From NCBI GenBank assembly GCA_963514005.1, contig OY740827.1:3596001-3660000 (forward strand): a stretch of 64,000 bases of DNA, given 5' to 3'. Numbering within the stretch: the first letter of the stretch is position 1; every line of letters starts with the position of its first letter. The notes below the pieces were generated by a model. The model saw nothing but the letters and a program-made list of their open reading frames with translations. It ran no database searches and was not told the DNA's origin. This DNA comes from Raja brachyura (lineage: Eukaryota). This document shows, piece by piece, positions 1 to 64,000 of this stretch. The translations under genes were made by a program, and so were the position numbers.

Positions 1-52
1 CAGCATTTTGTGTCTAACCTTATCTAATCTTCTTCATCTTACAAGAGGAGAG

Positions 53-420
53 TGTGGGAGAGAGGGTGTGTGTGCATGTGAATGTGTGTGTGTGTGTGTG
101 CATGTTAATTTGTGTGTGTAAGTGTGCGTGTGAATGTGTGAGTGTGCATGTGAATGTGTGTGAGTGTGCATGTGAATGTGTGTGTGTGTGTGCATGTGAA
201 TGTGTGTGTGTGCTTGTTAATTTGTGTGTGCGTGTTAATGTGTGTGTGGATGTGTGTAAGAGTGCATGTGAATGTGTGTGTGAGTGTGCATGCTAATGTG
301 TATGAGTGTGCGTGTTAATGTGTGTGTGTTAATGCGTGTGTATGAGTGTGCGTGTTAATGTGTGTGTGTGAGTGTTAATGCGTGTGTATGTGTGTGCGTG
401 TTAATGTGTATAAGTGTGCG
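53..420. repeat. Compound (GT)n microsatellite (paralog 44796-45122)
   Basis: Direct inspection; explains the spurious V/C-rich ORFs. Confidence 0.95.
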
Positions 421-1005
421 AGATACAGCGGGAAACAGGGCCTTCGGCCCACCGAGTCCGCACCGACCACCAATCACCCGTTCACACGCTTGCTCTGTTT
501 AGTTTAGAGATACAGCGATGAAACAGGCCCTTCTGTCCACCCAGTCTGCACCACCACCGATCACGCATTCACATTATTTTTATCTTTAGTTTAGAGAGAC
601 AGCGCGGAAACAGGCCCTTCGACCCACCGTGTCCACGCCGATCATCGATCACCCGTTCACATGATTTATACTTTAGTTTCGAGATACAGCACGGAAAAAG
701 GACATGCAGCCCACCGTGCCCACCGACCATCGACCACCCGTTCACACAATAGTTATTTGTTTAGTTAGAGAGACAGCGCGGAAACAGAACATTCGGCCCA
801 TCGTGTCCACGCCGACCATCGATCACCCGTTCACACGATTTCTATGTTGTTTAGACAGACAGCGCGGTAAAAGGACCTGCGGCCCACCAAGTCCGTGTCG
901 AGCACGATCACCCCTCACATCAACACCCCTACACACACTGGGGACAATTTACAATTATACAAAGCTGATTAACCAACAAACCTGTACATCTTTGGATTGT
1001 TGGAG
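421..1005 (-). repeat. Head-to-tail array of SINE/LINE 3' tail units (agatacagcgcggaaacaggcccttcggcccacc...cacccgttcacac)
   Basis: About 6 degenerate units. Same motif arrayed at 21095-21450, 21915-22260 and 45120-45830, and forming the tails of complete SINEs. Confidence 0.75.
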
Positions 1006-1661
1006 GAAATGAGAATGAGAGGACATGGGTTTAAAGTGAGGGGGGGAATATTTAATAGGGACCTGAGGGGTAATTTTTTCACACGATGGATGTGGGTGTA
1101 TGGAACGAGTTGCCAGAGGAGGTAGCTAAGCCAGGTACTATCACAACGTTTAAGAAACATTTAGACAGGTGCATGGATAGGACAGGGGTGTAGGGGTTTA
1201 GAGAGATATGGAAGATGGACACAAAATGCTGGAGTAACTCAGCGGAACAGGCAGCCTCTCTGGAGAGAACAAATGGGTGACATTTTGGATAGGGGCCAAA
1301 CAAAGGCAGGTGAGACTAGTGTAGATGGGACATGTTAGCCGGTGTGGGCTAGTTGGGCCGAGGGCCTGTTTCCATGCTGTAAGACTCTATGACTCTGAGT
1401 TTCTCCAGCACTTTGTGTTTTGTACCTGTATCCAAAGCAGTGTCTCATCAGCGAAGGACAGATGAGCTTGTCAGCGGACCATTGATTTGATTAGTGTAGG
1501 AAGGAACTGCAGATCCTGGAGGGATATGGATCACATGCAGGCAGAGGCCTGGATACAGTGGTTGTGCAGAGGATGTTTCCACCAGTGGGAGAGTCTAGGA
1601 CCAGAGGTCACAGTCTCGGATTTAAAGGATGTTTCTTTAGGAAGAGGATGACTTTTTTTCA

Positions 1662-2140
1662 TCAACAGCAAAGCGACATCGAGACGCAGTTAGCAGCAGA
1701 ATGCAACAAGAGATGCAACAAGAACTGAATTGAATAAATCTCATCTTTAACGTTCAAATTGTTGTTGTATTTTAAGAGTTATTCACATTTTAAGCATTAA
1801 TATATTCATTTTCCGCTTGCCATGCCCGTCAGCTGTGTCTGTGCAGTAATGCCTGTGTACTCTACGTCACAATGGGAACCCATCGGGCGGGAATAGTTGT
1901 GCCGCCGAAGAGCAGCTAAGAATGGATGGGAGGGTGGAGTGAGTGCATGGGGAGGGTGGGTGTGGGGGTGGAAGCGCAAGGGATGGAGTGGTGGGGGGTG
2001 AGGGGGTATCAGGAGGGTCAGAAGAGGAACCCATCAGCTGTGCCTGCGCAGTTGGGGGCTATGGGTGAGTGGTGGAATATTGCGTTGGAGACCAGGCCTC
2101 CCGTGTCAGAAAGGGACCCAACGGGTCCCACCTAGGCTAG
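1662..2140 (+). mobile_element. Putative non-autonomous Helitron (paralog 46539-47023)
   Basis: 3' end is a hairpin gggaccc-aac-gggtccc (2113-2129) followed 7 nt later by CTAG|T. A candidate A|TC 5' end lies at 1661/1662, but the 5' boundary is uncertain. Confidence 0.55.
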
Positions 2141-2384
2141 TCGTTTTATATGTTTATATCAGGTCTCCCCTCAGCCTTTGAACTGGGTGATGAATCTGTG
2201 GAATTCATTGCCACAGATGACGGTGGAGGCCAAGTCAGTGGATATATTTAAGGCAGAGATAGATAGATTCTTGATTAGTACGGGTGTCAGAGGTTATAGA
2301 AACATAGAAATTAGGTGCAGGAGTAGGCCATTCGGCCCTTCGAGCCTGCACCGCAATTCAATATGATCATGGCTGATCATCCAA

Positions 2385-5189
2385 CTCAGTATCCCGTACC
2401 TGCCTTCTCTCCATACCCTCTGATCCCCTTAGCCACAAGGGCCACATCTAACTCCCTCTTAAATATAGCCAATGAACTGGCCTCAACTACCCTATGTGGC
2501 AGAGAGTTCCAGACCCACCACTCTCTGTGTGAAAAAAGTCCTTCTCATCTCGGTCTTAAAGGATTTCCCCCTTATCCTTAAGCTGTGACCCCTTGTCATG
2601 GACCTCCCCAACATCGGGAACAATCTTCCTGCATCTAGCCTGTCCAACCCCTTAAGAATTTTGTAAGTTTCTATAAGATCGCCTCTCAATCTCCTAAATT
2701 CTAGAGAGTATAAACAAAGTCTATCCAGTCTTTGTTCATAAGACAGTCCTGACATCCCAGGAATCAGTCTGGTGAACCTTCTCTACACTCCCTCTATAGC
2801 AATAATGTCGTTCCTCAGATTTGGAGACCAGAACTGTACGCAATACTCCAGTTGAGGTCTCACCAAGACCCTATACAACTGATGTAGAACCTCCCTGCTC
2901 CTATACTCAAATCCTTTTGCTATGAAACCTAACATAACATTCGCTTTCTTCACTGCCTGCTGCACCTGCATGCCTACTTTCAATGACTGGTGTACCATGA
3001 CACCCAGGTCGTGCTGCATCTCCCCTTTTCCTAATCAGCCTCCATTTAGATAATAGTCTGTTTTCCTATTTTTGCCACCAAAGTGGATAACCTCACATTT
3101 ATCCACATTATACTGCATCTGCCAATCATTTGCCCACTCACCCAGCCTATCCAAGTCACCTGGCAGTCTCCTAGCATCCTCCTCACAGCTAACACTGCCC
3201 CCCAGCTTAGTGTCATCCGCAAACTTGGAGATATTGCCCTCAATTCCCTCATCCAGATCATTAATGCATATTGTAAATAGCTGGGGTCCCAGCACTGAGC
3301 CTTGCGGTCCCCCACTAGTCACTGCCTGCCATTGTGAAAACGACCCGTTTACTCCTACTCTTTGCTTCCTCTTTGCCAGCCAGTTCTCTATCCACATCAA
3401 TACTGAACCCCCAATGCCGTATGCTTTAAGTTTATATACTAATCTTTTATGTGGGACCTTGTCGAAAGCCTTCTGGAAGTCCAGATACACCACATCCACT
3501 GGTTCTCCCCTATCCACGCTACTAGTTACATCCTCGAAAAATTCCACAAGATTCGTCAGACATGATTTACCTTTCGTAAATCCATGCTGACTTTGTCCAA
3601 TGATTTCACCACTTTCCAAACGTGCTGCTATCCCATCTTTAATAACTGACTCTAGCAGTTTCCCCACTACCGATGTTAGACTAACTGGTCTGTAATTCCC
3701 CGTTTTCTCTCTCCCCCCTTCTTAAAAAGAGGGGTTACATTTGCTACCCGCCAATCCTCAGGAACTACTCCAGAATCTAAAGAGTCTTGAAAGATTATCA
3801 CTAATGCATCCACTATTTCCGGAGCTACTTCCTTAAGTACTCTGGGATGCAGCCTATCTGGCCCTGGGGATTTATCGGCCTTTAATCCATTCAAGTTACC
3901 CAACACCACTTCCCGACTAACCTGGATTTCACTCAAGTCCTCCTTTGACCTGCGGTCCCCTGCTATTTCCGGCAGATTATTTATGTCTTCCTTAGTGAAG
4001 ACGGAACCAAAGTAGTTATTCAATTGGTCCGCCATATCCTTGTTCCCCATGATCAACTCACCTGTTTCTGACTGCAAGGGACCTACATTTGTTTTAACTA
4101 ATCTCTTTCTCTTCACATATCTATAAAAACCTTTGCAGTCAGTTTTTATGTTCCCTGCCAGTTTTCTTTAATAATCAATTTTTCCTTTCCTAATCAAGCC
4201 CTTTGTCCTCCTCTGCTGGTCTCTGAATTTCTCCCAGTCCTCTGGTATGCTGCTTTTTCTGGCTACTTTGTACGCATCATCCTTTGCTTTGATACTACCC
4301 CTGATTTCCCTTGTTATCCACGGATGCACTACCTTCCCTGATCTATTCTTTTGCCAAACTGGGATGAACACTTTTTGTAGTTCATCCATGCAGTCTTTAA
4401 ATGTCTTCCATTGTGTATCCACCGTCAACCCTTTTAGAATTGATTGCCAGTCAATCTTGGCCAATTCACGTCTCATACTCTGAAAGTTACCTTTCCTTAA
4501 GTTCAGAACCATTGTTTCTGAATTAACAATGTCACTCTCCATCCTAATGAAGAACTTGACCATATTATGGCCACTCTTGCCCTAGGGGGCACACACAATA
4601 AGACTACTAACTAACCCTTCTCATTACTCAATACCCAGTCTAAAATAGCTTGCTCTCTCATTGGTTCCTCTACATGTTGATTTAGATAACTATCCCGCAT
4701 ACTTTCCAAAAAATCCTCTTCCTCAGCGCCCCTGCCAATTTGATTCACCCAATCTATATGTAGATTGAAGTCACCCATTATAACTGTTTTGCCTTTGTCG
4801 CACGCATTTCTAATTTCCTGTTGGATACCATCCCCAACTTCACTACTACTGTTAGGTGGCCTGTACACAACTCCCACTAGCGTTTTCTGCCCCTTAGTGT
4901 TTCGCAGCTCTACCCATACCGATTCCACATGCTCCAAGCTAATGTCCTTCCTTTCCATTGCGTTAATCTCCTCTCTAACCAGCAACGCTACCCCACCTCC
5001 TTTTCCTTTCTCTCTATCCCTCCTGAATATTGAATATCCATGGATGTTCAGCTCCCAGCCTTGGTCACCCTGGAGCCATGTCTCCGTGATCCCAACTATA
5101 TCATACTCATTAATAGCTATCTGCACGTTCAACTCATCCACCTTATTACGAATACTCCTTGCATTGAGACACAAAGCCTCAGTACCCAT
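2385..5189 (-). pseudogene. CR1 ORF2 (AP endonuclease + reverse transcriptase), disrupted by stops and frameshifts
   Basis: Fragments 4611-5189 (CLNARS..GITETWL..YRPPNS..MGDFN), 4168-4563, 3676-4116, 3035-3667 (YLDFQKAFDKVPH..FADDTK), 2783-3019, 2492-2755. Confidence 0.92.
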
Positions 5190-5201
5190 CCCCCTGCCAC
5201 A

Positions 5202-6155
5202 TTAGTTTATATCCTCCCCGACAGCACTAGCAAACACTCCCCCAAGGACATTTGTTCCATTCCAGCCCAGGTGCAGACCGTCCTGTTTGTACTGGTCCCA
5301 CCTCCCCCAGAAATGGTTCCAGTGCCCTAAAAATTTGAATCCCTCCCCCTTGCACCATTTTTCAAGCCACGTATTCATCTGCAATATCCTCCTATTTCTA
5401 CTCTGACTGGCCCGTGGTACTGGTAATAATCCAGAGATTATTACCTTTGAGGTCCTATAATTACCTTTAAATTTATCTCCTAGCTCCCTCAATTCACCTT
5501 GTAGGACCTCATCCCTTTTTTTACCTATATCGTTGGTGCCAATACGCACCACGACAACTGGCTGTTCACCCTCCCCCTCCAGAATGTTCTGCAGCCATTC
5601 AGTGACATCCCTGACCTTTGCACCCGGGAGGCAACATACCATCCTGGAGTCTCGTTTGCGGCCGCAGAAACGCCTATCTATTCCCCTGACAATTGAATCC
5701 CCTATTACTATTGCTCTTCCCCACTTTTTTCCCCCATCATGTGCTGCAGAGCCACCCATGGTGCCATGAACTTGGCTGCTGCTGCATTCCCCTGATGAGC
5801 CATCTCCCCCAACAGTATCCAAAATGGTAAACCTGTTTAGCAAGGAGATGACCGCAGGGGACTCCTGCACTATCTGCCTACTGCTTTGCTGGCTATTGGC
5901 CACCCGCTCCCTTTCTGTCCTCTTACCTTTTACCTGTGGCGTGACCAATTCGCTGTATGTGTTATCCACGACTTTCTCTGCATCGTGGATGCTCCAGTAT
6001 GAATCCAGCCGCAGCTCCAATCGTTCAATGCGGTCTGCCAGGAGCTGCAGCTGGACATACTTCCTGCAAATGTAGTCACCAGGGACACCGACAATATCCC
6101 TGATCTCCCACATGTTGCAGGCTGAGCAAACCATGGGGCCAATCTCCACTGACAT
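5202..6155 (-). CDS. CR1 ORF1 protein (Cys-rich/leucine-zipper N-terminus + SGNH esterase domain), open frame of 317 aa
   Basis: CSAC..C and LADRIERLELRL, followed by the esterase motifs IVIGDSIVRG, GTNDI and DGLHL typical of CR1 ORF1. Confidence 0.88.
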   Translation of the reverse strand: MSVEIGPMVCSACNMWEIRDIVGVPGDYICRKYVQLQLLADRIERLELRLDSYWSIHDAEKVVDNTYSELVTPQVKGKRTERERVANSQQSSRQIVQESPAVISLLNRFTILDTVGGDGSSGECSSSQVHGTMGGSAAHDGGKKWGRAIVIGDSIVRGIDRRFCGRKRDSRMVCCLPGAKVRDVTEWLQNILEGEGEQPVVVVRIGTNDIGKKRDEVLQGELRELGDKFKGNYRTSKVIISGLLPVPRASQSRNRRILQMNTWLEKWCKGEGFKFLGHWNHFWGRWDQYKQDGLHLGWNGTNVLGGVFASAVGEDIN

Positions 6156-6478
6156 CTTACTCCCAAATTACTCTGTATTAAATATATATATATTTTTTAA
6201 TTTAAATTTATTTTTTATTAAACACAAAACCTTATCCTTTCAACTTTACTAATAAATACTGAATCCCTAACTCCCAGAATCCTTAACTCCCAGAATTCTT
6301 AACTCCCAGAATCCTTAGCTCCCAGAATCCATAAACCTGAAGGCAGAAATCTAAAAATGTAAAAATGTAAACCCCGGGTTGCAGCCAATCAGCTGCTTCC
6401 TCTGGCCCTCTTCAACCAATCAGAGGCTTCCCCAGATTCCCCTCTCTGGAAGTGAGATGGAACGTTGCAGCTGTTGGT

Positions 6479-7015
6479 CTCACAGCGCAGGTAGCTCCAC
6501 CCTCTCTGACCAACGGCTCCCTGGGCCTCTGTGAAAAGCAAGCCCCGCGCTAGATTTATACTCACAGCGCAGGTAGCTCCACCCTCTCTGACCAACGGCT
6601 CCCCGGGCCTCTGTGAAAAGCAAGCCTCGCGCTAGATTTATACTCGCAGCTCAGGTAGCTCCACCCTCTCTGACCAACGGCTCCCCGGGCCTCTGTGAAA
6701 AGCAAGCCCCACGCTAGATTTATACTCACAGCTCAGGTAGCTCCACCCTCTCTCTCCAACGGCTCCCCGGGCCTCTGTGAAAAGCAAGCCTCGCGCTAGA
6801 TTTATACTCACAGTGCAGGTAACTCCACCCTCTCTCACCAACGGCTCCCCGGGCCTCTGTGAAAAGCAAGCCCCGCGCTAGATTTATACTCACAGCGCAG
6901 GTAACTCCACCCTCTCTCACCAACGGCTCCCCGGGCCTCTGTGAAAAGCAAGCCCCGCGCTAGATTTATACTCACAGCGCAGGTAACTCCACCCTCTCTC
7001 ACCAACGGCTCCCCA
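6479..7015 (-). repeat. ~6.5 tandem 82-bp monomers in the LINE 5' UTR
   Basis: Period of exactly 82 nt (6560, 6642, 6724, 6806, 6888, 6970). Units read gtgagTATAAAtctagc on the minus strand. Confidence 0.93.
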
Positions 7016-7056
7016 GGGAAGGTTATGGGGAGAAGGCAGGAGAATGGGGTTAGGAG

Positions 7057-7522
7057 TGTGAGAAAAGGGGTTAACAGACATGGTTGATTTAAACTAGAAA
7101 TAGAAAAAAATGTAGCTTAGAAAGGTTTCAACAAAGCCAGACTGTTAGTGGGATAGAAAGTAACGACAGATAGAGAGAACTTTGAGATAGAACAGAGCAC
7201 AGAGAGAACTTTGAGATAAAAAGTAGCAAACAGATAGAAACTTCAGTATAAGCCTTTGACGTCAGGAGATGTTCCGAGACGTTCCTGGACTTTCTCGTGG
7301 GAATGTGGGCTTTATGTTATAATTAAAAAGAGGCAAAATGGTGACAAAAGAGGGTGTGGATATAATGTAATGAAATGTATAAAGATAGAATACATCCCGA
7401 CCCTCGGTGTGCCTCTAGGGGACAACAAAGCAGAGGCACCTATTCTGCAAAATATCATTTTAATAAAAGCTTCTTTGCTGACTTTGTCTCAAACAGCGTT
7501 TGTGATTTTTTTATATCTCACA
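7057..7522 (+). mobile_element. Solo LTR (466 bp; ERV- or Gypsy-type)
   Basis: TGTGAGA...TCTCACA terminal inverted repeats, 4-bp TSD GGAG/GGAT, TATAAA near 7378, AATAAA 7462-7467, internal direct repeats. Absent at the paralogous site (~47210). Confidence 0.8.
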
Positions 7523-7679
7523 GGATGCAGAGATAAATCATCCATGATTGAATGGGCCGAATGGCCTAATTCTGACTTGATGGGCTGAATGGCCTAATTC
7601 TGCTCCTGTCACCTATGACCTTATGAACTCCATGGAAAACAATCCAAATCTTTCCAACCTCTTCTTTAGTTTCAATTAG

Positions 7680-7972
7680 TTTAGAGATACAGCGCGGAAA
7701 TGGGCACTTCGGCCCACCTTGTCCACTCCGACCAGTGATCCCCGCACACGAACACTATCCCACACACACGAGGGACAATTGGCAAATAGAACAAGTCAAT
7801 TCTCCTACAAACCTGTACGATTTGAGTGTGGCAGGAAACCGGAGCACCTGGCGAAAACCCACGCAGGTCATGAGGTGAATTTTCAAACTCCCAAGAGACA
7901 AGTACTTGTAGTCAGGATCGAACCCGGCTCTCTGGTGCTGTGAGGCAGCAACTCTACCGTTGAACCACTGTG
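7680..7972 (-). mobile_element. tRNA-derived SINE (paralog ~47365-47656)
   Basis: Reverse complement begins ggcacagtggttcaacggtagag (A box) ...gggttcgatcc (B box) and ends in the shared tail. Confidence 0.8.
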
Positions 7973-8748
7973 CCCCCCTTAAAACTCCTTATTGCTAATG
8001 CTCTCTAATCCAGGCAGCATTCTGCACCCTGGCCACATCCTTCCTGTAATGTGGTGGCCAGAACTGCACACAATGCTTCAAATAACTTTATTTAATCTTC
8101 CACATCTTAGAAGTGGAGAGATGAAATATAGGAAAGATGTTGTCAAGCAGGAAAGGGGACAGAGAAGATTTACGAGGATGTGGCCAGGACTTGAGGCCCT
8201 GAGCTTTAGGGAGAGGTTGAGCAGGCTGGGACTCTATTCCTTGGAGCGCTGGAGGATGAGGGGTGATCTTACAGAGGTGTATAAAATCAAGAGAGGAATA
8301 GATCGGGTAGTCGCACCGAGTGTCTTGCACAGAGTAGGTGAATCGAGAACCAGAGGACTTTAGTTCAAGGTGAAGGGTAAAAGATTAAATAGGAATCTAG
8401 GGGGTGACTTTTTCATACAAAGGGTAGTTGTTGTTTGGAATGAGCTGCCAGAGGAGGTATTTGAGGCAGCGTTTAAGAAACAGACAGGTACATGGATAGG
8501 ACAGGTTTGGAGGGATAAGGGCCAAACGTGGGCAGGTGGGACTAATGTAGCTGGGACATGTAGACCTTTGAAAGCAAGTTGAGCCAAAGTACCTGTTTCC
8601 ACGTTGCATAACTCTAAGACTCTATGGCTCAATGAGAAGGCAGGAGAATGGGGTTAGGAGGGAGAGATAGATTAGCCATGACCTTATGACTCCTATCACT
8701 TATGACCTTATGACAATTTGAGGGACATGACAGTGTGTGTCTACTCAC

Positions 8749-9030
8749 ATTCGACAGTGAGGGTCACATCCCTCTCTGCCGTCCCGTGTTCATTCTCCGC
8801 CACACACTGATAGACCCCAGCATCCTGCCGTGTCAGCTGAGGGAACTCCATCCACAGCTCGTTGCTGGAACGTGTTGTGTTCAGCGTGACACCGAGATGT
8901 CTCCACGTCAGGTTAGACGCTGGGAAACTCTGGACGGAGCAGAGGATCGCTGCAGAGTTTCCTTCCTTTACATTGACCCGGGAACTGTTCGCGCCATTGT
9001 GGGAAGTGATTGAGAGATTCCGCGGAGCAT
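8749..9030 (-). CDS. Siglec-like gene A, Ig domain 4 exon (C2/I-set)
   Basis: tttag|AT...T|gtgagt, 282 nt, phase 1-1; YAPRNLSIT..ILCSVQSFPASNLTW..DAGVYQCVAENEHG. Confidence 0.9.
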
Positions 9031-9925
9031 CTAAATACAAACAAAGGTTTCAACGTGTTCACACGGCAGAATTCCACGTGCCAACCAAGACAATACGGAG
9101 AGAAAAGATGAAGTACAGATGTGACCAGTCTGCAGAAGGGTCTCACCCATTCCTTCTCTCCAGAAATGCTGCCTCACCCGCTGAGTATCTCCAGCTCTTT
9201 GTGTCTACCCTTGGTTTAAACCAGCACCTGCAGTTCCTTCCTCCATATTTTGTCTGCTCCACTGCAAAATCTCCTCAAGATATGTCTACTTTGAAAAGGT
9301 TCTCCTCTTTCCGACGAGAGTTGGAGTCATAGGGTGAGAGTGTGGAGACGGGCCCTTCGGCCTAATTTTCCCACACCGGCCAACATGTCCCAGATATACT
9401 AGTGCCACCCATATCCCTCCAAATCTGTCCTATCCATGTACCAAGGCCAGTGTGCCAAAAGCCTTTTTGACCACCCGATCTTCCTGCGACTCGATCTTCA
9501 AGGAACCTTGCAGCTGCACTCCTAGACCCCACTGCTCTTCATCAGTCCCCAGAGGCCTACCATTAACTGTGTAGGTCCTGCTCTTGTTAGAGCACCCAAA
9601 ATTCAACATCTCACACTTCTCGGTATTAAACTCCACCAACCATTCCTCAGCTCCTCTATCCAATCGATCAAGATCCTGCTGCAATCTTTCACAACAATGC
9701 AGTTCTGCCTCATCCTCTCTCCCTGCTCCCCCTCTGTGATGCCTCCTGTTCTCTGACCTTACATTCATTGTTCTTTATCTCTCGACATCATCATCTGTAT
9801 CCATTGTTTACCGTATCCCTAACCAGTCTGAAGAAGGGCCTCGACCCGAAACGTCGCCCGTTCCTTCTCTCCAGAGACGCTGCCTGTCCTGCTGAGTTAG
9901 TTCAGCTTTGTTGTGTCTATCTTCA

Positions 9926-12390
9926 GTACGAATGTAAGCTGGCCAATAATGTAAAAGAGGACAGCAAGAGTTTCAATGGACATATAATGAGTAAAAAAAG
10001 AGGCAAGACGGGATGTTGGGCCGCGGGAGAATGATGCAGGAGAAATCATGAAATGGAAGAGGAATTGAATAATGTTTTTGCATCAGTACTCACCGTGGAG
10101 GACACCAGCAGTGTGCCTGCAATCCTAGAGAGCCAGGGGTGGAAGTTAGTGGAGTGACGATTACTAAGGAGAGGGTGCTGGGAAAACTGAAAGGTCTGAG
10201 AGTGGATAAGTCACCTGGACTGGATGGACTGCACCACAGGGTTCTGAAGGAGATGGCCTCGGAGATTGTGGAGGCATTAGTTGTGATATTTCAGGAATCA
10301 CTAGAGTTAGGAGTGGTTCATGAAGATTGGAAATTTGCGAATATCGTCCCGCTGTACAAGAAAAGAGTGAAGCAGAAGAGCGGAAACTATGGGACGGTTA
10401 GCCTGCTACGATGGTTGGTAAGATTTTTAGTCAATTGTAAAGGAAGAGGTTACGCAGTACTTAGATGTTCACGAGAAAATGGGCCGAAGTCAGCATGGTT
10501 TTGTGATCTTGCCTGATGAATCTGTTGTAGTTCTTTGTGGAAGTTAATACCAGAACAGACAGAGGTGTGGCTGTGGATTAAAGAAAGCAGTGAAGAAGGC
10601 AAATGGCATGTTGGCCTTCATAGCGAGAGGATTTGAGAAAAGGAGCAAGGTGGTGCTATTGCAGTTGTACAGGGCCCTGGTGAGACCGCACCTGGAGTAT
10701 TGTGTGCCGTTTTGGTCACCTAAGTTGAGGAAGGACATTCTTGCTATTGTGGGATGGCATCGTAGGTACACGAGGTTAATTCCCAGGATGGTGGGACTGA
10801 CATATGATGAAATAATGGATCGACTGGGCTTGTATTCCCTGGAATTTAGGATGAGAGAGGATCTTAAAGAAGCATATACAATTCTCAAGGGTTTGGACAG
10901 GCTAGATGCAGGAAAAATGTTCCTGATGTTGGGGGAGTCCAGAACCAGCGCTCACTGTTTAACAATAAGGGGTAGGCCATTTAGGGGACTGAGATGAGGA
11001 AATACTTATTTACCCAGAGAGTTGTGAATCTGTGGAAATCTCTGCCACACAAGGCAGCGGAGGCCAATTCACTGGATGTTTTCAAGAGAGAGATAGGTAT
11101 AGCTCTTCGGGGTAACGGAATCAAGGGAAATGGGGGGAAAGCAGGAATAGGGTACTGATTTTGGATGATCAACCATGATCATTTTGAATGGCGGTGCTGG
11201 TTGGAAGGGCCGAATGGCCTACTCCTGCACCTATTTTCTACGATTCTTTACATAGACTTTCAGAATGTCTTGAATAAGGTGCCGCACGTCAGGCTGCTGG
11301 GCAAGATGAGAACCCATGGTATTAAAGGGAAGATACTAGCATGGATAGTGGATCGGCTGGATTTGCAATAAAGATTTGCAATAAAATTAGCATTTTCATG
11401 CTGCCAGCGATTAGTGAAGTTCCTCAAGGGTCGGTGCTGGGGCCGTTTCTCTTCATGTTGTATATTAATGATTTGGATAAGGGGATTGAAGGCGTTGTGG
11501 CCAGGTTTGCAGATGATACTGAGGTAGGAAGCGTAGAGAGAGCAAGGACTCTGCTGAAGGACTTGGACAGGTTGGGAGAGTGGGCAGAGAAGTAGCGGAT
11601 GAAATTCATTATTGCAAAGTGTTGAGTCATGCATTTTGGTATTAAGAGTAAAGGCGTAGAGTATTTTCTAAATGGAGAGAGAATCCAGAAATCGGAGATG
11701 CAAAGGGACTTGGGAGTGCTGGTGCAGGAATCCCAAAAAGTTAATTTGCAATTTGAATGGGCAGTAAGGAAGGCAAATTCAATGCTAGCGTTTATATCAA
11801 GAGTGCTAGAATACACAAACAGGGATGTAATGCTGAGGCCCCAGAAGGTGCTGGTCAGGCCGCATTTGGAATATTGTGAGCAAATTTGGGCCCCATATCT
11901 GAGGAAGGATGTGCTGGCTCTGGAGAGGGTCCAGAGGAGGTTTACAAGAATTATTCCAGGAATGAGTGGGATAGCGTATGATGAGCGCTTGACAGCACTG
12001 GACCTGTACTCGCTGGAATTTAGATGGTGGGGGGTCATTGAAATTTACAGAATAATTAAAGGCACGTGGATGTTGAAAGGTTGTTTCAACTTGTGGGAGA
12101 GTCTAGCACCATAGCTTCTGAAATAAATGCCCCTCTTTTAGAAATTAGGTGAGAAGGAGCTTCTTTAGTCAGAGGGCAGTTAATCTGTGGAACTCATTGC
12201 CACAGAGGGCTGTGGAGGCCAAGTTATTGGATATTTTTAAGGCAGAGATAAACAAGTTCTTGATTAGAACAATTGTCAAGGGTTATGGGGAGAATGCAGG
12301 GAAATGGCATTAGGAGGCAGAGAGCCATGATTGCATTGCGGAGTAGACTCGATGGACCGAATGGCCAAATTCTATTCCTATAACCTGTGA
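9926..12390 (+). mobile_element. Two older, internally deleted CR1 LINE fragments (paralog ~49620-52075)
   Basis: ORF2 pieces DKSPGLDGLH, LVRPHLEYC, PQGSVLGP, FADDT, with CR1 3' UTRs; shared by both duplicated units. Confidence 0.85.
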
Positions 12391-14124
12391 TATTCTAAAC
12401 TTGAACCACCTGTTTGAAGTCTAAAGGCAATCCTATATCACTTTCTCATTTGGAACAAGATACTATAGGTACAAGGTACAAAGTGCTGCATTAACGCAGC
12501 GGGTCAGGCAGCATCTCTGGAAAAAAGAAATAGGTGGCGTTTCGCGTCAAGACCCTTCTTCAGACTGAGTCGAAGAGCGGGAAATACGAGATATCGACGG
12601 CACAAATGAAAGAAATGTTAAAGCAACGATGATCAATAAAGATGTCGAGCCCACAATGGTCCATAACGAGTAGGTGATAACGAGTTATACAGGAAATGAA
12701 ACTCAAGAGGACAACAGTAAATAAACGATCCTTGTCACCTACCCTTGTTCTCCAGGATTGGAGGCATGAGCTACAGGGAGATGTTGGGACAGGCTGGGAC
12801 TCTATTCCTTGGAGGGCAGGCGGATGAGGGGTGATCTTATAGAGGTGATCAAAATTATTGGTAGGAATTAATCGGGTGGACGCAAAAAGTCTCTTGCCCA
12901 GAGCAGGGGAATCGAGGACCAGAGGACTTAGGTTTAAGAGGAGAGGAGAGAAGATTTAATGGAACCTGAGGGGTAACATTTTTCCACACAAAGGGTGGTG
13001 GGTGTATGGAACAAGCTGCCGGAGGAGGTAGTTGAGGTTGGAGGGATATCGGCCAAACGCAGGCATGTGGGACTAGTGTAGATGGGGCATGTTGGCTGGT
13101 TGACTCTATCTACACCTCACGCTGCCTTGGTAAGGCAGGCAGCATAATCAAGAACGAGTCACTCCCCAGCCACTCCCTCATCTCCCCTCTCCCATTAGGC
13201 AAGAGGTACAGAAGTGTGAAAACGCACACCTCCAGATTCAGGGACAGTTTCTTTCCAGCTGTTATCAGGCAACTGAACCATCCTGCCGCAACCAGAGCGC
13301 AGTCCTGAATTACTATTGTGCTATCTTTGAAGGGACTTTACTGGATTTTTCTTGCACTAAACGTGATTCCCTTTTCTTGTATGTGTACACAGTGGGTGAC
13401 ACTATTGTAATCAAGTAGACACAAAAAGCTGCAGCAACTCAGCGGGACAGGCAGCATCTCTGGAGATAAGGAATGGGTGACGTTTCGGTTCGAGACCTTC
13501 TTCAGACTATAGGGAGAGGTTGAGCACGCTAGGTTTAAGATGAGAGGGGAGAAGATTTAATAGATCCTGAGGAGTAACTTTTTAGTGGTGGGTACATGGA
13601 ACGGAGCTGCCGGAGGAGGGAGTTGAGGCTGGGACCATTGCAACGTTTAAAAAATAGTTGAACAGGTAACATGGATAAGACTTGTTTGGATGGATATGGG
13701 CTGAAGTAGGGCAGGTGGGACTAGTGTAGATGGGGCTCGTTGGCTGGTGTGGGCAAGTTGGGCCGAAGGGCCTGTTTCCGCGCTGCAAGACTCTATGACT
13801 CCAAAGATGTTGCCTGCCCCACTGAGTTGCTCCAGCACTTTGTGTTTTAAGCAACGTGAGGAGTGACGATACATAGAGGGAGGCATTGAGGGTTTCTGGG
13901 TAGAAAGACCAATATGATCCAACAATGTCAGGCAGAGGTTAGACAGGCTACATACAGGTGGGGAACACAAAAGATTGTAGATGTGGGCGGCACAGTGGCG
14001 TAGTGGGTAGAGCTGCTGCCTCACAGCGCCAGAGACCCGGGTTCCATCCCGGGTTCGTGCCTGTCTGCACGGAGTTTGCAGGTTCTCCCCGTGACCTACG
14101 TGGGGTTTCTCAGAGATCTTGAGG

Positions 14125-14755
14125 ATGTGTGTGTGTTTGAGTGAGCGCGTGTGTGTGAGAGAGAGCGTGTGGTTGTGCGATTGTATGTGAGAGAATGTGT
14201 GCGTGTGTACGTGTGTGTGTGCGTGCGCGTGTGTGCGTGTGTGTGTGCATGGGAGGGTGAATGTGTGTGCGTGATAGATGTGTGTGAGAGGGAGAACGCG
14301 TGTGTGTGTGTGATGGTTTGTGAGAGAATGTGTGTGTGTTTGAGTGCGGGTGTGTGTGCGAGAGAAGGAGATTGTGTGGTTGTGCGATTGTATGTGAGAG
14401 AATTTGTGTGTGTTTGAGTGAATGCGTGTGTGCGTGTGTATGTGTGTGTGTGTGCGAGGGAGGGTGAATGTGTGTGCGTGATAGAGGGTGTGATAGAGGG
14501 TGCGACAGAGAGCATATGTGTGTGATGGTTTGTGAGAGAATGTGTGTGTGTTTGAGTGGGTGTGTGTGGGAGTGAGTGAGTGTGAGTGAGATAAGGAGGG
14601 CGTGTGTGTGTGAGAGATGGTGTTTATGTGGAGAGCGAGAATGTGTGTGTGATGGTTTGTGAGAGAATGTGTGTGTGTGTGAGAGAGATGGTGTTCATGT
14701 GTGCGACAGAGAGAATGTGTGTGTAAGAGAGAAGGAGAGTGAGTGTGTGAGAGCG
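14125..14755. repeat. Complex (GT/GA)n low-complexity array (paralog 54178-54505, shorter)
   Basis: Direct inspection; source of the His/Thr-rich pseudo-ORFs. Confidence 0.9.
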
Positions 14756-14839
14756 TATGCGATGAATTCCAGTATCTCTCATGGGCCAATAATCCATCTG
14801 CCTTTATAGACAGTCAGATGACAGTGTGTGTCCACTCAC

Positions 14840-15121
14840 ATTCTACAGTGAGGGTCACATTCCTCTCTGCTGTCCCATGTTCATTCTCCGCCACACACTG
14901 ATAGACCCCGGCGTCCTGCTGTGTCAGCTGAGGGAACTCCATCCACAGCTCGTTGCTGGAACGTGTTGTGTTCAATGCGACACTGAGATATCTCCACGTC
15001 AGGTTAGACGCTGGGAAACTCTGGACGGAGCAGAGGATCGCTGCAGAGTTTCCTTCCTTTACACTGACCCAGGAATTGTTGACTTTGTCGGGGGAAGTGG
15101 TTGAGAGATTCTGGGGAGCGT
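14840..15121 (-). CDS. Siglec-like gene A, Ig domain 3 exon (C2/I-set)
   Basis: tttgcag|AC...T|gtgagt, 282 nt, phase 1-1, open; YAPQNLS..CSVQSFPASNLTW..DAGVYQC. Confidence 0.9.
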
Positions 15122-15932
15122 CTGCAAACAGATAAAATTCAGCAACCAGTTTTGTGGCACTTTCGGTGATCCTTGGATTGTAAAAGACTTTAGAGATACA
15201 CTGCGGAAATAGGTCCTTCAGCCCACCAAGTCCGCGCCGACCATCGAACACGCGTTCACACACTAGTTCTATGTTTAGGGAAATGAGAGATATAGATGAT
15301 GGTGTAGAGAGATATAGAACAAAGAATGAAAGATATGCAAAATAGTAACGATGATAAAGGAAACAGGTGTTCGCTGTTTGATGGGTGAGAACGAGACGCT
15401 GGTACGACTTGGGTGGGGGTGGGATGAAGAGAGAGGGAATGCAGGGTCCTGCCCAATATATGAGATCCTGTTCCTCCAATTTGCGTTTAGCCTCACTCTA
15501 ACAGTGCAGGACATAAAGGTCAGTGTGGGAATGGGAAGGAGAATTAAAGTGTTTAGCAACCGGGAGATCAGGTAGGTCATCCATATCTCTACATCATTGT
15601 CTATATCTCTTGTTTCCCTTTCCCGTGACTTTCACTCTGAAGAACGCTCTCGACCCGAAACATCACCCATTCCTTCTCTCCAAAGATGCTGCCTGTCCCG
15701 CTGAGTTACTCCAGCTTTTGGTGTTGATTTGATTAGTACGGGTGTCAGAGGTTATGGGGAGAAGGCACAAGAAAGGGGTTATGAGGGAGAGATAGATCAG
15801 CCATGATTGAATGGTGAAATAGACTTGATGGGCCGAATGGCCTAATTCTGCTCCTTCCACTTATCACGTTACGTACCAGCACTGCTCATAGATTATTGCT
15901 GTTCCTGCACAATAAACGATCTCCGTACTTAC

Positions 15933-16226
15933 ATTGCACAGTCATTGTGAGGATCTGCTCCGATGAGACAGTTGGGTATCTGACTCTGCAGGTGAGGTTT
16001 TGCCCGTGATGTTTGAGCACTGGGGTCAGGGACAGAACAGAAGTATATGTCAGAGTGTCTCCCCGCTGAGTTACGCTGTGTGAGGCTGACGTTGGTTCAT
16101 CAGCGGGGGTGACCCAGGTTAAGGTGGGTGCCGTTCCATCACACGTGGTGTTGAAGATGCAGGTCACGGTCACAGGCTGACCTGCCACCATTTCAGCAGG
16201 GAATATCGTGGGTTTATCTGTGAAAT
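15933..16226 (-). CDS. Siglec-like gene A, Ig domain 2 exon (C2-set with extra interdomain Cys)
   Basis: gttag|AT...T|gtaagt, 294 nt; KPTIFP..GQPVTVTCIFNTTCDGTAPTLTW..SVLSLTP..HHGQNLTCRV, typical of Siglec domain 2. Confidence 0.92.
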
Positions 16227-17201
16227 CTAACACACACAGAAACAGATACTGTTAGTTAAATATCACGAGATACATCGGTTCACATCGTAATCCCAGTCCC
16301 ACATGAGGAAGGATGTTTTTACAAGGTACAGAAGTGTGAAAACGCACACCTCCAGATTATCATGGACCAGTGTCACCCCCGGTCACTCCCTCTGCTCCCC
16401 TCTTCCACCAGGCAAGAGGTACAGAAGTGTGAAACTGCACAACTCCAGATTCAGGGACAGTTTCTTCCCGGCTGTTATCAGGCAACTGAACCATTCTACC
16501 ACAACCAGAGAGCGGTCTTGAACTACTATCATTGGTGACCTTCAGACTATCCCTGATCAGACTATGCTGGCTTAACCTTGCACTAAACGTTATTCCCTTA
16601 TCATGCAGCTGTACGCTGTAAACGGCTCGATTGTAATCATGTATTGTCTTTCCGCTGACTGGATAGCACGCAACAAAAGCTTTGCACTGTACCTCGGTAC
16701 ACGTGACAATAAAATTTACTAACTAAACTAAACTAAACAAGGATGATCCCTGAACAAGGAGGTACAATGGTCAGGGGAGGTTGAAAAGGTCGGAAACCAG
16801 TAATGTTATGAAGACCTGTGATCGGGAAGATGGGGACAGAGTTCTCCACTAAGGGCAGTAAGGATAAGACAGTCATTGTTTAGTTTAGTTCAGGCTGCGT
16901 GAAGTGTAGATGGAGTCGATATTAGGAGCATATATGGGCAATGAAAACCTGGCAATAACAGTGCAAAAACTGGAGGTGTCACGGTGATCCAGAAATGAAC
17001 CAGAAGGATCCTGATGCTGTGGTGTGTGTGTGAATAGGGAACGTGTACAGTCCAAAGTCTGATCAAGGATAGTCCGAGGGTCACCAGTGAGGCTGATGGT
17101 AGTTCAGCACTGCTCTCTGGTTGTGGTAGGATGGTTCAGTTGCCTGATAACTGCTGGGAAGAAACTGTTGAGTGAATGAGTGAATTATCCAGAGCACTTA
17201 C

Positions 17202-17567
17202 CAGTAACACTGAGCCGTGTTACAGGGTGGTAGTTGAAACGATTTCCCCCTCCAAAATCAACTCTGAAAAAATAAGGACCTGCATCTTGCAGCGTGATGT
17301 TGTCTATAACCAGGGAACAGTCGTTGTCTCTCAGGATTCCTGACAGCCGGGTCCGATGCTGAAACGTTGTTGATTCTAGACTGGAATTCCCGGAGTGGAA
17401 GGCCACAGAATCTTCTTTGTTCTTCTCACTGTTATACCAGATTCCAGTCCATGGTTTATTGTTCAGATTCGACGGGTACCTGTAGTGACACGGAATCCGT
17501 GCACACAAACCATTCTGCGCTGTCACATCTGGTGGAGTGTCCGCACTCCACTGTCCCGACACCACGG
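17202..17567 (-). CDS. Siglec-like gene A, V-set sialic-acid-binding domain exon
   Basis: ctcctcag|CC...G|gtaagt, 366 nt; QW..GLCARIPC.Y.YP..W..RTRLSG..DCSL.I..DAGPYFFR, i.e. Siglec cysteine pattern plus F-strand Arg. Confidence 0.92.
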
Positions 17568-17706
17568 CTGAGGAGAGAAGGAACAATCTTTAGCAGTGAA
17601 CACCCTGTCAGTTCACTGGACTCACTTTCCCCACCTTTTATCCTGCGCTGTGGACCTGGTGTGTACAGAGCGTAGAAGAGCGGCATGGTGGTGTAGGGGT
17701 AGAGCC

Positions 17707-18175
17707 TCCTCCTCACCGCCCCTCCCAGCGTGTCACTCCCTCCTCACCACCCCTCCCACAGCGTGTCACTCCCTCCTCACCGCCCCTCCCACAGCGTGTC
17801 ACTCCCTCCTCACCGCCCCTCCCACAGTGTGTCACTCCCTCCTCACCGCCCCTCCCAGTGTGTCACTCCCTCCTCACTGCCCCTCCCACAGTGTGTCACT
17901 CCCTCCTCACCGCCCCTCCCAGTGTGTCACTCCCTCCTCACCGCCCCTCCCACAGTGTGTCACTCCCTCCTCACCGCCCCTCCCAGTGTGTCACTCCTTC
18001 ACCGCCCCTCCTACAGTGTGTCACTCCCTCTTCACCGCCCCTCCCAGTGTGTCACTCCTTCACCGCCCCTCCCACAGTGTGTCACTGGCTCCTCATTGCC
18101 CCTCCCACAGTGCGTCACTCCCTCACACAGTGTATTATTGCCTCTTCAATGCCCCCCCACTGCGCGTCACTCCCA
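17707..18175. repeat. 29-31-bp C-rich minisatellite (cctcctcaccgcccctcccacagtgtgtcact), ~15 units
   Basis: Direct inspection; lies ~140 nt upstream of the V exon. Confidence 0.95.
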
Positions 18176-19059
18176 GGGACCAGTAGAGTGTCCCTTATAG
18201 CCAGGGTCCGGAGGGCAATCTGCACCAGTATATTCCATCTGCCACTTCTCTGTCCACTCTCCCAACCTGCCCAAGTCCTTCAGCAGAGTCCATGCTTTCT
18301 CTACACTATCTGCCCCTCCACCTATTTCCGTATCATCCGCAAACTTGACCACAAAGCCTTCAATCCCCTGGTCTAAATCATTAATATATAACGTGAAGAG
18401 TCGTGGTGTGTAGGAAGGAACTGCAGTAGCTGGTTTAAACTGAAGATTGACACAAAAATAGGGAGAAACTCAGCCGGACAGGCAGCATCTCTGGAGAGAA
18501 GGAATGGGTGACGTTTTGGCTCAAGACCCTTCTTCAGACTGAAAGTCACGGGAAAGGGCAACGGGAGATATAGACGGTGATGTAGAGAGACAGAGAACAA
18601 TGAATGAAAGATATGCATGAAAGTAATGATGATAAAGAAAACAAGTCATTGTTAGCTGATTGTTGGGTGAGAACGAGAATCTGGTGCGACTAGACTAAGG
18701 GAGCGATGGAGAGAGAGGGAATGCAGGGTTTACTTGAAGTGAGAGAAATCAATATTCATACCGCTGGGATGTAAGCTGCCCAAGCAAAATATGAGATCCT
18801 GTTCCTCCAATTTGCAGTTGGCCTCACTCTGACAGTGGAGGAGAACTAGGACAGAAAGATCAATGTGGGAATGGGAAGGGGAATTAAAGTGTTTGGCAAC
18901 CAGGAGATCAGGTAGGTCCAGGCGGACTGAGCGAAGGTGGTCAGCAAAACGATCGTTGCGGCCCCAGCACCGTCCCCTGCGGAACTCCGCTAGTCACTGG
19001 CACCCAACCAGTGAAAGCCTTCTCGCCCGTAAACACTTGTGAGTTGCTGCTGATGGTAC

Positions 19060-19099
19060 CTTGGAGAAGGGAGAGGAGGAAGCACGATCTCCCGATCAT
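19060..19099 (-). CDS. Siglec-like gene A, signal-peptide exon (whole exon 19060-19140 incl. 5' UTR)
   Basis: cttccag| acceptor at 19141; ATG..CAA G|gtacca encodes MIGRSCFLLSLLQ and splices in phase to (A)VVSG-QW; conserved in the paralog. Confidence 0.85.
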
Positions 19100-19582
19100 T
19101 GTCCGATCCCAGATATCCCGTCAGTCCCCGATCTCCCGGTCTGGAAGAGAAAGTGATTGCAGTAAAATTCTAGCGACCAATATACATTAAACGACATGGA
19201 TGCAATGCTAAGCTCTATAAGGTGCTGGTCAGGCCACATATGGGATAATGTGAGCAATTTTGAGCCCTGTATCTGATGAAGGATGTGTAGGCTCTGGATG
19301 GGTCTAGAGGAGGTTTACATGAATGAGTGGGTTTACATAGGATGAGCGTTTGATGGTACTGGGACTATACTCGCTGGAGTTTAGATGAATGAGGGGGGAC
19401 CTCAATGAAACTTGCCGAATAGTGAAAGGCTTGGATAGAGTGGATGTGGAGTGGTTATTTCCATAGCCTCAGAATTCTTTTAGGAAGGAAATGAGGAGGA
19501 ATTTCTTTAGTCAGAGGATGGTGAATCTGTGGAATTCTTTGCCACAGACGGCTGCGGAGGCCAATTCAAGCTTTCAAGGTCA

Positions 19583-20245
19583 GTTTATTGCCACATGTAC
19601 CAATTAAGGTACAGTGAAATTCGAATTACCAAATAAAAGCAACAAGAGACACAACTACATCAAAGTTAACATAAACATCCACCACAGTGAACTCCCCACG
19701 ATCCTCAATGTGACGGAAGGCAATAAAGTCCAAACTTCTTCCTCTTTTATTCTCCTGCGGTTGGGGCGATCGAACCATCTGCAGTCTGGGGGATTGAAGC
19801 TCCCGCAGCCGGCGGTGGAAGATCCCGCGTCAGGGCGATCGAAACCCCCCGCGTCAGGGCAATCGAAGCTCCCACGTTGGGGTGATCAAAGCTCCTGCGG
19901 TTTGGAGTTTCCCGAAGTCGGTCTCTAACCCGAGACCACAAGCTCCGTGTTGTTAAAGTTCGCAGGCACCCGGGGTGCAGCTCTCGAAGTCAGTCTCCAG
20001 CAAAGCCCACCAACTCCTCGATGGTGGACCGCAGTGCGGACGGAGATATGATACGGAAGAAAATTGTATCTCCATCGAGGTAAGAGATTAGAAAAAGTTT
20101 CCCCAACTCCCCCCCCCCCCCCCCCCACATAAAACAACCTAAAGAACACTAAAAACATACATTGAACACACACAGCCAGACAACAAAGAAGGAAGGGACA
20201 GACAGACTGTTGGTGAGGCAGCCATTGCTGGCGCCACCTGGTGGA
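19583..20245 (-). mobile_element. Unclassified GC-rich dispersed repeat (paralog 60188-60860; related copies 35640-36285 and 40070-40692 on +)
   Basis: Shared head and G-run/CpG-rich body across four loci, gacaataaa-type tail; no coding capacity recognised. Confidence 0.55.
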
Positions 20246-20482
20246 TATTGTTAAGGCAGAGATAGAAAGATTATGAATTAGTACGGGTGTCAGGGGTTAA
20301 GGGGAGAAGGCAGGAGAATGGGGTTAAGAGGGAGTGATAGATCAGCCATGATTGAATGGGGGAGTAGGTTTGATGGGCCAAATGGCCTAATTCTACTCCC
20401 ATCACTTATGACCTGATGAGCAATCTTGTTGCCTTCCTTTGGTTTTAAAAGCTTCGCGCTAATCTTTGCCAAGTAACAGGAT

Positions 20483-20772
20483 GGCGCACAGTGGCGCAGC
20501 GGTAGAGTTGCTGCCTCACAGCGCCAGAGACCCGACTTCGATCCTGACTACAGGTGCTGTCTGTACGGAGTTTGTACGTTCTCCCTGTGATCTGCGTGGA
20601 TTTTCTCCGGGATCTCTGCTTTCCTTCCACACTCCAAAGACGTACAGGTTTGTAGGTTAATTAGACTTCGGTAAAAAAAAATGTATTTGTCCGAAGTGTG
20701 TGTAGGATAACGTTGGTCGCAGGTCAGCATGGGCTGAAGGGCCTGTTTCTGCACAGTATCACTAAACTAAAC
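20483..20772 (+). mobile_element. tRNA-derived V-SINE-like element (paralog ~61094-61370; further copies ~13987, ~54040, ~62775, and 26390-26612 on -)
   Basis: A box tggcgcagcgg, B-box-like ttcgatcc, core ggagtttgtacgttctccc, LINE-like tail; consistent with the elasmobranch HE1/V-SINE type. Confidence 0.82.
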
Positions 20773-22869
20773 ACAGAACTTGTTTGTGAACTGGTGATCG
20801 CGGGTTGGCACGGACTCGATGGACTGAAGGGCCTGTTTCCGCGCTGCATCTCTAAACTAGAAAACTAAACTAAACTGGCATCACTGCTACTGTTCTGCCA
20901 TGTGGTTAAGTCCCACAAGGTGCCTGGTACATGAACTAGGGACGGTATCTGAGGAACAGTCGAGGGCTCTAAGCTGATCATTACTAAAGTAGAAGTAAGA
21001 GGCTATTCATACAGAGGTTGATGAGGGGTTGTGTGGGTTGTGGAACCAGCTGCCGGTGGAAGTAGTTGAGGCAAGTACAATAACAACATTTAATTTAGTT
21101 CAGTTAAGAGACACAGCGTGGAAACAGGCCCTTTGGCCCACCGAGTCCGTGTTGACCAACGATGACCCATTCACACTCTAGTTCTGTTTAGTTTGGCGAT
21201 ACAGCGTGGAAACAGGCCCTTCAGCCCACCGAGCCCATGCTGCCCATCGAGCACCCGTTCACACACTAATTCTATGTTTAGTTTGGCGATACAGCGTGGA
21301 AACAGGCCCTTCGGCACACCGAGTCCACGCTGACTATCGATCACCCATTCACACACGAGTTCTGTGTTTAGTTTAGGGATACAGCATGGAAACAGGCCCT
21401 TCAGCCCACCAAGTCCGTGCCCACCAGCGATCACCCGTTCACACACTAGTTCTCTCTTTAGTCAGAGGGTGGTGAATCTGTGGAATTATTTGCCACAGCA
21501 GGCTGTGGAGGGCTAGTCAGTGGATATTTTTAAGGCAGAGTAAAATAGATTCTTGATTAGTGCGGGTGTCAGGGGTTATGGGGAGAAGGCAGGAGAATGG
21601 TGTTAGGAGGGAGAGATAGATCAGCCATGATTGGGTAGCGGAGTAGAGCTGATGGGCCGAATGGCCTGATTCTGCTGCTATCACATGACTGTAAATATCA
21701 CCAACAACATACCCTGCACCAACTACATTGGAGCTGTGGTCAATAAGGCACACTAATGTTTCATCTTCCTCAAAAGATGAAGGAAGTTCTGCATTTCTCC
21801 AGTGACTCACACCAACGTCTCCACAGGAATTGTGAAAGAACACTGTTAGGTTGCAGCACGACATGGTTTGGGACCAGCTCTGTCCAAGACCACAAGAAAT
21901 CACTGAGGGCTTAGTTTAGTTTAGTTCAGAGATGCAGCGCTGAAACAGGCCCCCTCGGCCCACCGAGTCCATGCTGGCCATCGATCACCCGTTCACATAC
22001 TAGTTATATGTTTAGTTTTTGAGATACAATACAGACACAGGACCTTCAGTCCACCGAGTTTGCACCGACCAGCGATCACCCATTCACACATTAATTCTGT
22101 GTTTAGTTTAGAGATACAGCACGGAAACAGGCGCACCGAGTCCGTGCCGACCAGCGATCACCGTTCACACACTAGTTCTGAGTTTAGTTCAGAGATGCAG
22201 CGCGGAAACAGGTTCTTCGGCCCACCCAGTCCGTGCCGGCCAGCGATCCCCGCACACTAGCACTATCCTACACACACCAGGGACAATTTACAATTTTGCC
22301 AAGTCAATTAACCTGCAAACCAGCACATCTATGGAATGTGGGAGGAAACCAGAGAAATCGGTGCTGGCTCGAAGGGCCGAATGGCCTTCTCCTGCACCTA
22401 TTTTCTAGAACCCAAGCAGGTCAAGAGTCCAGATTCAAGAATGTTTTATTGTCAAATGTCCCAGATTACAGAATGAAATTCTTACTTGCAGCAGCACAAC
22501 AGAATATGTAAACGGGCAAACTCCATACAGACAAGCACCCAAAGTCAGGATCAACCAGGGCCTCTGGCGCTGTGAGGCAGCAATGCTACTGCTGCGCCAC
22601 CTAGCCGCCCCTAACATGTATATCGCCCAGTCCATCACACAAATCAGTCTCCCCATTCCACCCCCGAAGGGCATGTTAAAAAGCATTTTATCAGGATGCA
22701 TTGTAGCTTGGTTTGAGAACAGTTCCATCCACACAGCAACGGGCTCTTCGGCCCACCATGTCCATACCAGCCCTTTTTTGCCCATCGATCGGTATGGTTG
22801 TACAATTGCCATGTGTAAAGGGATACAGTGTTTGCATGCAACCCAGGTAAGTCGTACTATATAAGGTCA

Positions 22870-24220
22870 TAAGTGATGGGAGCAGAATTAGGTCATTCAG
22901 CCCATCAACTGTACTCTGCCATTTAATCATAGCTGATCTATCTCTTTCTCCTAACCCCATTTTCCTCCCTTCTCCCCATAACCACTGCTCCACGACTAAT
23001 CAAGAATCTATCTATCTCTGCCTTAATACATCCACTGACTTGGCCTCCACAGTCTTCTGTGGCAAAGCATCCACAGATTCACCACCCTCTGACTAAAGAT
23101 ATTCCTCCTCATCTCCTTCCTAAAAGAACGTCGTTTAATTCAGAGGCTATAACCTCTGGTCCAATACTCTCCCACTAGTGGAAACATCCTCTCCACATCC
23201 ACTCTATACAAGCCATTCACTATTCTGTACGTTTCAATGAGGTTCCCCCCTCATGATTCTAAACTCCATTGAGTACAGGACCAGTGCGTCAAATGCTCAT
23301 CACACGTTAACCCACTCGTTCCTGGGATCGTTCTTGTAAACCTCCTCTGGACCCTCTCCAGAGTCAGCACATCCTTCCTCAGATACGGGGCCCAAAATTG
23401 CTCACAATATTGAGTACAATATGGACTGAGAGTCAGGGGAGATGGAGACACAGAGATACCTTTCTGTCCTGGGCCTCCTCCACTGTCAGAATGAGGCCCC
23501 ATGCAAATTGGAGGAACAGCACCTCATATTTCACTTGGGCAGTTTACACCCCAGTGGTATGAATATTGACTTCTCTAACTTCAAGTAACCCTTGCTTTCC
23601 CTCTCCCAAGATGAGTTGAGTATAGGAGCAAAGAGGTCCTCCTGCAGTTGTATTGGGCCCTAGTGAGACCACACCTGCAGTATTGTGTGCAGTTTTGGTC
23701 TCCAAACTTGAGGAAGGACATTCTTGCTATTGAGGGAGTGCAGCATAGGTTCACAAGGTTAATTCCCGGGATGGCGGGACTGTCATATGTTGATAGATTG
23801 GAGTGGCTGGGCTTGTGTACTCTGGAATTTAGAAGGATCAGAGGGGATCTTATTGAAACAAATAAGATTATTAAGGGTTTGAACACGCTAGAGGCAGGAA
23901 ACATGTTCCCAATGTTGGGGGAGTCCTGAAGCAGGGGCCACAGTTTAAGAATAAGTGGTAAACCATTTAGAACAGTGATGAGGAAAAACATTCACACACA
24001 TAGTTGTGAGTCTGTGGAATTCACTACCTCAGAGGGCGGTGGAGGCTTGTTCTCTGGATGTTTTCAAGAGAGAGTTAGATAGAGCTCTTAGGGATAGCAG
24101 AGTTAAGGGATATGGAGAGAAGGCAGGAACGGGGTACTGATTGTGGATGATCAGCCATGATCACATTGGATGGTGGTGCTGGCTCGAAGGGCCGAATGGC
24201 CGACTCCAGCACCTATTGTC
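22870..24220. mobile_element. CR1 3' fragments in both orientations (22870-23410 minus; 23610-24220 plus)
   Basis: YCEQFWAPYLRKD / LVRPHLQYCVQFWSP ORF2 C-terminal peptides plus 3' UTR. Confidence 0.8.
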
Positions 24221-25454
24221 TATTCTCCATCCCTCCATTTTCCTATTCTATGACCAGTCTGACTTTCCTCCTGATTCAATGTTATCTCTGTTTGCTTCAT
24301 TGTCACCTTCTCCTAGCTAACGATGATCTATTGTACATTTTCCTCAACCTTCATAACCTTTGTCTCGTTTTCACACCTTTCTCTTCCTTATCTCCGTGTC
24401 TCTCTCTCCCCTCACTCTCAGTCTGCAGAAGCATCTCAATCCGAAACGTCACCCATTCCTTCTCACCGAGTTTCCGAATCGGGGATAGTTTCTTCCCAGC
24501 TGTTATCAGGCAACTGAACCATCCTACCACAACCAGAGAGCAGTGCTGAACTACTAACTACCCCTTTGATGACCCTCGGACTATCCTTGATCAGACATTG
24601 CTGGTTTTAGCTTACAGTAAACGTTATTCCCTTATCATGTAAATGGAACAATGGTAATCGTGTATAGGAGCTGGTTTAAACTGTAGATAGACACAAAATG
24701 CTGGCGTAACTCAGCGGGACAGGCAGCTTCTCTGGATAGAAGGAATGGGTGATATTTTGGGTCAAGACCTTTCTTCTATCCATATATGCTGCCTGTCCCA
24801 CTGAGTTAATCCAGCATTTTGTGTCTGTCTTTGATAGTAATCATGTGATGTCTTTGCGCCGAATGGTTAGCACGCAACAAAAGCTGTTTGCTGTATCTTG
24901 GTTAGCATGACAATAAACATAGAAAACAGAGAATAATAGAAAATAGGTGCAGGAGTAGGCCATTCGGCCCTTCCAGCCAGCATCGCCATTCAATATGTTC
25001 ATGGCTGATCATCCAAAATCAGTATTCCGTTCCTGTTTTCTCCCCACATCCCTTGATTCCATTAGCCCTAAGAGATAAATCAAACTCTCTTTTGAATACA
25101 TCCAGTGAATTGGCCTCCACTGCCTTCTGTGGCAGATTCACAACTCTCTGGGTGAAAACGTTTTTCCTCATCTCAGTCCTAAATGAGATATCCCTAATTT
25201 TTAAACTGTGAACCCTGGATCTGGACTCCGCCAACATCGGGAATATTTTTCGTGCATCAAGCATGTCCAATCCAAGAGATGCTGCCTGTCCCGCTGAGTT
25301 ACCCCGCACTTTGTGTCTATATTCAGTGTGAACCAGCATCTGCAGTTACCTTAATACACAAAGTTATTTCCGTGATCAGACTCTGTAGAAAATCACAACT
25401 CAACTAAACAGGTCGTTGTTTGTGGGAACAAGCGGCAGACACGGAATTACGTAC

Positions 25455-25520
25455 CTGGGTTCTGTCCGCTGCTCGTCTCTGGAGTATCGACTGACAAACT
25501 CTTATTCTCAGTGGCCGTCA
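25455..25520 (-). other. Candidate 66-nt exon (5' non-coding exon of gene A, or orphaned cytoplasmic exon of gene B)
   Basis: Strong donor CCAG|gtacgt, acceptor-like tgttctccacacag, non-repetitive context, no ATG; phase-1 frame is open (xTATENKSLSVDTPETSSGQNP). Confidence 0.5.
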
Positions 25521-25640
25521 CTGTGTGGAGAACACAAATGTGTAGAGGGGAAAATTTGTATCAGGAAACGGAAATAAAATAAGGAAGTATTCTTTTATCA
25601 GCAAACGGTTAACCCCTTTCATCCCTGATGGGGCATGACT
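25521..25640 (-). promoter_or_regulatory. Candidate promoter with ETS (AGGAAGT) and IRF-like (GAAAcgGAAA) motifs
   Basis: aggaaacggaaataaaataaggaagta cluster immediately upstream of the candidate exon; motif match only. Confidence 0.3.
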
Positions 25641-26694
25641 TTGACTTAGTGGAGGGAGTGCTGTAATGTGGGAAGAGTCTCTCACTATCTCTGCAAACCT
25701 ACTCTGGCTCTGACCCTATTCCTGGACTCTGTCACCCCTTCCCCACCGGCTCCATGTCAAATGGAGGTATTTAATCTAACGGGTGTGACAGTCTCCTGTT
25801 CCACAGTGCCATGGTTAGGGTGCTCATTTGGACAAGACTGCACTGATTCAAGAATTGTATAGGAAACAACTGCAGATACTGGTTTAAATCGAAAATAGAC
25901 ACAAAATGCTGGAGTACCTCAGCGGGATAGGCAGCATCTCTGGAGAGAAGGGATAGGTGACGTTTCGGGTCTGAAGAAGGGTCTCGACCCGAAACATCAC
26001 CCATTCCTTCTCTCCAGCAATGCTGCCTGACCCGCTGAGTTACTGATTCAAGAATGTCTGGATTTGTGCAAGGCAAGTTTGCCCAACTAACTCAGCAAAG
26101 TTTTTCAATTAATTAGCAGAGAGTGAAAACCTAGAACAGAGAACAGCACAGCACAGGAACAGGCCCTTCGGCCCACAATGTCTGTGCCGAACATGATGCC
26201 AAATGATTCTCCTTTGCCTGCACATGATCTGGAACTCTGCATTCCCTGCATGTCCATGTGCCTATCTAAAGGCCACAAAAATACCACCGTCATCACAGCC
26301 TCTACCATCACCCCTAGGCACCATCACTCTCTGGATAAAAAACGATCGTCCCACCAAGTCCGCGCCAACCAGCGATGCCTGCACAGTAGTACCATCCGAT
26401 ACACACTAGGAACAATTATATATTTATACCAAGCCAATTAACCTATAAACCCGTACGTCTTTAGAATGTGGGAGGAACCAAAGTTATCGGAGAAAACCCA
26501 CGCAGGTCACTGGGAGAATGTGCAAGCTCTGTACAGACAACACATGTAGTCGGGATCGAACCCGAGTCTCTGGCGTTGTGAGGCAGCAACGCTACTGCTG
26601 CACCACCGTGCCACCCATTTCACCTTTCCCCCTCTAACCTTAATTTGCCCCCGTAAGTTGTTCCTAGTGTATGAGTAAGAGTCATGGAAACAGT

Positions 26695-26899
26695 GAAGTG
26701 GCAGAGACTTGAGTGGCCCAACGACCTCTTGCTTCACGAGGAAGTGGACAGAAGTAGGAACAGGACATTTAATGCGAACAATAAAAATGTTCTTTTTACA
26801 GAATGAAGAGAAAATGTATCGAACAGTTCCCCAAAGCTGAGGCTACAGAACAGTCCTTTTATTAATCAAGAAAGCAAAGTGCTGAACTGAGCGGATCTG
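26695..26899. repeat. Diverged ~205-bp direct repeat, copy 1 (copy 2 at 28396-28601), with conserved GGAAGT motifs
   Basis: Colinear blocks gaagtggcaga..ggccca..ggaagt.gacagaagt..aaaatgttcttt..acagaat..aaatgtatcg..caaagctgagg. Confidence 0.75.
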
Positions 26900-29518
26900 C
26901 GGAGGGCGTGGACTAGTGTCACCAGTTCCTTGTTTCCACAAACGACCTTTCAGATTGAGTCCCTTCTTCAGACTGAGGGAATAGAGGGTAGAAAACTGGA
27001 AAAGCAAAGTCATAGTCATAGTGATACAGGGTGGAAACAGGCCCTTCGGCCCAACTTGACGACACCGGCCAACTTGTCCCAGCTACACTAATCCCACCTG
27101 CCCACGTTTGGTCTATATCCCTCCAAACCTGTCCTACCCATATACCTGCCTGTTTCTTAAACGTTGGGCTAGCCAATGCCTCAACTACCTCCTCTGGCAG
27201 CTTGTTCCATGCACCAACCACCCTTTGTCAAAAAGTTACCCCTCAGATTCCAATTAACTTTTTCCCCCCTCTCACCTTTGGTTCTCGATTCACCTACTCT
27301 GGGCAAGAGACTCTGTGTGTCTACCCGATCTATTCCTCTCATGATTTTATACACCTCTGGAAGATCACCCTCATCTTCCTGCACTCCAAGGAATACTCAT
27401 CCTCTCCCTTTAGCTCAGACCATGGAGTCCTGGCAACATCCTCGTAAATTTTCTCCGTATGCTTTCCAACTAAAAACATCTTTTCTATCACACGGAGCCC
27501 AGAACGGAACGCGCATATTCTAAATGCGGCCTCACCAACGTGTTGTACAACTGCAACATGACCTCCCAACATCTACGCTGTGCGGACTATGTGAGCAGGT
27601 GTGACCGGGTCAAAGCCTGCCAAATGATAGTGGATACAGGTGAGGGGGGCAGATGATTACACTTGGTGGGAGAGTCTAAGACCAGAGGTCTCAGCCTCAG
27701 AATTGAAGGACATTCTTTTGGGGAGGCGATAACGAGGATTTCTTGTCAGGGTGGCGAATCTGTGGAATTCGTTACAACAGAAGGCTGTGGAGGCCGTCAA
27801 TTAATATTTTTTAAAGTACAAAATACACTAGATGGTTTCTTCATTAGTACGGGTGTCGGGTTATGGGGAAAAGGCAGGAGAATGCAGTTGGGAGGGAAAG
27901 ATAGACCAGCCATGATTGAATGTCGGTGTAGTCTTGATGGGCCGAATGGTTTAATTCGGCTCCTATCATAAGGAATAGTAGTAGAAGAACGTCTTTTAAT
28001 TCTGAGGCTGTGACCTCTATTCCTCGACTCACCCACTGGTGGAAACATCCTCTCCACATCCACTCTATCCAAGCCTTTTACTATTCTGTATGTTTCAATG
28101 AGATCCTCCTTCATTCTTCTTAACTCCAGCGAGTACAGGCCCAGTGCCGACAAGCGCTTATCATAGGTTAACCTAGTGATTCTTGGGATCATTCTTGTAA
28201 ACCTCCTCTTGACCCTCTCCAGAGCCAGCACATCCTTCCTCAGATACGATGCCCAAAATTGCTCACAATATTCCAAATATTACCAGCACCGTATAGAGCC
28301 TCAGCATTATATCCCTGTTTTTGTATACAAGCCCTATTGACATGTATGCTAGCATTGAGTTTGCTCTCTATATTACCATTATCACTATAACTTATGAAGT
28401 GGCAGAAACTCGAGAGGCCCAGCGAACTCTTGATATATGGGGAAGTAGACAGAAGTTGTGACAGGAAATTTAGTGCTAAAAATGAAAATGTTCTTTCACA
28501 GAATTAATGGAAATGTATCGCAGAGTTCTCCAAAGCTGAGGGTTCAAAACACTTCCTTTATCCATCGGGAAAACAAATGCAGGAGGAACTCAGCGGATCT
28601 GGGGGGGGGGGGGGGGGGTTAGACACAAAGGGCTGGAGTAACTCAGCGGGACGGGCAGCATCTTTGGAGAGGAGGAATGGGTGACGTTTCGGGTCAAGGC
28701 CCTTCTTCAGACTGAGTCAGTGGAGAGAGAAATGAGAGATATGGACGGTGATGTAGAGAGATATAAAACAAATGAATGAAAGACATGCAAAAAAAGTAAC
28801 AATGGTAAAGGAAGCAGGCCGTTGTTAGCGGTTTACTGTGTGAGAACAAGAAGCTGGTGTGACTTGGGTGGGGGAGGGATGGAGAGAGGGGGAACGCAGG
28901 GGTTACTTGAAGTTAGAGGAATCAATATTCATATCAGACCGAGAGGGGGCAAGGGAGGCGGTGCAAAAGCATCGACATTAGTCGGCAGGTCCGTCCGACA
29001 GAACTAAGATAGTAAGATTAAATGAGAACTTACCAGTTTGAAGTTTGATCTTTATTTTAGGAGGAGTTACGTTGAGGGACTACGTGAAGACCCCGCCAGC
29101 ACGCATGCGCAACATTCATGAAAGCAGCGGTGTGAAATCACAGATGACAGAGGTTGACCTAAAGATAAGAGAACTAGAATACCGTGAGTGATTTCGTGAA
29201 GATTTCAAAGCTCTGTGATTTCATGCTGTGGAAACGAGTCCACACACTGCATCAGTTGGCTAATGATGAGTGAACATTAATAATGCATTCAGACATGACA
29301 TAGATATGGACATGTTGATCCTTTTAATGAACAAATAATGATAATAGTAACCTTCCTCAACCAGGAGACTATAAACAGGACCTAAAATAGAGTTGGCAAA
29401 TACCCCCAGTCTGGCAATGGGTTAGTTCTAAAATGCTTCGGAAAGATCGTTCGTTTCACCATCCTGCATCTGCTAGGATATGGTCCCGTGAAACGTCCAT
29501 AACCCTGCTGCTGATATT

Positions 29519-31749
29519 AGAAACATAGACATAGAAATTAGGTGCAGGAGTAGGCCATTCGGCCCTTCGAGCCTGCACCGCCATTCAATATGATCATGGC
29601 TGATCATCCAACTCAGTATCCTGTACCTGCCTTCTCTCCATACCCTCTGATCCCCTTAGCCACAAGGGCCACATCTAACTCCCTCTTAAATATAGCCAAT
29701 GAACTGGCCTCAACTACCCTCTGTGGCAGAGAGTTCCAGAGACCCACCACTCTCTGTGTGAAAAACGTCCTTCTCATCTCGGTCCTAAAGGATTTCCCCC
29801 TTATCCTTAAGCTGTGACCCCTTGTCCTGGACTTCCCCAAGACCGGGAACAATCTTCCTGCATCTAGCCTGTCCAACCCCTTAAGAATTTTGTAAGTTTC
29901 TATAAGATCGCCTCTCAATCTCCTAAATTCTAGAGAGTATAAACCCAGTCTATGCAGTCTTTGTTCATAAGACAGTCCTGACATCCCAGGAATCAGTCTG
30001 GTGAACCTTCGCTGCACTCCCTCTATGGCAATAATGTCGTTCCTCAGATTTGGAGACCAGAACTGTACGCAATACTCCAGGTGTGGTCTCACCAAGACCC
30101 TATACAATTGAAGTAGAACCTCCCTGCTCCTATACTCAAATCCTTTTGCTATGAAAGCTAACATACCATTCGCTTTCTTCACTGCCTGCTGCACCTGCAT
30201 GCCTACTTTCAATGACTGGTGTAACAGGACACCCAGGTCACGCTGCATCTCCCCTTTTCCTAATCGGCCTCCATTTAGATAATAGTCTGTTTTCCTATTT
30301 TTGCCACCAAAGTGGATAACCTCACATTTATCCACATTATACTGCATCTGCCAAACATTTGCCCACTCACCCAGCCTATCCAAGTCACCTTGCAGTCTCC
30401 TAGCATCCTCCTCACAGCTAACACTGCCCCCCAGCTTAGTGTCATCCGCAAACTTGGAGATATTGCCTTCAATTCCCTCATCCAGATCATTTATGTATAT
30501 TGTAAATAGCTGGGGTCCCAGCACTGAGCCTTGCGGTACCCCACTAGTCACTGCCTGCCATTGTGAAAACGACCCGTTTACTCCTACTCTTTGCTTCCTG
30601 TTTGCCAGCCAGTTCTCTATCCACGTCAATACTGAACTCCCAATGCCGTATGCTTTAAGTTTATATAATAATCTCTTATGTGGGACCTTGTCGAAAGCCT
30701 TCTGGAAGTCCAGATACACCACATCCACTGGTTCTCCCCTATCCACGCTACTAGTTACATCCTCGAAAAATTCCACAAGATTCGTCAGACATGATTTACC
30801 TTTCGTAAATCCATGCTGACTTTGTCCAATGATTTCACCACTTTCCAAATGTGCTGCTATCCCATCTTTAATAACTGACTCTAGCAGTTTCCCCACTACC
30901 GATGTTAGACTAACTGGTCTGTAATTCCCCGTTTTCTCTCTTCCCCCCCCTTCTTAAAAAGACGGGTTACGTTTGCTACCCGCCAATCCTCAGGAACTAC
31001 TCCAGAATCTAAAGAGTTTTGAAAGATTATCACTAATGCATCCACTATTTCCGGAGCTACTTCCTTAAGTACTCTGGGATGCAGCCTATCTGGCCCTGGG
31101 GATTTATCGGCCTTTAATCCATTCAATTTACCCAACACCACTTCCCGACTAACCTGGATTTCACTCAAGTCCTCCTTTGACCCGCGGTCCCCTGCTATTT
31201 CCGGCAGATTATTTATGTCTTCCTTAGTGAAGACGGAACCAAAGTAGTTATTCAATTGGTCCGCCATATCCTTGTTCCCCATGATCAACTCACCTGTTTC
31301 TGACTGCAAGGGACCTACATTTGTTTTAACTAATCTCTTTCTCTTCACATATCTATAAAAACTTTTGCAGTCAGTTTTTATGTTCCCTGCCAGTTTTCTT
31401 TCATAATCTATTTTTCCTTTCCTAATCAAGCCCTTTGTCCTCCTCTGCTGGTTTCTGAATTTCTCCCAGTCCTCTGGTATGCTGCTTTTTCTGGCTACTT
31501 TGTATGCATCATCCTTTGCTTTGATACTATCCCTGATTTCCCTTGTTATCCACGGATGCACTGCCTTCCCTGATGTATTCTTTTGCCAAACTGGGATGAA
31601 CAATTTTTGTAGTTCATCCATGCAGTCTTTAAATGTCTTCCATTGCGTATCCAAGTATTTAAATGTCTTCCGTTGCGTATCCAAATCTTTAAATGTCTTC
31701 CATTGCGTATCCAAGTCTTTAAATGTCTTCCATTGCGTATCCAATTGCG
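29519..31749 (-). mobile_element. Young 5'-truncated CR1 LINE, same family as 2298-7019, nested in the DIRS recombinase
   Basis: Near-identical to 2298-4420; tail agaaacatagacatagaaa; 4-bp TSD/microhomology TATT (29515-29518 / 31750-31753) restores ..AAA ISAA.. Confidence 0.93.
29613..30896 (-). CDS. CR1 ORF2 reverse transcriptase + C-terminal domain (uninterrupted 427-codon segment)
   Basis: YLDFQKAFDKVPH, GVPQGSVLGP, FADDTK, LVRPHLEYCVQFWSP. The upstream part (30905-31744) is separated only by a frameshift at a G-run. Confidence 0.88.
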   Translation of the reverse strand: MGKLLESVIKDGIAAHLESGEIIGQSQHGFTKGKSCLTNLVEFFEDVTSSVDRGEPVDVVYLDFQKAFDKVPHKRLLYKLKAYGIGSSVLTWIENWLANRKQRVGVNGSFSQWQAVTSGVPQGSVLGPQLFTIYINDLDEGIEGNISKFADDTKLGGSVSCEEDARRLQGDLDRLGEWANVWQMQYNVDKCEVIHFGGKNRKTDYYLNGGRLGKGEMQRDLGVLLHQSLKVGMQVQQAVKKANGMLAFIAKGFEYRSREVLLQLYRVLVRPHLEYCVQFWSPNLRNDIIAIEGVQRRFTRLIPGMSGLSYEQRLHRLGLYSLEFRRLRGDLIETYKILKGLDRLDAGRLFPVLGKSRTRGHSLRIRGKSFRTEMRRTFFTQRVVGLWNSLPQRVVEASSLAIFKRELDVALVAKGIRGYGEKAGTGY

Positions 31750-31752
31750 TAT
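31624..31752. repeat. Four tandem 30-bp repeats at the CR1 5' truncation junction
   Basis: agtctttaaatgtcttccattgcgtatcca x4; single copy in the full-length element (~4392-4421). Confidence 0.93.
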
Positions 31753-32622
31753 TGCTGCAGCCTAGGTGGAGTGAGACTTGAAATGTCAGAGTTCACTCCT
31801 GTAACCCAGAACCCGTTTTAACCACCTGGAGATGGTCTGTAGTGATACCTTCTTATGAGGCTTTATGTGACGTAAACATTGCTAGTTCAGAGTCTCTAAG
31901 GCTCTAGTGGCCTTAACATACTGGTGTAGATGTGTGGCCACACATAACCGAAGGTCCGTGGGATATGCCAACAAACCTAGTTTGAGACCGGATGTCCCTG
32001 GTATATTTGCTTGACTAAGTCATAAACATAAATGTTATATTGCCTGCAGATATAATCATCCTGTCCAGTCACGGCTATGCAAAGACTTGACCCGTTGTGC
32101 TGAACTCAGCGCCATGAGCATAACCACTTTGTAAGTGAGTTTGACCAAGGACAGGGATGTTCCAATGTTAACATCCCATATCTCTGCGTACCTGGTCTGG
32201 GAGGTTTCGAGTTGAAGATACCTTTCATAATCTAGATATCAGAAGGTGAGACCCGACAGAGTGGATTTTCCGTAGCCAATATGATGAGAAGGCACGTTAG
32301 GCACAGTAAATGGCACTTTAAATTAATGATTGTCAAACCCCATACAGCACTGAACTTCAAGACGTCAGTCATCCGTGCCGAATTATAGGTAATATTAGTA
32401 TAAAACAAAAATACTTCCCATCTCCTTATGAGGAAGTACTGCTTATGTGGTGCTATCCCTGCAATTGCAGTGAGCGCGTACATGGTTTGGTTTAACAGCC
32501 CGAGCTGCAGGAATGATCTTCCCAATCTGCAAGTCAATGAATTGATTATATTATGTAGAGGATGGTTTCCCGAGTCACGGCTAACCACAATTTTTGTGTC
32601 TTGAAATAACTATATAAGTTTC

Positions 32623-34715
32623 TATTTTACTTCGGAGTCACGTGAGTGACTACGTGAAGAAGCCCTGCCAGGTGCATGCACGTCATAAAGTTGATGCATG
32701 TCGCAAGGAACGGACTTGAGACGCAGCTCCACCAGCGGAGATTAGAAGACCTCGCAGGCAAGTGGTTTAAACTACTTTCCAGCGGGTATTTAGGCTCCAT
32801 AACGCTGGCTTGCGAGTCAGGAGGAGATTGTGGAATGGAGCGCAGTGCGAGGAAATTGGTTCGTAGCAAGCGTGAGTCACGCAGCGATGCGGGTCCATCG
32901 CAGCGATCGGGAGTTAAGATAAGTGCGGTGCCGGTTCCGATACCGGTGGCCGTTATTCCCGTTGTTAATGAGTCTCCAGCTGCTCCAGTGTCGCAGGGCA
33001 CTGAGGCCACAACTATATGTAGAAAAAGCAAGAGAAAGTCTGTCAGGCCCGTTTTTTCTGACGGGTCTAATGAAGGGGATTCTCCTCCAGACAGAAAAAC
33101 AATGTGGGAGAGAATGGAACAAATGGAGAGAATGCTCCAAACTTTGATCAGCCAAGGGTCCAAAGACCCAGAACATTCCCAGGCAGCCTCCGAAGGAGTT
33201 CCATACAATGAATATGGTGCCTATACAGAATGGGAATCTGACCTTGTTTAGGTCTGTACGAGGTTTCCTTAGAGCAAGACTCGGGAGTACCAGGGCAGGA
33301 GGAGACTGACCCTGAAGCTGGTGTCCATACTCATGTGTATACACCAGAGCACAAGAGCCACGCTCCGGGTGTACCCGATGTAGCGCAAAGTTTTGCTATA
33401 CCGGAAGGGACTGGTGAGGCCATGGAAGAGAACCTGGCTGCCAAAATTAACTACTTGGTTTCTCACCAGCTCCAAGACACTGTTATGGCTGAAACAGCAG
33501 AGTTATATAAAACACCTGTCAATTGTGCTTCGCTCAGGGTGCCAACAGTGAATTCTGCAATTTGGGCAACCATGAGTGCAACGATGCGAGGGTAGGAAAT
33601 ATGTCTCCAGCGTGTCCTCAAGCTAATATCAGCTGGCATCACTGCGTTTGGAAAACAGATACAAGGGTCGACTATGTCCAAGATTCAGAAAGACATGCTG
33701 GCGTTATTTTGCAATGCTTATTTTGAATTAAATTGCATGAGAAAAATCGCCATTCGGCCAACATTGCACCCTAGATTTGCAGGATTGTGCAGGGCAAGCA
33801 ATGCTCAGGCATCAGATTACTTATTTGGTGAAAACCTGCCAAAACAAATCAAAGCCATTGATGAAGAGGAAAAACAATTGGCCTCATAAAACCTTTTATC
33901 CCTGCTCAGAGAAAACAAGCAGGCTGGATGCGAAGGGGGTTTGATTCCGGGGCAGGGACGAGCAGAGGCAGGTCAATGGGTAGAAAATATTATTAACCAG
34001 TACAGCCCAATATCAACCCTTATATTGGGAGAAGGAGACCTTCTCGGTCGTTTACTGAGGTACAGAAACTTCATTCCATCACAGATAAAACTTCTGGGGA
34101 ACAACCTCCAGTTGGGGGTAGATTACAATTGTTTTGTGATGAATGATGCTGTATAACATCTGATCGGTTTATACTGTCAGATTCTATAATAGAATTTATG
34201 GCAGATGATCCACCTGTATAGAATAAGCCTAATAGAATTTTGGTGTTTCCTGCACCAGAAACTTGTCAGATAAAAGAAGAAATTAAAAATTTATTCCAGA
34301 AAGGGGTAATTGAAAGAACGGCGAGTCATCCGCAACAATTTGTGTCCAATATATTCCCCAGACCAAAGAAAGATGGGGGTTGTAGAGTCATTCTGGACCT
34401 CACCAATTTGAATTTGTATGTCCAGTATAGGCATTTGAAAATGGACACCTTCAACACTGCAAAGCAGTTATTGTCACAAGGCTGTTAAAGGGCTACTATA
34501 GATCTAAAAGATGCTTATTATTCAGTGCCAATTCATTATCATTATCGCAGGTACTTGAAGTTTAATTGGATGGATCAGCTGTGGCAATTTAAAGCATTAT
34601 CTAATGGGTTAACTTCAGCTCCCAGGTTGTTCACAAAACTATTGAAACCAGCACTGGTGTTATTGAGGGCTCAATATCACATTGTAATGATTTATCTAAT
34701 TATATTTATCTAATT
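32623..34715 (+). mobile_element. DIRS-like retrotransposon 5' half: terminal repeat, gag-like ORF and partial RT (degenerate)
   Basis: ttttacttcggagtcacgtgagtgactacgtgaag start; gag-like TPVNCASLRVPTVNSAIW..YLFGENLPKQIK; RT FVSNIFPRPKKDGGCRVILDL..IDLKDAYYSVPI..GLTSAPRLFTKLLKP. Confidence 0.85.
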
Positions 34716-35099
34716 ATCTAAAAAGTGTAGGATAGTGTTAGTGTGCGGGGATCGCTGGTTGGTGTGGACTCAGTGAGCTGAAGGGCCTGCGTCCGCGCTC
34801 TATCTCTAAACTAAAGTAAACCAAACCATAAACAGTGTCGGAAGGAACCGCAGATGCTGGTTTAAACCAAAGAGAGGCACAAAATGCAGGAGTAACTCAT
34901 TGGGACGGGCAGCATCTCTGGACAGAAGGAATGGGTGACGTTTCGGGTCGAGACCCTTCTTCAGACTGAATCAGGGGTGAGAGCAACGAGAGATATAGAC
35001 GGTGATGTAGAGAGATAGAGAACAAATGAATGAAAACAAGTAATGATGATAAAGGAAACAATGTTGGCTGTATGCTAGCTGGGAACGAGAAGCTGGTGC

Positions 35100-36460
35100 A
35101 ACTTGGGGCAGGAAAATGTGCCTGGGACAGCTTGATGTGGGGTCTCGCATTGACCATTACTTTCTAAGAGGTGGGCCAAATCAGTCGAGTGAAGCCCAGT
35201 GGCAGGATAACCACCACAGTCCACAGGGTATCACCACCCCAGGCCAAGCTCAACCAACTACAGTCCCACAAACAGACACAAGTCCAGAGCCCAACCAGTC
35301 ACAGTCAGCGGTAGAGAGGAAGATTGAAGGGAAAAAGCTTGAAATCTTGTGGCCTAAATCCGGCCAGAGGAAAGAGTGGGAGACCATTAACACTGACCTC
35401 GTCCATCTTCTGGAAGGGTGGAAGGGATGTGTGGAAAGAACACTGGAGAAGATGGGAGACACCATATACAACTATGGGGCAGAGAGATTTGGGGTGAAGG
35501 TCATGAAACAGAGGGCACAGCAGGAACCAGCACCAGTACAAGTCCTGGAGGCAGCAGGAGATCAAAAGACTGGTGAAAGAAAGGAGGGAGCTGAGAAAGC
35601 AGAGCAGGAAGGCCACAGAGGCAGAAAGGAACAGGTAGGAGAAGTGGTGGTGCTGCCTAGCAGCTGCGGCTCGCCTGCAGTCCGTCTGCTCTTTCTTTTT
35701 TTCTTGTGTCTGTTTTAGTTCAATTTAGTTTATTAGGCTGTGTATGTGTGTGTGTGTGTGTGTGGGGGGGGGGTGAGGGGTTTGAGAAACAAGGATTTAT
35801 TCTCTCCCTTCGGGGGGATGCAACTTTTTCTTGTCGTGTCCCCCGTCTCTGTCTGTGCTGAGGCCTAATGGCGGAGCTGGCGGCCTCGGAGCGTTCCAGC
35901 GTTCCGGCAACGGCAGCGGACCCGGCTTCAGAGCTGTGGCGGCGTTCCAGTGTTCCGGCGACGGTGGCGGACCCGGCTTCAGAGCTGTGGCGTTCCAGCG
36001 TTCCGGCGACAGCAGCGGACCCGGCTTCAGAGCTGTGGTGTTCCAGCGTTCCGGCGATGGTGGCGGACCCAGCTTCAGAGCTGTGGCGGCGTTCCGGCAA
36101 CGGTGGCGGACCCGACTTCAGAGCTGTGGCGTTCCAGCATTCCGGCGACGGCGGCGGACCCGGCTTCAGAGCTGTGGTGGCGTTCCAGCGTTCTGGCGAC
36201 GGCGGCGGACCTGGCATCAGAGCTGTGGCGTTCCAGCGTTCCGGCGACAGCAGCGGACCCGTGGCGGCGTTCCAGCGTTCCCTGAAGAGTGTGGCTGAAG
36301 AGAAAAGATGCTGTCTGGGCTGCCACGTGACCATCTAGAGGCTAGCCATAAGACACACACCCATGTCTGATCACCCTGCGGTGGGCCTGCCTCGACTGAG
36401 GGTGTCGTGATAAAAGGTCGAAACACCCAGTGATGTTGAGGTAAGCAACTGAAGATGTGC
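35100..36460 (+). mobile_element. Internally deleted HERO-like (restriction-like endonuclease) non-LTR retrotransposon remnant, interrupted by a GC-rich repeat
   Basis: WPKS..KEWETINTDL..LE..G.VE..LEKMGDTIYNYGAERFG, C-terminal WLKRKDAVW*, and 3' segment gagggtgtc..cgaaacaccc..gatgtg; recognised from memory, not by search. Confidence 0.55.
35865..36280. repeat. CpG-rich 42-45-bp minisatellite (cttcagagctgtggcgttccagcgttccggcgacggcggcggacccgg)
   Basis: About 9-10 degenerate units, direct inspection. Confidence 0.9.
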
Positions 36461-38731
36461 CTGATTGGTAGCAAAATCACCTAGTGGTCATCCCCAAGAA
36501 TGACAATTGTAGTGAAAAATCATCGGGATTGTAACATCCAGTCCAACTAATCAATCTACATAATCTAATCAGTTGTATGGTCGCTGAATAAAATCATCCT
36601 GAAGTTATACATCATTTTTTAATCTAGCTCAAAACATTTTGTTTAATACTTCATTTAGATAACCCCACCATTACAGACAGATCTCATTTCATTCTCTGGC
36701 TATTGGGAAGATCAGACCCATTTTATTGTTAAAACAATTCCATAGACACAAAAAAGCATTAATGAACATTCCAAGAGTAGAGCAACTGGAATCTTCATAT
36801 TGCTATTATTTTCCAAATACCACAGATGTGAACAGTGTGATTAAATGAATTACAGAGTGCAAGTGTAATACAGAAATCAATTCAAACTCAAACACAGCAC
36901 ATGAGCCATTTAAAAAGAAAAGCTTTTTAAAAAGACAATAAAAAAGACAATTAACAGAATCATAATTTGTTAACATATTAATCATTAACAAAAAAGGCCC
37001 ACGTTCCTCTCCGTTGTCTTGCGTACTACACTTCAGCCCATTGCATTTAGCAGGAGTGGCCTATCTTGCTCCGCTATAGGATCTTTGCTTTATTGTATTT
37101 AGAGACAAAAATGTCCAGGACCACATGGGGGCGCTGTCCCTCATTGTCAGAGCGCATGTGTGAAGATGCTGGCGATCTGTGGCTGAGTGGGTTTGCTGAC
37201 GACACCAAGGTTGAAGGAGTTGCAGACAATGAAGAAGTTGTCGGAAGATAATGCGGGATGAAGATTAGATGCAAAAAGGGGCGGAGAAATGGCAGACGGA
37301 GTTTAATCCGAGCAAGGGTTCGGTGTTGCACGTTGGGAGGTTGAAGGCACAAGGAGAGGGTGTAGAGTTAATGGCAAGTCCATTAACAGCATTGATTTTT
37401 TTAAGCGTGGAAACAGGCCCTTCGGCCCACCCAATCCTGACCGACCATCCATCACTCGTTCACACTCTAGTTCTAGGATAAGTTTGGAGATACAGCGCAG
37501 AATAAAGCCCTGTGGCCCACCGTGTCCACACCGACAAGCGATCCCCGCACTATCCCACACTCGCTGGGGACAATTTACAGGGAATGTTAATCCTGGTTAA
37601 ATTGGACCAGTCAGGGCTTCTAAAATGGGGCTAAATTACAGGGCTTGTTGAGAGATTTGGTCAGATTGGGAATGATCTCTGCAGAGCTGGGACAGGCTGC
37701 GAGAGGTGCCAGAGAGTCTGGAGCTTGATACAATTCATATGCAAAAGGGTTGGGAACCTGCAAGCCTTGTCAATCTGATACCAAATGCATAGAATGGATT
37801 GGGTGGTTGCAAACTAGATATACATTTGTAAATAATTTATATATAATATTGCAGACTCTGACTCAGCTGGATGTTTATTGGATGAAGTGTTAAGCCTTGT
37901 CTGGAAACCCTGTAAATTAGGGGACATGTTCCAATAATTGACTTCACCCTGGAGTCCGTTAGGAATACAATGTGTTGAGCTGTTGTATTATTGGGTCAGG
38001 GAGATGTCTGTTATGTATTGGGTTAATCGATATCTGTTATTGGGCAAGTGTCAGACAACCCCCTGTGTGGGTCGGCCCTCAGGTTCGTGGCGCATATAAA
38101 AGACGGTGATCGCGAGCAAAGATCCTATAGCGAGCAAGATAGTCCACTCGACCAAAAAGACGTAGTACGGTCATGGGCAGATTCATGGGTAATCTTGTGG
38201 TTGGATGATTCAGTTGCCTGATAACAGCTGGGAAGAAACTGTCCCTGAATCTGGAGGTGTGCGTTCGTTTTCACACTTCTGTACCTCTTACTCAATGGGA
38301 GAGGGGAGAAGAGGGAGTGGCCGGGGATGAGACTGGTCCTTGATGATGCTGCTGGCCTTGCCGAGGCAGCGTGAGATGTAGATGGAGTCAATGGGAGGGA
38401 GATTGATTATAGAGAGTAAGGAAAGAGAGAGGTGGGCAAAGAGAAACGTCAGAGAAAGTGGGCAGAGTGGAGGGTGCGCACAGAGAGGGGTTGAGCAGAG
38501 GGTCATTAACAGGGCTTGACCTCGCTGTAGAGATCCCGGTCAGGGTGTGGAAGGCATAGGATAAGGTTCTAGCCGTGGGGAAGTGGGGCTGGGACAGGGT
38601 CGGTGATGTTTAGTACGTGGAACAGGACAAAGCGGGGAAGTGGGGTCCGAGGATGTTTCTACTCGTGGGAGAGTCTGGGACCAGGGCCACAGCCTCAGCA
38701 TTATAGGACGTTCCTTCAGGAAGATGATGAG

Positions 38732-39405
38732 GCTGTTCCCGGCTGGGCTGAAGACTCAGCTTCTGTCGGTGGCTCCTCTGGACCTATCCGCGGCCTACAC
38801 GGTACTAGGCCCTCACCCGACGCCTGTGGCTGCTACTGGGGCTGGCTGTGGGCTACACGGACCTCTTTCGTCGGTGGCTCCTCCGGACCTGTCCGTGGCC
38901 TACATGGTACTAGGCACCCACCTGACGACTGTGGCTGCTACTGGGGCTGGCCGTGGGCTGCACAGTCCTGGAAAACGTTCCAGGTAAGCTGACACCGTCG
39001 CTCCTAGCTTCCAGCTGTGCTTGGTGACCCTTACTGCCCCGCTTGTTTTCCCTGCGCCCTTCCCTGAGCTATTGCTGCCCGTTCCTACCTTTTTTTTCTT
39101 TTTGGCGCCAATTCAAAACCATTTGGTGCCAAATCTTTTACCTTGGTTTCCAAATACTACTACTATTTTTAAACTTGTTTTCGTTTTTCTTAGCTGTCCT
39201 TGTTCTTATCTTCGTGCTTATATCCTCGTTGCCAATTGTTGTGTATTTGGGTGCTTGGAACAAACTTAAATAAGGCTCGGACACGGGAGTAATCTATCAA
39301 GCTACTTTATTCCAGGACGCCACCTTGAGTCTCCCCCGCACATGCGTACTTGCACAAGACATCACAAGACACTAATTACATATGCTAATGATCACATATC
39401 TAACA
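38732..39405 (-). mobile_element. Gypsy-type LTR retrotransposon 5' fragment: 169-bp LTR (39237-39405), PBS and leader
   Basis: TGTT...AACA LTR with AATAAA, then AT and TGGCAACGAGGAT (1 mismatch to a tRNA-Ser(GCU)-type PBS TGGCGACGAGGAT). It splits a CR1 3' fragment (gatgagg | atttctt). Confidence 0.7.
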
Positions 39406-40919
39406 ATTTCTTTCACCAGAGGGTGGTGAATCTGCGGGATTCATTGCCACAGATGGCTGTGGAGGCCGTGTCAGTGGATTTTTTTTAAGGCAGGGATAGA
39501 TAGATTGTTGATTAGTGCGGGTGTCAGGGGTTATGGGGAGAGGCAGGAGAATGTGGTTAGGAGAGAGAGAGAGAACAGCCATGATTGAATGGTGGAGTAG
39601 ACTAGATGGGCCGAATGGGCTAATTCCCATCACCTATGAACATGGTGGGGCCAGTCTCAGTGGGAAAAGTGGGGTGTGACGTATGGATTAAATGTGCTGG
39701 GGGGGGGGGGGGGTGGTCAATATCCTGGGGCAGAGATGTTGACGGGGGGGTGGGGACGGTGATTTGGGAGGCAAGGCTTCAGTGGGCAGGAGTGGTGGGG
39801 GGGGGGTTGTTGCCCGACACTAGGATGGGGGAGAGCTTAGTCGTTAGTTTATTGTCCCATGTGGGGGAGGTGGTTGGATCCATGGGGAGAGAGTGGGGAG
39901 GAGATTGGGTCTATAGGCAGTGTGGGAAGTGGGAGAGAGTCTTGCTCCATGGTGAGTGTGGTGGGAGGGAATGGGGAGGAGATGGGTCAATTGGGAGTGT
40001 GGACAGTGGGAGTGAATGGGATTAGGAGCGGCACTGAGATTGCTCCCAGATGATGGGAACAATCTTCCAGAAGTGGTGGCGCTGCCCTGCAGTTGCGTCT
40101 CGCCTGCAGTCCATTTGTCTTTTCTTTTTTTTTAATTTGTCCTGTTATTTCAGTTTATTTTAGTTGTGTATGTGTTGGGAGGGTGGGAGAAACTTGCTTT
40201 TAGGCTCTTCCTTCCGGGGGGATGTGACCTGTTCTTGTGGTATCCCCCGTCTCCATCCCCATCTGCGCTGAAGCCTAATGGCGGAGCTGGCGGCCTCCAA
40301 CTGGGACCGACCTCGAGGCTCCGGAGGCAGAGCCAGGACTAACCAACGCAAGGCCGGCCAACTTTGGGGCTGTGGTGGTGTTACGGCTTCGGCAGCGGCC
40401 CGTTCGCGGAGCTCGGATTCAGCCGCGGGACTTGTTTACCATCACCCGGCGCGGTCACAACATCAGAGGCCTGGATCGCCTCAACGCAGAGGGAGAACAA
40501 GGAGGGAAGAGACATGGACTTTAAGACTTTTGCCTTCCATCACAGTGAGGAGGTGCCTGGAAGACTCACTGTGGTGGATGTTAAATCTGTGTTTATTGTG
40601 TGTTTTGTTATTTTATTCTATGCTAGGACTGTAAGGCACAAAATTTCATTCAGACTGAAAAGTCTGGATGACAATAAAGAATACTTTGACTTTACTTATT
40701 TGTTTTTGCTGATGTGGATGAGGAAAAATATCAAGTCCAGGATATTTGGGCAATCTATTCAAACACGGTGGTAGCGGTGGGGGGGGGGGGGGGGGGGGTA
40801 TGTGTTGGAGAGGGCCCTGATTTCAGGCTGACGAAGTGTGTACCTCCCCTCTCTCTCTCTCGTTCTCGTGAGTAAATGGCAGTGAAGACATTCGGACAGC
40901 TTCCAGATCATCTCACACC

Positions 40920-41038
40920 TCATTTGTTGCGACAACGCGCTGCCCAGAAGATTGCGGTGATGATGACGGAGGCAACAAGGATGACGGCAAGAACGATCAT
41001 GGCCGCGACGCATTTCCAAGTCCTTTCCGAGCCATGTA
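40920..41038 (-). CDS. Siglec-like gene B, transmembrane/terminal coding exon
   Basis: ctctctccacccctcag|TA phase 1; (L)HGSERTWKCVAAMIVLAVILVASVIITAIFWAARCRNK*, a ~25-aa hydrophobic helix with basic stop-transfer residues, then TGA (40920-40922). Confidence 0.82.
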
Positions 41039-42939
41039 CTGAGGGGTGGAGAGAGGAGTCAGTGAGAGCCCAGCTCTGAGAAACAGTCACCACAACTTAT
41101 CCTCAGCTCCAGCCCAGACCGAGCAGCGAAAGAGATTCTCCAGCACGTATCACTGCATTGGATTACACTGGAATTACAGAACGGAAACAGGCCATTCGAC
41201 CCATCTTGTCCTGCTGACCCTACTTTCCTCATCTATCAGAATGTCCTACCTCCCTCTAAATCTACTTCTACTGAGGCCTCAACCCGCCCCGAGGGCAGAG
41301 AGGTCCACCACTCACCTCTCTCTGAGCAAAGCCATGTCCCTCTGAGGTCCCAACAGCTGTTCACTGATGATGGCCTCAACTTCTGCTCTTCCCCACATCC
41401 ATTCCATCTTCACCCTTCATCGTTTCAGTCGTGGAGTGGTACAGCACGGAAGAGGCCCTTTGGCCCAACCCGTCCATGCCAACCAAGACGTCCCATCTAG
41501 GTCCCATTTGCCCGTATTTGGCCCATATCTCTCTGAACCTCTCCTATCCATGTATCTGTCCAAATGTTGTTATTGTACCAACTTCAACTACATCCTCTGG
41601 CAGTTCGTTCCCAGATACCAACCACACTTTGTGTGAAAAAAGTTGCCCCTCAGATTCCTATTAAATCATTCCCCTCTGCCTTCTAGTTCTCGATTACCAA
41701 ATCCTTTAAAAAAAACGACTGTGCATTCACGCTATCTATTCCTCTCATGATTATATTCACCACTATAAGATCACCCACCCCTCAGCCTCCTGTGCTCAGG
41801 AATAAAGTTTGTGCCTGCCCAACCTCTCCCTATTGCTCAATCCCTCAGGTCCTAGTAGCATCATTGAAAATCTTCTCTGCACTTTTTCCAACTTAATAGT
41901 ATGTTTTCTGTAGCAGGGTGACCAAAACTGATCTGTCAAAACGCAAATTGGAGGAACAGCATCTCATATTTCACTTGGGCAGCTTACAACCCAGTGGCAT
42001 GAATATTGATGTCTCTAACTTTAAATAGCCCCGGCATTCCCTCTTGATCTATCCCTCCTCCACCCAAGTTGCACCAGCTTCTCGTTTTCACCCAACAAAC
42101 AGCTTGTTTCCTCTATCCTCGTTACTTTTTGCATATCTTTCATTCATTGTTCCTTTTCTCTCTATGTCATCTTCTATATCTCTCATTTCCCATTCTCCTG
42201 ACTTTCAGACTGAAGGAGGGTCTTGACCCAAAACGTCGCCCATTCCTTTTCTCCAGAGATGCTGCCTGTCCCACTGAGTTACACCAGCTTTTTGTGTCTA
42301 TCTACAATACACCAAGTGCGGCCTCACCAATGTACAGCGACAGCCTCTCCCTCCCCCCCCCCCCCTCAGTTGTTGGTCCCAGAACAGCTCATATCTTCAC
42401 CAACCGCCATCTTTCCTTGCTCCCCTCTCCCCCTTCACCCGGCTTAACCCCCAGCACATCAATGCAGACGGCAATGGCTCTGTTGTAAATGGTGTCTTCA
42501 AGGAGGTGGCGATGGAAGACAGAGAGACTCCCATTTCATCAGCACCTTTCACCATCCCTTCTCCCAACTAACAATTATCTATTCTACATTTTCCTTAATC
42601 TCCATTCCCTTTGTCCTATTTTCATATCTCACACTTCCTTATCTATGTATTTCCCTCTCCCCTGACATCAATTAGAAGGATCTCGACCTGAAAACGTCAC
42701 CCATTCCTTCTCTCCAGAGATGCTGCCAGACCTGCTGAGTTACTCCAGCATTTACACCTTCAGTTTAAACAAACATCGGCAGTTTCTTCCTACACTTTTA
42801 ACCCTAGTTCATTGGAGAACATTCAACACTACTCTCCTTTGGGCTGAGCTTTTTCTGTCCCAGTTCAACTATTATCCCAGCCATCATTGTTCTGCACAGC
42901 TCCCTGTCCCCAGACCATTCCATTATAAGACCATAAGTG

Positions 42940-44090
42940 ATAGGAGTAGAATTAGTCCATTCGGCCAATAAAGTCTACTCCACCATTCAATTATGGCTGA
43001 TCTATCTCTCCCTCCGAACCCCATTCTCCTGGCTTCTCCCCATAACCCCTGACACCTGCACTAACCAAGAATCCATCTACTGTATCTCTGCCTTAAATAT
43101 GTCCACTGACTTAGGACATCTGTGGCAAATAATTCCACAGATTCACCACACTCTGACTAAAGAAATTCCTCCTCATCCTCCTTCCTAAAAAATGTCCGTT
43201 AATTCCGAGGCTATGACCTCTAGTTCAAGACACTCCTACTAGTGGAAACATCCTCTCCACATCTACTCGATCCAATCTTTTCACGATTCTATACGTTTCA
43301 ATGAAGTCCCCCCCCCCCTCATTCTTCTAAACTCCAGCAAGTACAGGCCCAGTGCCATCCAACGCTCAGCATATGTTAACCCACTCATCCCTGGGATCAT
43401 TCTCGTAAACCTCCTCTGGACCCCCTCCAGAGCCAGCACATCCTTCCTCTGATATGGGGCCCAAAATTGCTCATACAATGATCAAATTACAAAATTCCAG
43501 CTTCTCACTTTTACCGTAACATGGAACTACCGCACAGGAACAGGCCTTTCTGCCCACAATGCCCGTGCTGAACATGATGCCAATATAAACTAATCTCTTC
43601 TGCCTGCACATGCTCCACATCCCTCCATTCCCTGTATATCCATGTGTCTATCTCAAAGCCTCTTAAACATAGAAACATAGAAAATAGGTGCAGGAATAGG
43701 CCATTTGGCCCTACGAGCCAGCACCACCATTCAATATGATCAGTGTGATCATCCAAAATCACTTCCCAGTTCCTGCTTTTTCCCCATATCTCTTGATTCT
43801 GTTAGCCTTAAGACCTGTATCTAACTTTCTCTTGAAAACATCCAGTGAATTGGTATCCATTGCCTTTTGTGGCAGAGGATTCCATAGATTCACAACTCTC
43901 TGGGTGAAAAAGTTTTTCCTCATCTCAGTCCTAAATGGCCTACACTTAATTCTTAAACTGTGACCCCTGGTTCTGGACTCCCCCAACATCGGGATCATTT
44001 TTCCTGCATCTAGCCTGTCCAATTTTACATGTTTCTATGTGATGCCCGCTCATCCTTCTAAATCCGGTGAATATAAGCCCAGTCGATCCA
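42940..44090 (-). mobile_element. CR1 3' fragments
   Basis: EQFWAPY.RKDVLALEGVQRRFTR and DRLDAGK..GESRTRGHSL peptides plus 3' UTRs. Confidence 0.8.
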
Positions 44091-44811
44091 TTCCTAAACG
44101 CAAACTATTGGATCTGCATTAGCCACCACTATGCGTTCGAGACACCCTCCACTTTTGAAACTTTCTCCATCTGGTCTTAAAGTCACACCCACTAATCATT
44201 GACACATCCACCCTGACTGTCTCCATTATTTCTGCCTCTCATAATTTTATATACTTCTATCCATTCTTCCCGAAACACCTGTCTCAGCGGAAAAAACAAT
44301 CCAAGTTTGTCCAGCCTCTCCTTTATGCTAAGACTCTCTAATCCGTGCTGCATTCTGATAGAAGCCTTCACAGCCTCCGCATCCTTCCAGTAATTATGTC
44401 ATCAGGACCGCACCCAATACTTCAAATAACCTTGTCTAGTATTGAACATTCATTTCTCTAGCTGCATGTAACCCTTGCTTTCCCGTCTCTCTCCATCCCC
44501 TCCCACCTTCCCAGTTCTCCGACCAGTCTGACTGTCCTTGAATACATTTTATCTCTTTGCTTTATTGTCACCTTCTCCTAGCTAACAATGATCTATTCCA
44601 CATTTTCCTTGATCTCCATCCCCTTGTCTCCTTTTCACACCTTGTATTCCCCTCTCCCAAACTCAATTTGCAGAAGGGTCTCGATTCAATAGGTCACCCA
44701 TTCCTTCTATCCAGAGATGCTGCCTGTCACATGAGTTACTCCAGCACTTTGTGTCTAACCTTACCTAATCTTCTTCATCTTACAAGAGGAGAGTGTGGGA
44801 GAGAGGGTGTG

Positions 44812-44886
<75 letters not shown>

Positions 44887-47800
44887 ATGTTATTTTGTGT
44901 GTGTGAGTGTGCGTGTGAATGTGTGTGAGTGTGCGTGTGAATGTGTGTGTGTGCTTGTTAATTTGTGTGTGCGTGTTAATGTGTGTGTAAGTGCGTGTTA
45001 ATGTGTGTGTGGATGTGTGTAAGAGTGCATGTGAATGTGTGTGTGGGTGTGCATGCTAATGTGTATGAGTGTGCGTGTTAATGCGTGTCTATGTGTGTGC
45101 GTGTTAATGTGTATAAGTGTGCGAGATAGAGTGGGAAACAGGGCCTTCGGCCCACCGAGTCCGCACCGATCACCAATCACCCGTGCACACGCTTGCTCTG
45201 TTTAGTTTAGAGAGACAGCGATGAAACAGGCCCTTCTGTCCACCCAGTCTGCACCACCACTGATCACGCATTCACATTATTTTTATCTTTAGTTTAGAGA
45301 GACAGCGATGAAACAGGCCCTTCTGTCCACCCAGTCTGCACCACCACTGATCACGCATTCACATTATTTTTATCTTTAGTTTAGAGAGACAGCGCGGAAA
45401 CAGGCCCTTCGACCCACCGTGTCCACGCCGACCATCGATCACCCGTTCACATGATTTAAACTTTAGTTTCGAGATACAGCATGGAAAAAGGACATGCAGC
45501 CCACCGTGCCCACCGACCATCGATCACCCGTTCACACAATAGTTATTTGTTTAGTTAGAGAGACAGCGCGGAAACAGGACATTCGGCCCACCGTGCCCAC
45601 CGACCATCGATCACCCGTTCACACAATAGTTATTTGTTTAGTTAGAGAGACAGCGCGGAAACAGGACATTCGGCCCACCGTGTCCACGCCGACCATCGAT
45701 CACCCGTTCACACGATTTCTATGTTGTTTAGAAAGACAGCGCGGTAAAAGGACCTGCGGCCCACCAAGTCCACGTTGACCACGATCACCCCTCACATCAG
45801 CACCCCTACACACACTGGGGACAATTTACAATTATACAAAGCCTATTAACCAACAAGCCTGTACGTCTTTGGATTGTTGGAGGAAATGAGAATGAGAGGA
45901 CATGGGTTTAAGGTGAGGGGGGAATATTTAATAGGGACCTGAGGGGTAATTTTTTCACACAAGGGATGTGGGTGTATGGAACGAGTTGCCAGAGGAGGTA
46001 GCTAAGCCAGGTACTATCGCAACGTTTCTGAAACATTTAGACAGGTGCATGGATAGGACAGGGGTGTAGGGGTTTAGAGAGATATGGAAGATAGACACAA
46101 AATGCTGGAGTAACTCAGCGGAACAGGCAGCCTCTCTGGAGAGAACAAATGGGTGACATTTTGGATAGGGGCCAAACAAAGGCAGGTGAGACTAGTGTAG
46201 ATGGGACATGTTGGCAGGTTTGGGCTAGTTGGGCCGAAGGGCCTGCTTCCATGCTGTAAGACTCTATGACTCTGAGTTCCTCCAGCACTTTGTGTTTTGT
46301 ACGTGTATCCAAAGCAGTGTCTCATCAGTGAAGGACAGATGAGCTTGCCAGCGGACCATTGATTTGATTAGTGTAGGAAGGAACTGCAGCTCCTGGAGGG
46401 ATATGGATCACGTGCAGGCAGAGGCCTGGATAGAGTGGTTGTGCAGAGGATGTTTCCACCAGTGGGAGAGTCTAGGACCAGTTGTCACAGTCTTGGAATT
46501 AAAGGATGTTTCTTTAGGAAGAGGATAACTTTTTTTCATCAACAGCAAAGCGACATCGAGACGCAGTCAGCAGCAGAATGCAACAAGAGACGCAACAAGA
46601 AAGAACTGAATTGAATAAATCTCATCTTTAACGTTCAAATTGTTGTTGTATTTTAAGAGTTATTCACATTTTAAGCATTAATATATTCATTTTCCACTTG
46701 CCATGCCCGTCAGCTGTGTCTGTGCAGTAATACCTGTGTACTCTATGTCACAATGGGAACCCATTGGGCGGGAATAGTTGTGCCGCCGAAGAGCAGCTAA
46801 GAATGGATGGGAGGGTGGAGTGAGTGCATAGGGAGGGTGGGTGTGGGGGTGGAAGCGCAAGGGATGGAGTGGGGGGGGGGATGAGGGGGTATCAGGAGGG
46901 TCAGAACAGGAACCCATCAGCCGTGCCTGCGTAGTTGGGGGCTATGGGTAAGTGGTGGAATATTGCGTTGGGGACCAGGCCTCCCGTGTCAGAAAGGGAC
47001 CCAATGGGTCCCACCTAGTCTAGTCGTTTTATATATTTATATCAGGTCTCTCCTCAGCCTTTGAACTGGGTGATAAATCTGTGGAATTCATTGCCACAGA
47101 TCACAGTGGAGGCCAAGTCAGTGGATATATTTAAGGCAGAGATAGATAGATTTTTGATTAGTACGGGTGTCAGAGGTTATGGGGAGAAGGCAGGAGCATG
47201 GGGTTAGGAGGGAGAGATAAATCATCCATGATTGAATGGGCCGAATGGCCTAATTCTGACTTGATGGGCCGAATGGCCTAATTCTGCTCCTGTCACCTAT
47301 GACCTTATGAACTCCATGGAAAACAATCCAAATCTTTCCAACCTCTTCTTTAGTTTCAATTAGTTTAGAGATACAGCGCGGAAATGGGCACTTCGGCCCA
47401 CCTTGTCCACTCCGACCAGTGATCCCCGCACACGAACACTATCCCACACACACGAGGGACAATTTGCAAATATAACAAGTCAATTCACCTACAAACCTGT
47501 ACGATTTGAGTGTGGCAGGAAACCGGAGCACCTGGAGAAAACCCACGCAGGTCATGAGGTGAATTTACAAACTCCCGACAGACAAGCACCCGTAGTCAGG
47601 ATCGAACCCGGCTCTCTGGTGCTGTGAGGCAGAACTCTACCGTTGAACCACTGTGCCCCCCTTAAAACTCCTTATTGCTAATACTCTCTAATCCAGGCAG
47701 CATTCTGCACCCTGGCCACATCCTTCCCGTAATGTGGTGGCCAGAACTGCACACAATGCTTCAAATAACTTTATTTAATCTTCCACATCTTAGAAGTGGA

Positions 47801-48444
47801 GAGATGAAATATAGGAAAGATGTTGTCAAGCAGGAAAGGGGACAGAGAAGTTTTACGAGGATGTGGCCAGAACTCGAGGCCCTGAGCTTTAGGGAGAGGT
47901 TGAGCAGGCTGGGACTCTATTCCTTGGAGCGCTGGAGGATGAGGGGTGATCTTACAGAGGTGTATCAAATCATGAGAGGAATAGATCGGGTAGTCGCACC
48001 GAGTGTCTTGCACGGAGTAGGTGAATCGAGAACCAGAGGACTTTAGTTCAAGGTGAAGGGTAAAAGATTAAATAGGAATCTAGGGGGTGACTTTTTCATA
48101 CAAAGGGTAGTTGTTGTTTGGAACGAGCTGCCAGAGGAGCTAGTTGAGGCAGCGTTTAAGAAACAGACAGGTACATGGATAGGACAGGTTTGGAGGGATA
48201 AGGGCCAAAACGTGGGCAGGTGGGACTAATGTAGCTGGGACATGTAGACCTTTGAAAGCAAGTTGAGCCAAAGTGCCTGTTTCCACGTTACATAACTCTA
48301 AGACTCTATGGCTGACTCTATGGCTCAATGAGAAGGCAGGAGAATGGGGTTAGGAGGGAAAAATAGATCAGCCATGACCTTATGACTCCTATCACTTATG
48401 ACCTTATGACAATTTGAGGGACATGACAGTGTGTGTCTACTCAC

Positions 48445-48726
48445 ATTCGACAGTGAGGGTCACATCCCTCTCTGCTGTCCCGTGTTCATTCTCCGCCACA
48501 CACTGATAGACCCCAGCATCCTGCCGTGTCAGCTGAGGGAACTCCATCCACAGCTCGTTGCTGGAATGTGTTGTGTTCAGCGTGACACCGAGATGTCTCC
48601 ATGTCAGGTTACATGCTGGGAAACTCTGGACGGAGCAGAGGATCGCTGCAGAGTTTCCTTCCTTTACACTGACCCGGGAACTGTTCGCGCCATTGTGGGA
48701 AGTGATTGAGAGATTCCGCGGAGCAT
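48445..48726 (-). CDS. Siglec-like gene B, Ig domain 4 exon
   Basis: 282 nt, AG/GT intact, open; 3 aa differences from the gene A exon. Confidence 0.88.
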
Positions 48727-51700
48727 CTAAATACAAACAAAGGTTTCAACGTGTTCACACGGCAGAATTCCACGTGTCAACCTGGACAGTACGGAGAGAA
48801 AAGATGAAGTACAGATGTGACCAGTCTGCAGAAGGGTCTCACCCATTCCTTCTCTCCAGAGATGCTGCCTCACCCGCTGAGTATCTCCAGCTCTTTGTGT
48901 CTACCCTTGGTTTAAACCAGCACCTGCAGTTCCTTCCTCCATATTTTGTCTGCTCCACTGCAAAATCTCCTCAAGATATGTCTACTTTGAAAAGGTTCTC
49001 CTCTTTCCGACGAGAGTTGGAGTCATAGGGTGATAGTGTGGAAACGGGCCCTTCGGCCTAATTTTCCCACACCGGCCAACATGTCCCAGATATACTAGTG
49101 CCACCCATATCCCTCCAAACCTGTCCTATCCATGTACCAAGGCCAGTATGCCAAAAGCCTTTTTGACCACCCGATCTTCCTGCGACTCGATCTTCAAGGA
49201 ACCTTGCAGCTGCACTCCTAGACCCCACTGCTCTTCATCACTCCCCAGAGACCTACCATTAACTGTGTAGGTCCTGCTCTTGTTAGAGAACCCAAAATCC
49301 AACATCTCACACTTCTTGTTATTAAACTCCACCAACCATTCCTCAGCTCATCTATCCAATCGATCAAGATCCTGCTGCAATCTTTCACAATGCAGTTCTG
49401 CCTCATCCTCTCTCCCTGCTCCCCCTCTGTGATGCCACATGTTCTCTGACCTTATATTCATTGTTCTTTATCTCTCGACATCATCGTCTGTATCCATCGT
49501 TTACCTTATCCCTAACCAGTCTGAAGAAGGACCTCGACCCGAAACGTCGCCCGTTCCTTCTCTCCAGAGATGCTGCCTGTCCCGCTGAGTTAGTTCAGCT
49601 TTGTTGTGTCTATCTTCAGCACGAATGTAAGCTGGCCAATAATGTAAAAGAGGACAGCAAGAGTTTCTACGGATATATAAAGAGTTAAAAAAGAGGCAAG
49701 AGGGGATGTTGGGCCGCGGGAGAATGATGCAGGAGAAATCAAGAAATGGAATAGGAATTGAATAACCTTTTTGCATCAGTCCTCACCATGGAGGACACCA
49801 GCAGTGTGCCTGCAATCTTAGAGAGTCAGGGGTGGAAGTTAGTGGAGTGACGATTACTAAGGAGAAGGTGCTGGGAAAACTGAAAGGTCTGAGAGTGGAT
49901 AAGTCACCTGGACTGGATGGACTGCACCCCAGGGTTCTGAAGGAGGTGGCCTCGGAGATTGTGGAGGCATTAGTTGTGATATTTCAAGAATCACTAGAGT
50001 TAGGAGTGGTTCATGAAGATTGGAAATTTGCAAATATCGTCCCGCTGTACAAGAAAAGAGTGAAGCAGAAGAGCGGAAACTATAGGACGGTTAGCCTGCT
50101 ACGATGGTTGGTAAGATTTTTAGTCAATTGTAAAGGAAGAGGTTACACAGTGCTTAGATGTTCACGATAAGATGGGCCGAAGTCAGCATGGTTTTGTGAT
50201 CTTGCCTGATGAATCTGTTGTAGTTCTTTGTGGAAGCTGTGGATTAAAGAAAGCAGTGAAGAAGGCAAATGGCATGTTGGCCTTCCTAGCGAGAGGATTT
50301 GAGAAAAGGAGCAAGGTTGTGCTATTGCAGTTGAACAGGGCCCTGGTGAGACCGCACCTGGAGTATTGTGTGCCGTTTTGGTCACCTAATTTGAGGAAGG
50401 CCATTCATGCTATTGTGGGAGGGCAGCATAGGTACACGAGGTTAATTCCCAGGATTGCGGTACTGACATATGGTGAAATAATGGATCGACTGGGCTTGTA
50501 TTCACTGGAATTTAGAAGGATGAGAGAGGATCTTAAAGAAGCATATACAATTCTCAAGGATTTGGACAGGCTAGATGCAGGAAAAATGTTCTTGATGTTG
50601 GGGGAGTCCAGAACCAGGGCGCACTGTTTAACAATAAGGGGTAGGCCATATAGGGGGCTGAGATGAGGAAATACTTCTTTACCCAGAGAGTTGTGAATCT
50701 GTGGAATTCTCTGGCACAGAAGGCAGCGGAGGCCAATTCACTGGATGTTTTCAAGAGAGAGATAGGTATAGCTCTTCGGGCTAACGGAATCAAGGGAAAT
50801 GGGGAGAAAACAGGAATGGGGTACTAATTTTGGATTATCAACCATGATAATTTTGAATGGTGGTGCAGGTTGGAAGGGCCGAATGGCCTACTCCTGCACC
50901 TATTTTCTACCATTTCTTTAAATAGATTTTCAGAATGTCTTGAATAAGGTGCCGCACGTCAGGCTGCTAGGGCAGATGATAACCTATGGTATTAAAGGGA
51001 AGATACTAGCATGGATAGCGGATTGGCTGGATTTGCAATAAAGATTTGCAATAAAATGAGCTTTTTCATGGTGGCTACCAGCAACTAGTGAAGTTCCTCA
51101 AGGGTCGGTGCTGGGGCCGTCTCTCTTCATGTTGTATATTAATGATTTGGATAAGGGGATTGAAGGCGTTGTGGCCAGGTTTGCAGATGATACTGAGGTA
51201 GGAAGCGTAGAGAAAGCAAGGACTCTGCTGAAGGACTTGGACAGGTTGGGAGAGTGGGCAAAGAAGTAGCGGATGAAATTCATTATTGCAAAGTGTTGAG
51301 TCATGCATTTTGGTAATAAGAGTAAGGTGTAGAGTATTTTCTAAATGGAGAGAGAATCCAGAAATCGGAGATGCAAAGGGACTTGGGAATGCTGGTGCAG
51401 GAATCCCAAAAAGTTAGTTTGCAATTTGAATCGGAAGTAAGGAAGGCAAATTCAATGCTAGCGTTTATATCAAGAGTGCTAGAATACACAAACAGGGATG
51501 TAATGCTGAGGCCCCAGAAGGTGCTGGTCAGGCCGCATTTGGAATATTGTGAGCAAATTTGGGCCCCATATCTGAGGAAGGATGTGCTGGCTCTGGAGAG
51601 GGTCCAGAGGAGGTTTACAAGAATTATTCCAGGAATGAGGGGATAGCATATGATGAGCGCTTGACAGCACTGGACCTGTACTCGCTGGAATTTAGATGGT

Positions 51701-52168
51701 TGAGGTGGGGGGGGGGGCTCATTGAAATTTACATAATAATTAAAGGCACGTGGATGTTGAAAGGTTGTTTCAACTGGTGAGAGAGTCTAGCACCATAGCT
51801 TCTGAAATAAATGCCCCTCTTTTAGAAATTAGGTGAGAAGGAGCTTCTTTAGTCAGAGGGCAGTTAATCTGTGGAACTCATTGCCACAGAGGGCTGTGGA
51901 GGCCAAGTCATTGGATATTTTTAAGGCAGAGATAAACAAGTTCTTGATTAGAACAAGTGTCAAGAGTTATGGGGAGAAGGCAGGAAAATGGTATTAGGAG
52001 GCAGAGAGCCATGATTGCATTGCGGAGTAGACTCGATGGGCCGAATGGCCTAATTCTATTCCTATAACTTATGATCTTCTAAACATGAACCACCTGTTTG
52101 AAGTCTAAAGGCAATCCTATATCACTTTCTCATTGGAACAAGATACCATATAAACATTCATGATAGAC

Positions 52169-52560
52169 ACAAAGTGCTGGAGTAACTCAGCGGGTCGGGC
52201 AGCATGACTGGAGAACGTGGACAGGTACAAAGTGCTGGAGTAACTCAGCGGGTCGGGCAGCATGACTGGAGAACGTGGACAGGTACAAAGTGCTGGAGTA
52301 CCTCAGCGGATCAGGCAGCATGACTGGAGAATGTGGACAGGTACAAGTGCTGGAGTAACTCAGCGGATCAGGCAGCATCACTGGAGAACGTGGACAGGTA
52401 CAAAGTGCTGGAGTAACTCAGCGGGTCAGGCAGCATCACTGGAGAACGTGGACAGTTACAAAGTGCTGGAGTAACTCAGCGGGTCAGGCAGCATCACTGG
52501 AGAACGTGGACAGGTACAAAGTGCTGGAGTAACTCAGCGGATCAGGCAGCATCTCTGGAA
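52169..52560. repeat. 58-bp tandem array (~7 units) derived from a dispersed-repeat segment
   Basis: aaagtgctggagtaactcagcgggtcgggcagcatgactggagaacgtggacaggtac at 52171, 52229, 52287...; one unit at the paralogous site ~12475. Confidence 0.92.
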
Positions 52561-54585
52561 AAAAGGAATAGGTGGCGTTTCGCGTCAAGACCCTCCTTCA
52601 GACTGAGAGTCGGAGAGCGGGAAATATGAGATATCGACGTCACAAATGAAAGATATGCAAAAGCAACGATGATCAATAAAGATGTCGAGCCAACAATGGT
52701 CCATTGTTGGCTCTAGGGTAGGTGATAACGAGTTTTACAGGAAATGAAACTCAAGAGGACAACAGTAAATAAACAACCCTTGTCACCTACCCTTGTTCTC
52801 CAGGATTGGAGGCATGAGCTACAGGGAGATGTTGGGACAGGCTGGGACTCTATTCCTTGGAGGGTAGGCGGATGAGGGGTGATCTAATAGAGATGATCAA
52901 AATTATTGCGAAGAATTGATCGGGTAGACGTACAAAGTCTCTTGCCCAGAGTAGGGGAATCGAGGACCAGAGGGCTTAGACTTAAGAGGAGAGGAGATTT
53001 AATGGAACCTGAGGGGTAACATTTTTCCACACAAAGGGTGGTGGGTGTATGGAACAAGCTGCCGGAGGAGGTAGGTGAGGCTGGAGGGATATAGGCCAAA
53101 CGCAGGCATGTGGGACTAGTGTAGATGGGGCATGTTGGCTGGTTGACTCTATCTGCACCTCACGCTGCCTTGGCAAGGCAGGCAGCATAATCAAGAACGA
53201 GTCACTCCCCAGCCACTCCCTCTTCTCCCCTCTCCCATTGGGCAAGAGGTACAGAAGTGTGAAAACGCACACCTCCAGATTCAGGGACAGTTTCTTCCCA
53301 GCTGTTATCAGCCAACTGAACCATCCTGCCACAACCAGAGCGCAGTCCTGAATTACTATTGTGCTATCTTTGATGGGACTTTACTGGATTTTTCTTGCAC
53401 TAAACGCGATTCCCTTTTCTTGTCTGTGTACACAGTGGGTGACACTATTGTAATCAAGTAGACACAAAAAGCTGGAGTAACTTAGCGGGACAGGCAGCAT
53501 CTCTGGAGATAAGGAATGGGTGACATTTTGGTTCGAGACCTTCTTCAGACTATAGGGAGAGGTTGAGCACGCTAGGTTTAAGATGAGAGGGGAGAGATTT
53601 AATAGATCCTGAGGGGTAAATTTTTTTCATGTAGTGGTTGGTACATGGAACGGAGCTGCCGGAGGAGGGAGTTGAGGCTGAGACCATTGCGACGTTTAAA
53701 AAATAGTTGAACAGGTAACATGGATAAGACTTGTTTGGATGGATATGGGCCGAAGTAGGGCAGGTGGGACTTAGTGGGCAGGTGGGGCTCGTTGGCCGGT
53801 GTGGGCAAGTTGTACCAAGGGGCCTGTTTCCACGCTGTACAACTCAATGACTCCAAAGATGTTGCCTGACCCATTGAGTTTCTCCAGCACTTTGTTTTTA
53901 AGCAACGTGAGGAGTGACGATACATAAAGGGAGGCATTGAGGGTTTCTGGGTAGAAAGCCCAATATGATCCAACAATGTCAGGCAGAGGTCAGACAGGCT
54001 ACATACAGGTAGGGAACACAAAAGATTGTAGATGTGGGCGGCATGGTGGCGCAGTGGGTAGAGCTGCTGTCTCACAGTGCCAGGGACCCGGGTTCCATCC
54101 TGACCACCGGTGCCTGTCCGTACGGAGTTTGCAGGTTCTCCCCGTGACCTGCGTGGGGTTTCTCAGAGATCTTGAGGATGTGTGTGTGTTTGAGTGAGCG
54201 CGTGAGAGAGAGAGCGTGTGGTTGTGCGATTGTATGTGAGCGAATGTGTGTGTGCGTGTGTGCGCGTGTGTGTGCGTGCGTGCGTGCGTGTGTGTGTGCG
54301 TGGGAGGGTGAATGTGTGTGCCTGATAGATGTATGTGAGAGGGAGAACGCGTGTGTGTGTGTGATGGTTTGTGAGAGAATGTGTGTGTGTTTGAGTGAGC
54401 GTGAGTGTGTGTGAGAGTGAGTGTGTGTGAGAGATGGTGTTCATGTGTGCGACAGAGAGAATGTGTGTGTGTGAGAGAAGGAGAGTGAGTGTGTGAGTGT
54501 GTAAGCGATGAATTCCAGTGTCTCTCATTGTCGAATAATAAATCTGCCTTTATAGACAGTCACATGACAGTGTGTGTCTACTCAC

Positions 54586-54867
54586 ATTCTACAGTGAGGG
54601 TCACATCCCTCTCTGCTGTCCCGTGTACATTCTACCCCACACACTGATAGACCCCGGTGTCCTGCCGTGCCATCTGAGGGAACTCCATCCACAGCTCGTT
54701 GCTGGAATGTGTTGTGTTCAGCGTGACACTGAGATGTCTCCACGTCAGATTAGATACTGGGAAACTCTGGACGGAGCAGAGGATCGCTGCAGAGTTCCCT
54801 TCCTTTATACTGACCCAGGAATTGTTCACGTTGTTGGGGGAAGTGATTGAGAGATTCTGGGGGGCGT
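54586..54867 (-). pseudogene. Siglec-like gene B, Ig domain 3 exon with in-frame nonsense codon
   Basis: 282 nt, splice sites intact; YQCVG-TAG (54632-54634) where gene A has GAG. Confidence 0.85.
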
Positions 54868-55818
54868 CTGCAAACAGATAAAATTCAGCAACCTGTTTTA
54901 CGGCACTTTGGGTGATCCTTGGATTGTAAAAGACTTTAATCTTTAGACTTTAGAGATGCAGCTCGGAAACAGGCCCTTTGGCCCACCCAGCCTGCGCCGA
55001 CCATGGATCACCCGTTCACACGCTAGTCCTAAGGTTAGTTTAGAGATACAGTGTGGAGACAGACCAATTTGGCCCACCGAGTCTGCGCCGACTTCTATGT
55101 TTAAGGAAATGAGAAATATCGTCAATGGTGTAGAGAGATATAGAACAAAGAATGAAAGATATGCAAACTATTTACGATGATAAAGGAAACAGGCCATTGT
55201 TAGCTGTTTGTTGGGTGAGAACGAGAAGCTGGTGCGACTTGGGTGGGAGAGGGATGGAGAGAGAGAGGGAATGCCGGGGCTACCTGAAGTTAGAAAAACC
55301 AATATTCATAGCAATATTCATACCACCACGTAAGCTGCCCAAGCAAAGTATGAGATGCTGATCCTCCAATTTGTGTTTAGCCTCACTCTGACAATGGAGG
55401 AGCCCTAGAAAAGTCAGTGTGGGAATGCGAAGGAGAATTAAAGTGTTTAGCAGCCGGGAGATCAGGTAAGTCCTACATCTCTCTACATCATCGTCTATAT
55501 CTCTCGTTTCCCTTTCCTGTGACTTTCGCTCTGAAGAACCCTCTCAACCCGAAACTTCACCCATTCCTTCTCTCCAGAGATGCTGCCTGTCCCGTGGAGT
55601 CACTCCAGCTTTTGGTGTTGATTTGATTAGTATGGATGTCAGAGGTTACGGGCAGAAGGCAGAAGAAAGGGGTTAGGAGAGATAGATCAGCCATTAATGA
55701 ATGGCAGAGTGAACTTGATGGGCCGAATGGCCTAATTCTGCTCATATCGCCTATGACCTTATGTACCAGCACTGCTGGTTATTGCTGTTCCTGCACAATA
55801 AACGATGTCCATACTTAC

Positions 55819-56112
55819 ATTGCACAGTCATTGTGAGGATCTGCTCCGATGAGACAGTTGGGTATCTGACTCTGCAGGTGAGGTTTTGCCCGTGATGTTT
55901 GAGCGCTGGGGTCAGGGACAGAACAGAAGTGTATGTTAGAGTGTCTCCCCGCTGAGTTACGCTGTGTGAGGCTGACGTTGGTTCATCAGCGGGGGTGACC
56001 CAGGTTAAGGTGGGAGCCGTTCCATCACACGTGGTGTTGAAGATGCAGGTCACGGTCACAGGCTGACCTGCCACCATTTCATCAGGGAATATCGTGGGTT
56101 TATTTGTGAAAT
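55819..56112 (-). CDS. Siglec-like gene B, Ig domain 2 exon
   Basis: 294 nt, phase 1-1, open; 3 aa differences from gene A. Confidence 0.9.
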
Positions 56113-57085
56113 CTAACACACACAGAAACAGATACTATTAGTTAAATATCACTGGATACATCGGTTCACATTGTAATCCCAGTACCACATGAGGAAGGAT
56201 GTTTTTACATGGTATAGAAGTGTGGAAACACACACCTCCAGATTATCAAGGACCAGTCTCACCCCCGGTCACTCCCTCTGCTCCCCTCTTCCACCGGGCA
56301 AGAGGTACAGAAGTGTGAAAACGCACACCTCCAGATTCAGGGACAGTTTCTTCCCAGCTGTTATCAGGCCGCTGAACCATCCAACCACAACCAGAGAGCC
56401 ATCCTGAACTATCTACCTCATTGGTGACCTTCAGACTATCCCTGATCAGACTATGCTGTCTTAACCTTGCACTAAACGTTATTCCCTTATCATGCAGCTG
56501 TACACTGTAAACGGCTCGATTGTAATCATGTATTGTCTTTCCGCTGACTGGATAGCACGCAACAAAAGCTTTGCACTGTACCTCGGGACACGTGACAATA
56601 AAATTAACTAACTAAACTAAACTAGGATGATCCCTGAACAAGGAGGTACAATGGTCAGGGGAGGTTGAAAAGGTTGGGAATCAGGAATGTTATGATGACC
56701 TGTGATCGGGAAGATGGGGACAGAGTTCTCCACTAAGGGCAGTAAGGATAAGACAGTCATTGTTTAGTTTAGTTCAGGCTGCGTGAAGTGTAGATGGAGT
56801 CGATATTAGGAGCATATATGGGCAATGAAAACCTGGCAATAACACTGCAAAAACTGGAGGTGTCACGATGATCCAGAAATGAACCAGAAGGATCCTGATG
56901 CTGTGGTGTGTGTGTGAATAGGGAACGTGTACCGTCCAAAGTCCGATCAAGGATAGTCCGAGGGTCACCAGTGAGGTTGATGGTAGTTCAGCACTGCTCT
57001 CTGGTTGTGGTAGGATGGTTCAGTTGCCTGATAACTGCTGGGAAGAAACTGTTGAGTGAATGAGTGAATTACACAGAGCACTTAC

Positions 57086-57451
57086 CAGTAACACGGAGCT
57101 GAGTTACAGTGGGGTAGCTGTAATTATTTCGCCCTCCAAATTTAACTCTGAAAAAATAAAGACCTGCATCTTGCTGCGTGACGTTGTCTATAACCAGGGA
57201 ACAGTCGTTGTCCCTCAGGACTCCTGACAGCCGGGTCCGATGCTGAAACGTTGTTGATTCTAGACTGGAATTCCCGGAGTGGAAGGCTACTGAAACTTTG
57301 TTGTTTGTGTCCTTGTTAAACCAGATTCCAGTCCGTGGTTTATTGTTCAGATGCGACGGGTACCTGTAGCAACACGGAATCCGTGCACACAAACCATTCT
57401 TCGCTGTCACATCTCGTGGATTGTCCCCACTCCACTGTCCCGACATCACGG
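57086..57451 (-). CDS. Siglec-like gene B, V-set domain exon
   Basis: 366 nt, open; GLCARIPCC..DCSL..DAGLYFFR, essential Arg retained. Confidence 0.92.
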
Positions 57452-57585
57452 CTGAGGAGAGAAGGAACAATCTTTAGCAGTGAACACCCTGTCAGTTCAC
57501 TGGACTCACTTTCCCCACCTTTTATCCTGCGCTGTGGACCTGGTGTGTACAGAGCGTAGAGCGGCATGGTGGTGTAGGGGTAGAG

Positions 57586-58300
57586 CCTCCTCCTCACCGC
57601 CCCTCCCAGTGTGTCACACCCTCCTCACCACCCCTCCCAGTGTGTCACTCCCTCCTCACCGTCCCTCCCACAGTGTGTCACTCCCCCCTCACCGCCCCTC
57701 CCACAGTGCGTCACTCCCTCCTCACCGCCCCTCTCGCAGTGCGTCACTCTCTCCTCACCGCCCCTCCCACAGTGTGTCACTCCCTCCTCACCACCCCTCC
57801 CAGTGTGTCACTCCATCCTCACCACCCCTCCCACAGTGTGTCACTCCCTCCTCACCGCCCCTCCCAGTGTGTCACTCCCTCCTCACCCTCCCTCCCAGTG
57901 TGTCACTCCCTCCTCACCGCCCCTCCCAGTGTGTCACTCCCTGCTCACCGCCCCTCCCAGTGTGTCACTCCATCCTCACCACCCCTCCCACAGTGCGTCA
58001 CTCCCTCCTCACCGCCCCTCCCACAGTGTGTCACTCCCTCCTCACCGCCCCTCCCACAGTGTGTCACTCCCTCCTCACCACCCCTCCCAGTGTGTCACTC
58101 CATCCTCACCACCCCTCCCACAGTGTGTCATTCCCTCCTCACCGCCCCTCCCACAGTGCGTCACTCCCTCCTCACCGCCCCTCCCACAGTGCGTCACTCC
58201 CTCCTCACCGCCCCTCCCACAGTGTGTCACTCCCTCCTCACCGCCCCTCCCACAGTGCGTCACTCCCTCCTCACCGCCCCTCCCACAGTGTGTCACTCCC
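57586..58300. repeat. 29-31-bp C-rich minisatellite, ~23 units
   Basis: Same unit as 17707-18175, longer array. Confidence 0.95.
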
Positions 58301-59627
58301 AGGGACCAGTAGAGTGTCCCTTGTAGCCAGGTCCAGAGGTCAAGGAGCACCGCCACTCCACCTAGTGACACTTTGCTCAGTCCGCTTGGAGGAGTAGGGG
58401 GAGGAGTGACTCTGCTGTCAGCGACCGAAGGGCTGGTGATGGGATCTAGGGAGTTGGTAGGGCCGAAGATGGCCTGGCTGGGTTGCTCCTAGGCCTGGAG
58501 AAGCTGGCCATCCGCGAGTCACGGCGCCAGGCAGAAGAGGGCTTTGCCCGGCCAGTTGGTTGCATCATTACCAGGGTTACATCCGCGCCCGGGTGGTGTT
58601 AGAGAGGGACATGGTTATATAGTGGTTTATTAGTATATCTGTAGCATAGTTGATTGGAAATGTAGTGTCTCAATAATTTGGTGATTTTGTAATATTGGGG
58701 AGGGTGTGTCACCATGGTTTGGGTTTTTTGGGGTTTTTGTATCGTGATTGTAATTGAATAAATTATTTTGGATACAAAAAAAAGTGCGGTGCTCCCTCCT
58801 TTGCTGCAGTATATTCCATCTGCCATGTCCCTGTGCACCCCTCCAACCTGTCCAAGTTCAACTGCAGAGTCCCTGCTTTCTCTACACTACCTGCCCCTCC
58901 ACCTATTTCCGTATCATCTGCAAACTTGGCCACAAAGCCTTCAATCCCCTTGTCCAAATCATTAATGTTCAACGTGAAGAATTGTGGTGTACAGGAAGGA
59001 ATTGCGGATACTGGTTTAAACTGAAGATTGACACAAAAATCTGGAGTAACTCAGTGGGACAGGCAGCATCTCTGGAGAGAAGGAATGGGTGATGTTTCGG
59101 GTCGAGACCCTTCCTCAGACTGTAAGTCACGGGAAAGGGAAACGAGAGATATAGATGATGATGTGGAGAGATACAGAACAATGGATGAAAGATATGCAAA
59201 AACGTAATGATGATAAAGAAAACAAGCTATTGTTAGCTGTTTGTTGAGTGAGAACGAGAAGCTGGTGCGACTTGGGTGGGGGAGGGATGGAGAGAGAGGG
59301 AATGCAGGGTTTACTTGAAGTGAGAGAAATCAATATTCATACCGCTGGGTTGTAAGCTGCCCAAGCAAAATATGAGATGCTGTTCCTCCAATTTGCATTT
59401 GGGCTCACTCTGACAGTGGAGGAGAACTAGGACAGAAAGTTCAGTGTGGGAATGGGTAGGGGAATTAAAGTGTTTCGCAAACGGGAGATCAGGTAGGTCA
59501 GGCGGACTGAGCAAAGGTGGTCAGCGAAATGATCGTTGCGGCCCCAGCACTGACCCCTGCGGAACTGGCAGCCAACCAGTAAAACCCTCCTCGCCCGTAA
59601 ACACTTGTGAGTTGCTGCTGATGGTAC

Positions 59628-59667
59628 CTTGGAGAAGGGAGAAGAGGAAGCACGATCTCCTGATCAT
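59628..59667 (-). CDS. Siglec-like gene B, signal-peptide exon (whole exon 59628-59708)
   Basis: MIRRSCFLFSLLQ + G|gtacca; acceptor cttccag at 59709. Confidence 0.85.
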
Positions 59668-62600
59668 TGTCCGATCCCAGATATCCCGTCAGTCCCCGAT
59701 CTCGCGGTCTGGAAGAGAAAGTGATTGCAGTAAAACTCCAGCGACCAATATACATTAAGCGACACGGATGCAATGCTGAGGCTCTTTCAGGCGCTGGTCA
59801 GACCGCACTTGGATTATTGTGAGCAATTTTCAGACCCATGTCTGATGAAGGATATGCAGGCGCTGGAGAGCGTCCAGAGGAGGCTTACAAGAATGGTCCC
59901 AGGAATGAGTGGGTTTACATGTGATGAGTATTTGACGGCACAGGGCCTGTACTCGCTCGAGTTTAGAAGAATGAGGGGGGAACACAATGAAACTTACCGA
60001 ATAATGAAATGGCTTGGATAGAGTGGATGTGGATAGGATATTTTCACTAGTGGGAGAGGTCATAGCCTCAGAATTAAAGGACTTCTTTTAGGACGGAAAT
60101 GAGGAGAAATTTCTTTGGTCAGAGGGTGGTGAATCTGTGGAATTCTTTGCCACAGACGGCTGCGGAGGCCAATTCAAGCTTTCAAGGTCAGTTTATTGTC
60201 ACATGTACCAATTAAGGTACAGTGAAATTCGAATTACCAAAAAAAAGCAACAAGAGACACAACTACATAAAAGTTAACATAAACATCCACCACAGCAGAC
60301 TCCCCACGATCCTCAATGTGACGGAAGGCAATAAAGTCCAAACTTCTTCCTCTTGTATTCTCCTGCGGTCGGGGCAAGCGAACCATCCGCAGTCTGGGGG
60401 ATTGAAGCTCCCGCAGCCAGCGGTCGAAGACCCCGCTTCAGGGCGATCGAAGCTCCTGCGGCTTGGAGTTTCCCGAAGTCGGTCTCTAACCAGAGACCAC
60501 AAGCTCCGTGATGTTAAAGTCCACAGGCACCCACGGTTGGAGCCCCAAAATCGACCCCCGACAGGGATCGCAAGCTCCGTGATGGTAAGTCCTGCAGGCA
60601 CCTGGGGTGGAGCTCTCGAAGTCGGACTCCAGCAAAGGCCACCAACTCCTCGATGTTAGGCCGCAGTGTGGACGAAGATATGATACGGAAGAAAATCGCA
60701 TCTCCGTCAAGGTAAGTGAATAGGAAAATTTTCCCCAACATCCCCCCCACTCCCCACATAAAACAAGCTAAAAAACACATTTAACACACACACACACACA
60801 GAACAAAGAAGGAAGGGACAGACTGTTGGCGAGGCAGCCATTGTTGGCGCCACCTGGTGGTTAAGTCAGTGGATATTGTTAAGGCAGAGATAGATAGATT
60901 ATGAATTAGTAGGGGTTAAGGGGAGAAGGCAGGAGAATGGGGTTAAGAGGGAGTGATAGATCAGCCATGATTGAATGGTGGAGTAGATTTGATGGGCCAA
61001 ATGGCCTAATTCTACTATCACTTATGACCTTATTTTGGTTTTTAAAAGCTTCCCAATTGTTAACTTCCTGCTAATCTTTGCCAAGTAACATGATGGCACA
61101 CAGTGGTGCAGCGGTAGAGTTGCTGCCTCACAGCGCCAGAGACCCGACTTCGATCCTGACTACAGCTGCTGTCTGTACAGAGTTTGTACGTTCACCCTGT
61201 GATCTGCGTGGATTTTCTCCGCGATCTCCAATTCCTTCCACGCTCCAAAGATGTACGGGTTCGTAGGTTAATTAGAATGTATTGGTCCGAAGTGTGTGTA
61301 GGACAGTGTTGGTCACTGGTCAGTGCGGGCTGAAGGGCCTGTTTTCACACTTGTCACTAAACTAAACACAGAACTAGTTTGTGAACGGGTGATCGCTGGT
61401 CGGCATGGACTCGTGGGATGAAGGGCCTGTTTCCGCGCTGTATCTCTAAACTAAACATGGAACTAGTGTGTGAATGGGTGATCGATTGTCAGAGCGGACT
61501 GAGAGGGTCCAGAGGAGGTTTACGAGAACAATCCCGGAGAATGAGTGGGTTAACGTACGATGAGCATTTGACAGCACTGGGCCTGTACTCGCTGGAGTTT
61601 AGAAGGATGAGGGGACCTCATTGAAACGCACCGAATGGTGAAAATCCTGGAAAGAGTGGATGTGGAGAGGATGTTTCAACTAATGGGAGAGGTCATAGCC
61701 TCAGAATTAAAGGATGTTCTTTTAAGAAGGAGATGAGTAGGAATTTATGTAGTCGGAGGGTGGTGAATCTGTGGAATTATTTGCCACAGAAGGCTGTGGA
61801 GGCCGTCATTGGATAATTTTAGTTGGAGAGTCTCGGACCAGAAGGCAATGCCTGAGAATAAAAGGACGTAGTTTTAGGAAGGAGATGAGGAAGCATTTCT
61901 TAAGCCAGAGTGTGGTGAATCTGTGGAATTCATTGCCACAGATGGCTGTGGAGGCCAAGTTAATGTGTTTTCACTTCCCTCTGGAAGGCGACTCCGGACT
62001 GTCAAAGCCGCCACATCCAGGCATAAAAACAGTTTTTATCCATGAGTAGTTGCTCCGCTCAACAGTCAAAGATCTGTAGCCTCCCTTTGATCTGGTATTT
62101 TGTTGGTTCACATGCTTGAGCAATGGTGTTTTATCATTAATGTTTTATTTTTATTATTAATGTTTAGTGTTTTCTGAGTCATTTGTAACTGTCACTGTAT
62201 GTCATGTTGTTACTTGTGGGCGGAGCACCAAGGCAAATTCCTTGTATGTGAATATTTGGCCAATAAACATACTTACTTTCAAGGTGGAGATTGACAGATT
62301 CTTGATTAGTACAGGTGTCAGTGTTTATGGGGAGAAGGCAGGAGAATGGGTTCGAGAGGGAAAGATAGATCAGCCATGATCGAATGGCGGAGTGGACTCG
62401 ATGGGCCGAATGGCCTAAGTCTGCTATTGTGTCTTACAAAGTTATGAAAAGCTGCCTGACCCGCTGAGTTCCCTCAGTAGATGGAATGTCGCTACAGATT
62501 CCCGCATCTGCAGTCTGTTGTGTCTCCAGTGGGAGAAGGTACAATTTGCAAATTTCAGATGATATGGAAACTTGTGATGTTGTGGTTGGCAATGAAGGTG

Positions 62601-63034
62601 GTGTAAAGTTGCAGTAGGATAAAGGACACGGGGGGTATCAATCTGCAGGTAGACTGGGAAATTCACATTGGTGCTGGGTTCCAAGGGAAGGAATTTGTAG
62701 AGTGTTTTTGAGATGGCTTCTAAGAGCAGCTTGTAATCGAGCATACTAGGCAATTTGGTTCGGCATTGGTTTATGGGCAGCAGAGTGGCACAGCGGTAAA
62801 GCTGCTGTATCACAGTGCCAGAGACCCAGGTTCGATCCTGACTGTAGGTGCTGTCTTTACAGAGTTTGTATGTTCTCCCCATGCTCCGGTTTCCTCCCAC
62901 ACTCCAAAGATCTTACAGGTTTGTAGGTTAATTGGCTTCTATAAATTAGCAAATTGTCCCTTGTGTGTGTAGGATGGTGTTAGTGTGTGGGGATCGCTGG
63001 TCAGCGCGGACTCGGTGGGCTGAAGGGCCTGTTT

Positions 63035-63522
63035 ACACCAGACTGATTCCTGGGATGTCAGGACTTTCATATGAGGAAAGATTGGATAGACTCGGCTTGT
63101 ACTCGCTGGAATTTAGAAGATTGAGGGGGGATCTTATAGAAACTTACAAAATTCTTAAGGGGTTGGACAAGCTAGATGCTGGAAGATTGTTCCCGATGTT
63201 GGGGGAGTCCAGAACAAGGGGTCACAGTCTAAGGATAAGGGGGAATTCCTTTAGGACCGAGATGAGGAAAACATTCTTTACACAGGGAGTGGTGAGTCTC
63301 TGGAATTCTCTGCCACAGAAGGTAGTTGAGGCCAGTTCATTGGCTATATTTAAGAGGGCGTTAGATGTGGCACTTGTAGCTAAAGGGATCAGGGGGTATG
63401 GAGAGAAGGCAGGTACGGGATACTGAGTTGGATGATCAGCCATGATCATATTGAATGGCGGTGCAGGCTCGAAGGGCCGAATGGCCTACTCCTGCACCTA
63501 TTTTTCTATGTTTCTATGTTTC
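63035..63522 (+). mobile_element. Young 5'-truncated CR1 3' end inserted into a SINE tail
   Basis: TRLIPGMSGLSYEERL...GYGEKAGTGY*, 3' UTR and (tttctatg)n tail; near-identical to the reverse complement of 29519-30000. Confidence 0.88.
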
Positions 63523-64000
63523 TACACTCTGTATCTCTGAAACTAAAACTAAGAACTAAAACTATTGTGAAACAAACCAGATTTAATCCGGGTGATTATG
63601 GGAAAAGAACCGTTCGGAGGTCGTGACCATAAAATGATAAAATGCTCAGGCTTTATAACACGTGGGTCAGACCACATATGGAGAATTGGGAGCAGTTTTG
63701 GGCCCTATATATGAGGAGGTATGTACTGGCATTGGAGAGGGTCCAGAGGAGGTTTGTGGTCATGATGGCTTTAACATATGATGAGCATTTGTCAGCATTG
63801 GGTCTGCACTCGCTGGAGTTTAGAGGAATCAGGGGGAACCTTATTGACATTTACCGAACAGTGAAAGGCTTGGATAGAGTGGATGTAGAGAGAATATTTC
63901 CACTAGTGGGAGAGTCCAGGACTAGAGGTCATAGGTTCAGAATTAAAGGACATTCCTTTACGAAGGAGATGAGGAGGAATTTCCTTAGTCAATCTGTGGA

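Follow-up and report, generated by a model that had tools for sequence, protein, structure and literature searches.

In mammals, the CD33-related Siglecs, among them the paired Siglec-5/-14 and Siglec-11/-16, are encoded by tandem genes in which a fast-evolving V domain sits beside conserved C2 domains, and V domains of almost the same sequence may carry an inhibitory tail, an activating one or none. The CD33-related tail has an ITIM near the membrane together with a distal ITIM-like motif. MAG (Siglec-4) is encoded by a single conserved gene and has five Ig domains and a long tail, while Siglec-15 and other DAP12-dependent receptors have a transmembrane (TM) lysine and a short tail. Ligand contacts of Siglecs include an A-strand Trp and a G-strand aromatic residue. 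For fish, one Siglec study states that Siglec-1, CD22, MAG and Siglec-15 are the only Siglecs regularly present and that CD33-related inhibitory Siglecs are absent from fish genomes (PMC7226832), and a table in a 2026 survey assigns the cluster of the Siglec family to Tetrapoda (PMC13262535). A literature search, with supplements outside its scope, found no paper on a shark-and-ray Siglec family; Supplementary file 9 of the whale-shark paper may list Siglec families.

The window analysed here, the whole 64-kb stretch of DNA, probably carries, in a skate-like genome, a tandem pair of paralogs that belong to an expanded Siglec family of sharks and rays. Each would encode a type I membrane protein in which a signal peptide is followed by a V domain of the sialic-acid type, a C2 domain and two I-set domains, copy 2 being tail-less. 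Self-BLAST of the window revealed collinear blocks at 1-20859 and 44742-61453 (83-97% identity), and the gene copies lie on the minus strand about 39.7 kb apart within this tandem segmental duplication. The features are as follows:

1..20859, no strand: right part of duplicated unit 1, holding copy 1 and a private LINE (self-BLAST)
8749..9030, minus strand: copy 1 Ig4 (I-set), open; I-set 5.4e-13; MAG domain 3 2.6e-19
14840..15121, minus strand: copy 1 Ig3 (I-set), open; Pfam I-set 1.9e-11
15933..16226, minus strand: copy 1 C2-set; three Cys including an extra one in NTTC; C2-set_2 2.1e-10; Siglec-10 7e-7, CD33 1.6e-6
17202..17567, minus strand: copy 1 V-set; 121 full codons; W6, C21, C26, C83, R101 (YFFR); Pfam V-set 2e-12; MAG 3.8e-16
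19060..19099, minus strand: copy 1 leader, MIGRSCFLLSLLQ plus 1 base; phase-1 GT donor
40920..41038, minus strand: copy 2 TM, HGSERTWKCVAAMIVLAVILVASVIITAIFWAARCRNK, then TGA
44742..61453, no strand: matching part of duplicated unit 2, copy 2 leader to Ig4 (self-BLAST)
48445..48726, minus strand: copy 2 Ig4, open
54586..54867, minus strand: copy 2 Ig3 (I-set); in-frame TAG at 54634-54632; splice sites intact
55819..56112, minus strand: copy 2 C2-set; 97.9% nucleotide identity with copy 1
57086..57451, minus strand: copy 2 V-set; 28 of 121 residues differ from copy 1; W, Cys pattern and YFFR retained; extra Cys at residue 27
59628..59667, minus strand: copy 2 leader, MIRRSCFLFSLLQ plus 1 base; phase-1 GT donor

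All similarity searches were run exon by exon. Pfam assigned V-set (2e-12), C2-set_2 (2e-10) and I-set (5e-13) domains to seven of the eight Ig exons, copy 2 Ig3 being omitted because of its stop codon, and the copy 1 leader (MIGKSYFLL.LLQAVVSG) also starts homologous proteins. Exactly two V, two C2 and four I-set exons, and nothing more, were recovered from the window by tblastn with four exon peptides; another tblastn, with 53 homologous proteins as queries, revealed no further exons in the window, since beyond the eight Ig exons and the leader of copy 1 it gave just a few matches due to chance or repeats. The 64-kb window contains no flanking genes, and the TM exon of copy 1 must lie to its left. 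The original prediction had described two leader-V-C2-Ig-Ig paralogs about 40 kb apart with clean phase-1 GT-AG junctions, and the exon borders bear this out, since all eight Ig exons have phase-1 borders with an AG acceptor and a GT donor and both leader donors are likewise phase-1 GT. Its expectation that the array extends past both window edges finds no support on the right, where the duplicated homology ends at 61453 and 61454-64000 has no self-BLAST match to the sequence from 20860 onward; on the left, copy 1 itself runs off the window. The stop codon in copy 2 Ig3, the lack of any ITIM in the window and the excess of change in V go beyond what the original prediction had described.

Searches against PDB placed Siglecs first, in agreement with the proposed Siglec identity. 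The V exon matched MAG (3.8e-16, 62.7 bits), sialoadhesin (4.1e-14), Siglec-15 (6.7e-12, 49 bits), CD33 and Siglec-5, -8, -10 and -7 (5e-11 to 2e-9) and CD22 (24.6 bits); the C2 exon matched Siglec-10 (7e-7) and CD33 (1.6e-6) best; and MAG was the top Siglec for the I-set exon (domain 3, 2.6e-19). In the V+C2 profile search, 20 Siglec sequences ranked first (85-184 bits), and the next family, represented by JAML (64 bits), followed 20 bits lower. The hallmarks named by the original prediction (an N-terminal Trp, GLCxxIPC, DCSL, an extra Cys matching that of TTC in domain 2, and the YFFR Arg) are present in both copies, as QW near the N-terminus, GLCARIPC, DCSL and YFFR in V and FNTTCDG in domain 2. 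The YFFR Arg aligns with the Arg of YYFRGD in MAG and of YNFRFE in sialoadhesin, and of the 37 relatives aligned at least 90% retain R101; the A-strand Trp aligns with residue 2 of sialoadhesin, and the G-strand aromatic is F in copy 1, Y in copy 2 and W in sialoadhesin. Judged from these residues, the V domain would bind sialylated glycans through the conserved Arg, the N-terminal Trp and the G-strand aromatic. The Cys layout is of the Siglec type (GLCARIPC and DCSL in V with no Cys at YFFR; VTC, NTTC and LTC in the C2 exon) and is predicted to provide a B-E intrasheet pair and an interdomain bond between V and domain 2.

Database searches returned 934 representatives at E<=1e-3, 154 proteins at E<=1e-20 and 24 representatives at E<=1e-30. 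All ten named top matches were elasmobranch RefSeq models ('Siglec', 'MAG-like', 'hemicentin-1-like'), and the family is thus already predicted by RefSeq; among the 120 matches listed at E<=1e-20, 119 were elasmobranch and one was a transcript contig. Individual skate species possess dozens of paralogs. In the V-domain tree, 38 elasmobranch-family sequences (36 database rows and both window copies) form one clade (SH-aLRT 99), which is also apart from sialoadhesin, while true MAG from gecko, frog and sturgeon forms its own clade outside it (support 99). Direct 1:1 orthology with MAG or sialoadhesin, tried as a candidate, is ruled out by this tree. Skates and stingrays occupy separate V subclades in which tail types are mixed: the skate clade combines ITIM/ITSM (P0308, P0293, P0222), ITAM (P0209, P0210, P0214) and tail-less (P0208, P0250, P0255) members. 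Near-identical ectodomains with opposite signalling ends, the mark of paired receptors, occur among the relatives' predicted proteins. This is a paired-receptor-like expansion, and it is lineage-specific, as the original prediction had inferred for elasmobranchs. The label "CD33-like" fits as an analogy: the locus shows the tandem, fast-evolving, lineage-specific array with accelerated V change that typifies CD33-related genes. No mammalian CD33-related sequence was found among the matches listed (150 representatives), and the trees were built without mammalian CD33-related Siglecs.

A hydropathy search of the minus strand (1-8748 and 20900-48440) gave 41038-40920 as the sole credible TM exon in the window. 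This copy 2 exon ends in a five-residue tail, RCRNK, without a signalling motif; its TGA lies one base 5' of a retained phase-1 GT donor, and AATAAA signals follow 305 and 325 nt downstream. No ITIM, ITSM or YxN tail exon was detected in the window by motif scan, and lenient tblastn with the tails of 15 relatives gave only weak matches in LINE copies. The exon aligns to the C-termini of P0255, P0245, P0208 and P0250 (E 2.6e-12 to 1.6e-9), each of them closing with RNK or RSK, and P0208 (Leucoraja, 458 aa) is exactly V-C2-Ig-Ig-TM. Predicted proteins from three skate genera and one transcript contig thus share the tail-less form, which makes it a maintained receptor class rather than a recent accident. 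ITAM-tailed kin read ...AIFWAARCRGK, then RESSV...YQEL...YSDL, and the read-through of P0204 has R at the position of the window's TGA; the stop codon occupies the place of the Arg codon of these ITAM-tailed relatives, just 5' of the donor leading to their tail exons. Copy 2 has neither the ITIM plus ITIM-like tail nor the charged TM residue recruiting DAP12 that mark CD33-related tails, as its Lys (WKC) lies at the outer edge of the hydrophobic run, outside a TM core that contains no charged residue. The tail-less receptor might signal via a partner, possibly through this conserved outer-edge Lys, or alternatively serve as a decoy that does not signal, next to sister receptors with near-identical V domains that are inhibitory or carry an ITAM. 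The edge position of the Lys, together with its presence in ITAM-tailed kin, weakens the adaptor reading.

Sequencing runs were compared as contigs; 20 shared sampled words with the window, with a best share of 0.38 and none reaching half. In run X18, the Ig3, C2 and V exons are spliced together in a 1467-nt contig whose pieces end at 54586, 55819/56113 and 57451. The unique intron bins at 57458-58153 have a depth of about zero in X15, X16 and X18 and are covered in X1. Divergence between the spliced contigs and the window amounts to 3-18%, indicating that they come from paralogs or other species and not from copies 1 and 2 themselves. The same contigs bear on copy 2 Ig3, which reads VYQCVG*NVHG, its TAG standing where copy 1 has GAG: GAG is found at this position in all contigs of X1, X15 and X18 and in two of three in X16, so the TAG is confirmed by the assembly only, perhaps also by one contig. 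The third Ig exon of copy 2 appears to be dead; as both its borders are in phase 1, skipping it would preserve the reading frame and yield V-C2-Ig-TM, as in the 365-aa transcript product of a related sample.

The V exons of the two copies differ by 32 nonsynonymous and 5 synonymous changes (dN 0.125, dS 0.061), compared with 42 of 970 sites in the V-C2 intron and 0 of 130 nt upstream of V, while C2 and Ig4 show omega values of about 0.3. Nonsynonymous sites in V exceed the V-C2 intron significantly (Fisher, p=2.6e-5); taken by itself, the V exon shows no significant difference between nonsynonymous and synonymous change (Fisher, p=0.09). The differences fall in three patches (28 replacement codons versus 4 silent; codons 53-89 carry 4 changes) and affect the ligand-facing A strand, C-C' loop and G strand. 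Polarisation with eight skate outgroup sequences assigned 11 derived states to copy 1 and 14 to copy 2, with 3 ambiguous. The copies may have been driven, or kept, apart in these ligand-facing patches, and they probably read different glycans.

Several other readings of the locus have to be weighed against this one. That the two copies are alleles misassembled side by side, a danger the original prediction had raised itself, would suit their high overall similarity and identical gene order, but is very improbable given the 3-17% divergence of the units, V proteins only about 77-79% identical, a 5.2-kb LINE (2296-7522) private to the copy 1 unit, an intron-1 minisatellite whose copy number differs between the units (13.1 against 22.1), and a window without a single N and unbroken across the junction near 20860. 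Hardly any probability attaches to the genes being orthologs of one conserved Siglec (MAG, CD22, Siglec-1 or Siglec-15), the other outcome that would have undone the proposed expansion. MAG heads the PDB matches of the V exon and, among Siglecs, those of the I-set exon, and RefSeq calls some relatives 'MAG-like', yet the true MAG and elasmobranch clades are separate with support of 99 each, the C2 exon favours Siglec-10 and CD33, V scores with CD22 and Siglec-15 are low, and skates have dozens of paralogs; many copies, four Ig domains and a five-residue tail likewise depart from what a MAG ortholog would have. A Siglec scaffold that has taken on a ligand other than sialic acid is improbable to a lesser degree: the F or Y in place of sialoadhesin's W on the G strand and the odd extra Cys at residue 27 of copy 2 would fit it, against an Arg, Trp and Cys pattern kept in both copies and nearly family-wide.

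Two further possibilities, each unlikely but deserving more weight, concern how the copies evolved. Inter-copy divergence varies along the unit, from 0.03 around Ig4 through 0.045 for the V-C2 intron to 0.11-0.13 for the introns between leader and V and between C2 and Ig3, so gene-conversion mosaics could explain part of the V excess, with flanks homogenised or V patches drawn from a third paralog instead of positive selection acting on new mutations. At 37 of 363 nucleotides, the divergence of V is the same as that of the older background, V of copy 1 is nearer to Amblyraja P0288 (83%) than to V of copy 2 (77%), and the mixed tail types within V clades speak for exon exchange in the family. 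Imported paralog sequence should, however, carry silent changes too, whereas the patches are almost purely nonsynonymous; derived states occur in both copies, and leaving the patches unconverted would itself require selection. Copy 2 could also be a pseudogene, its protein ended by the TAG after V-C2, leaving one live gene and a decaying duplicate. Its Ig3 carries the in-frame stop and has also diverged furthest among the four I-set exons (83-84% against P0208 Ig domains, 88-91% for the other three). Against this, its C2 and Ig4 remain constrained (omega 0.34 and 0.31), its leader ATG, every splice site and the TM exon are intact, the frame survives the Ig3 skip, and relatives P0255, P0245 and P0250 are themselves V-C2-Ig-TM proteins of 364-365 aa; neutral decay, moreover, cannot yield a V nonsynonymous rate of 0.125 far above flanking intron rates of 0-0.045.

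The preferred reading is that of two tandem paralogs diverging in V. Building on it, and only as a tentative proposal that we consider rather doubtful as a whole, skates may have evolved a three-state sialic-acid sensing system independent of mammalian CD33-related Siglecs, in which near-identical, arms-race V domains are mounted on ITIM, built-in DAP12-like ITAM or conserved tail-less ends, the last arising from an old Arg-to-stop change in the terminal part of the TM exon; the tail-less receptors of the window would be no dead ends but would signal by pairing via the conserved boundary Lys with an adaptor or with ITAM sisters, and the two copies would have been selected for different sialoglycans. 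A big, fast-evolving shark and ray family with inhibitory, ITAM and tail-less members would imply that glycan-based self/non-self sensing of this kind is either much older than thought or evolved twice. The window itself offers a clean natural experiment, as its two young paralogs, with differences concentrated in the ligand-facing V domain, are ready for glycan-array comparison.

Among known systems, the closest are P0208 'myelin-associated glycoprotein-like' (Leucoraja erinacea), P0250 (Amblyraja radiata), P0245 (Rhinoraja longicauda) and the transcript-derived P0255 (365 aa), which have a leader, V, C2 and one or two I-set domains as in the window and the same tail-less TM exon ending ...W(A)A(R/C)CR(N/S)K. 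Their identity to the window reaches 86-92% in C2, 88-92% in the Ig exons and about 59-62% in TM but just 72-83% in V, and the window species differs from all three of these species. The proteins are automatic predictions whose names mislead. The mammalian CD33-related Siglecs resemble the locus in its tandem genes, fast V and conserved C2, in the relatives' varied tails, whose LLYASI...TEYAQI motifs recall the ITIM plus ITIM-like pair, and in Siglec-10 and CD33 being the top PDB matches of the C2 exon. They differ in that the window V exon scores higher with MAG and sialoadhesin, its TM core is uncharged, no linker exons are seen, and the activating skate kin have an ITAM of their own instead of that of DAP12. 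MAG shares the Arg, Trp and Cys layout of the window V domain and is its best solved-structure match (62.7 bits), but falls in a separate clade, and the window genes have four Ig domains and, in copy 2, a tail of five residues. Siglec-15 resembles copy 2 in combining a short tail with a conserved Lys adjoining the membrane span, although in copy 2 the Lys (WKC) lies at the outer edge and not within the span, and V similarity is lower (49 bits).

Two minus-strand Siglec-type genes, copy 1 and copy 2, lie in the window as the original prediction described them, each composed of a leader, a V, a C2 and two I-set exons (Ig3 and Ig4) joined at phase-1 junctions. Exon ends were set from splice sites as read, and all sequence searches were run exon by exon. 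An AG acceptor and a GT donor flank all eight Ig exons, with phase 1 at both ends, and both leaders were located, homologous proteins of other species starting with the same leader. Searching the window by tblastn with four exon peptides returned two V, two C2 and four I-set exons, and tblastn of 53 homologous proteins against the window yielded no further gene exons. Pfam calls V-set, C2-set_2 and I-set domains in the seven open Ig exons.

Exons of the two genes
19099-19060, minus strand: copy 1 leader, 40 nt, MIGRSCFLLSLLQ, phase-1 GT donor
17567-17202, minus strand: copy 1 V, AG/GT, phase 1
16226-15933, minus strand: copy 1 C2, AG/GT, phase 1
15121-14840, minus strand: copy 1 Ig3, AG/GT, phase 1
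9030-8749, minus strand: copy 1 Ig4, AG/GT, phase 1
59667-59628, minus strand: copy 2 leader, 40 nt, MIRRSCFLFSLLQ, phase-1 GT donor
57451-57086, minus strand: copy 2 V, AG/GT, phase 1
56112-55819, minus strand: copy 2 C2, AG/GT, phase 1
54867-54586, minus strand: copy 2 Ig3, AG/GT, phase 1
48726-48445, minus strand: copy 2 Ig4, AG/GT, phase 1
41038-40920, minus strand: copy 2 transmembrane (TM) exon, strong phase-1 acceptor, encoding HGSERTWKCVAAMIVLAVILVASVIITAIFWAARCRNK and then TGA

The predicted Siglec hallmarks of the V domain are likewise borne out. Among solved structures, the V exon matches Siglecs first (MAG, 3.8e-16; sialoadhesin, 4.1e-14; Siglec-15, 6.7e-12), followed by Siglec-5, CD33 and Siglec-10, -8 and -7 at 5e-11 to 2e-9, with CD22 at only 2e-4. 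The Arg of the YFFR motif aligns on the Arg of MAG YYFRGD and sialoadhesin YNFRFE, and the N-terminal Trp aligns on sialoadhesin residue 2; Siglec Arg and Trp residues of this kind contact sialic acid. The Cys layout of the V and C2 exons is that of Siglecs. The C2 exon has Siglec-10 (7e-7) and CD33 (1.6e-6) as top structure matches, then MAG and CD22, and the I-set exon matches contactins and MAG domain 3 (2.6e-19). With a V+C2 profile built from 37 relatives, 20 Siglec sequences lead at 85-184 bits, the next family following at 64 bits. At the level of sequence, both genes thus bear every Siglec family feature examined. In copy 2, V codon 27 (57371-57369) encodes Cys (IPCCYRY), whereas His stands at this position in copy 1 and in seven of eight skate outgroups, and Gln in the remaining one; this creates an unpaired fourth Cys in the copy 2 V domain, adjoining the interdomain Cys.

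Searched against 1.84 billion cluster representatives, the V exon has 934 matches at E<=1e-3, of which 209 reach E<=1e-10 and 24 reach E<=1e-30. Names were looked up for 30 of the 150 matches listed: the ten taken from among the top matches are all RefSeq models of sharks and rays, and the other 20 include true MAG (gecko, frog, cyprinid), lizard sialoadhesin, and MAG-like, Siglec-like or CD22-like models of gar, bowfin, sturgeon, paddlefish and teleosts. A quick IQ-TREE phylogeny of V domains (75 rows) unites all 38 elasmobranch-family rows in a single clade (SH-aLRT 99, stem length 0.57). True MAG makes up a separate clade (support 99), and sialoadhesin and the bony-fish groups fall outside the elasmobranch one. 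Both window V domains group with the Amblyraja radiata protein P0008 (support 98), which marks the genome as skate-like. Orthology of either window gene with MAG, sialoadhesin, CD22 or Siglec-15 was rejected.

The size of this family is apparent from a full-length skate relative (P0014), which as query retrieves 154 proteins at E<=1e-20. Among the 120 matches listed, 119 are elasmobranch entries and one is a transcript contig, with at least 14 entries from Rhinoraja longicauda, at least 14 from Hemitrygon akajei, at least 10 from Amblyraja radiata, at least nine from Hypanus sabinus and at least six from Leucoraja erinacea, some rows being isoforms of one gene. A V-domain tree restricted to batoids (67 rows) sets skates (clade support 93, 25 rows) apart from stingrays (clade support 97, 26 rows), indicating that within each order the paralogs either originated or became homogenised. 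The proposed lineage-specific expansion was right in kind. Several RefSeq models of sharks and rays (P0001-P0004, P0205) carry two to four successive Siglec-type V domains, the window genes having one V exon each; these models represent either genuine multi-V Siglecs or neighbouring genes run together.

The window contains no N bases. Its self-comparison yields a chain of collinear blocks pairing 1-20859 (copy 1) with 44742-61453 (copy 2).

Self-comparison blocks, by copy 1 coordinates
1-888: 82.7% identity
420-2297: 93.0% identity
7522-10543: 96.6% identity
10570-12521: 94.2% identity
12474-14378: 92.4% identity
14671-15192: 91.8% identity
15459-18124: 92.9% identity
18226-19843: 88.0% identity
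19939-20859: 83.3% identity

In the same comparison, 61454-64000 has no likeness to the sequence from 20860 onward. Since the duplicated homology stops at 20859 and 61453, the window holds two units with a junction at about 20860 and a unique right flank. An array reaching past both edges had been anticipated: on the left, copy 1 itself runs off the window, duplication geometry placing its TM counterpart there, and on the right the duplicated homology stops at 61453, so that extension on that side would be hypothetical.

A 5.2-kb LINE at 2296-7522, in the Ig4-TM intron, is present in copy 1 only and was inserted after the duplication; the element was thus active recently. Over 2.1 kb it is 97% identical to a second element at 29529-31653, and the ORFs of the two match reverse transcriptase, endonuclease and GDSL-type esterase. 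A 33-bp minisatellite (unit CCTCCTCACCGCCCCTCCCACAGTGTGTCACTC) occupies the leader-V intron at 17708-18124 (13.1 copies, copy 1) and 57589-58300 (22.1 copies, copy 2), and the long plus-strand ORFs there are false products of the repeat. Arrays of an 87-91-bp repeat at 420-895, 21113-21462, 21919-22212, 45134-45790 and 61327-61500 (the last in opposite orientation) lie near the boundaries of the duplicated blocks (20859, 61453; 44742). They might have mediated unequal crossing-over or might merely be a common repeat; related sequence has very high contig depth among the sequencing-run contigs. Between the copies, a plus-strand ORF run at 32676-34488 (191, 86, 71, 71 and 82 aa) is probably a decayed retroelement; one ORF resembles a reverse-transcriptase N-terminus, and none of the three scanned ORFs matches a Pfam family at E<=0.001.

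Among the Ig exons, the two copies differ most in V, as Nei-Gojobori counts made exon by exon indicate.

Substitutions between copy 1 and copy 2
V: nonsynonymous 32, synonymous 5, dN 0.125, dS 0.061, omega 2.0
C2: nonsynonymous 3, synonymous 3, dN 0.014, dS 0.041, omega 0.34
Ig3: nonsynonymous 15, synonymous 8, dN 0.074, dS 0.138, omega 0.54
Ig4: nonsynonymous 3, synonymous 3, dN 0.014, dS 0.046, omega 0.31

The flanks are far more similar than the V exon itself, with 0 mismatches in 130 aligned bases upstream of V and 42 mismatches at 970 sites in the V-C2 intron (K 0.045). Nonsynonymous V sites differ significantly from this intron (Fisher, p=2.6e-5) and from nonsynonymous sites of C2 and Ig4 combined (p=7e-9), the comparison with V synonymous sites being not significant (p=0.09). 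The 28 replaced V residues fall into three patches (codons 2-17, 27-52 and 90-119), with only four changes in codons 53-89. Aligned to sialoadhesin and MAG, the patches cover the A strand, B-C together with C-C', and F-G; in Siglec V domains these regions form the ligand face, with specificity determined by the C-C' loop. Polarised with eight skate outgroup sequences, 11 of the V changes arose in copy 1 and 14 in copy 2, three being ambiguous. If copy 2 were decaying neutrally, its V exon could not show a nonsynonymous rate triple the rate in the intron beside it. A simple selection account is weakened by patchy divergence along the unit (0.03 near Ig4, 0.11-0.13 in two introns), so gene conversion is likely to have remodelled the pair and may lie behind part of the V divergence. 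With or without conversion, the persistence of differing V patches implies selection for diversity.

In copy 2, Ig3 contains an in-frame TAG (54634-54632; VYQCVG*NVHG versus VYQCVAENEHG in copy 1) and has diverged furthest among the four I-set exons, at 83-84% to the Ig domains of the Leucoraja erinacea protein P0208 versus 88-91% for the other three. Twenty sequencing runs in nine studies contain sampled words of the stretch, the best sharing 0.38 of them and none half; run contigs were aligned to 54500-59700 at 85% likeness. All contigs of runs X1, X15 and X18 and two of three from X16 read GAG at the TAG site, and because they may represent other exons of the family they weigh neither for nor against the TAG. 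A 1467-nt X18 contig joins Ig3 (54586-54857), C2 (55819-56113) and V (57148-57451) with introns absent, and a 462-nt X15 contig spans the entire C2 exon with 8 of 295 bases different and other sequence on its flanks. Unique intron bins at 57458-58153 have approximately zero depth in X15, X16 and X18 and are covered in X1. Intron-free contigs with matching ends indicate transcription of family members and splicing precisely at the exon ends of the window; differing from the window by 3-18%, these contigs derive from paralogs or other species. The transcript-derived protein P0255 comes from a 1467-nt Logan contig and is probably the product of the X18 contig, equal length being the sole link.

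Hydropathy scans of 1-8748 and 20900-48440 found one credible minus-strand TM exon (41038-40920), with AATAAA signals 305 and 325 nt downstream. Its TGA lies one base ahead of a good phase-1 donor (TGAG|GTGTGAG), and motif scans and tblastn of relatives' tails detected no ITAM, ITIM or ITSM exons in the window. The exon aligns to the C-termini of P0255, P0245 (Rhinoraja longicauda), P0208 and P0250 (Amblyraja radiata) at E 2.6e-12 to 1.6e-9, all four of which terminate in RNK or RSK directly past the membrane span. P0208 (458 aa) has the identical V-C2-Ig-Ig-TM build, whereas the other three (364-365 aa) have one I-set domain less. Relatives end in four ways: ITIM and ITSM-like pairs (e.g., LLYASI...TEYAQI), YxN pairs, an ITAM (ESPYQELxLGERDLYSDL) very like that of DAP12, or no tail. 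The Rhinoraja longicauda proteins P0209, P0210, P0214 and P0202 carry this ITAM tail on the TM exon type that is tail-less in the window. A Lys just outside the hydrophobic run occurs as WKC in all five tail-less sequences, and as GKY in ITAM-tailed ones too.

ITAM-tailed Rhinoraja proteins have the same span (...AIFWAARCRGK) followed by RESSV..., and a low-quality model that reads through the intron (P0204) has R at the window's TGA position. The tail-less class probably derived from an ITAM-tailed form when Arg, encoded by the final complete codon of the TM exon, was replaced by a stop. Since three skate genera have it, the class is likely to be old and maintained. Tail types are intermixed inside the skate V clade of the 67-row tree, the mark of a paired-receptor family.

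The available text of PMC7226832 describes fish as regularly having four Siglecs and no CD33-related ones, with sharks unmentioned there, and a table in the available part of PMC13262535 puts the Siglec cluster at Tetrapoda. The literature searched contained no paper on an elasmobranch Siglec expansion. The window genes are a new member of a Siglec family that public annotation already predicts, offering a clean V-domain pair for ligand tests and a conserved tail-less receptor class. The original observation holds true, and there is somewhat more to it than was described, with the copy 2 Ig3 TAG and the tail-less TM exon added. The genes behave like CD33-related Siglecs in their tandem arrangement, in their fast V domain and in the pairing of signalling ends that their close relatives show; kinship with that mammalian subgroup would be hypothetical, and copy 2 differs from CD33-related Siglecs in having no signalling tail.

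Follow-up and report, generated by a model that had tools for sequence, protein, structure and literature searches.

Divergence at the predicted sialoglycan-binding face of two tandem Siglec-like receptor genes in the skate Raja brachyura

The 64,000-nucleotide stretch of Raja brachyura DNA analysed here (the window) contains a tandem segmental duplication of about 17 kb with mosaic divergence, each copy of which carries one MAG/Siglec-like gene. The V-set domains of the two genes (V1 in copy 1, V2 in copy 2) differ in 28 of 122 residues, with the changes concentrated on the predicted binding face. We regard divergent selection on this face, against a background of gene conversion, as the best reading of the data and hold it with moderate confidence; selection is the likely, not the proven, cause of the divergence between the two faces. 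The pattern is ordinary and expected for such a gene family, is already known from primate Siglecs, and has modest statistical support from a single pair.

The features of the locus are listed in Table 1. By self-BLAST, copy 1 blocks 420-2297, 7522-10543, 10570-12521, 12474-14378, 15459-18124 and 18226-20859 match 45297-61453 at 83-97%. In the global alignment the mean mismatch is 5.3%, distributed in mosaic blocks of 1-13% with an index of dispersion of 3.65 (at most 1.79 in 2000 shuffles) and a longest identical run of 212 nt (p = 0.006). Many indels and differing minisatellite copy numbers separate the copies, a 5.2 kb LINE is inserted in copy 1 only (2298-7521), and 24 kb of distinct sequence, which contains copy 2's own transmembrane (TM) exon, lies between them. 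With divergence of this extent and kind, it is very improbable that the copies are haplotypes, or collapsed or mis-joined paralogues, in which case no two real tandem genes would have been compared; a single assembly was examined, and the public runs with this stretch consist of low-coverage contigs, none spanning the window, yet a 145-nt contig of run X1 matches V2 at 57323-57467 with zero differences.

Table 1. Positions of the duplicated units, exons and V1 segments, counted from the first nucleotide of the window.
Feature	Position	Strand	Basis or remark
Tandem duplication, copy 1	1..20859	-	self-BLAST
Copy 1 domain 4 exon (I-set)	8749..9030	-	Pfam I-set 7.5e-13
Copy 1 domain 3 exon (I-set)	14840..15121	-	Pfam I-set 3e-11
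Copy 1 domain 2 exon (C2-set)	15933..16226	-	Pfam C2-set_2 6e-10
Copy 1 V-set exon (V1), AG/GT flanked, phase 1-1	17202..17567	-	Pfam V-set 2e-12
V1 codons 103-120 (F strand past Arg102, F-G loop, G strand)	17209..17262	-	
V1 codons 47-93, in part	17288..17428	-	C-C' loop cluster (codons 47-53) at 17408-17428
Copy 1 leader exon, MPLFYALYTP, phase 1	17656..17686	-	read from sequence
Copy 2 transmembrane exon, tailless	40920..41038	-	in-frame reading; tblastn match to L. erinacea P0160 C-terminus
Tandem duplication, copy 2	44742..61453	-	self-BLAST and global alignment
Copy 2 domain 4 exon	48445..48726	-	
Copy 2 domain 3 exon	54586..54867	-	in-frame TAG at 54632-54634
Copy 2 domain 2 exon	55819..56112	-	97% amino-acid identity to copy 1
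Copy 2 V-set exon (V2)	57086..57451	-	Pfam V-set 3e-12, Ig_CD22 1.3e-6
Copy 2 leader exon, MPLYALYTP, one codon shorter	57540..57567	-	read from sequence

Each copy encodes a leader, a V domain and three C2/I-type Ig domains, and all peptides quoted in the initial annotation were found on the minus strand where it had placed them. A tailless TM segment with a lysine near its outer edge (WKCVAAM...), terminating in ...ARCRNK-stop, was seen for copy 2; the TM exon and tail of copy 1 fall outside the window, and the description of TM and tail applies to copy 2 alone. Activating-type (DAP12-associating) Siglecs combine an ITIM-less short tail with a basic TM residue, and copy 2 is a possible candidate for this type. 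The unusual leader of copy 1 also occurs in A. radiata P0008 and P0152, and its domain 3 exon is an internal duplicate of domain 4, with about 91% identity to 8727-9032. The receptor genes belong to an elasmobranch paired-receptor family, whose members include activating-type (tailless, with charged TM), ITAM-tailed and ITIM-tailed forms. No database protein is identical to copy 1 or copy 2; relatives reach 75-92% identity per domain, and the best of them varies by domain, with P0159 (A. radiata XP_032868245.1, a predicted MAG-like/Siglec-12/13-like protein) for V, P0162 for domain 2, and P0164 and P0160 (L. erinacea XP_055521810.1) for domain 4.

At its N-terminus a Siglec has a V-set Ig fold, after which come C2-set Ig domains. 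An essential arginine in strand F pairs with the sialic-acid carboxylate, aromatic residues of strands A and G pack on the N-acetyl and glycerol groups of the sugar, and the cysteines form an intrasheet B-E disulfide, with an extra one linking to domain 2. Ig folds are supported in the skate genes by Pfam matches (V-set and Ig_CD22 for V; C2-set_2 and I-set for the three exons that follow). The best PDB matches of V1 are MAG (3.7e-16) and sialoadhesin, and its AF2 model (pLDDT 89.7) superposes on sialoadhesin, MAG and Siglec-7; in Foldseek the top match is sialoadhesin (TM 0.87), and the top 44 matches shown are all Siglecs. Arg102 lies in the motif YFFRV and is the aligned counterpart of MAG R118 and sialoadhesin R97; it is kept in V1 and V2 and found in 90% or more of 50 family members. 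As judged by alignment, Trp7, likewise kept in both copies, corresponds to sialoadhesin W2 and MAG W22, and F111 (Y in V2) to MAG Y127 and sialoadhesin W106. C22, C27 and C84 are present in both copies and invariant or nearly so across the family. The V domain has the fold, arginine, aromatic residues and cysteine pattern of a Siglec and is predicted to bind sialoglycans.

V1 and V2 differ at 37 nucleotides, with 32 nonsynonymous and 5 synonymous changes (N:S = 32:5). Our recount agrees with the initial annotation in the number of replaced residues and in finding only four purely synonymous codons (54, 55, 80 and 117); the fifth synonymous change is a silent step in codon 49. The differences cluster, as had been proposed, in codons 47-53 (C-C' loop, aligned in V1 to the MAG CC' loop, residues 63-70), 104-120 (F, F-G, G) and 9-13 (A/A'), and the central stretch is indeed identical, over codons 56-77 (66 nt; p = 0.015 under shuffling for a run this long). 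R110, F111 and N112 of V1 align to MAG Q126, Y127 and T128, and four replacements, K49T, R110N, F111Y and N112S, affect the positions homologous to MAG Y65, Q126, Y127 and T128. With the binding face defined from PMC5150538 and the DSSP strands of the AF2 model, 16 of 34 residues differ on the face (C-C', F, F-G, G) and 12 of 88 elsewhere (odds ratio 5.6, p = 2e-4), which bears out the claim that the changes lie on the predicted binding face. Of the proposed shift in charge from acidic to basic, the basic end was recovered (net +7, pI 9.6); the supposedly acidic start is neutral (net 0, pI 7.1).

The divergence stops at the exon. The V exon carries 37 differences in 366 nt (about 10%), as against 0 in 147 nt upstream and 15 in 595 nt downstream (0-2.5%), so that the edges of divergence coincide with the exon edges within about 15 nt; just beyond the 3' cluster, a GA>TG change is found at nt 13-14 of the intron. 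Two diverged V segments, covering strands A/A', F and G and the loops B-C and C-C', are about 13% different, almost entirely by replacements. The V exon is not simply old, because the C'-D stretch, hypervariable in the family, is identical in both copies.

The proposed dN/dS above 1 in the V exon holds as a point estimate (NG86 2.0; pairwise GY94 ML 2.3), with the test for omega > 1 borderline (LRT p = 0.07, Fisher p = 0.15). The signal is significant only against external neutral references: V dN (12%, against a local neutral divergence of 2-5%) exceeds the divergence of the flanking introns (p = 3e-9) and of all non-coding sequence (p = 7e-5). N:S differs from that of domains 2 and 4 combined (6:6, p = 0.016). 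A dS raised as much as dN had been named in advance as a sign of exchange with an older paralogue; this was seen in part, V dS being about three times that of the flanking introns (p = 0.047). Face codons have a dS of 0.15 and a dN of 0.29, codons elsewhere 0.03 and 0.07 (all from small counts); as the two rates rise together, omega is not high on the face only but close to 2 in each of the two codon sets. Of the strong diversifying selection put forward in the initial annotation, the excess of replacements and their location on the face stand; its strength is tempered by the borderline omega from one pair and the concurrent rise in dS.

The neighbouring domains had been described as almost frozen. 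Near-identity was confirmed for domains 2 and 4, with three amino-acid and three synonymous changes each; domain 3, which the earlier count omitted, is diverged (16 of 93 residues, dS 0.138, flanks at 8-13%) and is relaxed in both copies, with 11 derived changes each. Domains 2 and 4 look young or homogenised rather than constrained, because the introns around them are equally similar (2-4%).

A conversion-type mosaic that includes introns is present in the duplicate, together with conflicting domain genealogies, and the V exon lies outside the homogenised tract. The domain 2 sequences of copies 1 and 2 form a clade with 100/97 support, whereas the branching order among V1, V2 and A. radiata P0159 is not resolved. 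In AU tests, with sister groups named after inspection of the trees, the V alignment rejects the sister pair of domain 2 (p = 0.0015) and the domain-2 alignment rejects that of V (p = 0.018), the two domains having conflicting genealogies across the family. Relative to P0159, 9 changes are confined to V1, among them K49 and K51 in the C-C' loop, and 16 to V2. The sites that differ between V1 and V2 are the variable sites of the family (p = 4e-5), and at 12 of the 28 both states are common in the family; the YSYPT motif of rare S112/P114/T115 recurs in transcript P0154, from another V subclade.

We propose that gene conversion between the copies holds the ~17 kb unit, with its introns, at 96-99% similarity over most of its length, and that the exception, the two V-exon segments, would most likely be caused by divergent (diversifying) selection on the sialoglycan-binding face. 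Selection could either drive new replacements or remove conversion tracts that erase the V1/V2 difference, leaving two receptors that both keep the essential arginine while their C-C' loops, G-strand contacts, surface charge and, possibly, glycan specificity diverge. Some of the total divergence probably stems from relaxed constraint on copy 2 and from micro-conversion by other paralogues.

It is somewhat unlikely, in our estimate, that the mosaic arose neutrally, with the diverged V segments imported by short exon-limited conversion from paralogues of the cluster or persisting as old unerased pieces, and with the replacement excess representing the standing diversity of family V lineages instead of selection on the V1/V2 pair. 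The duplicate is strongly mosaic, with an old-class block at domain 3, and the V dS above that of the flanks, its rise on the face in parallel to dN, the synonymous changes adjoining the replacement clusters (codons 54, 55 and 117 and the silent step in 49) and the GA>TG change beyond the 3' cluster all fit this reading, as do the 12 sites with both states family-common, the recurrence of YSYPT, the V trio set against the domain-2 clade and the family-wide incongruence. However, the V2 states G9, K18, C28, K47, V53, L98 and N110 have no visible donor lineage, since they occur in none of 27 skate homologues; the divergence follows the exon edges closely; V dS (0.061) differs neither from that of domains 2 and 4 (0.043, p = 0.75) nor from the mean non-coding divergence (5.3%); and an omega of at least 1 over structural strands would still need selection or decay.

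In a further reading, which we consider improbable, copy 2 has decayed to a pseudogene or a null allele, and unconstrained drift of V2 accounts for most of the V divergence in excess. Copy 2 has an in-frame TAG in its domain 3 exon, whose splice sites are intact, and the stop would therefore enter the transcript; contigs of three runs read GAG at this position, and one X16 contig keeps the letter of the window. V2 has more lineage-specific changes than V1, including unique replacements at near-invariant sites (Q18K, H28C, P98L), an extra, unpaired Cys28 and an N-X-S sequon newly formed at the contact triad of the G strand; in humans, activating-type Siglecs commonly have null alleles (PMC6288428). 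Drift, however, cannot outrun the neutral rate, which V dN exceeds; V1 has nine derived changes of its own, K49 and K51 in the C-C' loop among them; V2 is free of stops and frameshifts, its splice sites are intact, and Arg102, Trp7 and all three canonical cysteines are retained; and domain 3, relaxed in both copies, could be skipped in frame, which would give the three-Ig architecture found in P0157, P0163 and P0167.

If divergent selection against a conversion background is true, a MAG/sialoadhesin-like Siglec family underwent an independent expansion in cartilaginous fishes and behaves like the mammalian one, with V lineages that outlive species and conversion keeping the receptor bodies alike. 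V1 and V2 would then form a natural experiment on Siglec specificity, with a common scaffold and arginine and different C-C' loops and G-strand contacts. Only tentatively, and with doubt, do we extend this to a system in which conversion homogenises introns and C2 domains and selection shields the V glycan-binding face alone, the reverse of human paired Siglecs, so that trans-species V "specificity lineages" would sit on interchangeable receptor bodies, much as in MHC or KIR, and an arms race of Siglecs with pathogens or with the sialome would date back to the base of the jawed vertebrates.

MAG (Siglec-4) and sialoadhesin (Siglec-1) are conserved single genes. They are the best sequence and fold matches of the skate V domain (TM 0.87-0.88, rmsd 1.7-2.0 Å), in which R118/R97, the Trp of strand A and the aromatic residue of strand G all have equivalents; identity to them is only 30-33%. 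Unlike them, the skate gene encodes four Ig domains and a tailless TM and belongs to a fast-evolving multigene family, and unlike MAG it lacks the WxxW C-mannosylation motif (WSAD instead). The closest architecture is that of L. erinacea P0160, predicted as MAG-like/Siglec-12/13-like, with V, three Ig domains and a TM ending in CCRNK. A fast-evolving Siglec sugar-binding domain is a textbook case of host-pathogen or host-sialome conflict, to our knowledge described in mammals only. In primate CD33-related Siglecs the V-set (Ig1) evolves fast (Sonnenburg 2004, Angata 2004, Altheide 2006, as summarised in PMC6288428). There as here, divergence is much greater in the domain that binds sialic acid than in the C2-set beside it, the changes lie around the binding site and the Arg is kept. 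Unlike there, the comparison here is between tandem paralogues in one cartilaginous-fish genome and not between orthologues, the V domain is nearest MAG and sialoadhesin instead of the CD33-related Siglecs, and the introns share the low divergence of the other domains, which points to homogenisation and not to constraint. Human SIGLEC5/14 and SIGLEC11/16 are paired Siglecs under concerted evolution by gene conversion (PMC6288428, PMC13358205), and the adjoining skate genes resemble them in their tract-like mosaic similarity, introns included, and in belonging to a family with activating-type, ITAM-tailed and ITIM-tailed members. In the human pairs, however, it is the tails that differ, and conversion maintains a common V-set and a common ligand specificity, whereas in the skate pair the V face differs and the rest of the ectodomain is alike.

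Self-comparison of the window revealed a tandem segmental duplication, with one minus-strand gene in each copy. Repeats are abundant in the window, which contains CR1/L2-type reverse-transcriptase ORFs of the shark/ray kind, and the proteins closest to its genes were from the skates Amblyraja radiata, Leucoraja erinacea and Rhinoraja longicauda, with no identical protein among the database matches. Copy 1 is interrupted by a LINE whose reverse-transcriptase and endonuclease ORFs are long and intact. This element is absent from copy 2 and shows 97% identity to a second LINE copy located between the genes, suggesting recent retrotransposition. Directly upstream of the leader exon, both copies carry a 33-bp minisatellite (unit CCTCCTCACCGCCCCTCCCACAGTGTGTCACTC, plus strand), with 22 units in copy 2 and, judged from array length, about 13 in copy 1. 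The intron below domain 3 contains a lengthy, imperfect array of CA/CT-rich low complexity that yields 'THTHSL'-type ORFs; the copy 1 version exceeds that of copy 2 by several hundred bases.

Features of the two gene copies and associated repeats (window positions)
Feature	Copy 1	Copy 2	Strand or remark
Duplicated segment	about 1-20859	about 44742-61453	gene on minus strand
Leader exon	17656-17686	57540-57567	minus
V exon	17202-17567	57086-57451	minus
Domain 2 exon	15933-16226	55819-56112	minus
Domain 3 exon	14840-15121	54586-54867	minus
Domain 4 exon	8749-9030	48445-48726	minus
Tailless transmembrane exon	off-window	40920-41038	minus
Internal exon duplicate	8727-9032 vs 14818-15123	48423-48728 vs 54542-54847	
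In-frame TAG, domain 3 exon		54632-54634	minus
V2 sequon		57123-57131	V2 codons 108-110
V2 extra Cys		57368-57370	V2 codon 28
33-bp minisatellite	17706-18124	57589-58300	
CA/CT-rich array	13650-14813	54002-54559	
LINE, 5.2 kb	2298-7521		
Related LINE copy			29529-31653, between the genes

Protein searches were run exon by exon, not on the joined spliced protein. Every Ig exon of both copies, comprising the V exon (V1 in copy 1, V2 in copy 2) and the three C2/I-type exons of domains 2, 3 and 4, is in phase 1-1. No further V-like exon was found elsewhere within the 64-kb window; the plus-strand 'RTRLSG' matches at 7919 and 47603 were rejected as V exons, since they fall within repeat-derived ORFs. 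The leader is unusual (MPLFYALYTP in copy 1, MPLYALYTP in copy 2) and common to the A. radiata proteins P0008 and P0152. The closest relative in V, P0159 (A. radiata XP_032868245.1), begins MIGRSFFLLSLLQ like most of the family, so the nearest relatives differ for leader and V. The copy 2 protein stops just past the membrane (…FWAARCRNK-stop), with a Lys at the outer edge of the transmembrane segment; tails elsewhere in the family include ITIM-type (P0153, P0168) and ITAM-like ones (P0172, P0173, P0176).

Pfam assigned the V exon to the V-set and the CD22-type first Ig domain, and its best solved relatives by sequence were MAG (3.7e-16), sialoadhesin and Siglec-15/10/CD33. An AlphaFold2 model of V, built on a 50-sequence family alignment (pLDDT 89.7), superposes on sialoadhesin (TM 0.87, 1.7 Å), MAG, Siglec-7 and CD33, with Arg102 aligned to MAG R118, Trp7 to the A-strand Trp and residue 111 to MAG Y127. 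By all sequence and fold criteria tried, V is a Siglec-type lectin domain, and a predicted sialoside binder only. On the model, DSSP placed the strands at 8-10 (A), 14-17 (A'), 23-30 (B), 40-45 (C), 55-58 (C'), 73-75 (D), 86-88 (E), 97-105 (F) and 109-121 (G).

The initial annotation had counted 28 amino-acid differences over 122 residues of V and four purely synonymous codons, which proved exact (37 nucleotide differences), and the same is true of its counts for domain 2 (three amino-acid and three synonymous changes) and domain 4 (three amino-acid changes, with three synonymous ones besides). The identical central stretch of V comprises codons 56-77. Overall, the V exon is 10.1% diverged, versus no mismatch in 147 aligned bases upstream and 15 in 595 downstream.

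Substitution rates between copy 1 and copy 2 (dN and dS by NG86)
Exon	dN	dS	omega (NG86)	omega (ML, GY94)
V	0.124	0.061	2.0	2.3
Domain 2	0.014	0.042	0.34	0.45
Domain 3	0.074	0.138	0.54	0.76
Domain 4	0.014	0.046	0.31	0.43

The claimed excess of dN over dS in V stands as a point estimate, but the test against omega = 1 is borderline (LRT 3.26, p = 0.07; Fisher p = 0.15). Against external references, the ratio of replacement to synonymous changes is 32:5 in V versus 6:6 in domains 2 and 4 pooled (p = 0.016), and divergence at V replacement sites exceeds that of all non-coding sequence (p = 7e-5) and of the flanking introns (p = 3e-9). The differences fall on codon positions 1, 2 and 3 in the numbers 13, 15 and 9, a spread that fits unconstrained or positively selected sequence, not constrained sequence. 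The transition:transversion ratio, 16:21 in V versus 253:202 in non-coding sequence, looks uninformative. Synonymous change in V is itself raised, with 5 changes on 86 sites versus 15 on 742 in the flanks (p = 0.047).

Face residues were mapped through the DSSP strands and the alignment with MAG and sialoadhesin, that is by homology and not by measured distances. The changes cluster on the binding face as proposed: 16 of the 34 residues that make up the C-C' loop, F strand, F-G loop and G strand are changed, compared with 12 of the 88 others (odds ratio 5.6, p = 2e-4). MAG contacts its sialoside through R118, Y65, residue 126, Y127 and T128, and the mutants R118A, Y127A and T128A lose binding (PMC5150538); the contacts align to skate R102, K49, R110, F111 and N112. 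From V1 to V2, K49T, R110N, F111Y and N112S lie directly on these contact homologues, and D104K lies two residues past the essential Arg. Since the changes are enriched on the face and hit contact homologues, the original site mapping holds, by homology. R110N and N112S together give V2 an N-Y-S glycosylation sequon (N110-Y-S112) on G-strand equivalents of MAG contacts. The reported charge shift is real and ends basic, but starts from neutral rather than acidic, going from net 0 (pI 7.1) to +7 (pI 9.6). In face codons dS is 0.15 and dN 0.29, in other codons 0.03 and 0.07 (three and two synonymous changes, respectively). Because dS and dN rise together, omega is about 2 both on and off the face; what sets the face apart is how far it has diverged.

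Domains 2 and 4 had been described as almost frozen, which could not be upheld: they are not more conserved than the surrounding introns, and their blocks are 2-4% diverged. Non-coding divergence between the copies runs in blocks of 1% to 13% (mean 5.3%), a mosaic far beyond chance (index of dispersion 3.65; the maximum over 2000 shuffles was 1.79), and identity extends unbroken over as much as 212 nt (p = 0.006). As the introns are equally alike and divergence is strongly blocky, these domains are better read as recently homogenised. The V exon as one old block was rejected, given its identical 66-nt centre (P = 0.001 for zero differences at 10% divergence); this centre encodes the C'-D stretch, which is hypervariable across the family.

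Protein-level polarisation of the 28 differing V sites against 27 skate homologues gave 12 sites with two states that are each common in the family, 11 derived in V2 and five derived in V1. Among the homologues compared, the rare S112/P114/T115 ("YSYPT") recurs only in the transcript-derived P0154, from a different V subclade. Seven V2 states are absent from all homologues compared, so no donor is visible for them. The V tree leaves V1, V2 and XP_032868245.1 as an unresolved trio; they carry 9, 16 and 9 private changes, respectively, and V1 and V2 share at most two synapomorphies. In the domain 2 tree the two copies group in a long-stemmed clade with 100/97 support. With groups picked after the trees had been seen, AU tests rejected the sister pair of domain 2 when it was evaluated on the V alignment (p = 0.0015), and likewise that of V when evaluated on the domain 2 alignment (p = 0.018). 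As read off the two trees, the ratio of V to domain 2 distance is about 10 for the window pair and about 2.5-20 for other pairs; lying within the family range, the contrast is a family habit and not peculiar to this pair.

Domain 3, passed over initially, differs at 16 of 93 residues. In copy 2 its exon carries an in-frame TAG (GAG>TAG) adjoining two more unique changes (CVAENEH > CVG*NVH). The public sequence runs are available as contigs and intronic repeats swamp matching at 85% likeness, so they yielded single-letter spot checks but no splice joints or usable expression signal: at the TAG site all contigs of runs X1, X2 and X11 read GAG, and one X16 contig has the window's letter. The splice sites of this exon are intact, and exon skipping would preserve the frame. 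The exons of domains 3 and 4 are duplicates within the gene, with about 91% identity; the domain 3 exons of the two copies differ from one another at 24 nt, as much as either differs from domain 4 (26-28 nt), with 11 derived changes per copy. V2 has replacements at the near-invariant Q18 and P98, and an extra, fourth cysteine (H28C) beside the canonical Cys27.

The best synthesis of these data, which we hold with about even confidence, combines several processes. Inter-copy conversion would homogenise the duplicated unit; selection for differing binding faces would drive replacements, or filter conversion tracts that would erase them; some motifs would have been exchanged with other paralogues; and constraint on copy 2 may have been lost recently. 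The strong diversifying selection first proposed is favoured by the omega point estimate, the external references and the location on the face, and weakened by the borderline omega test, the raised dS, the old states and the copy 2 stop. A rise of dS to match dN, which would speak against it, is seen in part, V dS lying above the flanks and climbing alongside dN on the face. Such a joint rise would be expected had small tracts as a whole followed a separate history, although the counts are tiny, and with the raised synonymous change, the 12 sites with both states common, the YSYPT motif in P0154 and the discordant genealogies it favours neutral, exon-limited exchange as the source of V divergence. 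We consider such exchange a main rival reading, possible but rather unlikely, as the V exon is not wholly old, its centre being identical despite family hypervariability, V divergence ends no more than about 15 nt from either exon edge (the introns flanking domain 3 are also diverged), and seven V2 states lack a visible donor.

The other main rival, that V divergence stems chiefly from decay of copy 2, would suit the stop and the V2 changes at Q18, P98 and Cys28, but appears improbable: drift in a dead copy cannot top the neutral rate, and V dN exceeds the local neutral divergence by a factor of 2-5; V1, in an apparently intact copy, has its own private changes, K49 and K51 of the C-C' loop among them; and V2 retains its frame, splice sites, Arg102, Trp7 and three canonical cysteines. 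That the copies are haplotypes or an assembly artefact is very hard to credit, as they are 5% different with many indels, a LINE in one only and minisatellites of unequal length, and a 145-nt X1 contig matches V2 exactly.

In primate CD33-related Siglecs Ig1 evolves faster than Ig2, the paired Siglecs 5/14 and 11/16 show concerted evolution via gene conversion, and null alleles of the activating partners are frequent (PMC6288428, PMC13358205). A full-text literature search combining Siglec with elasmobranch turned up no paper about this family. The pattern described here is of the same kind as in primate Siglecs, in a cartilaginous fish and with a V domain nearest to MAG and sialoadhesin. In contrast to the human pairs, which keep the V face alike, the skate V face is left out of the homogenisation.
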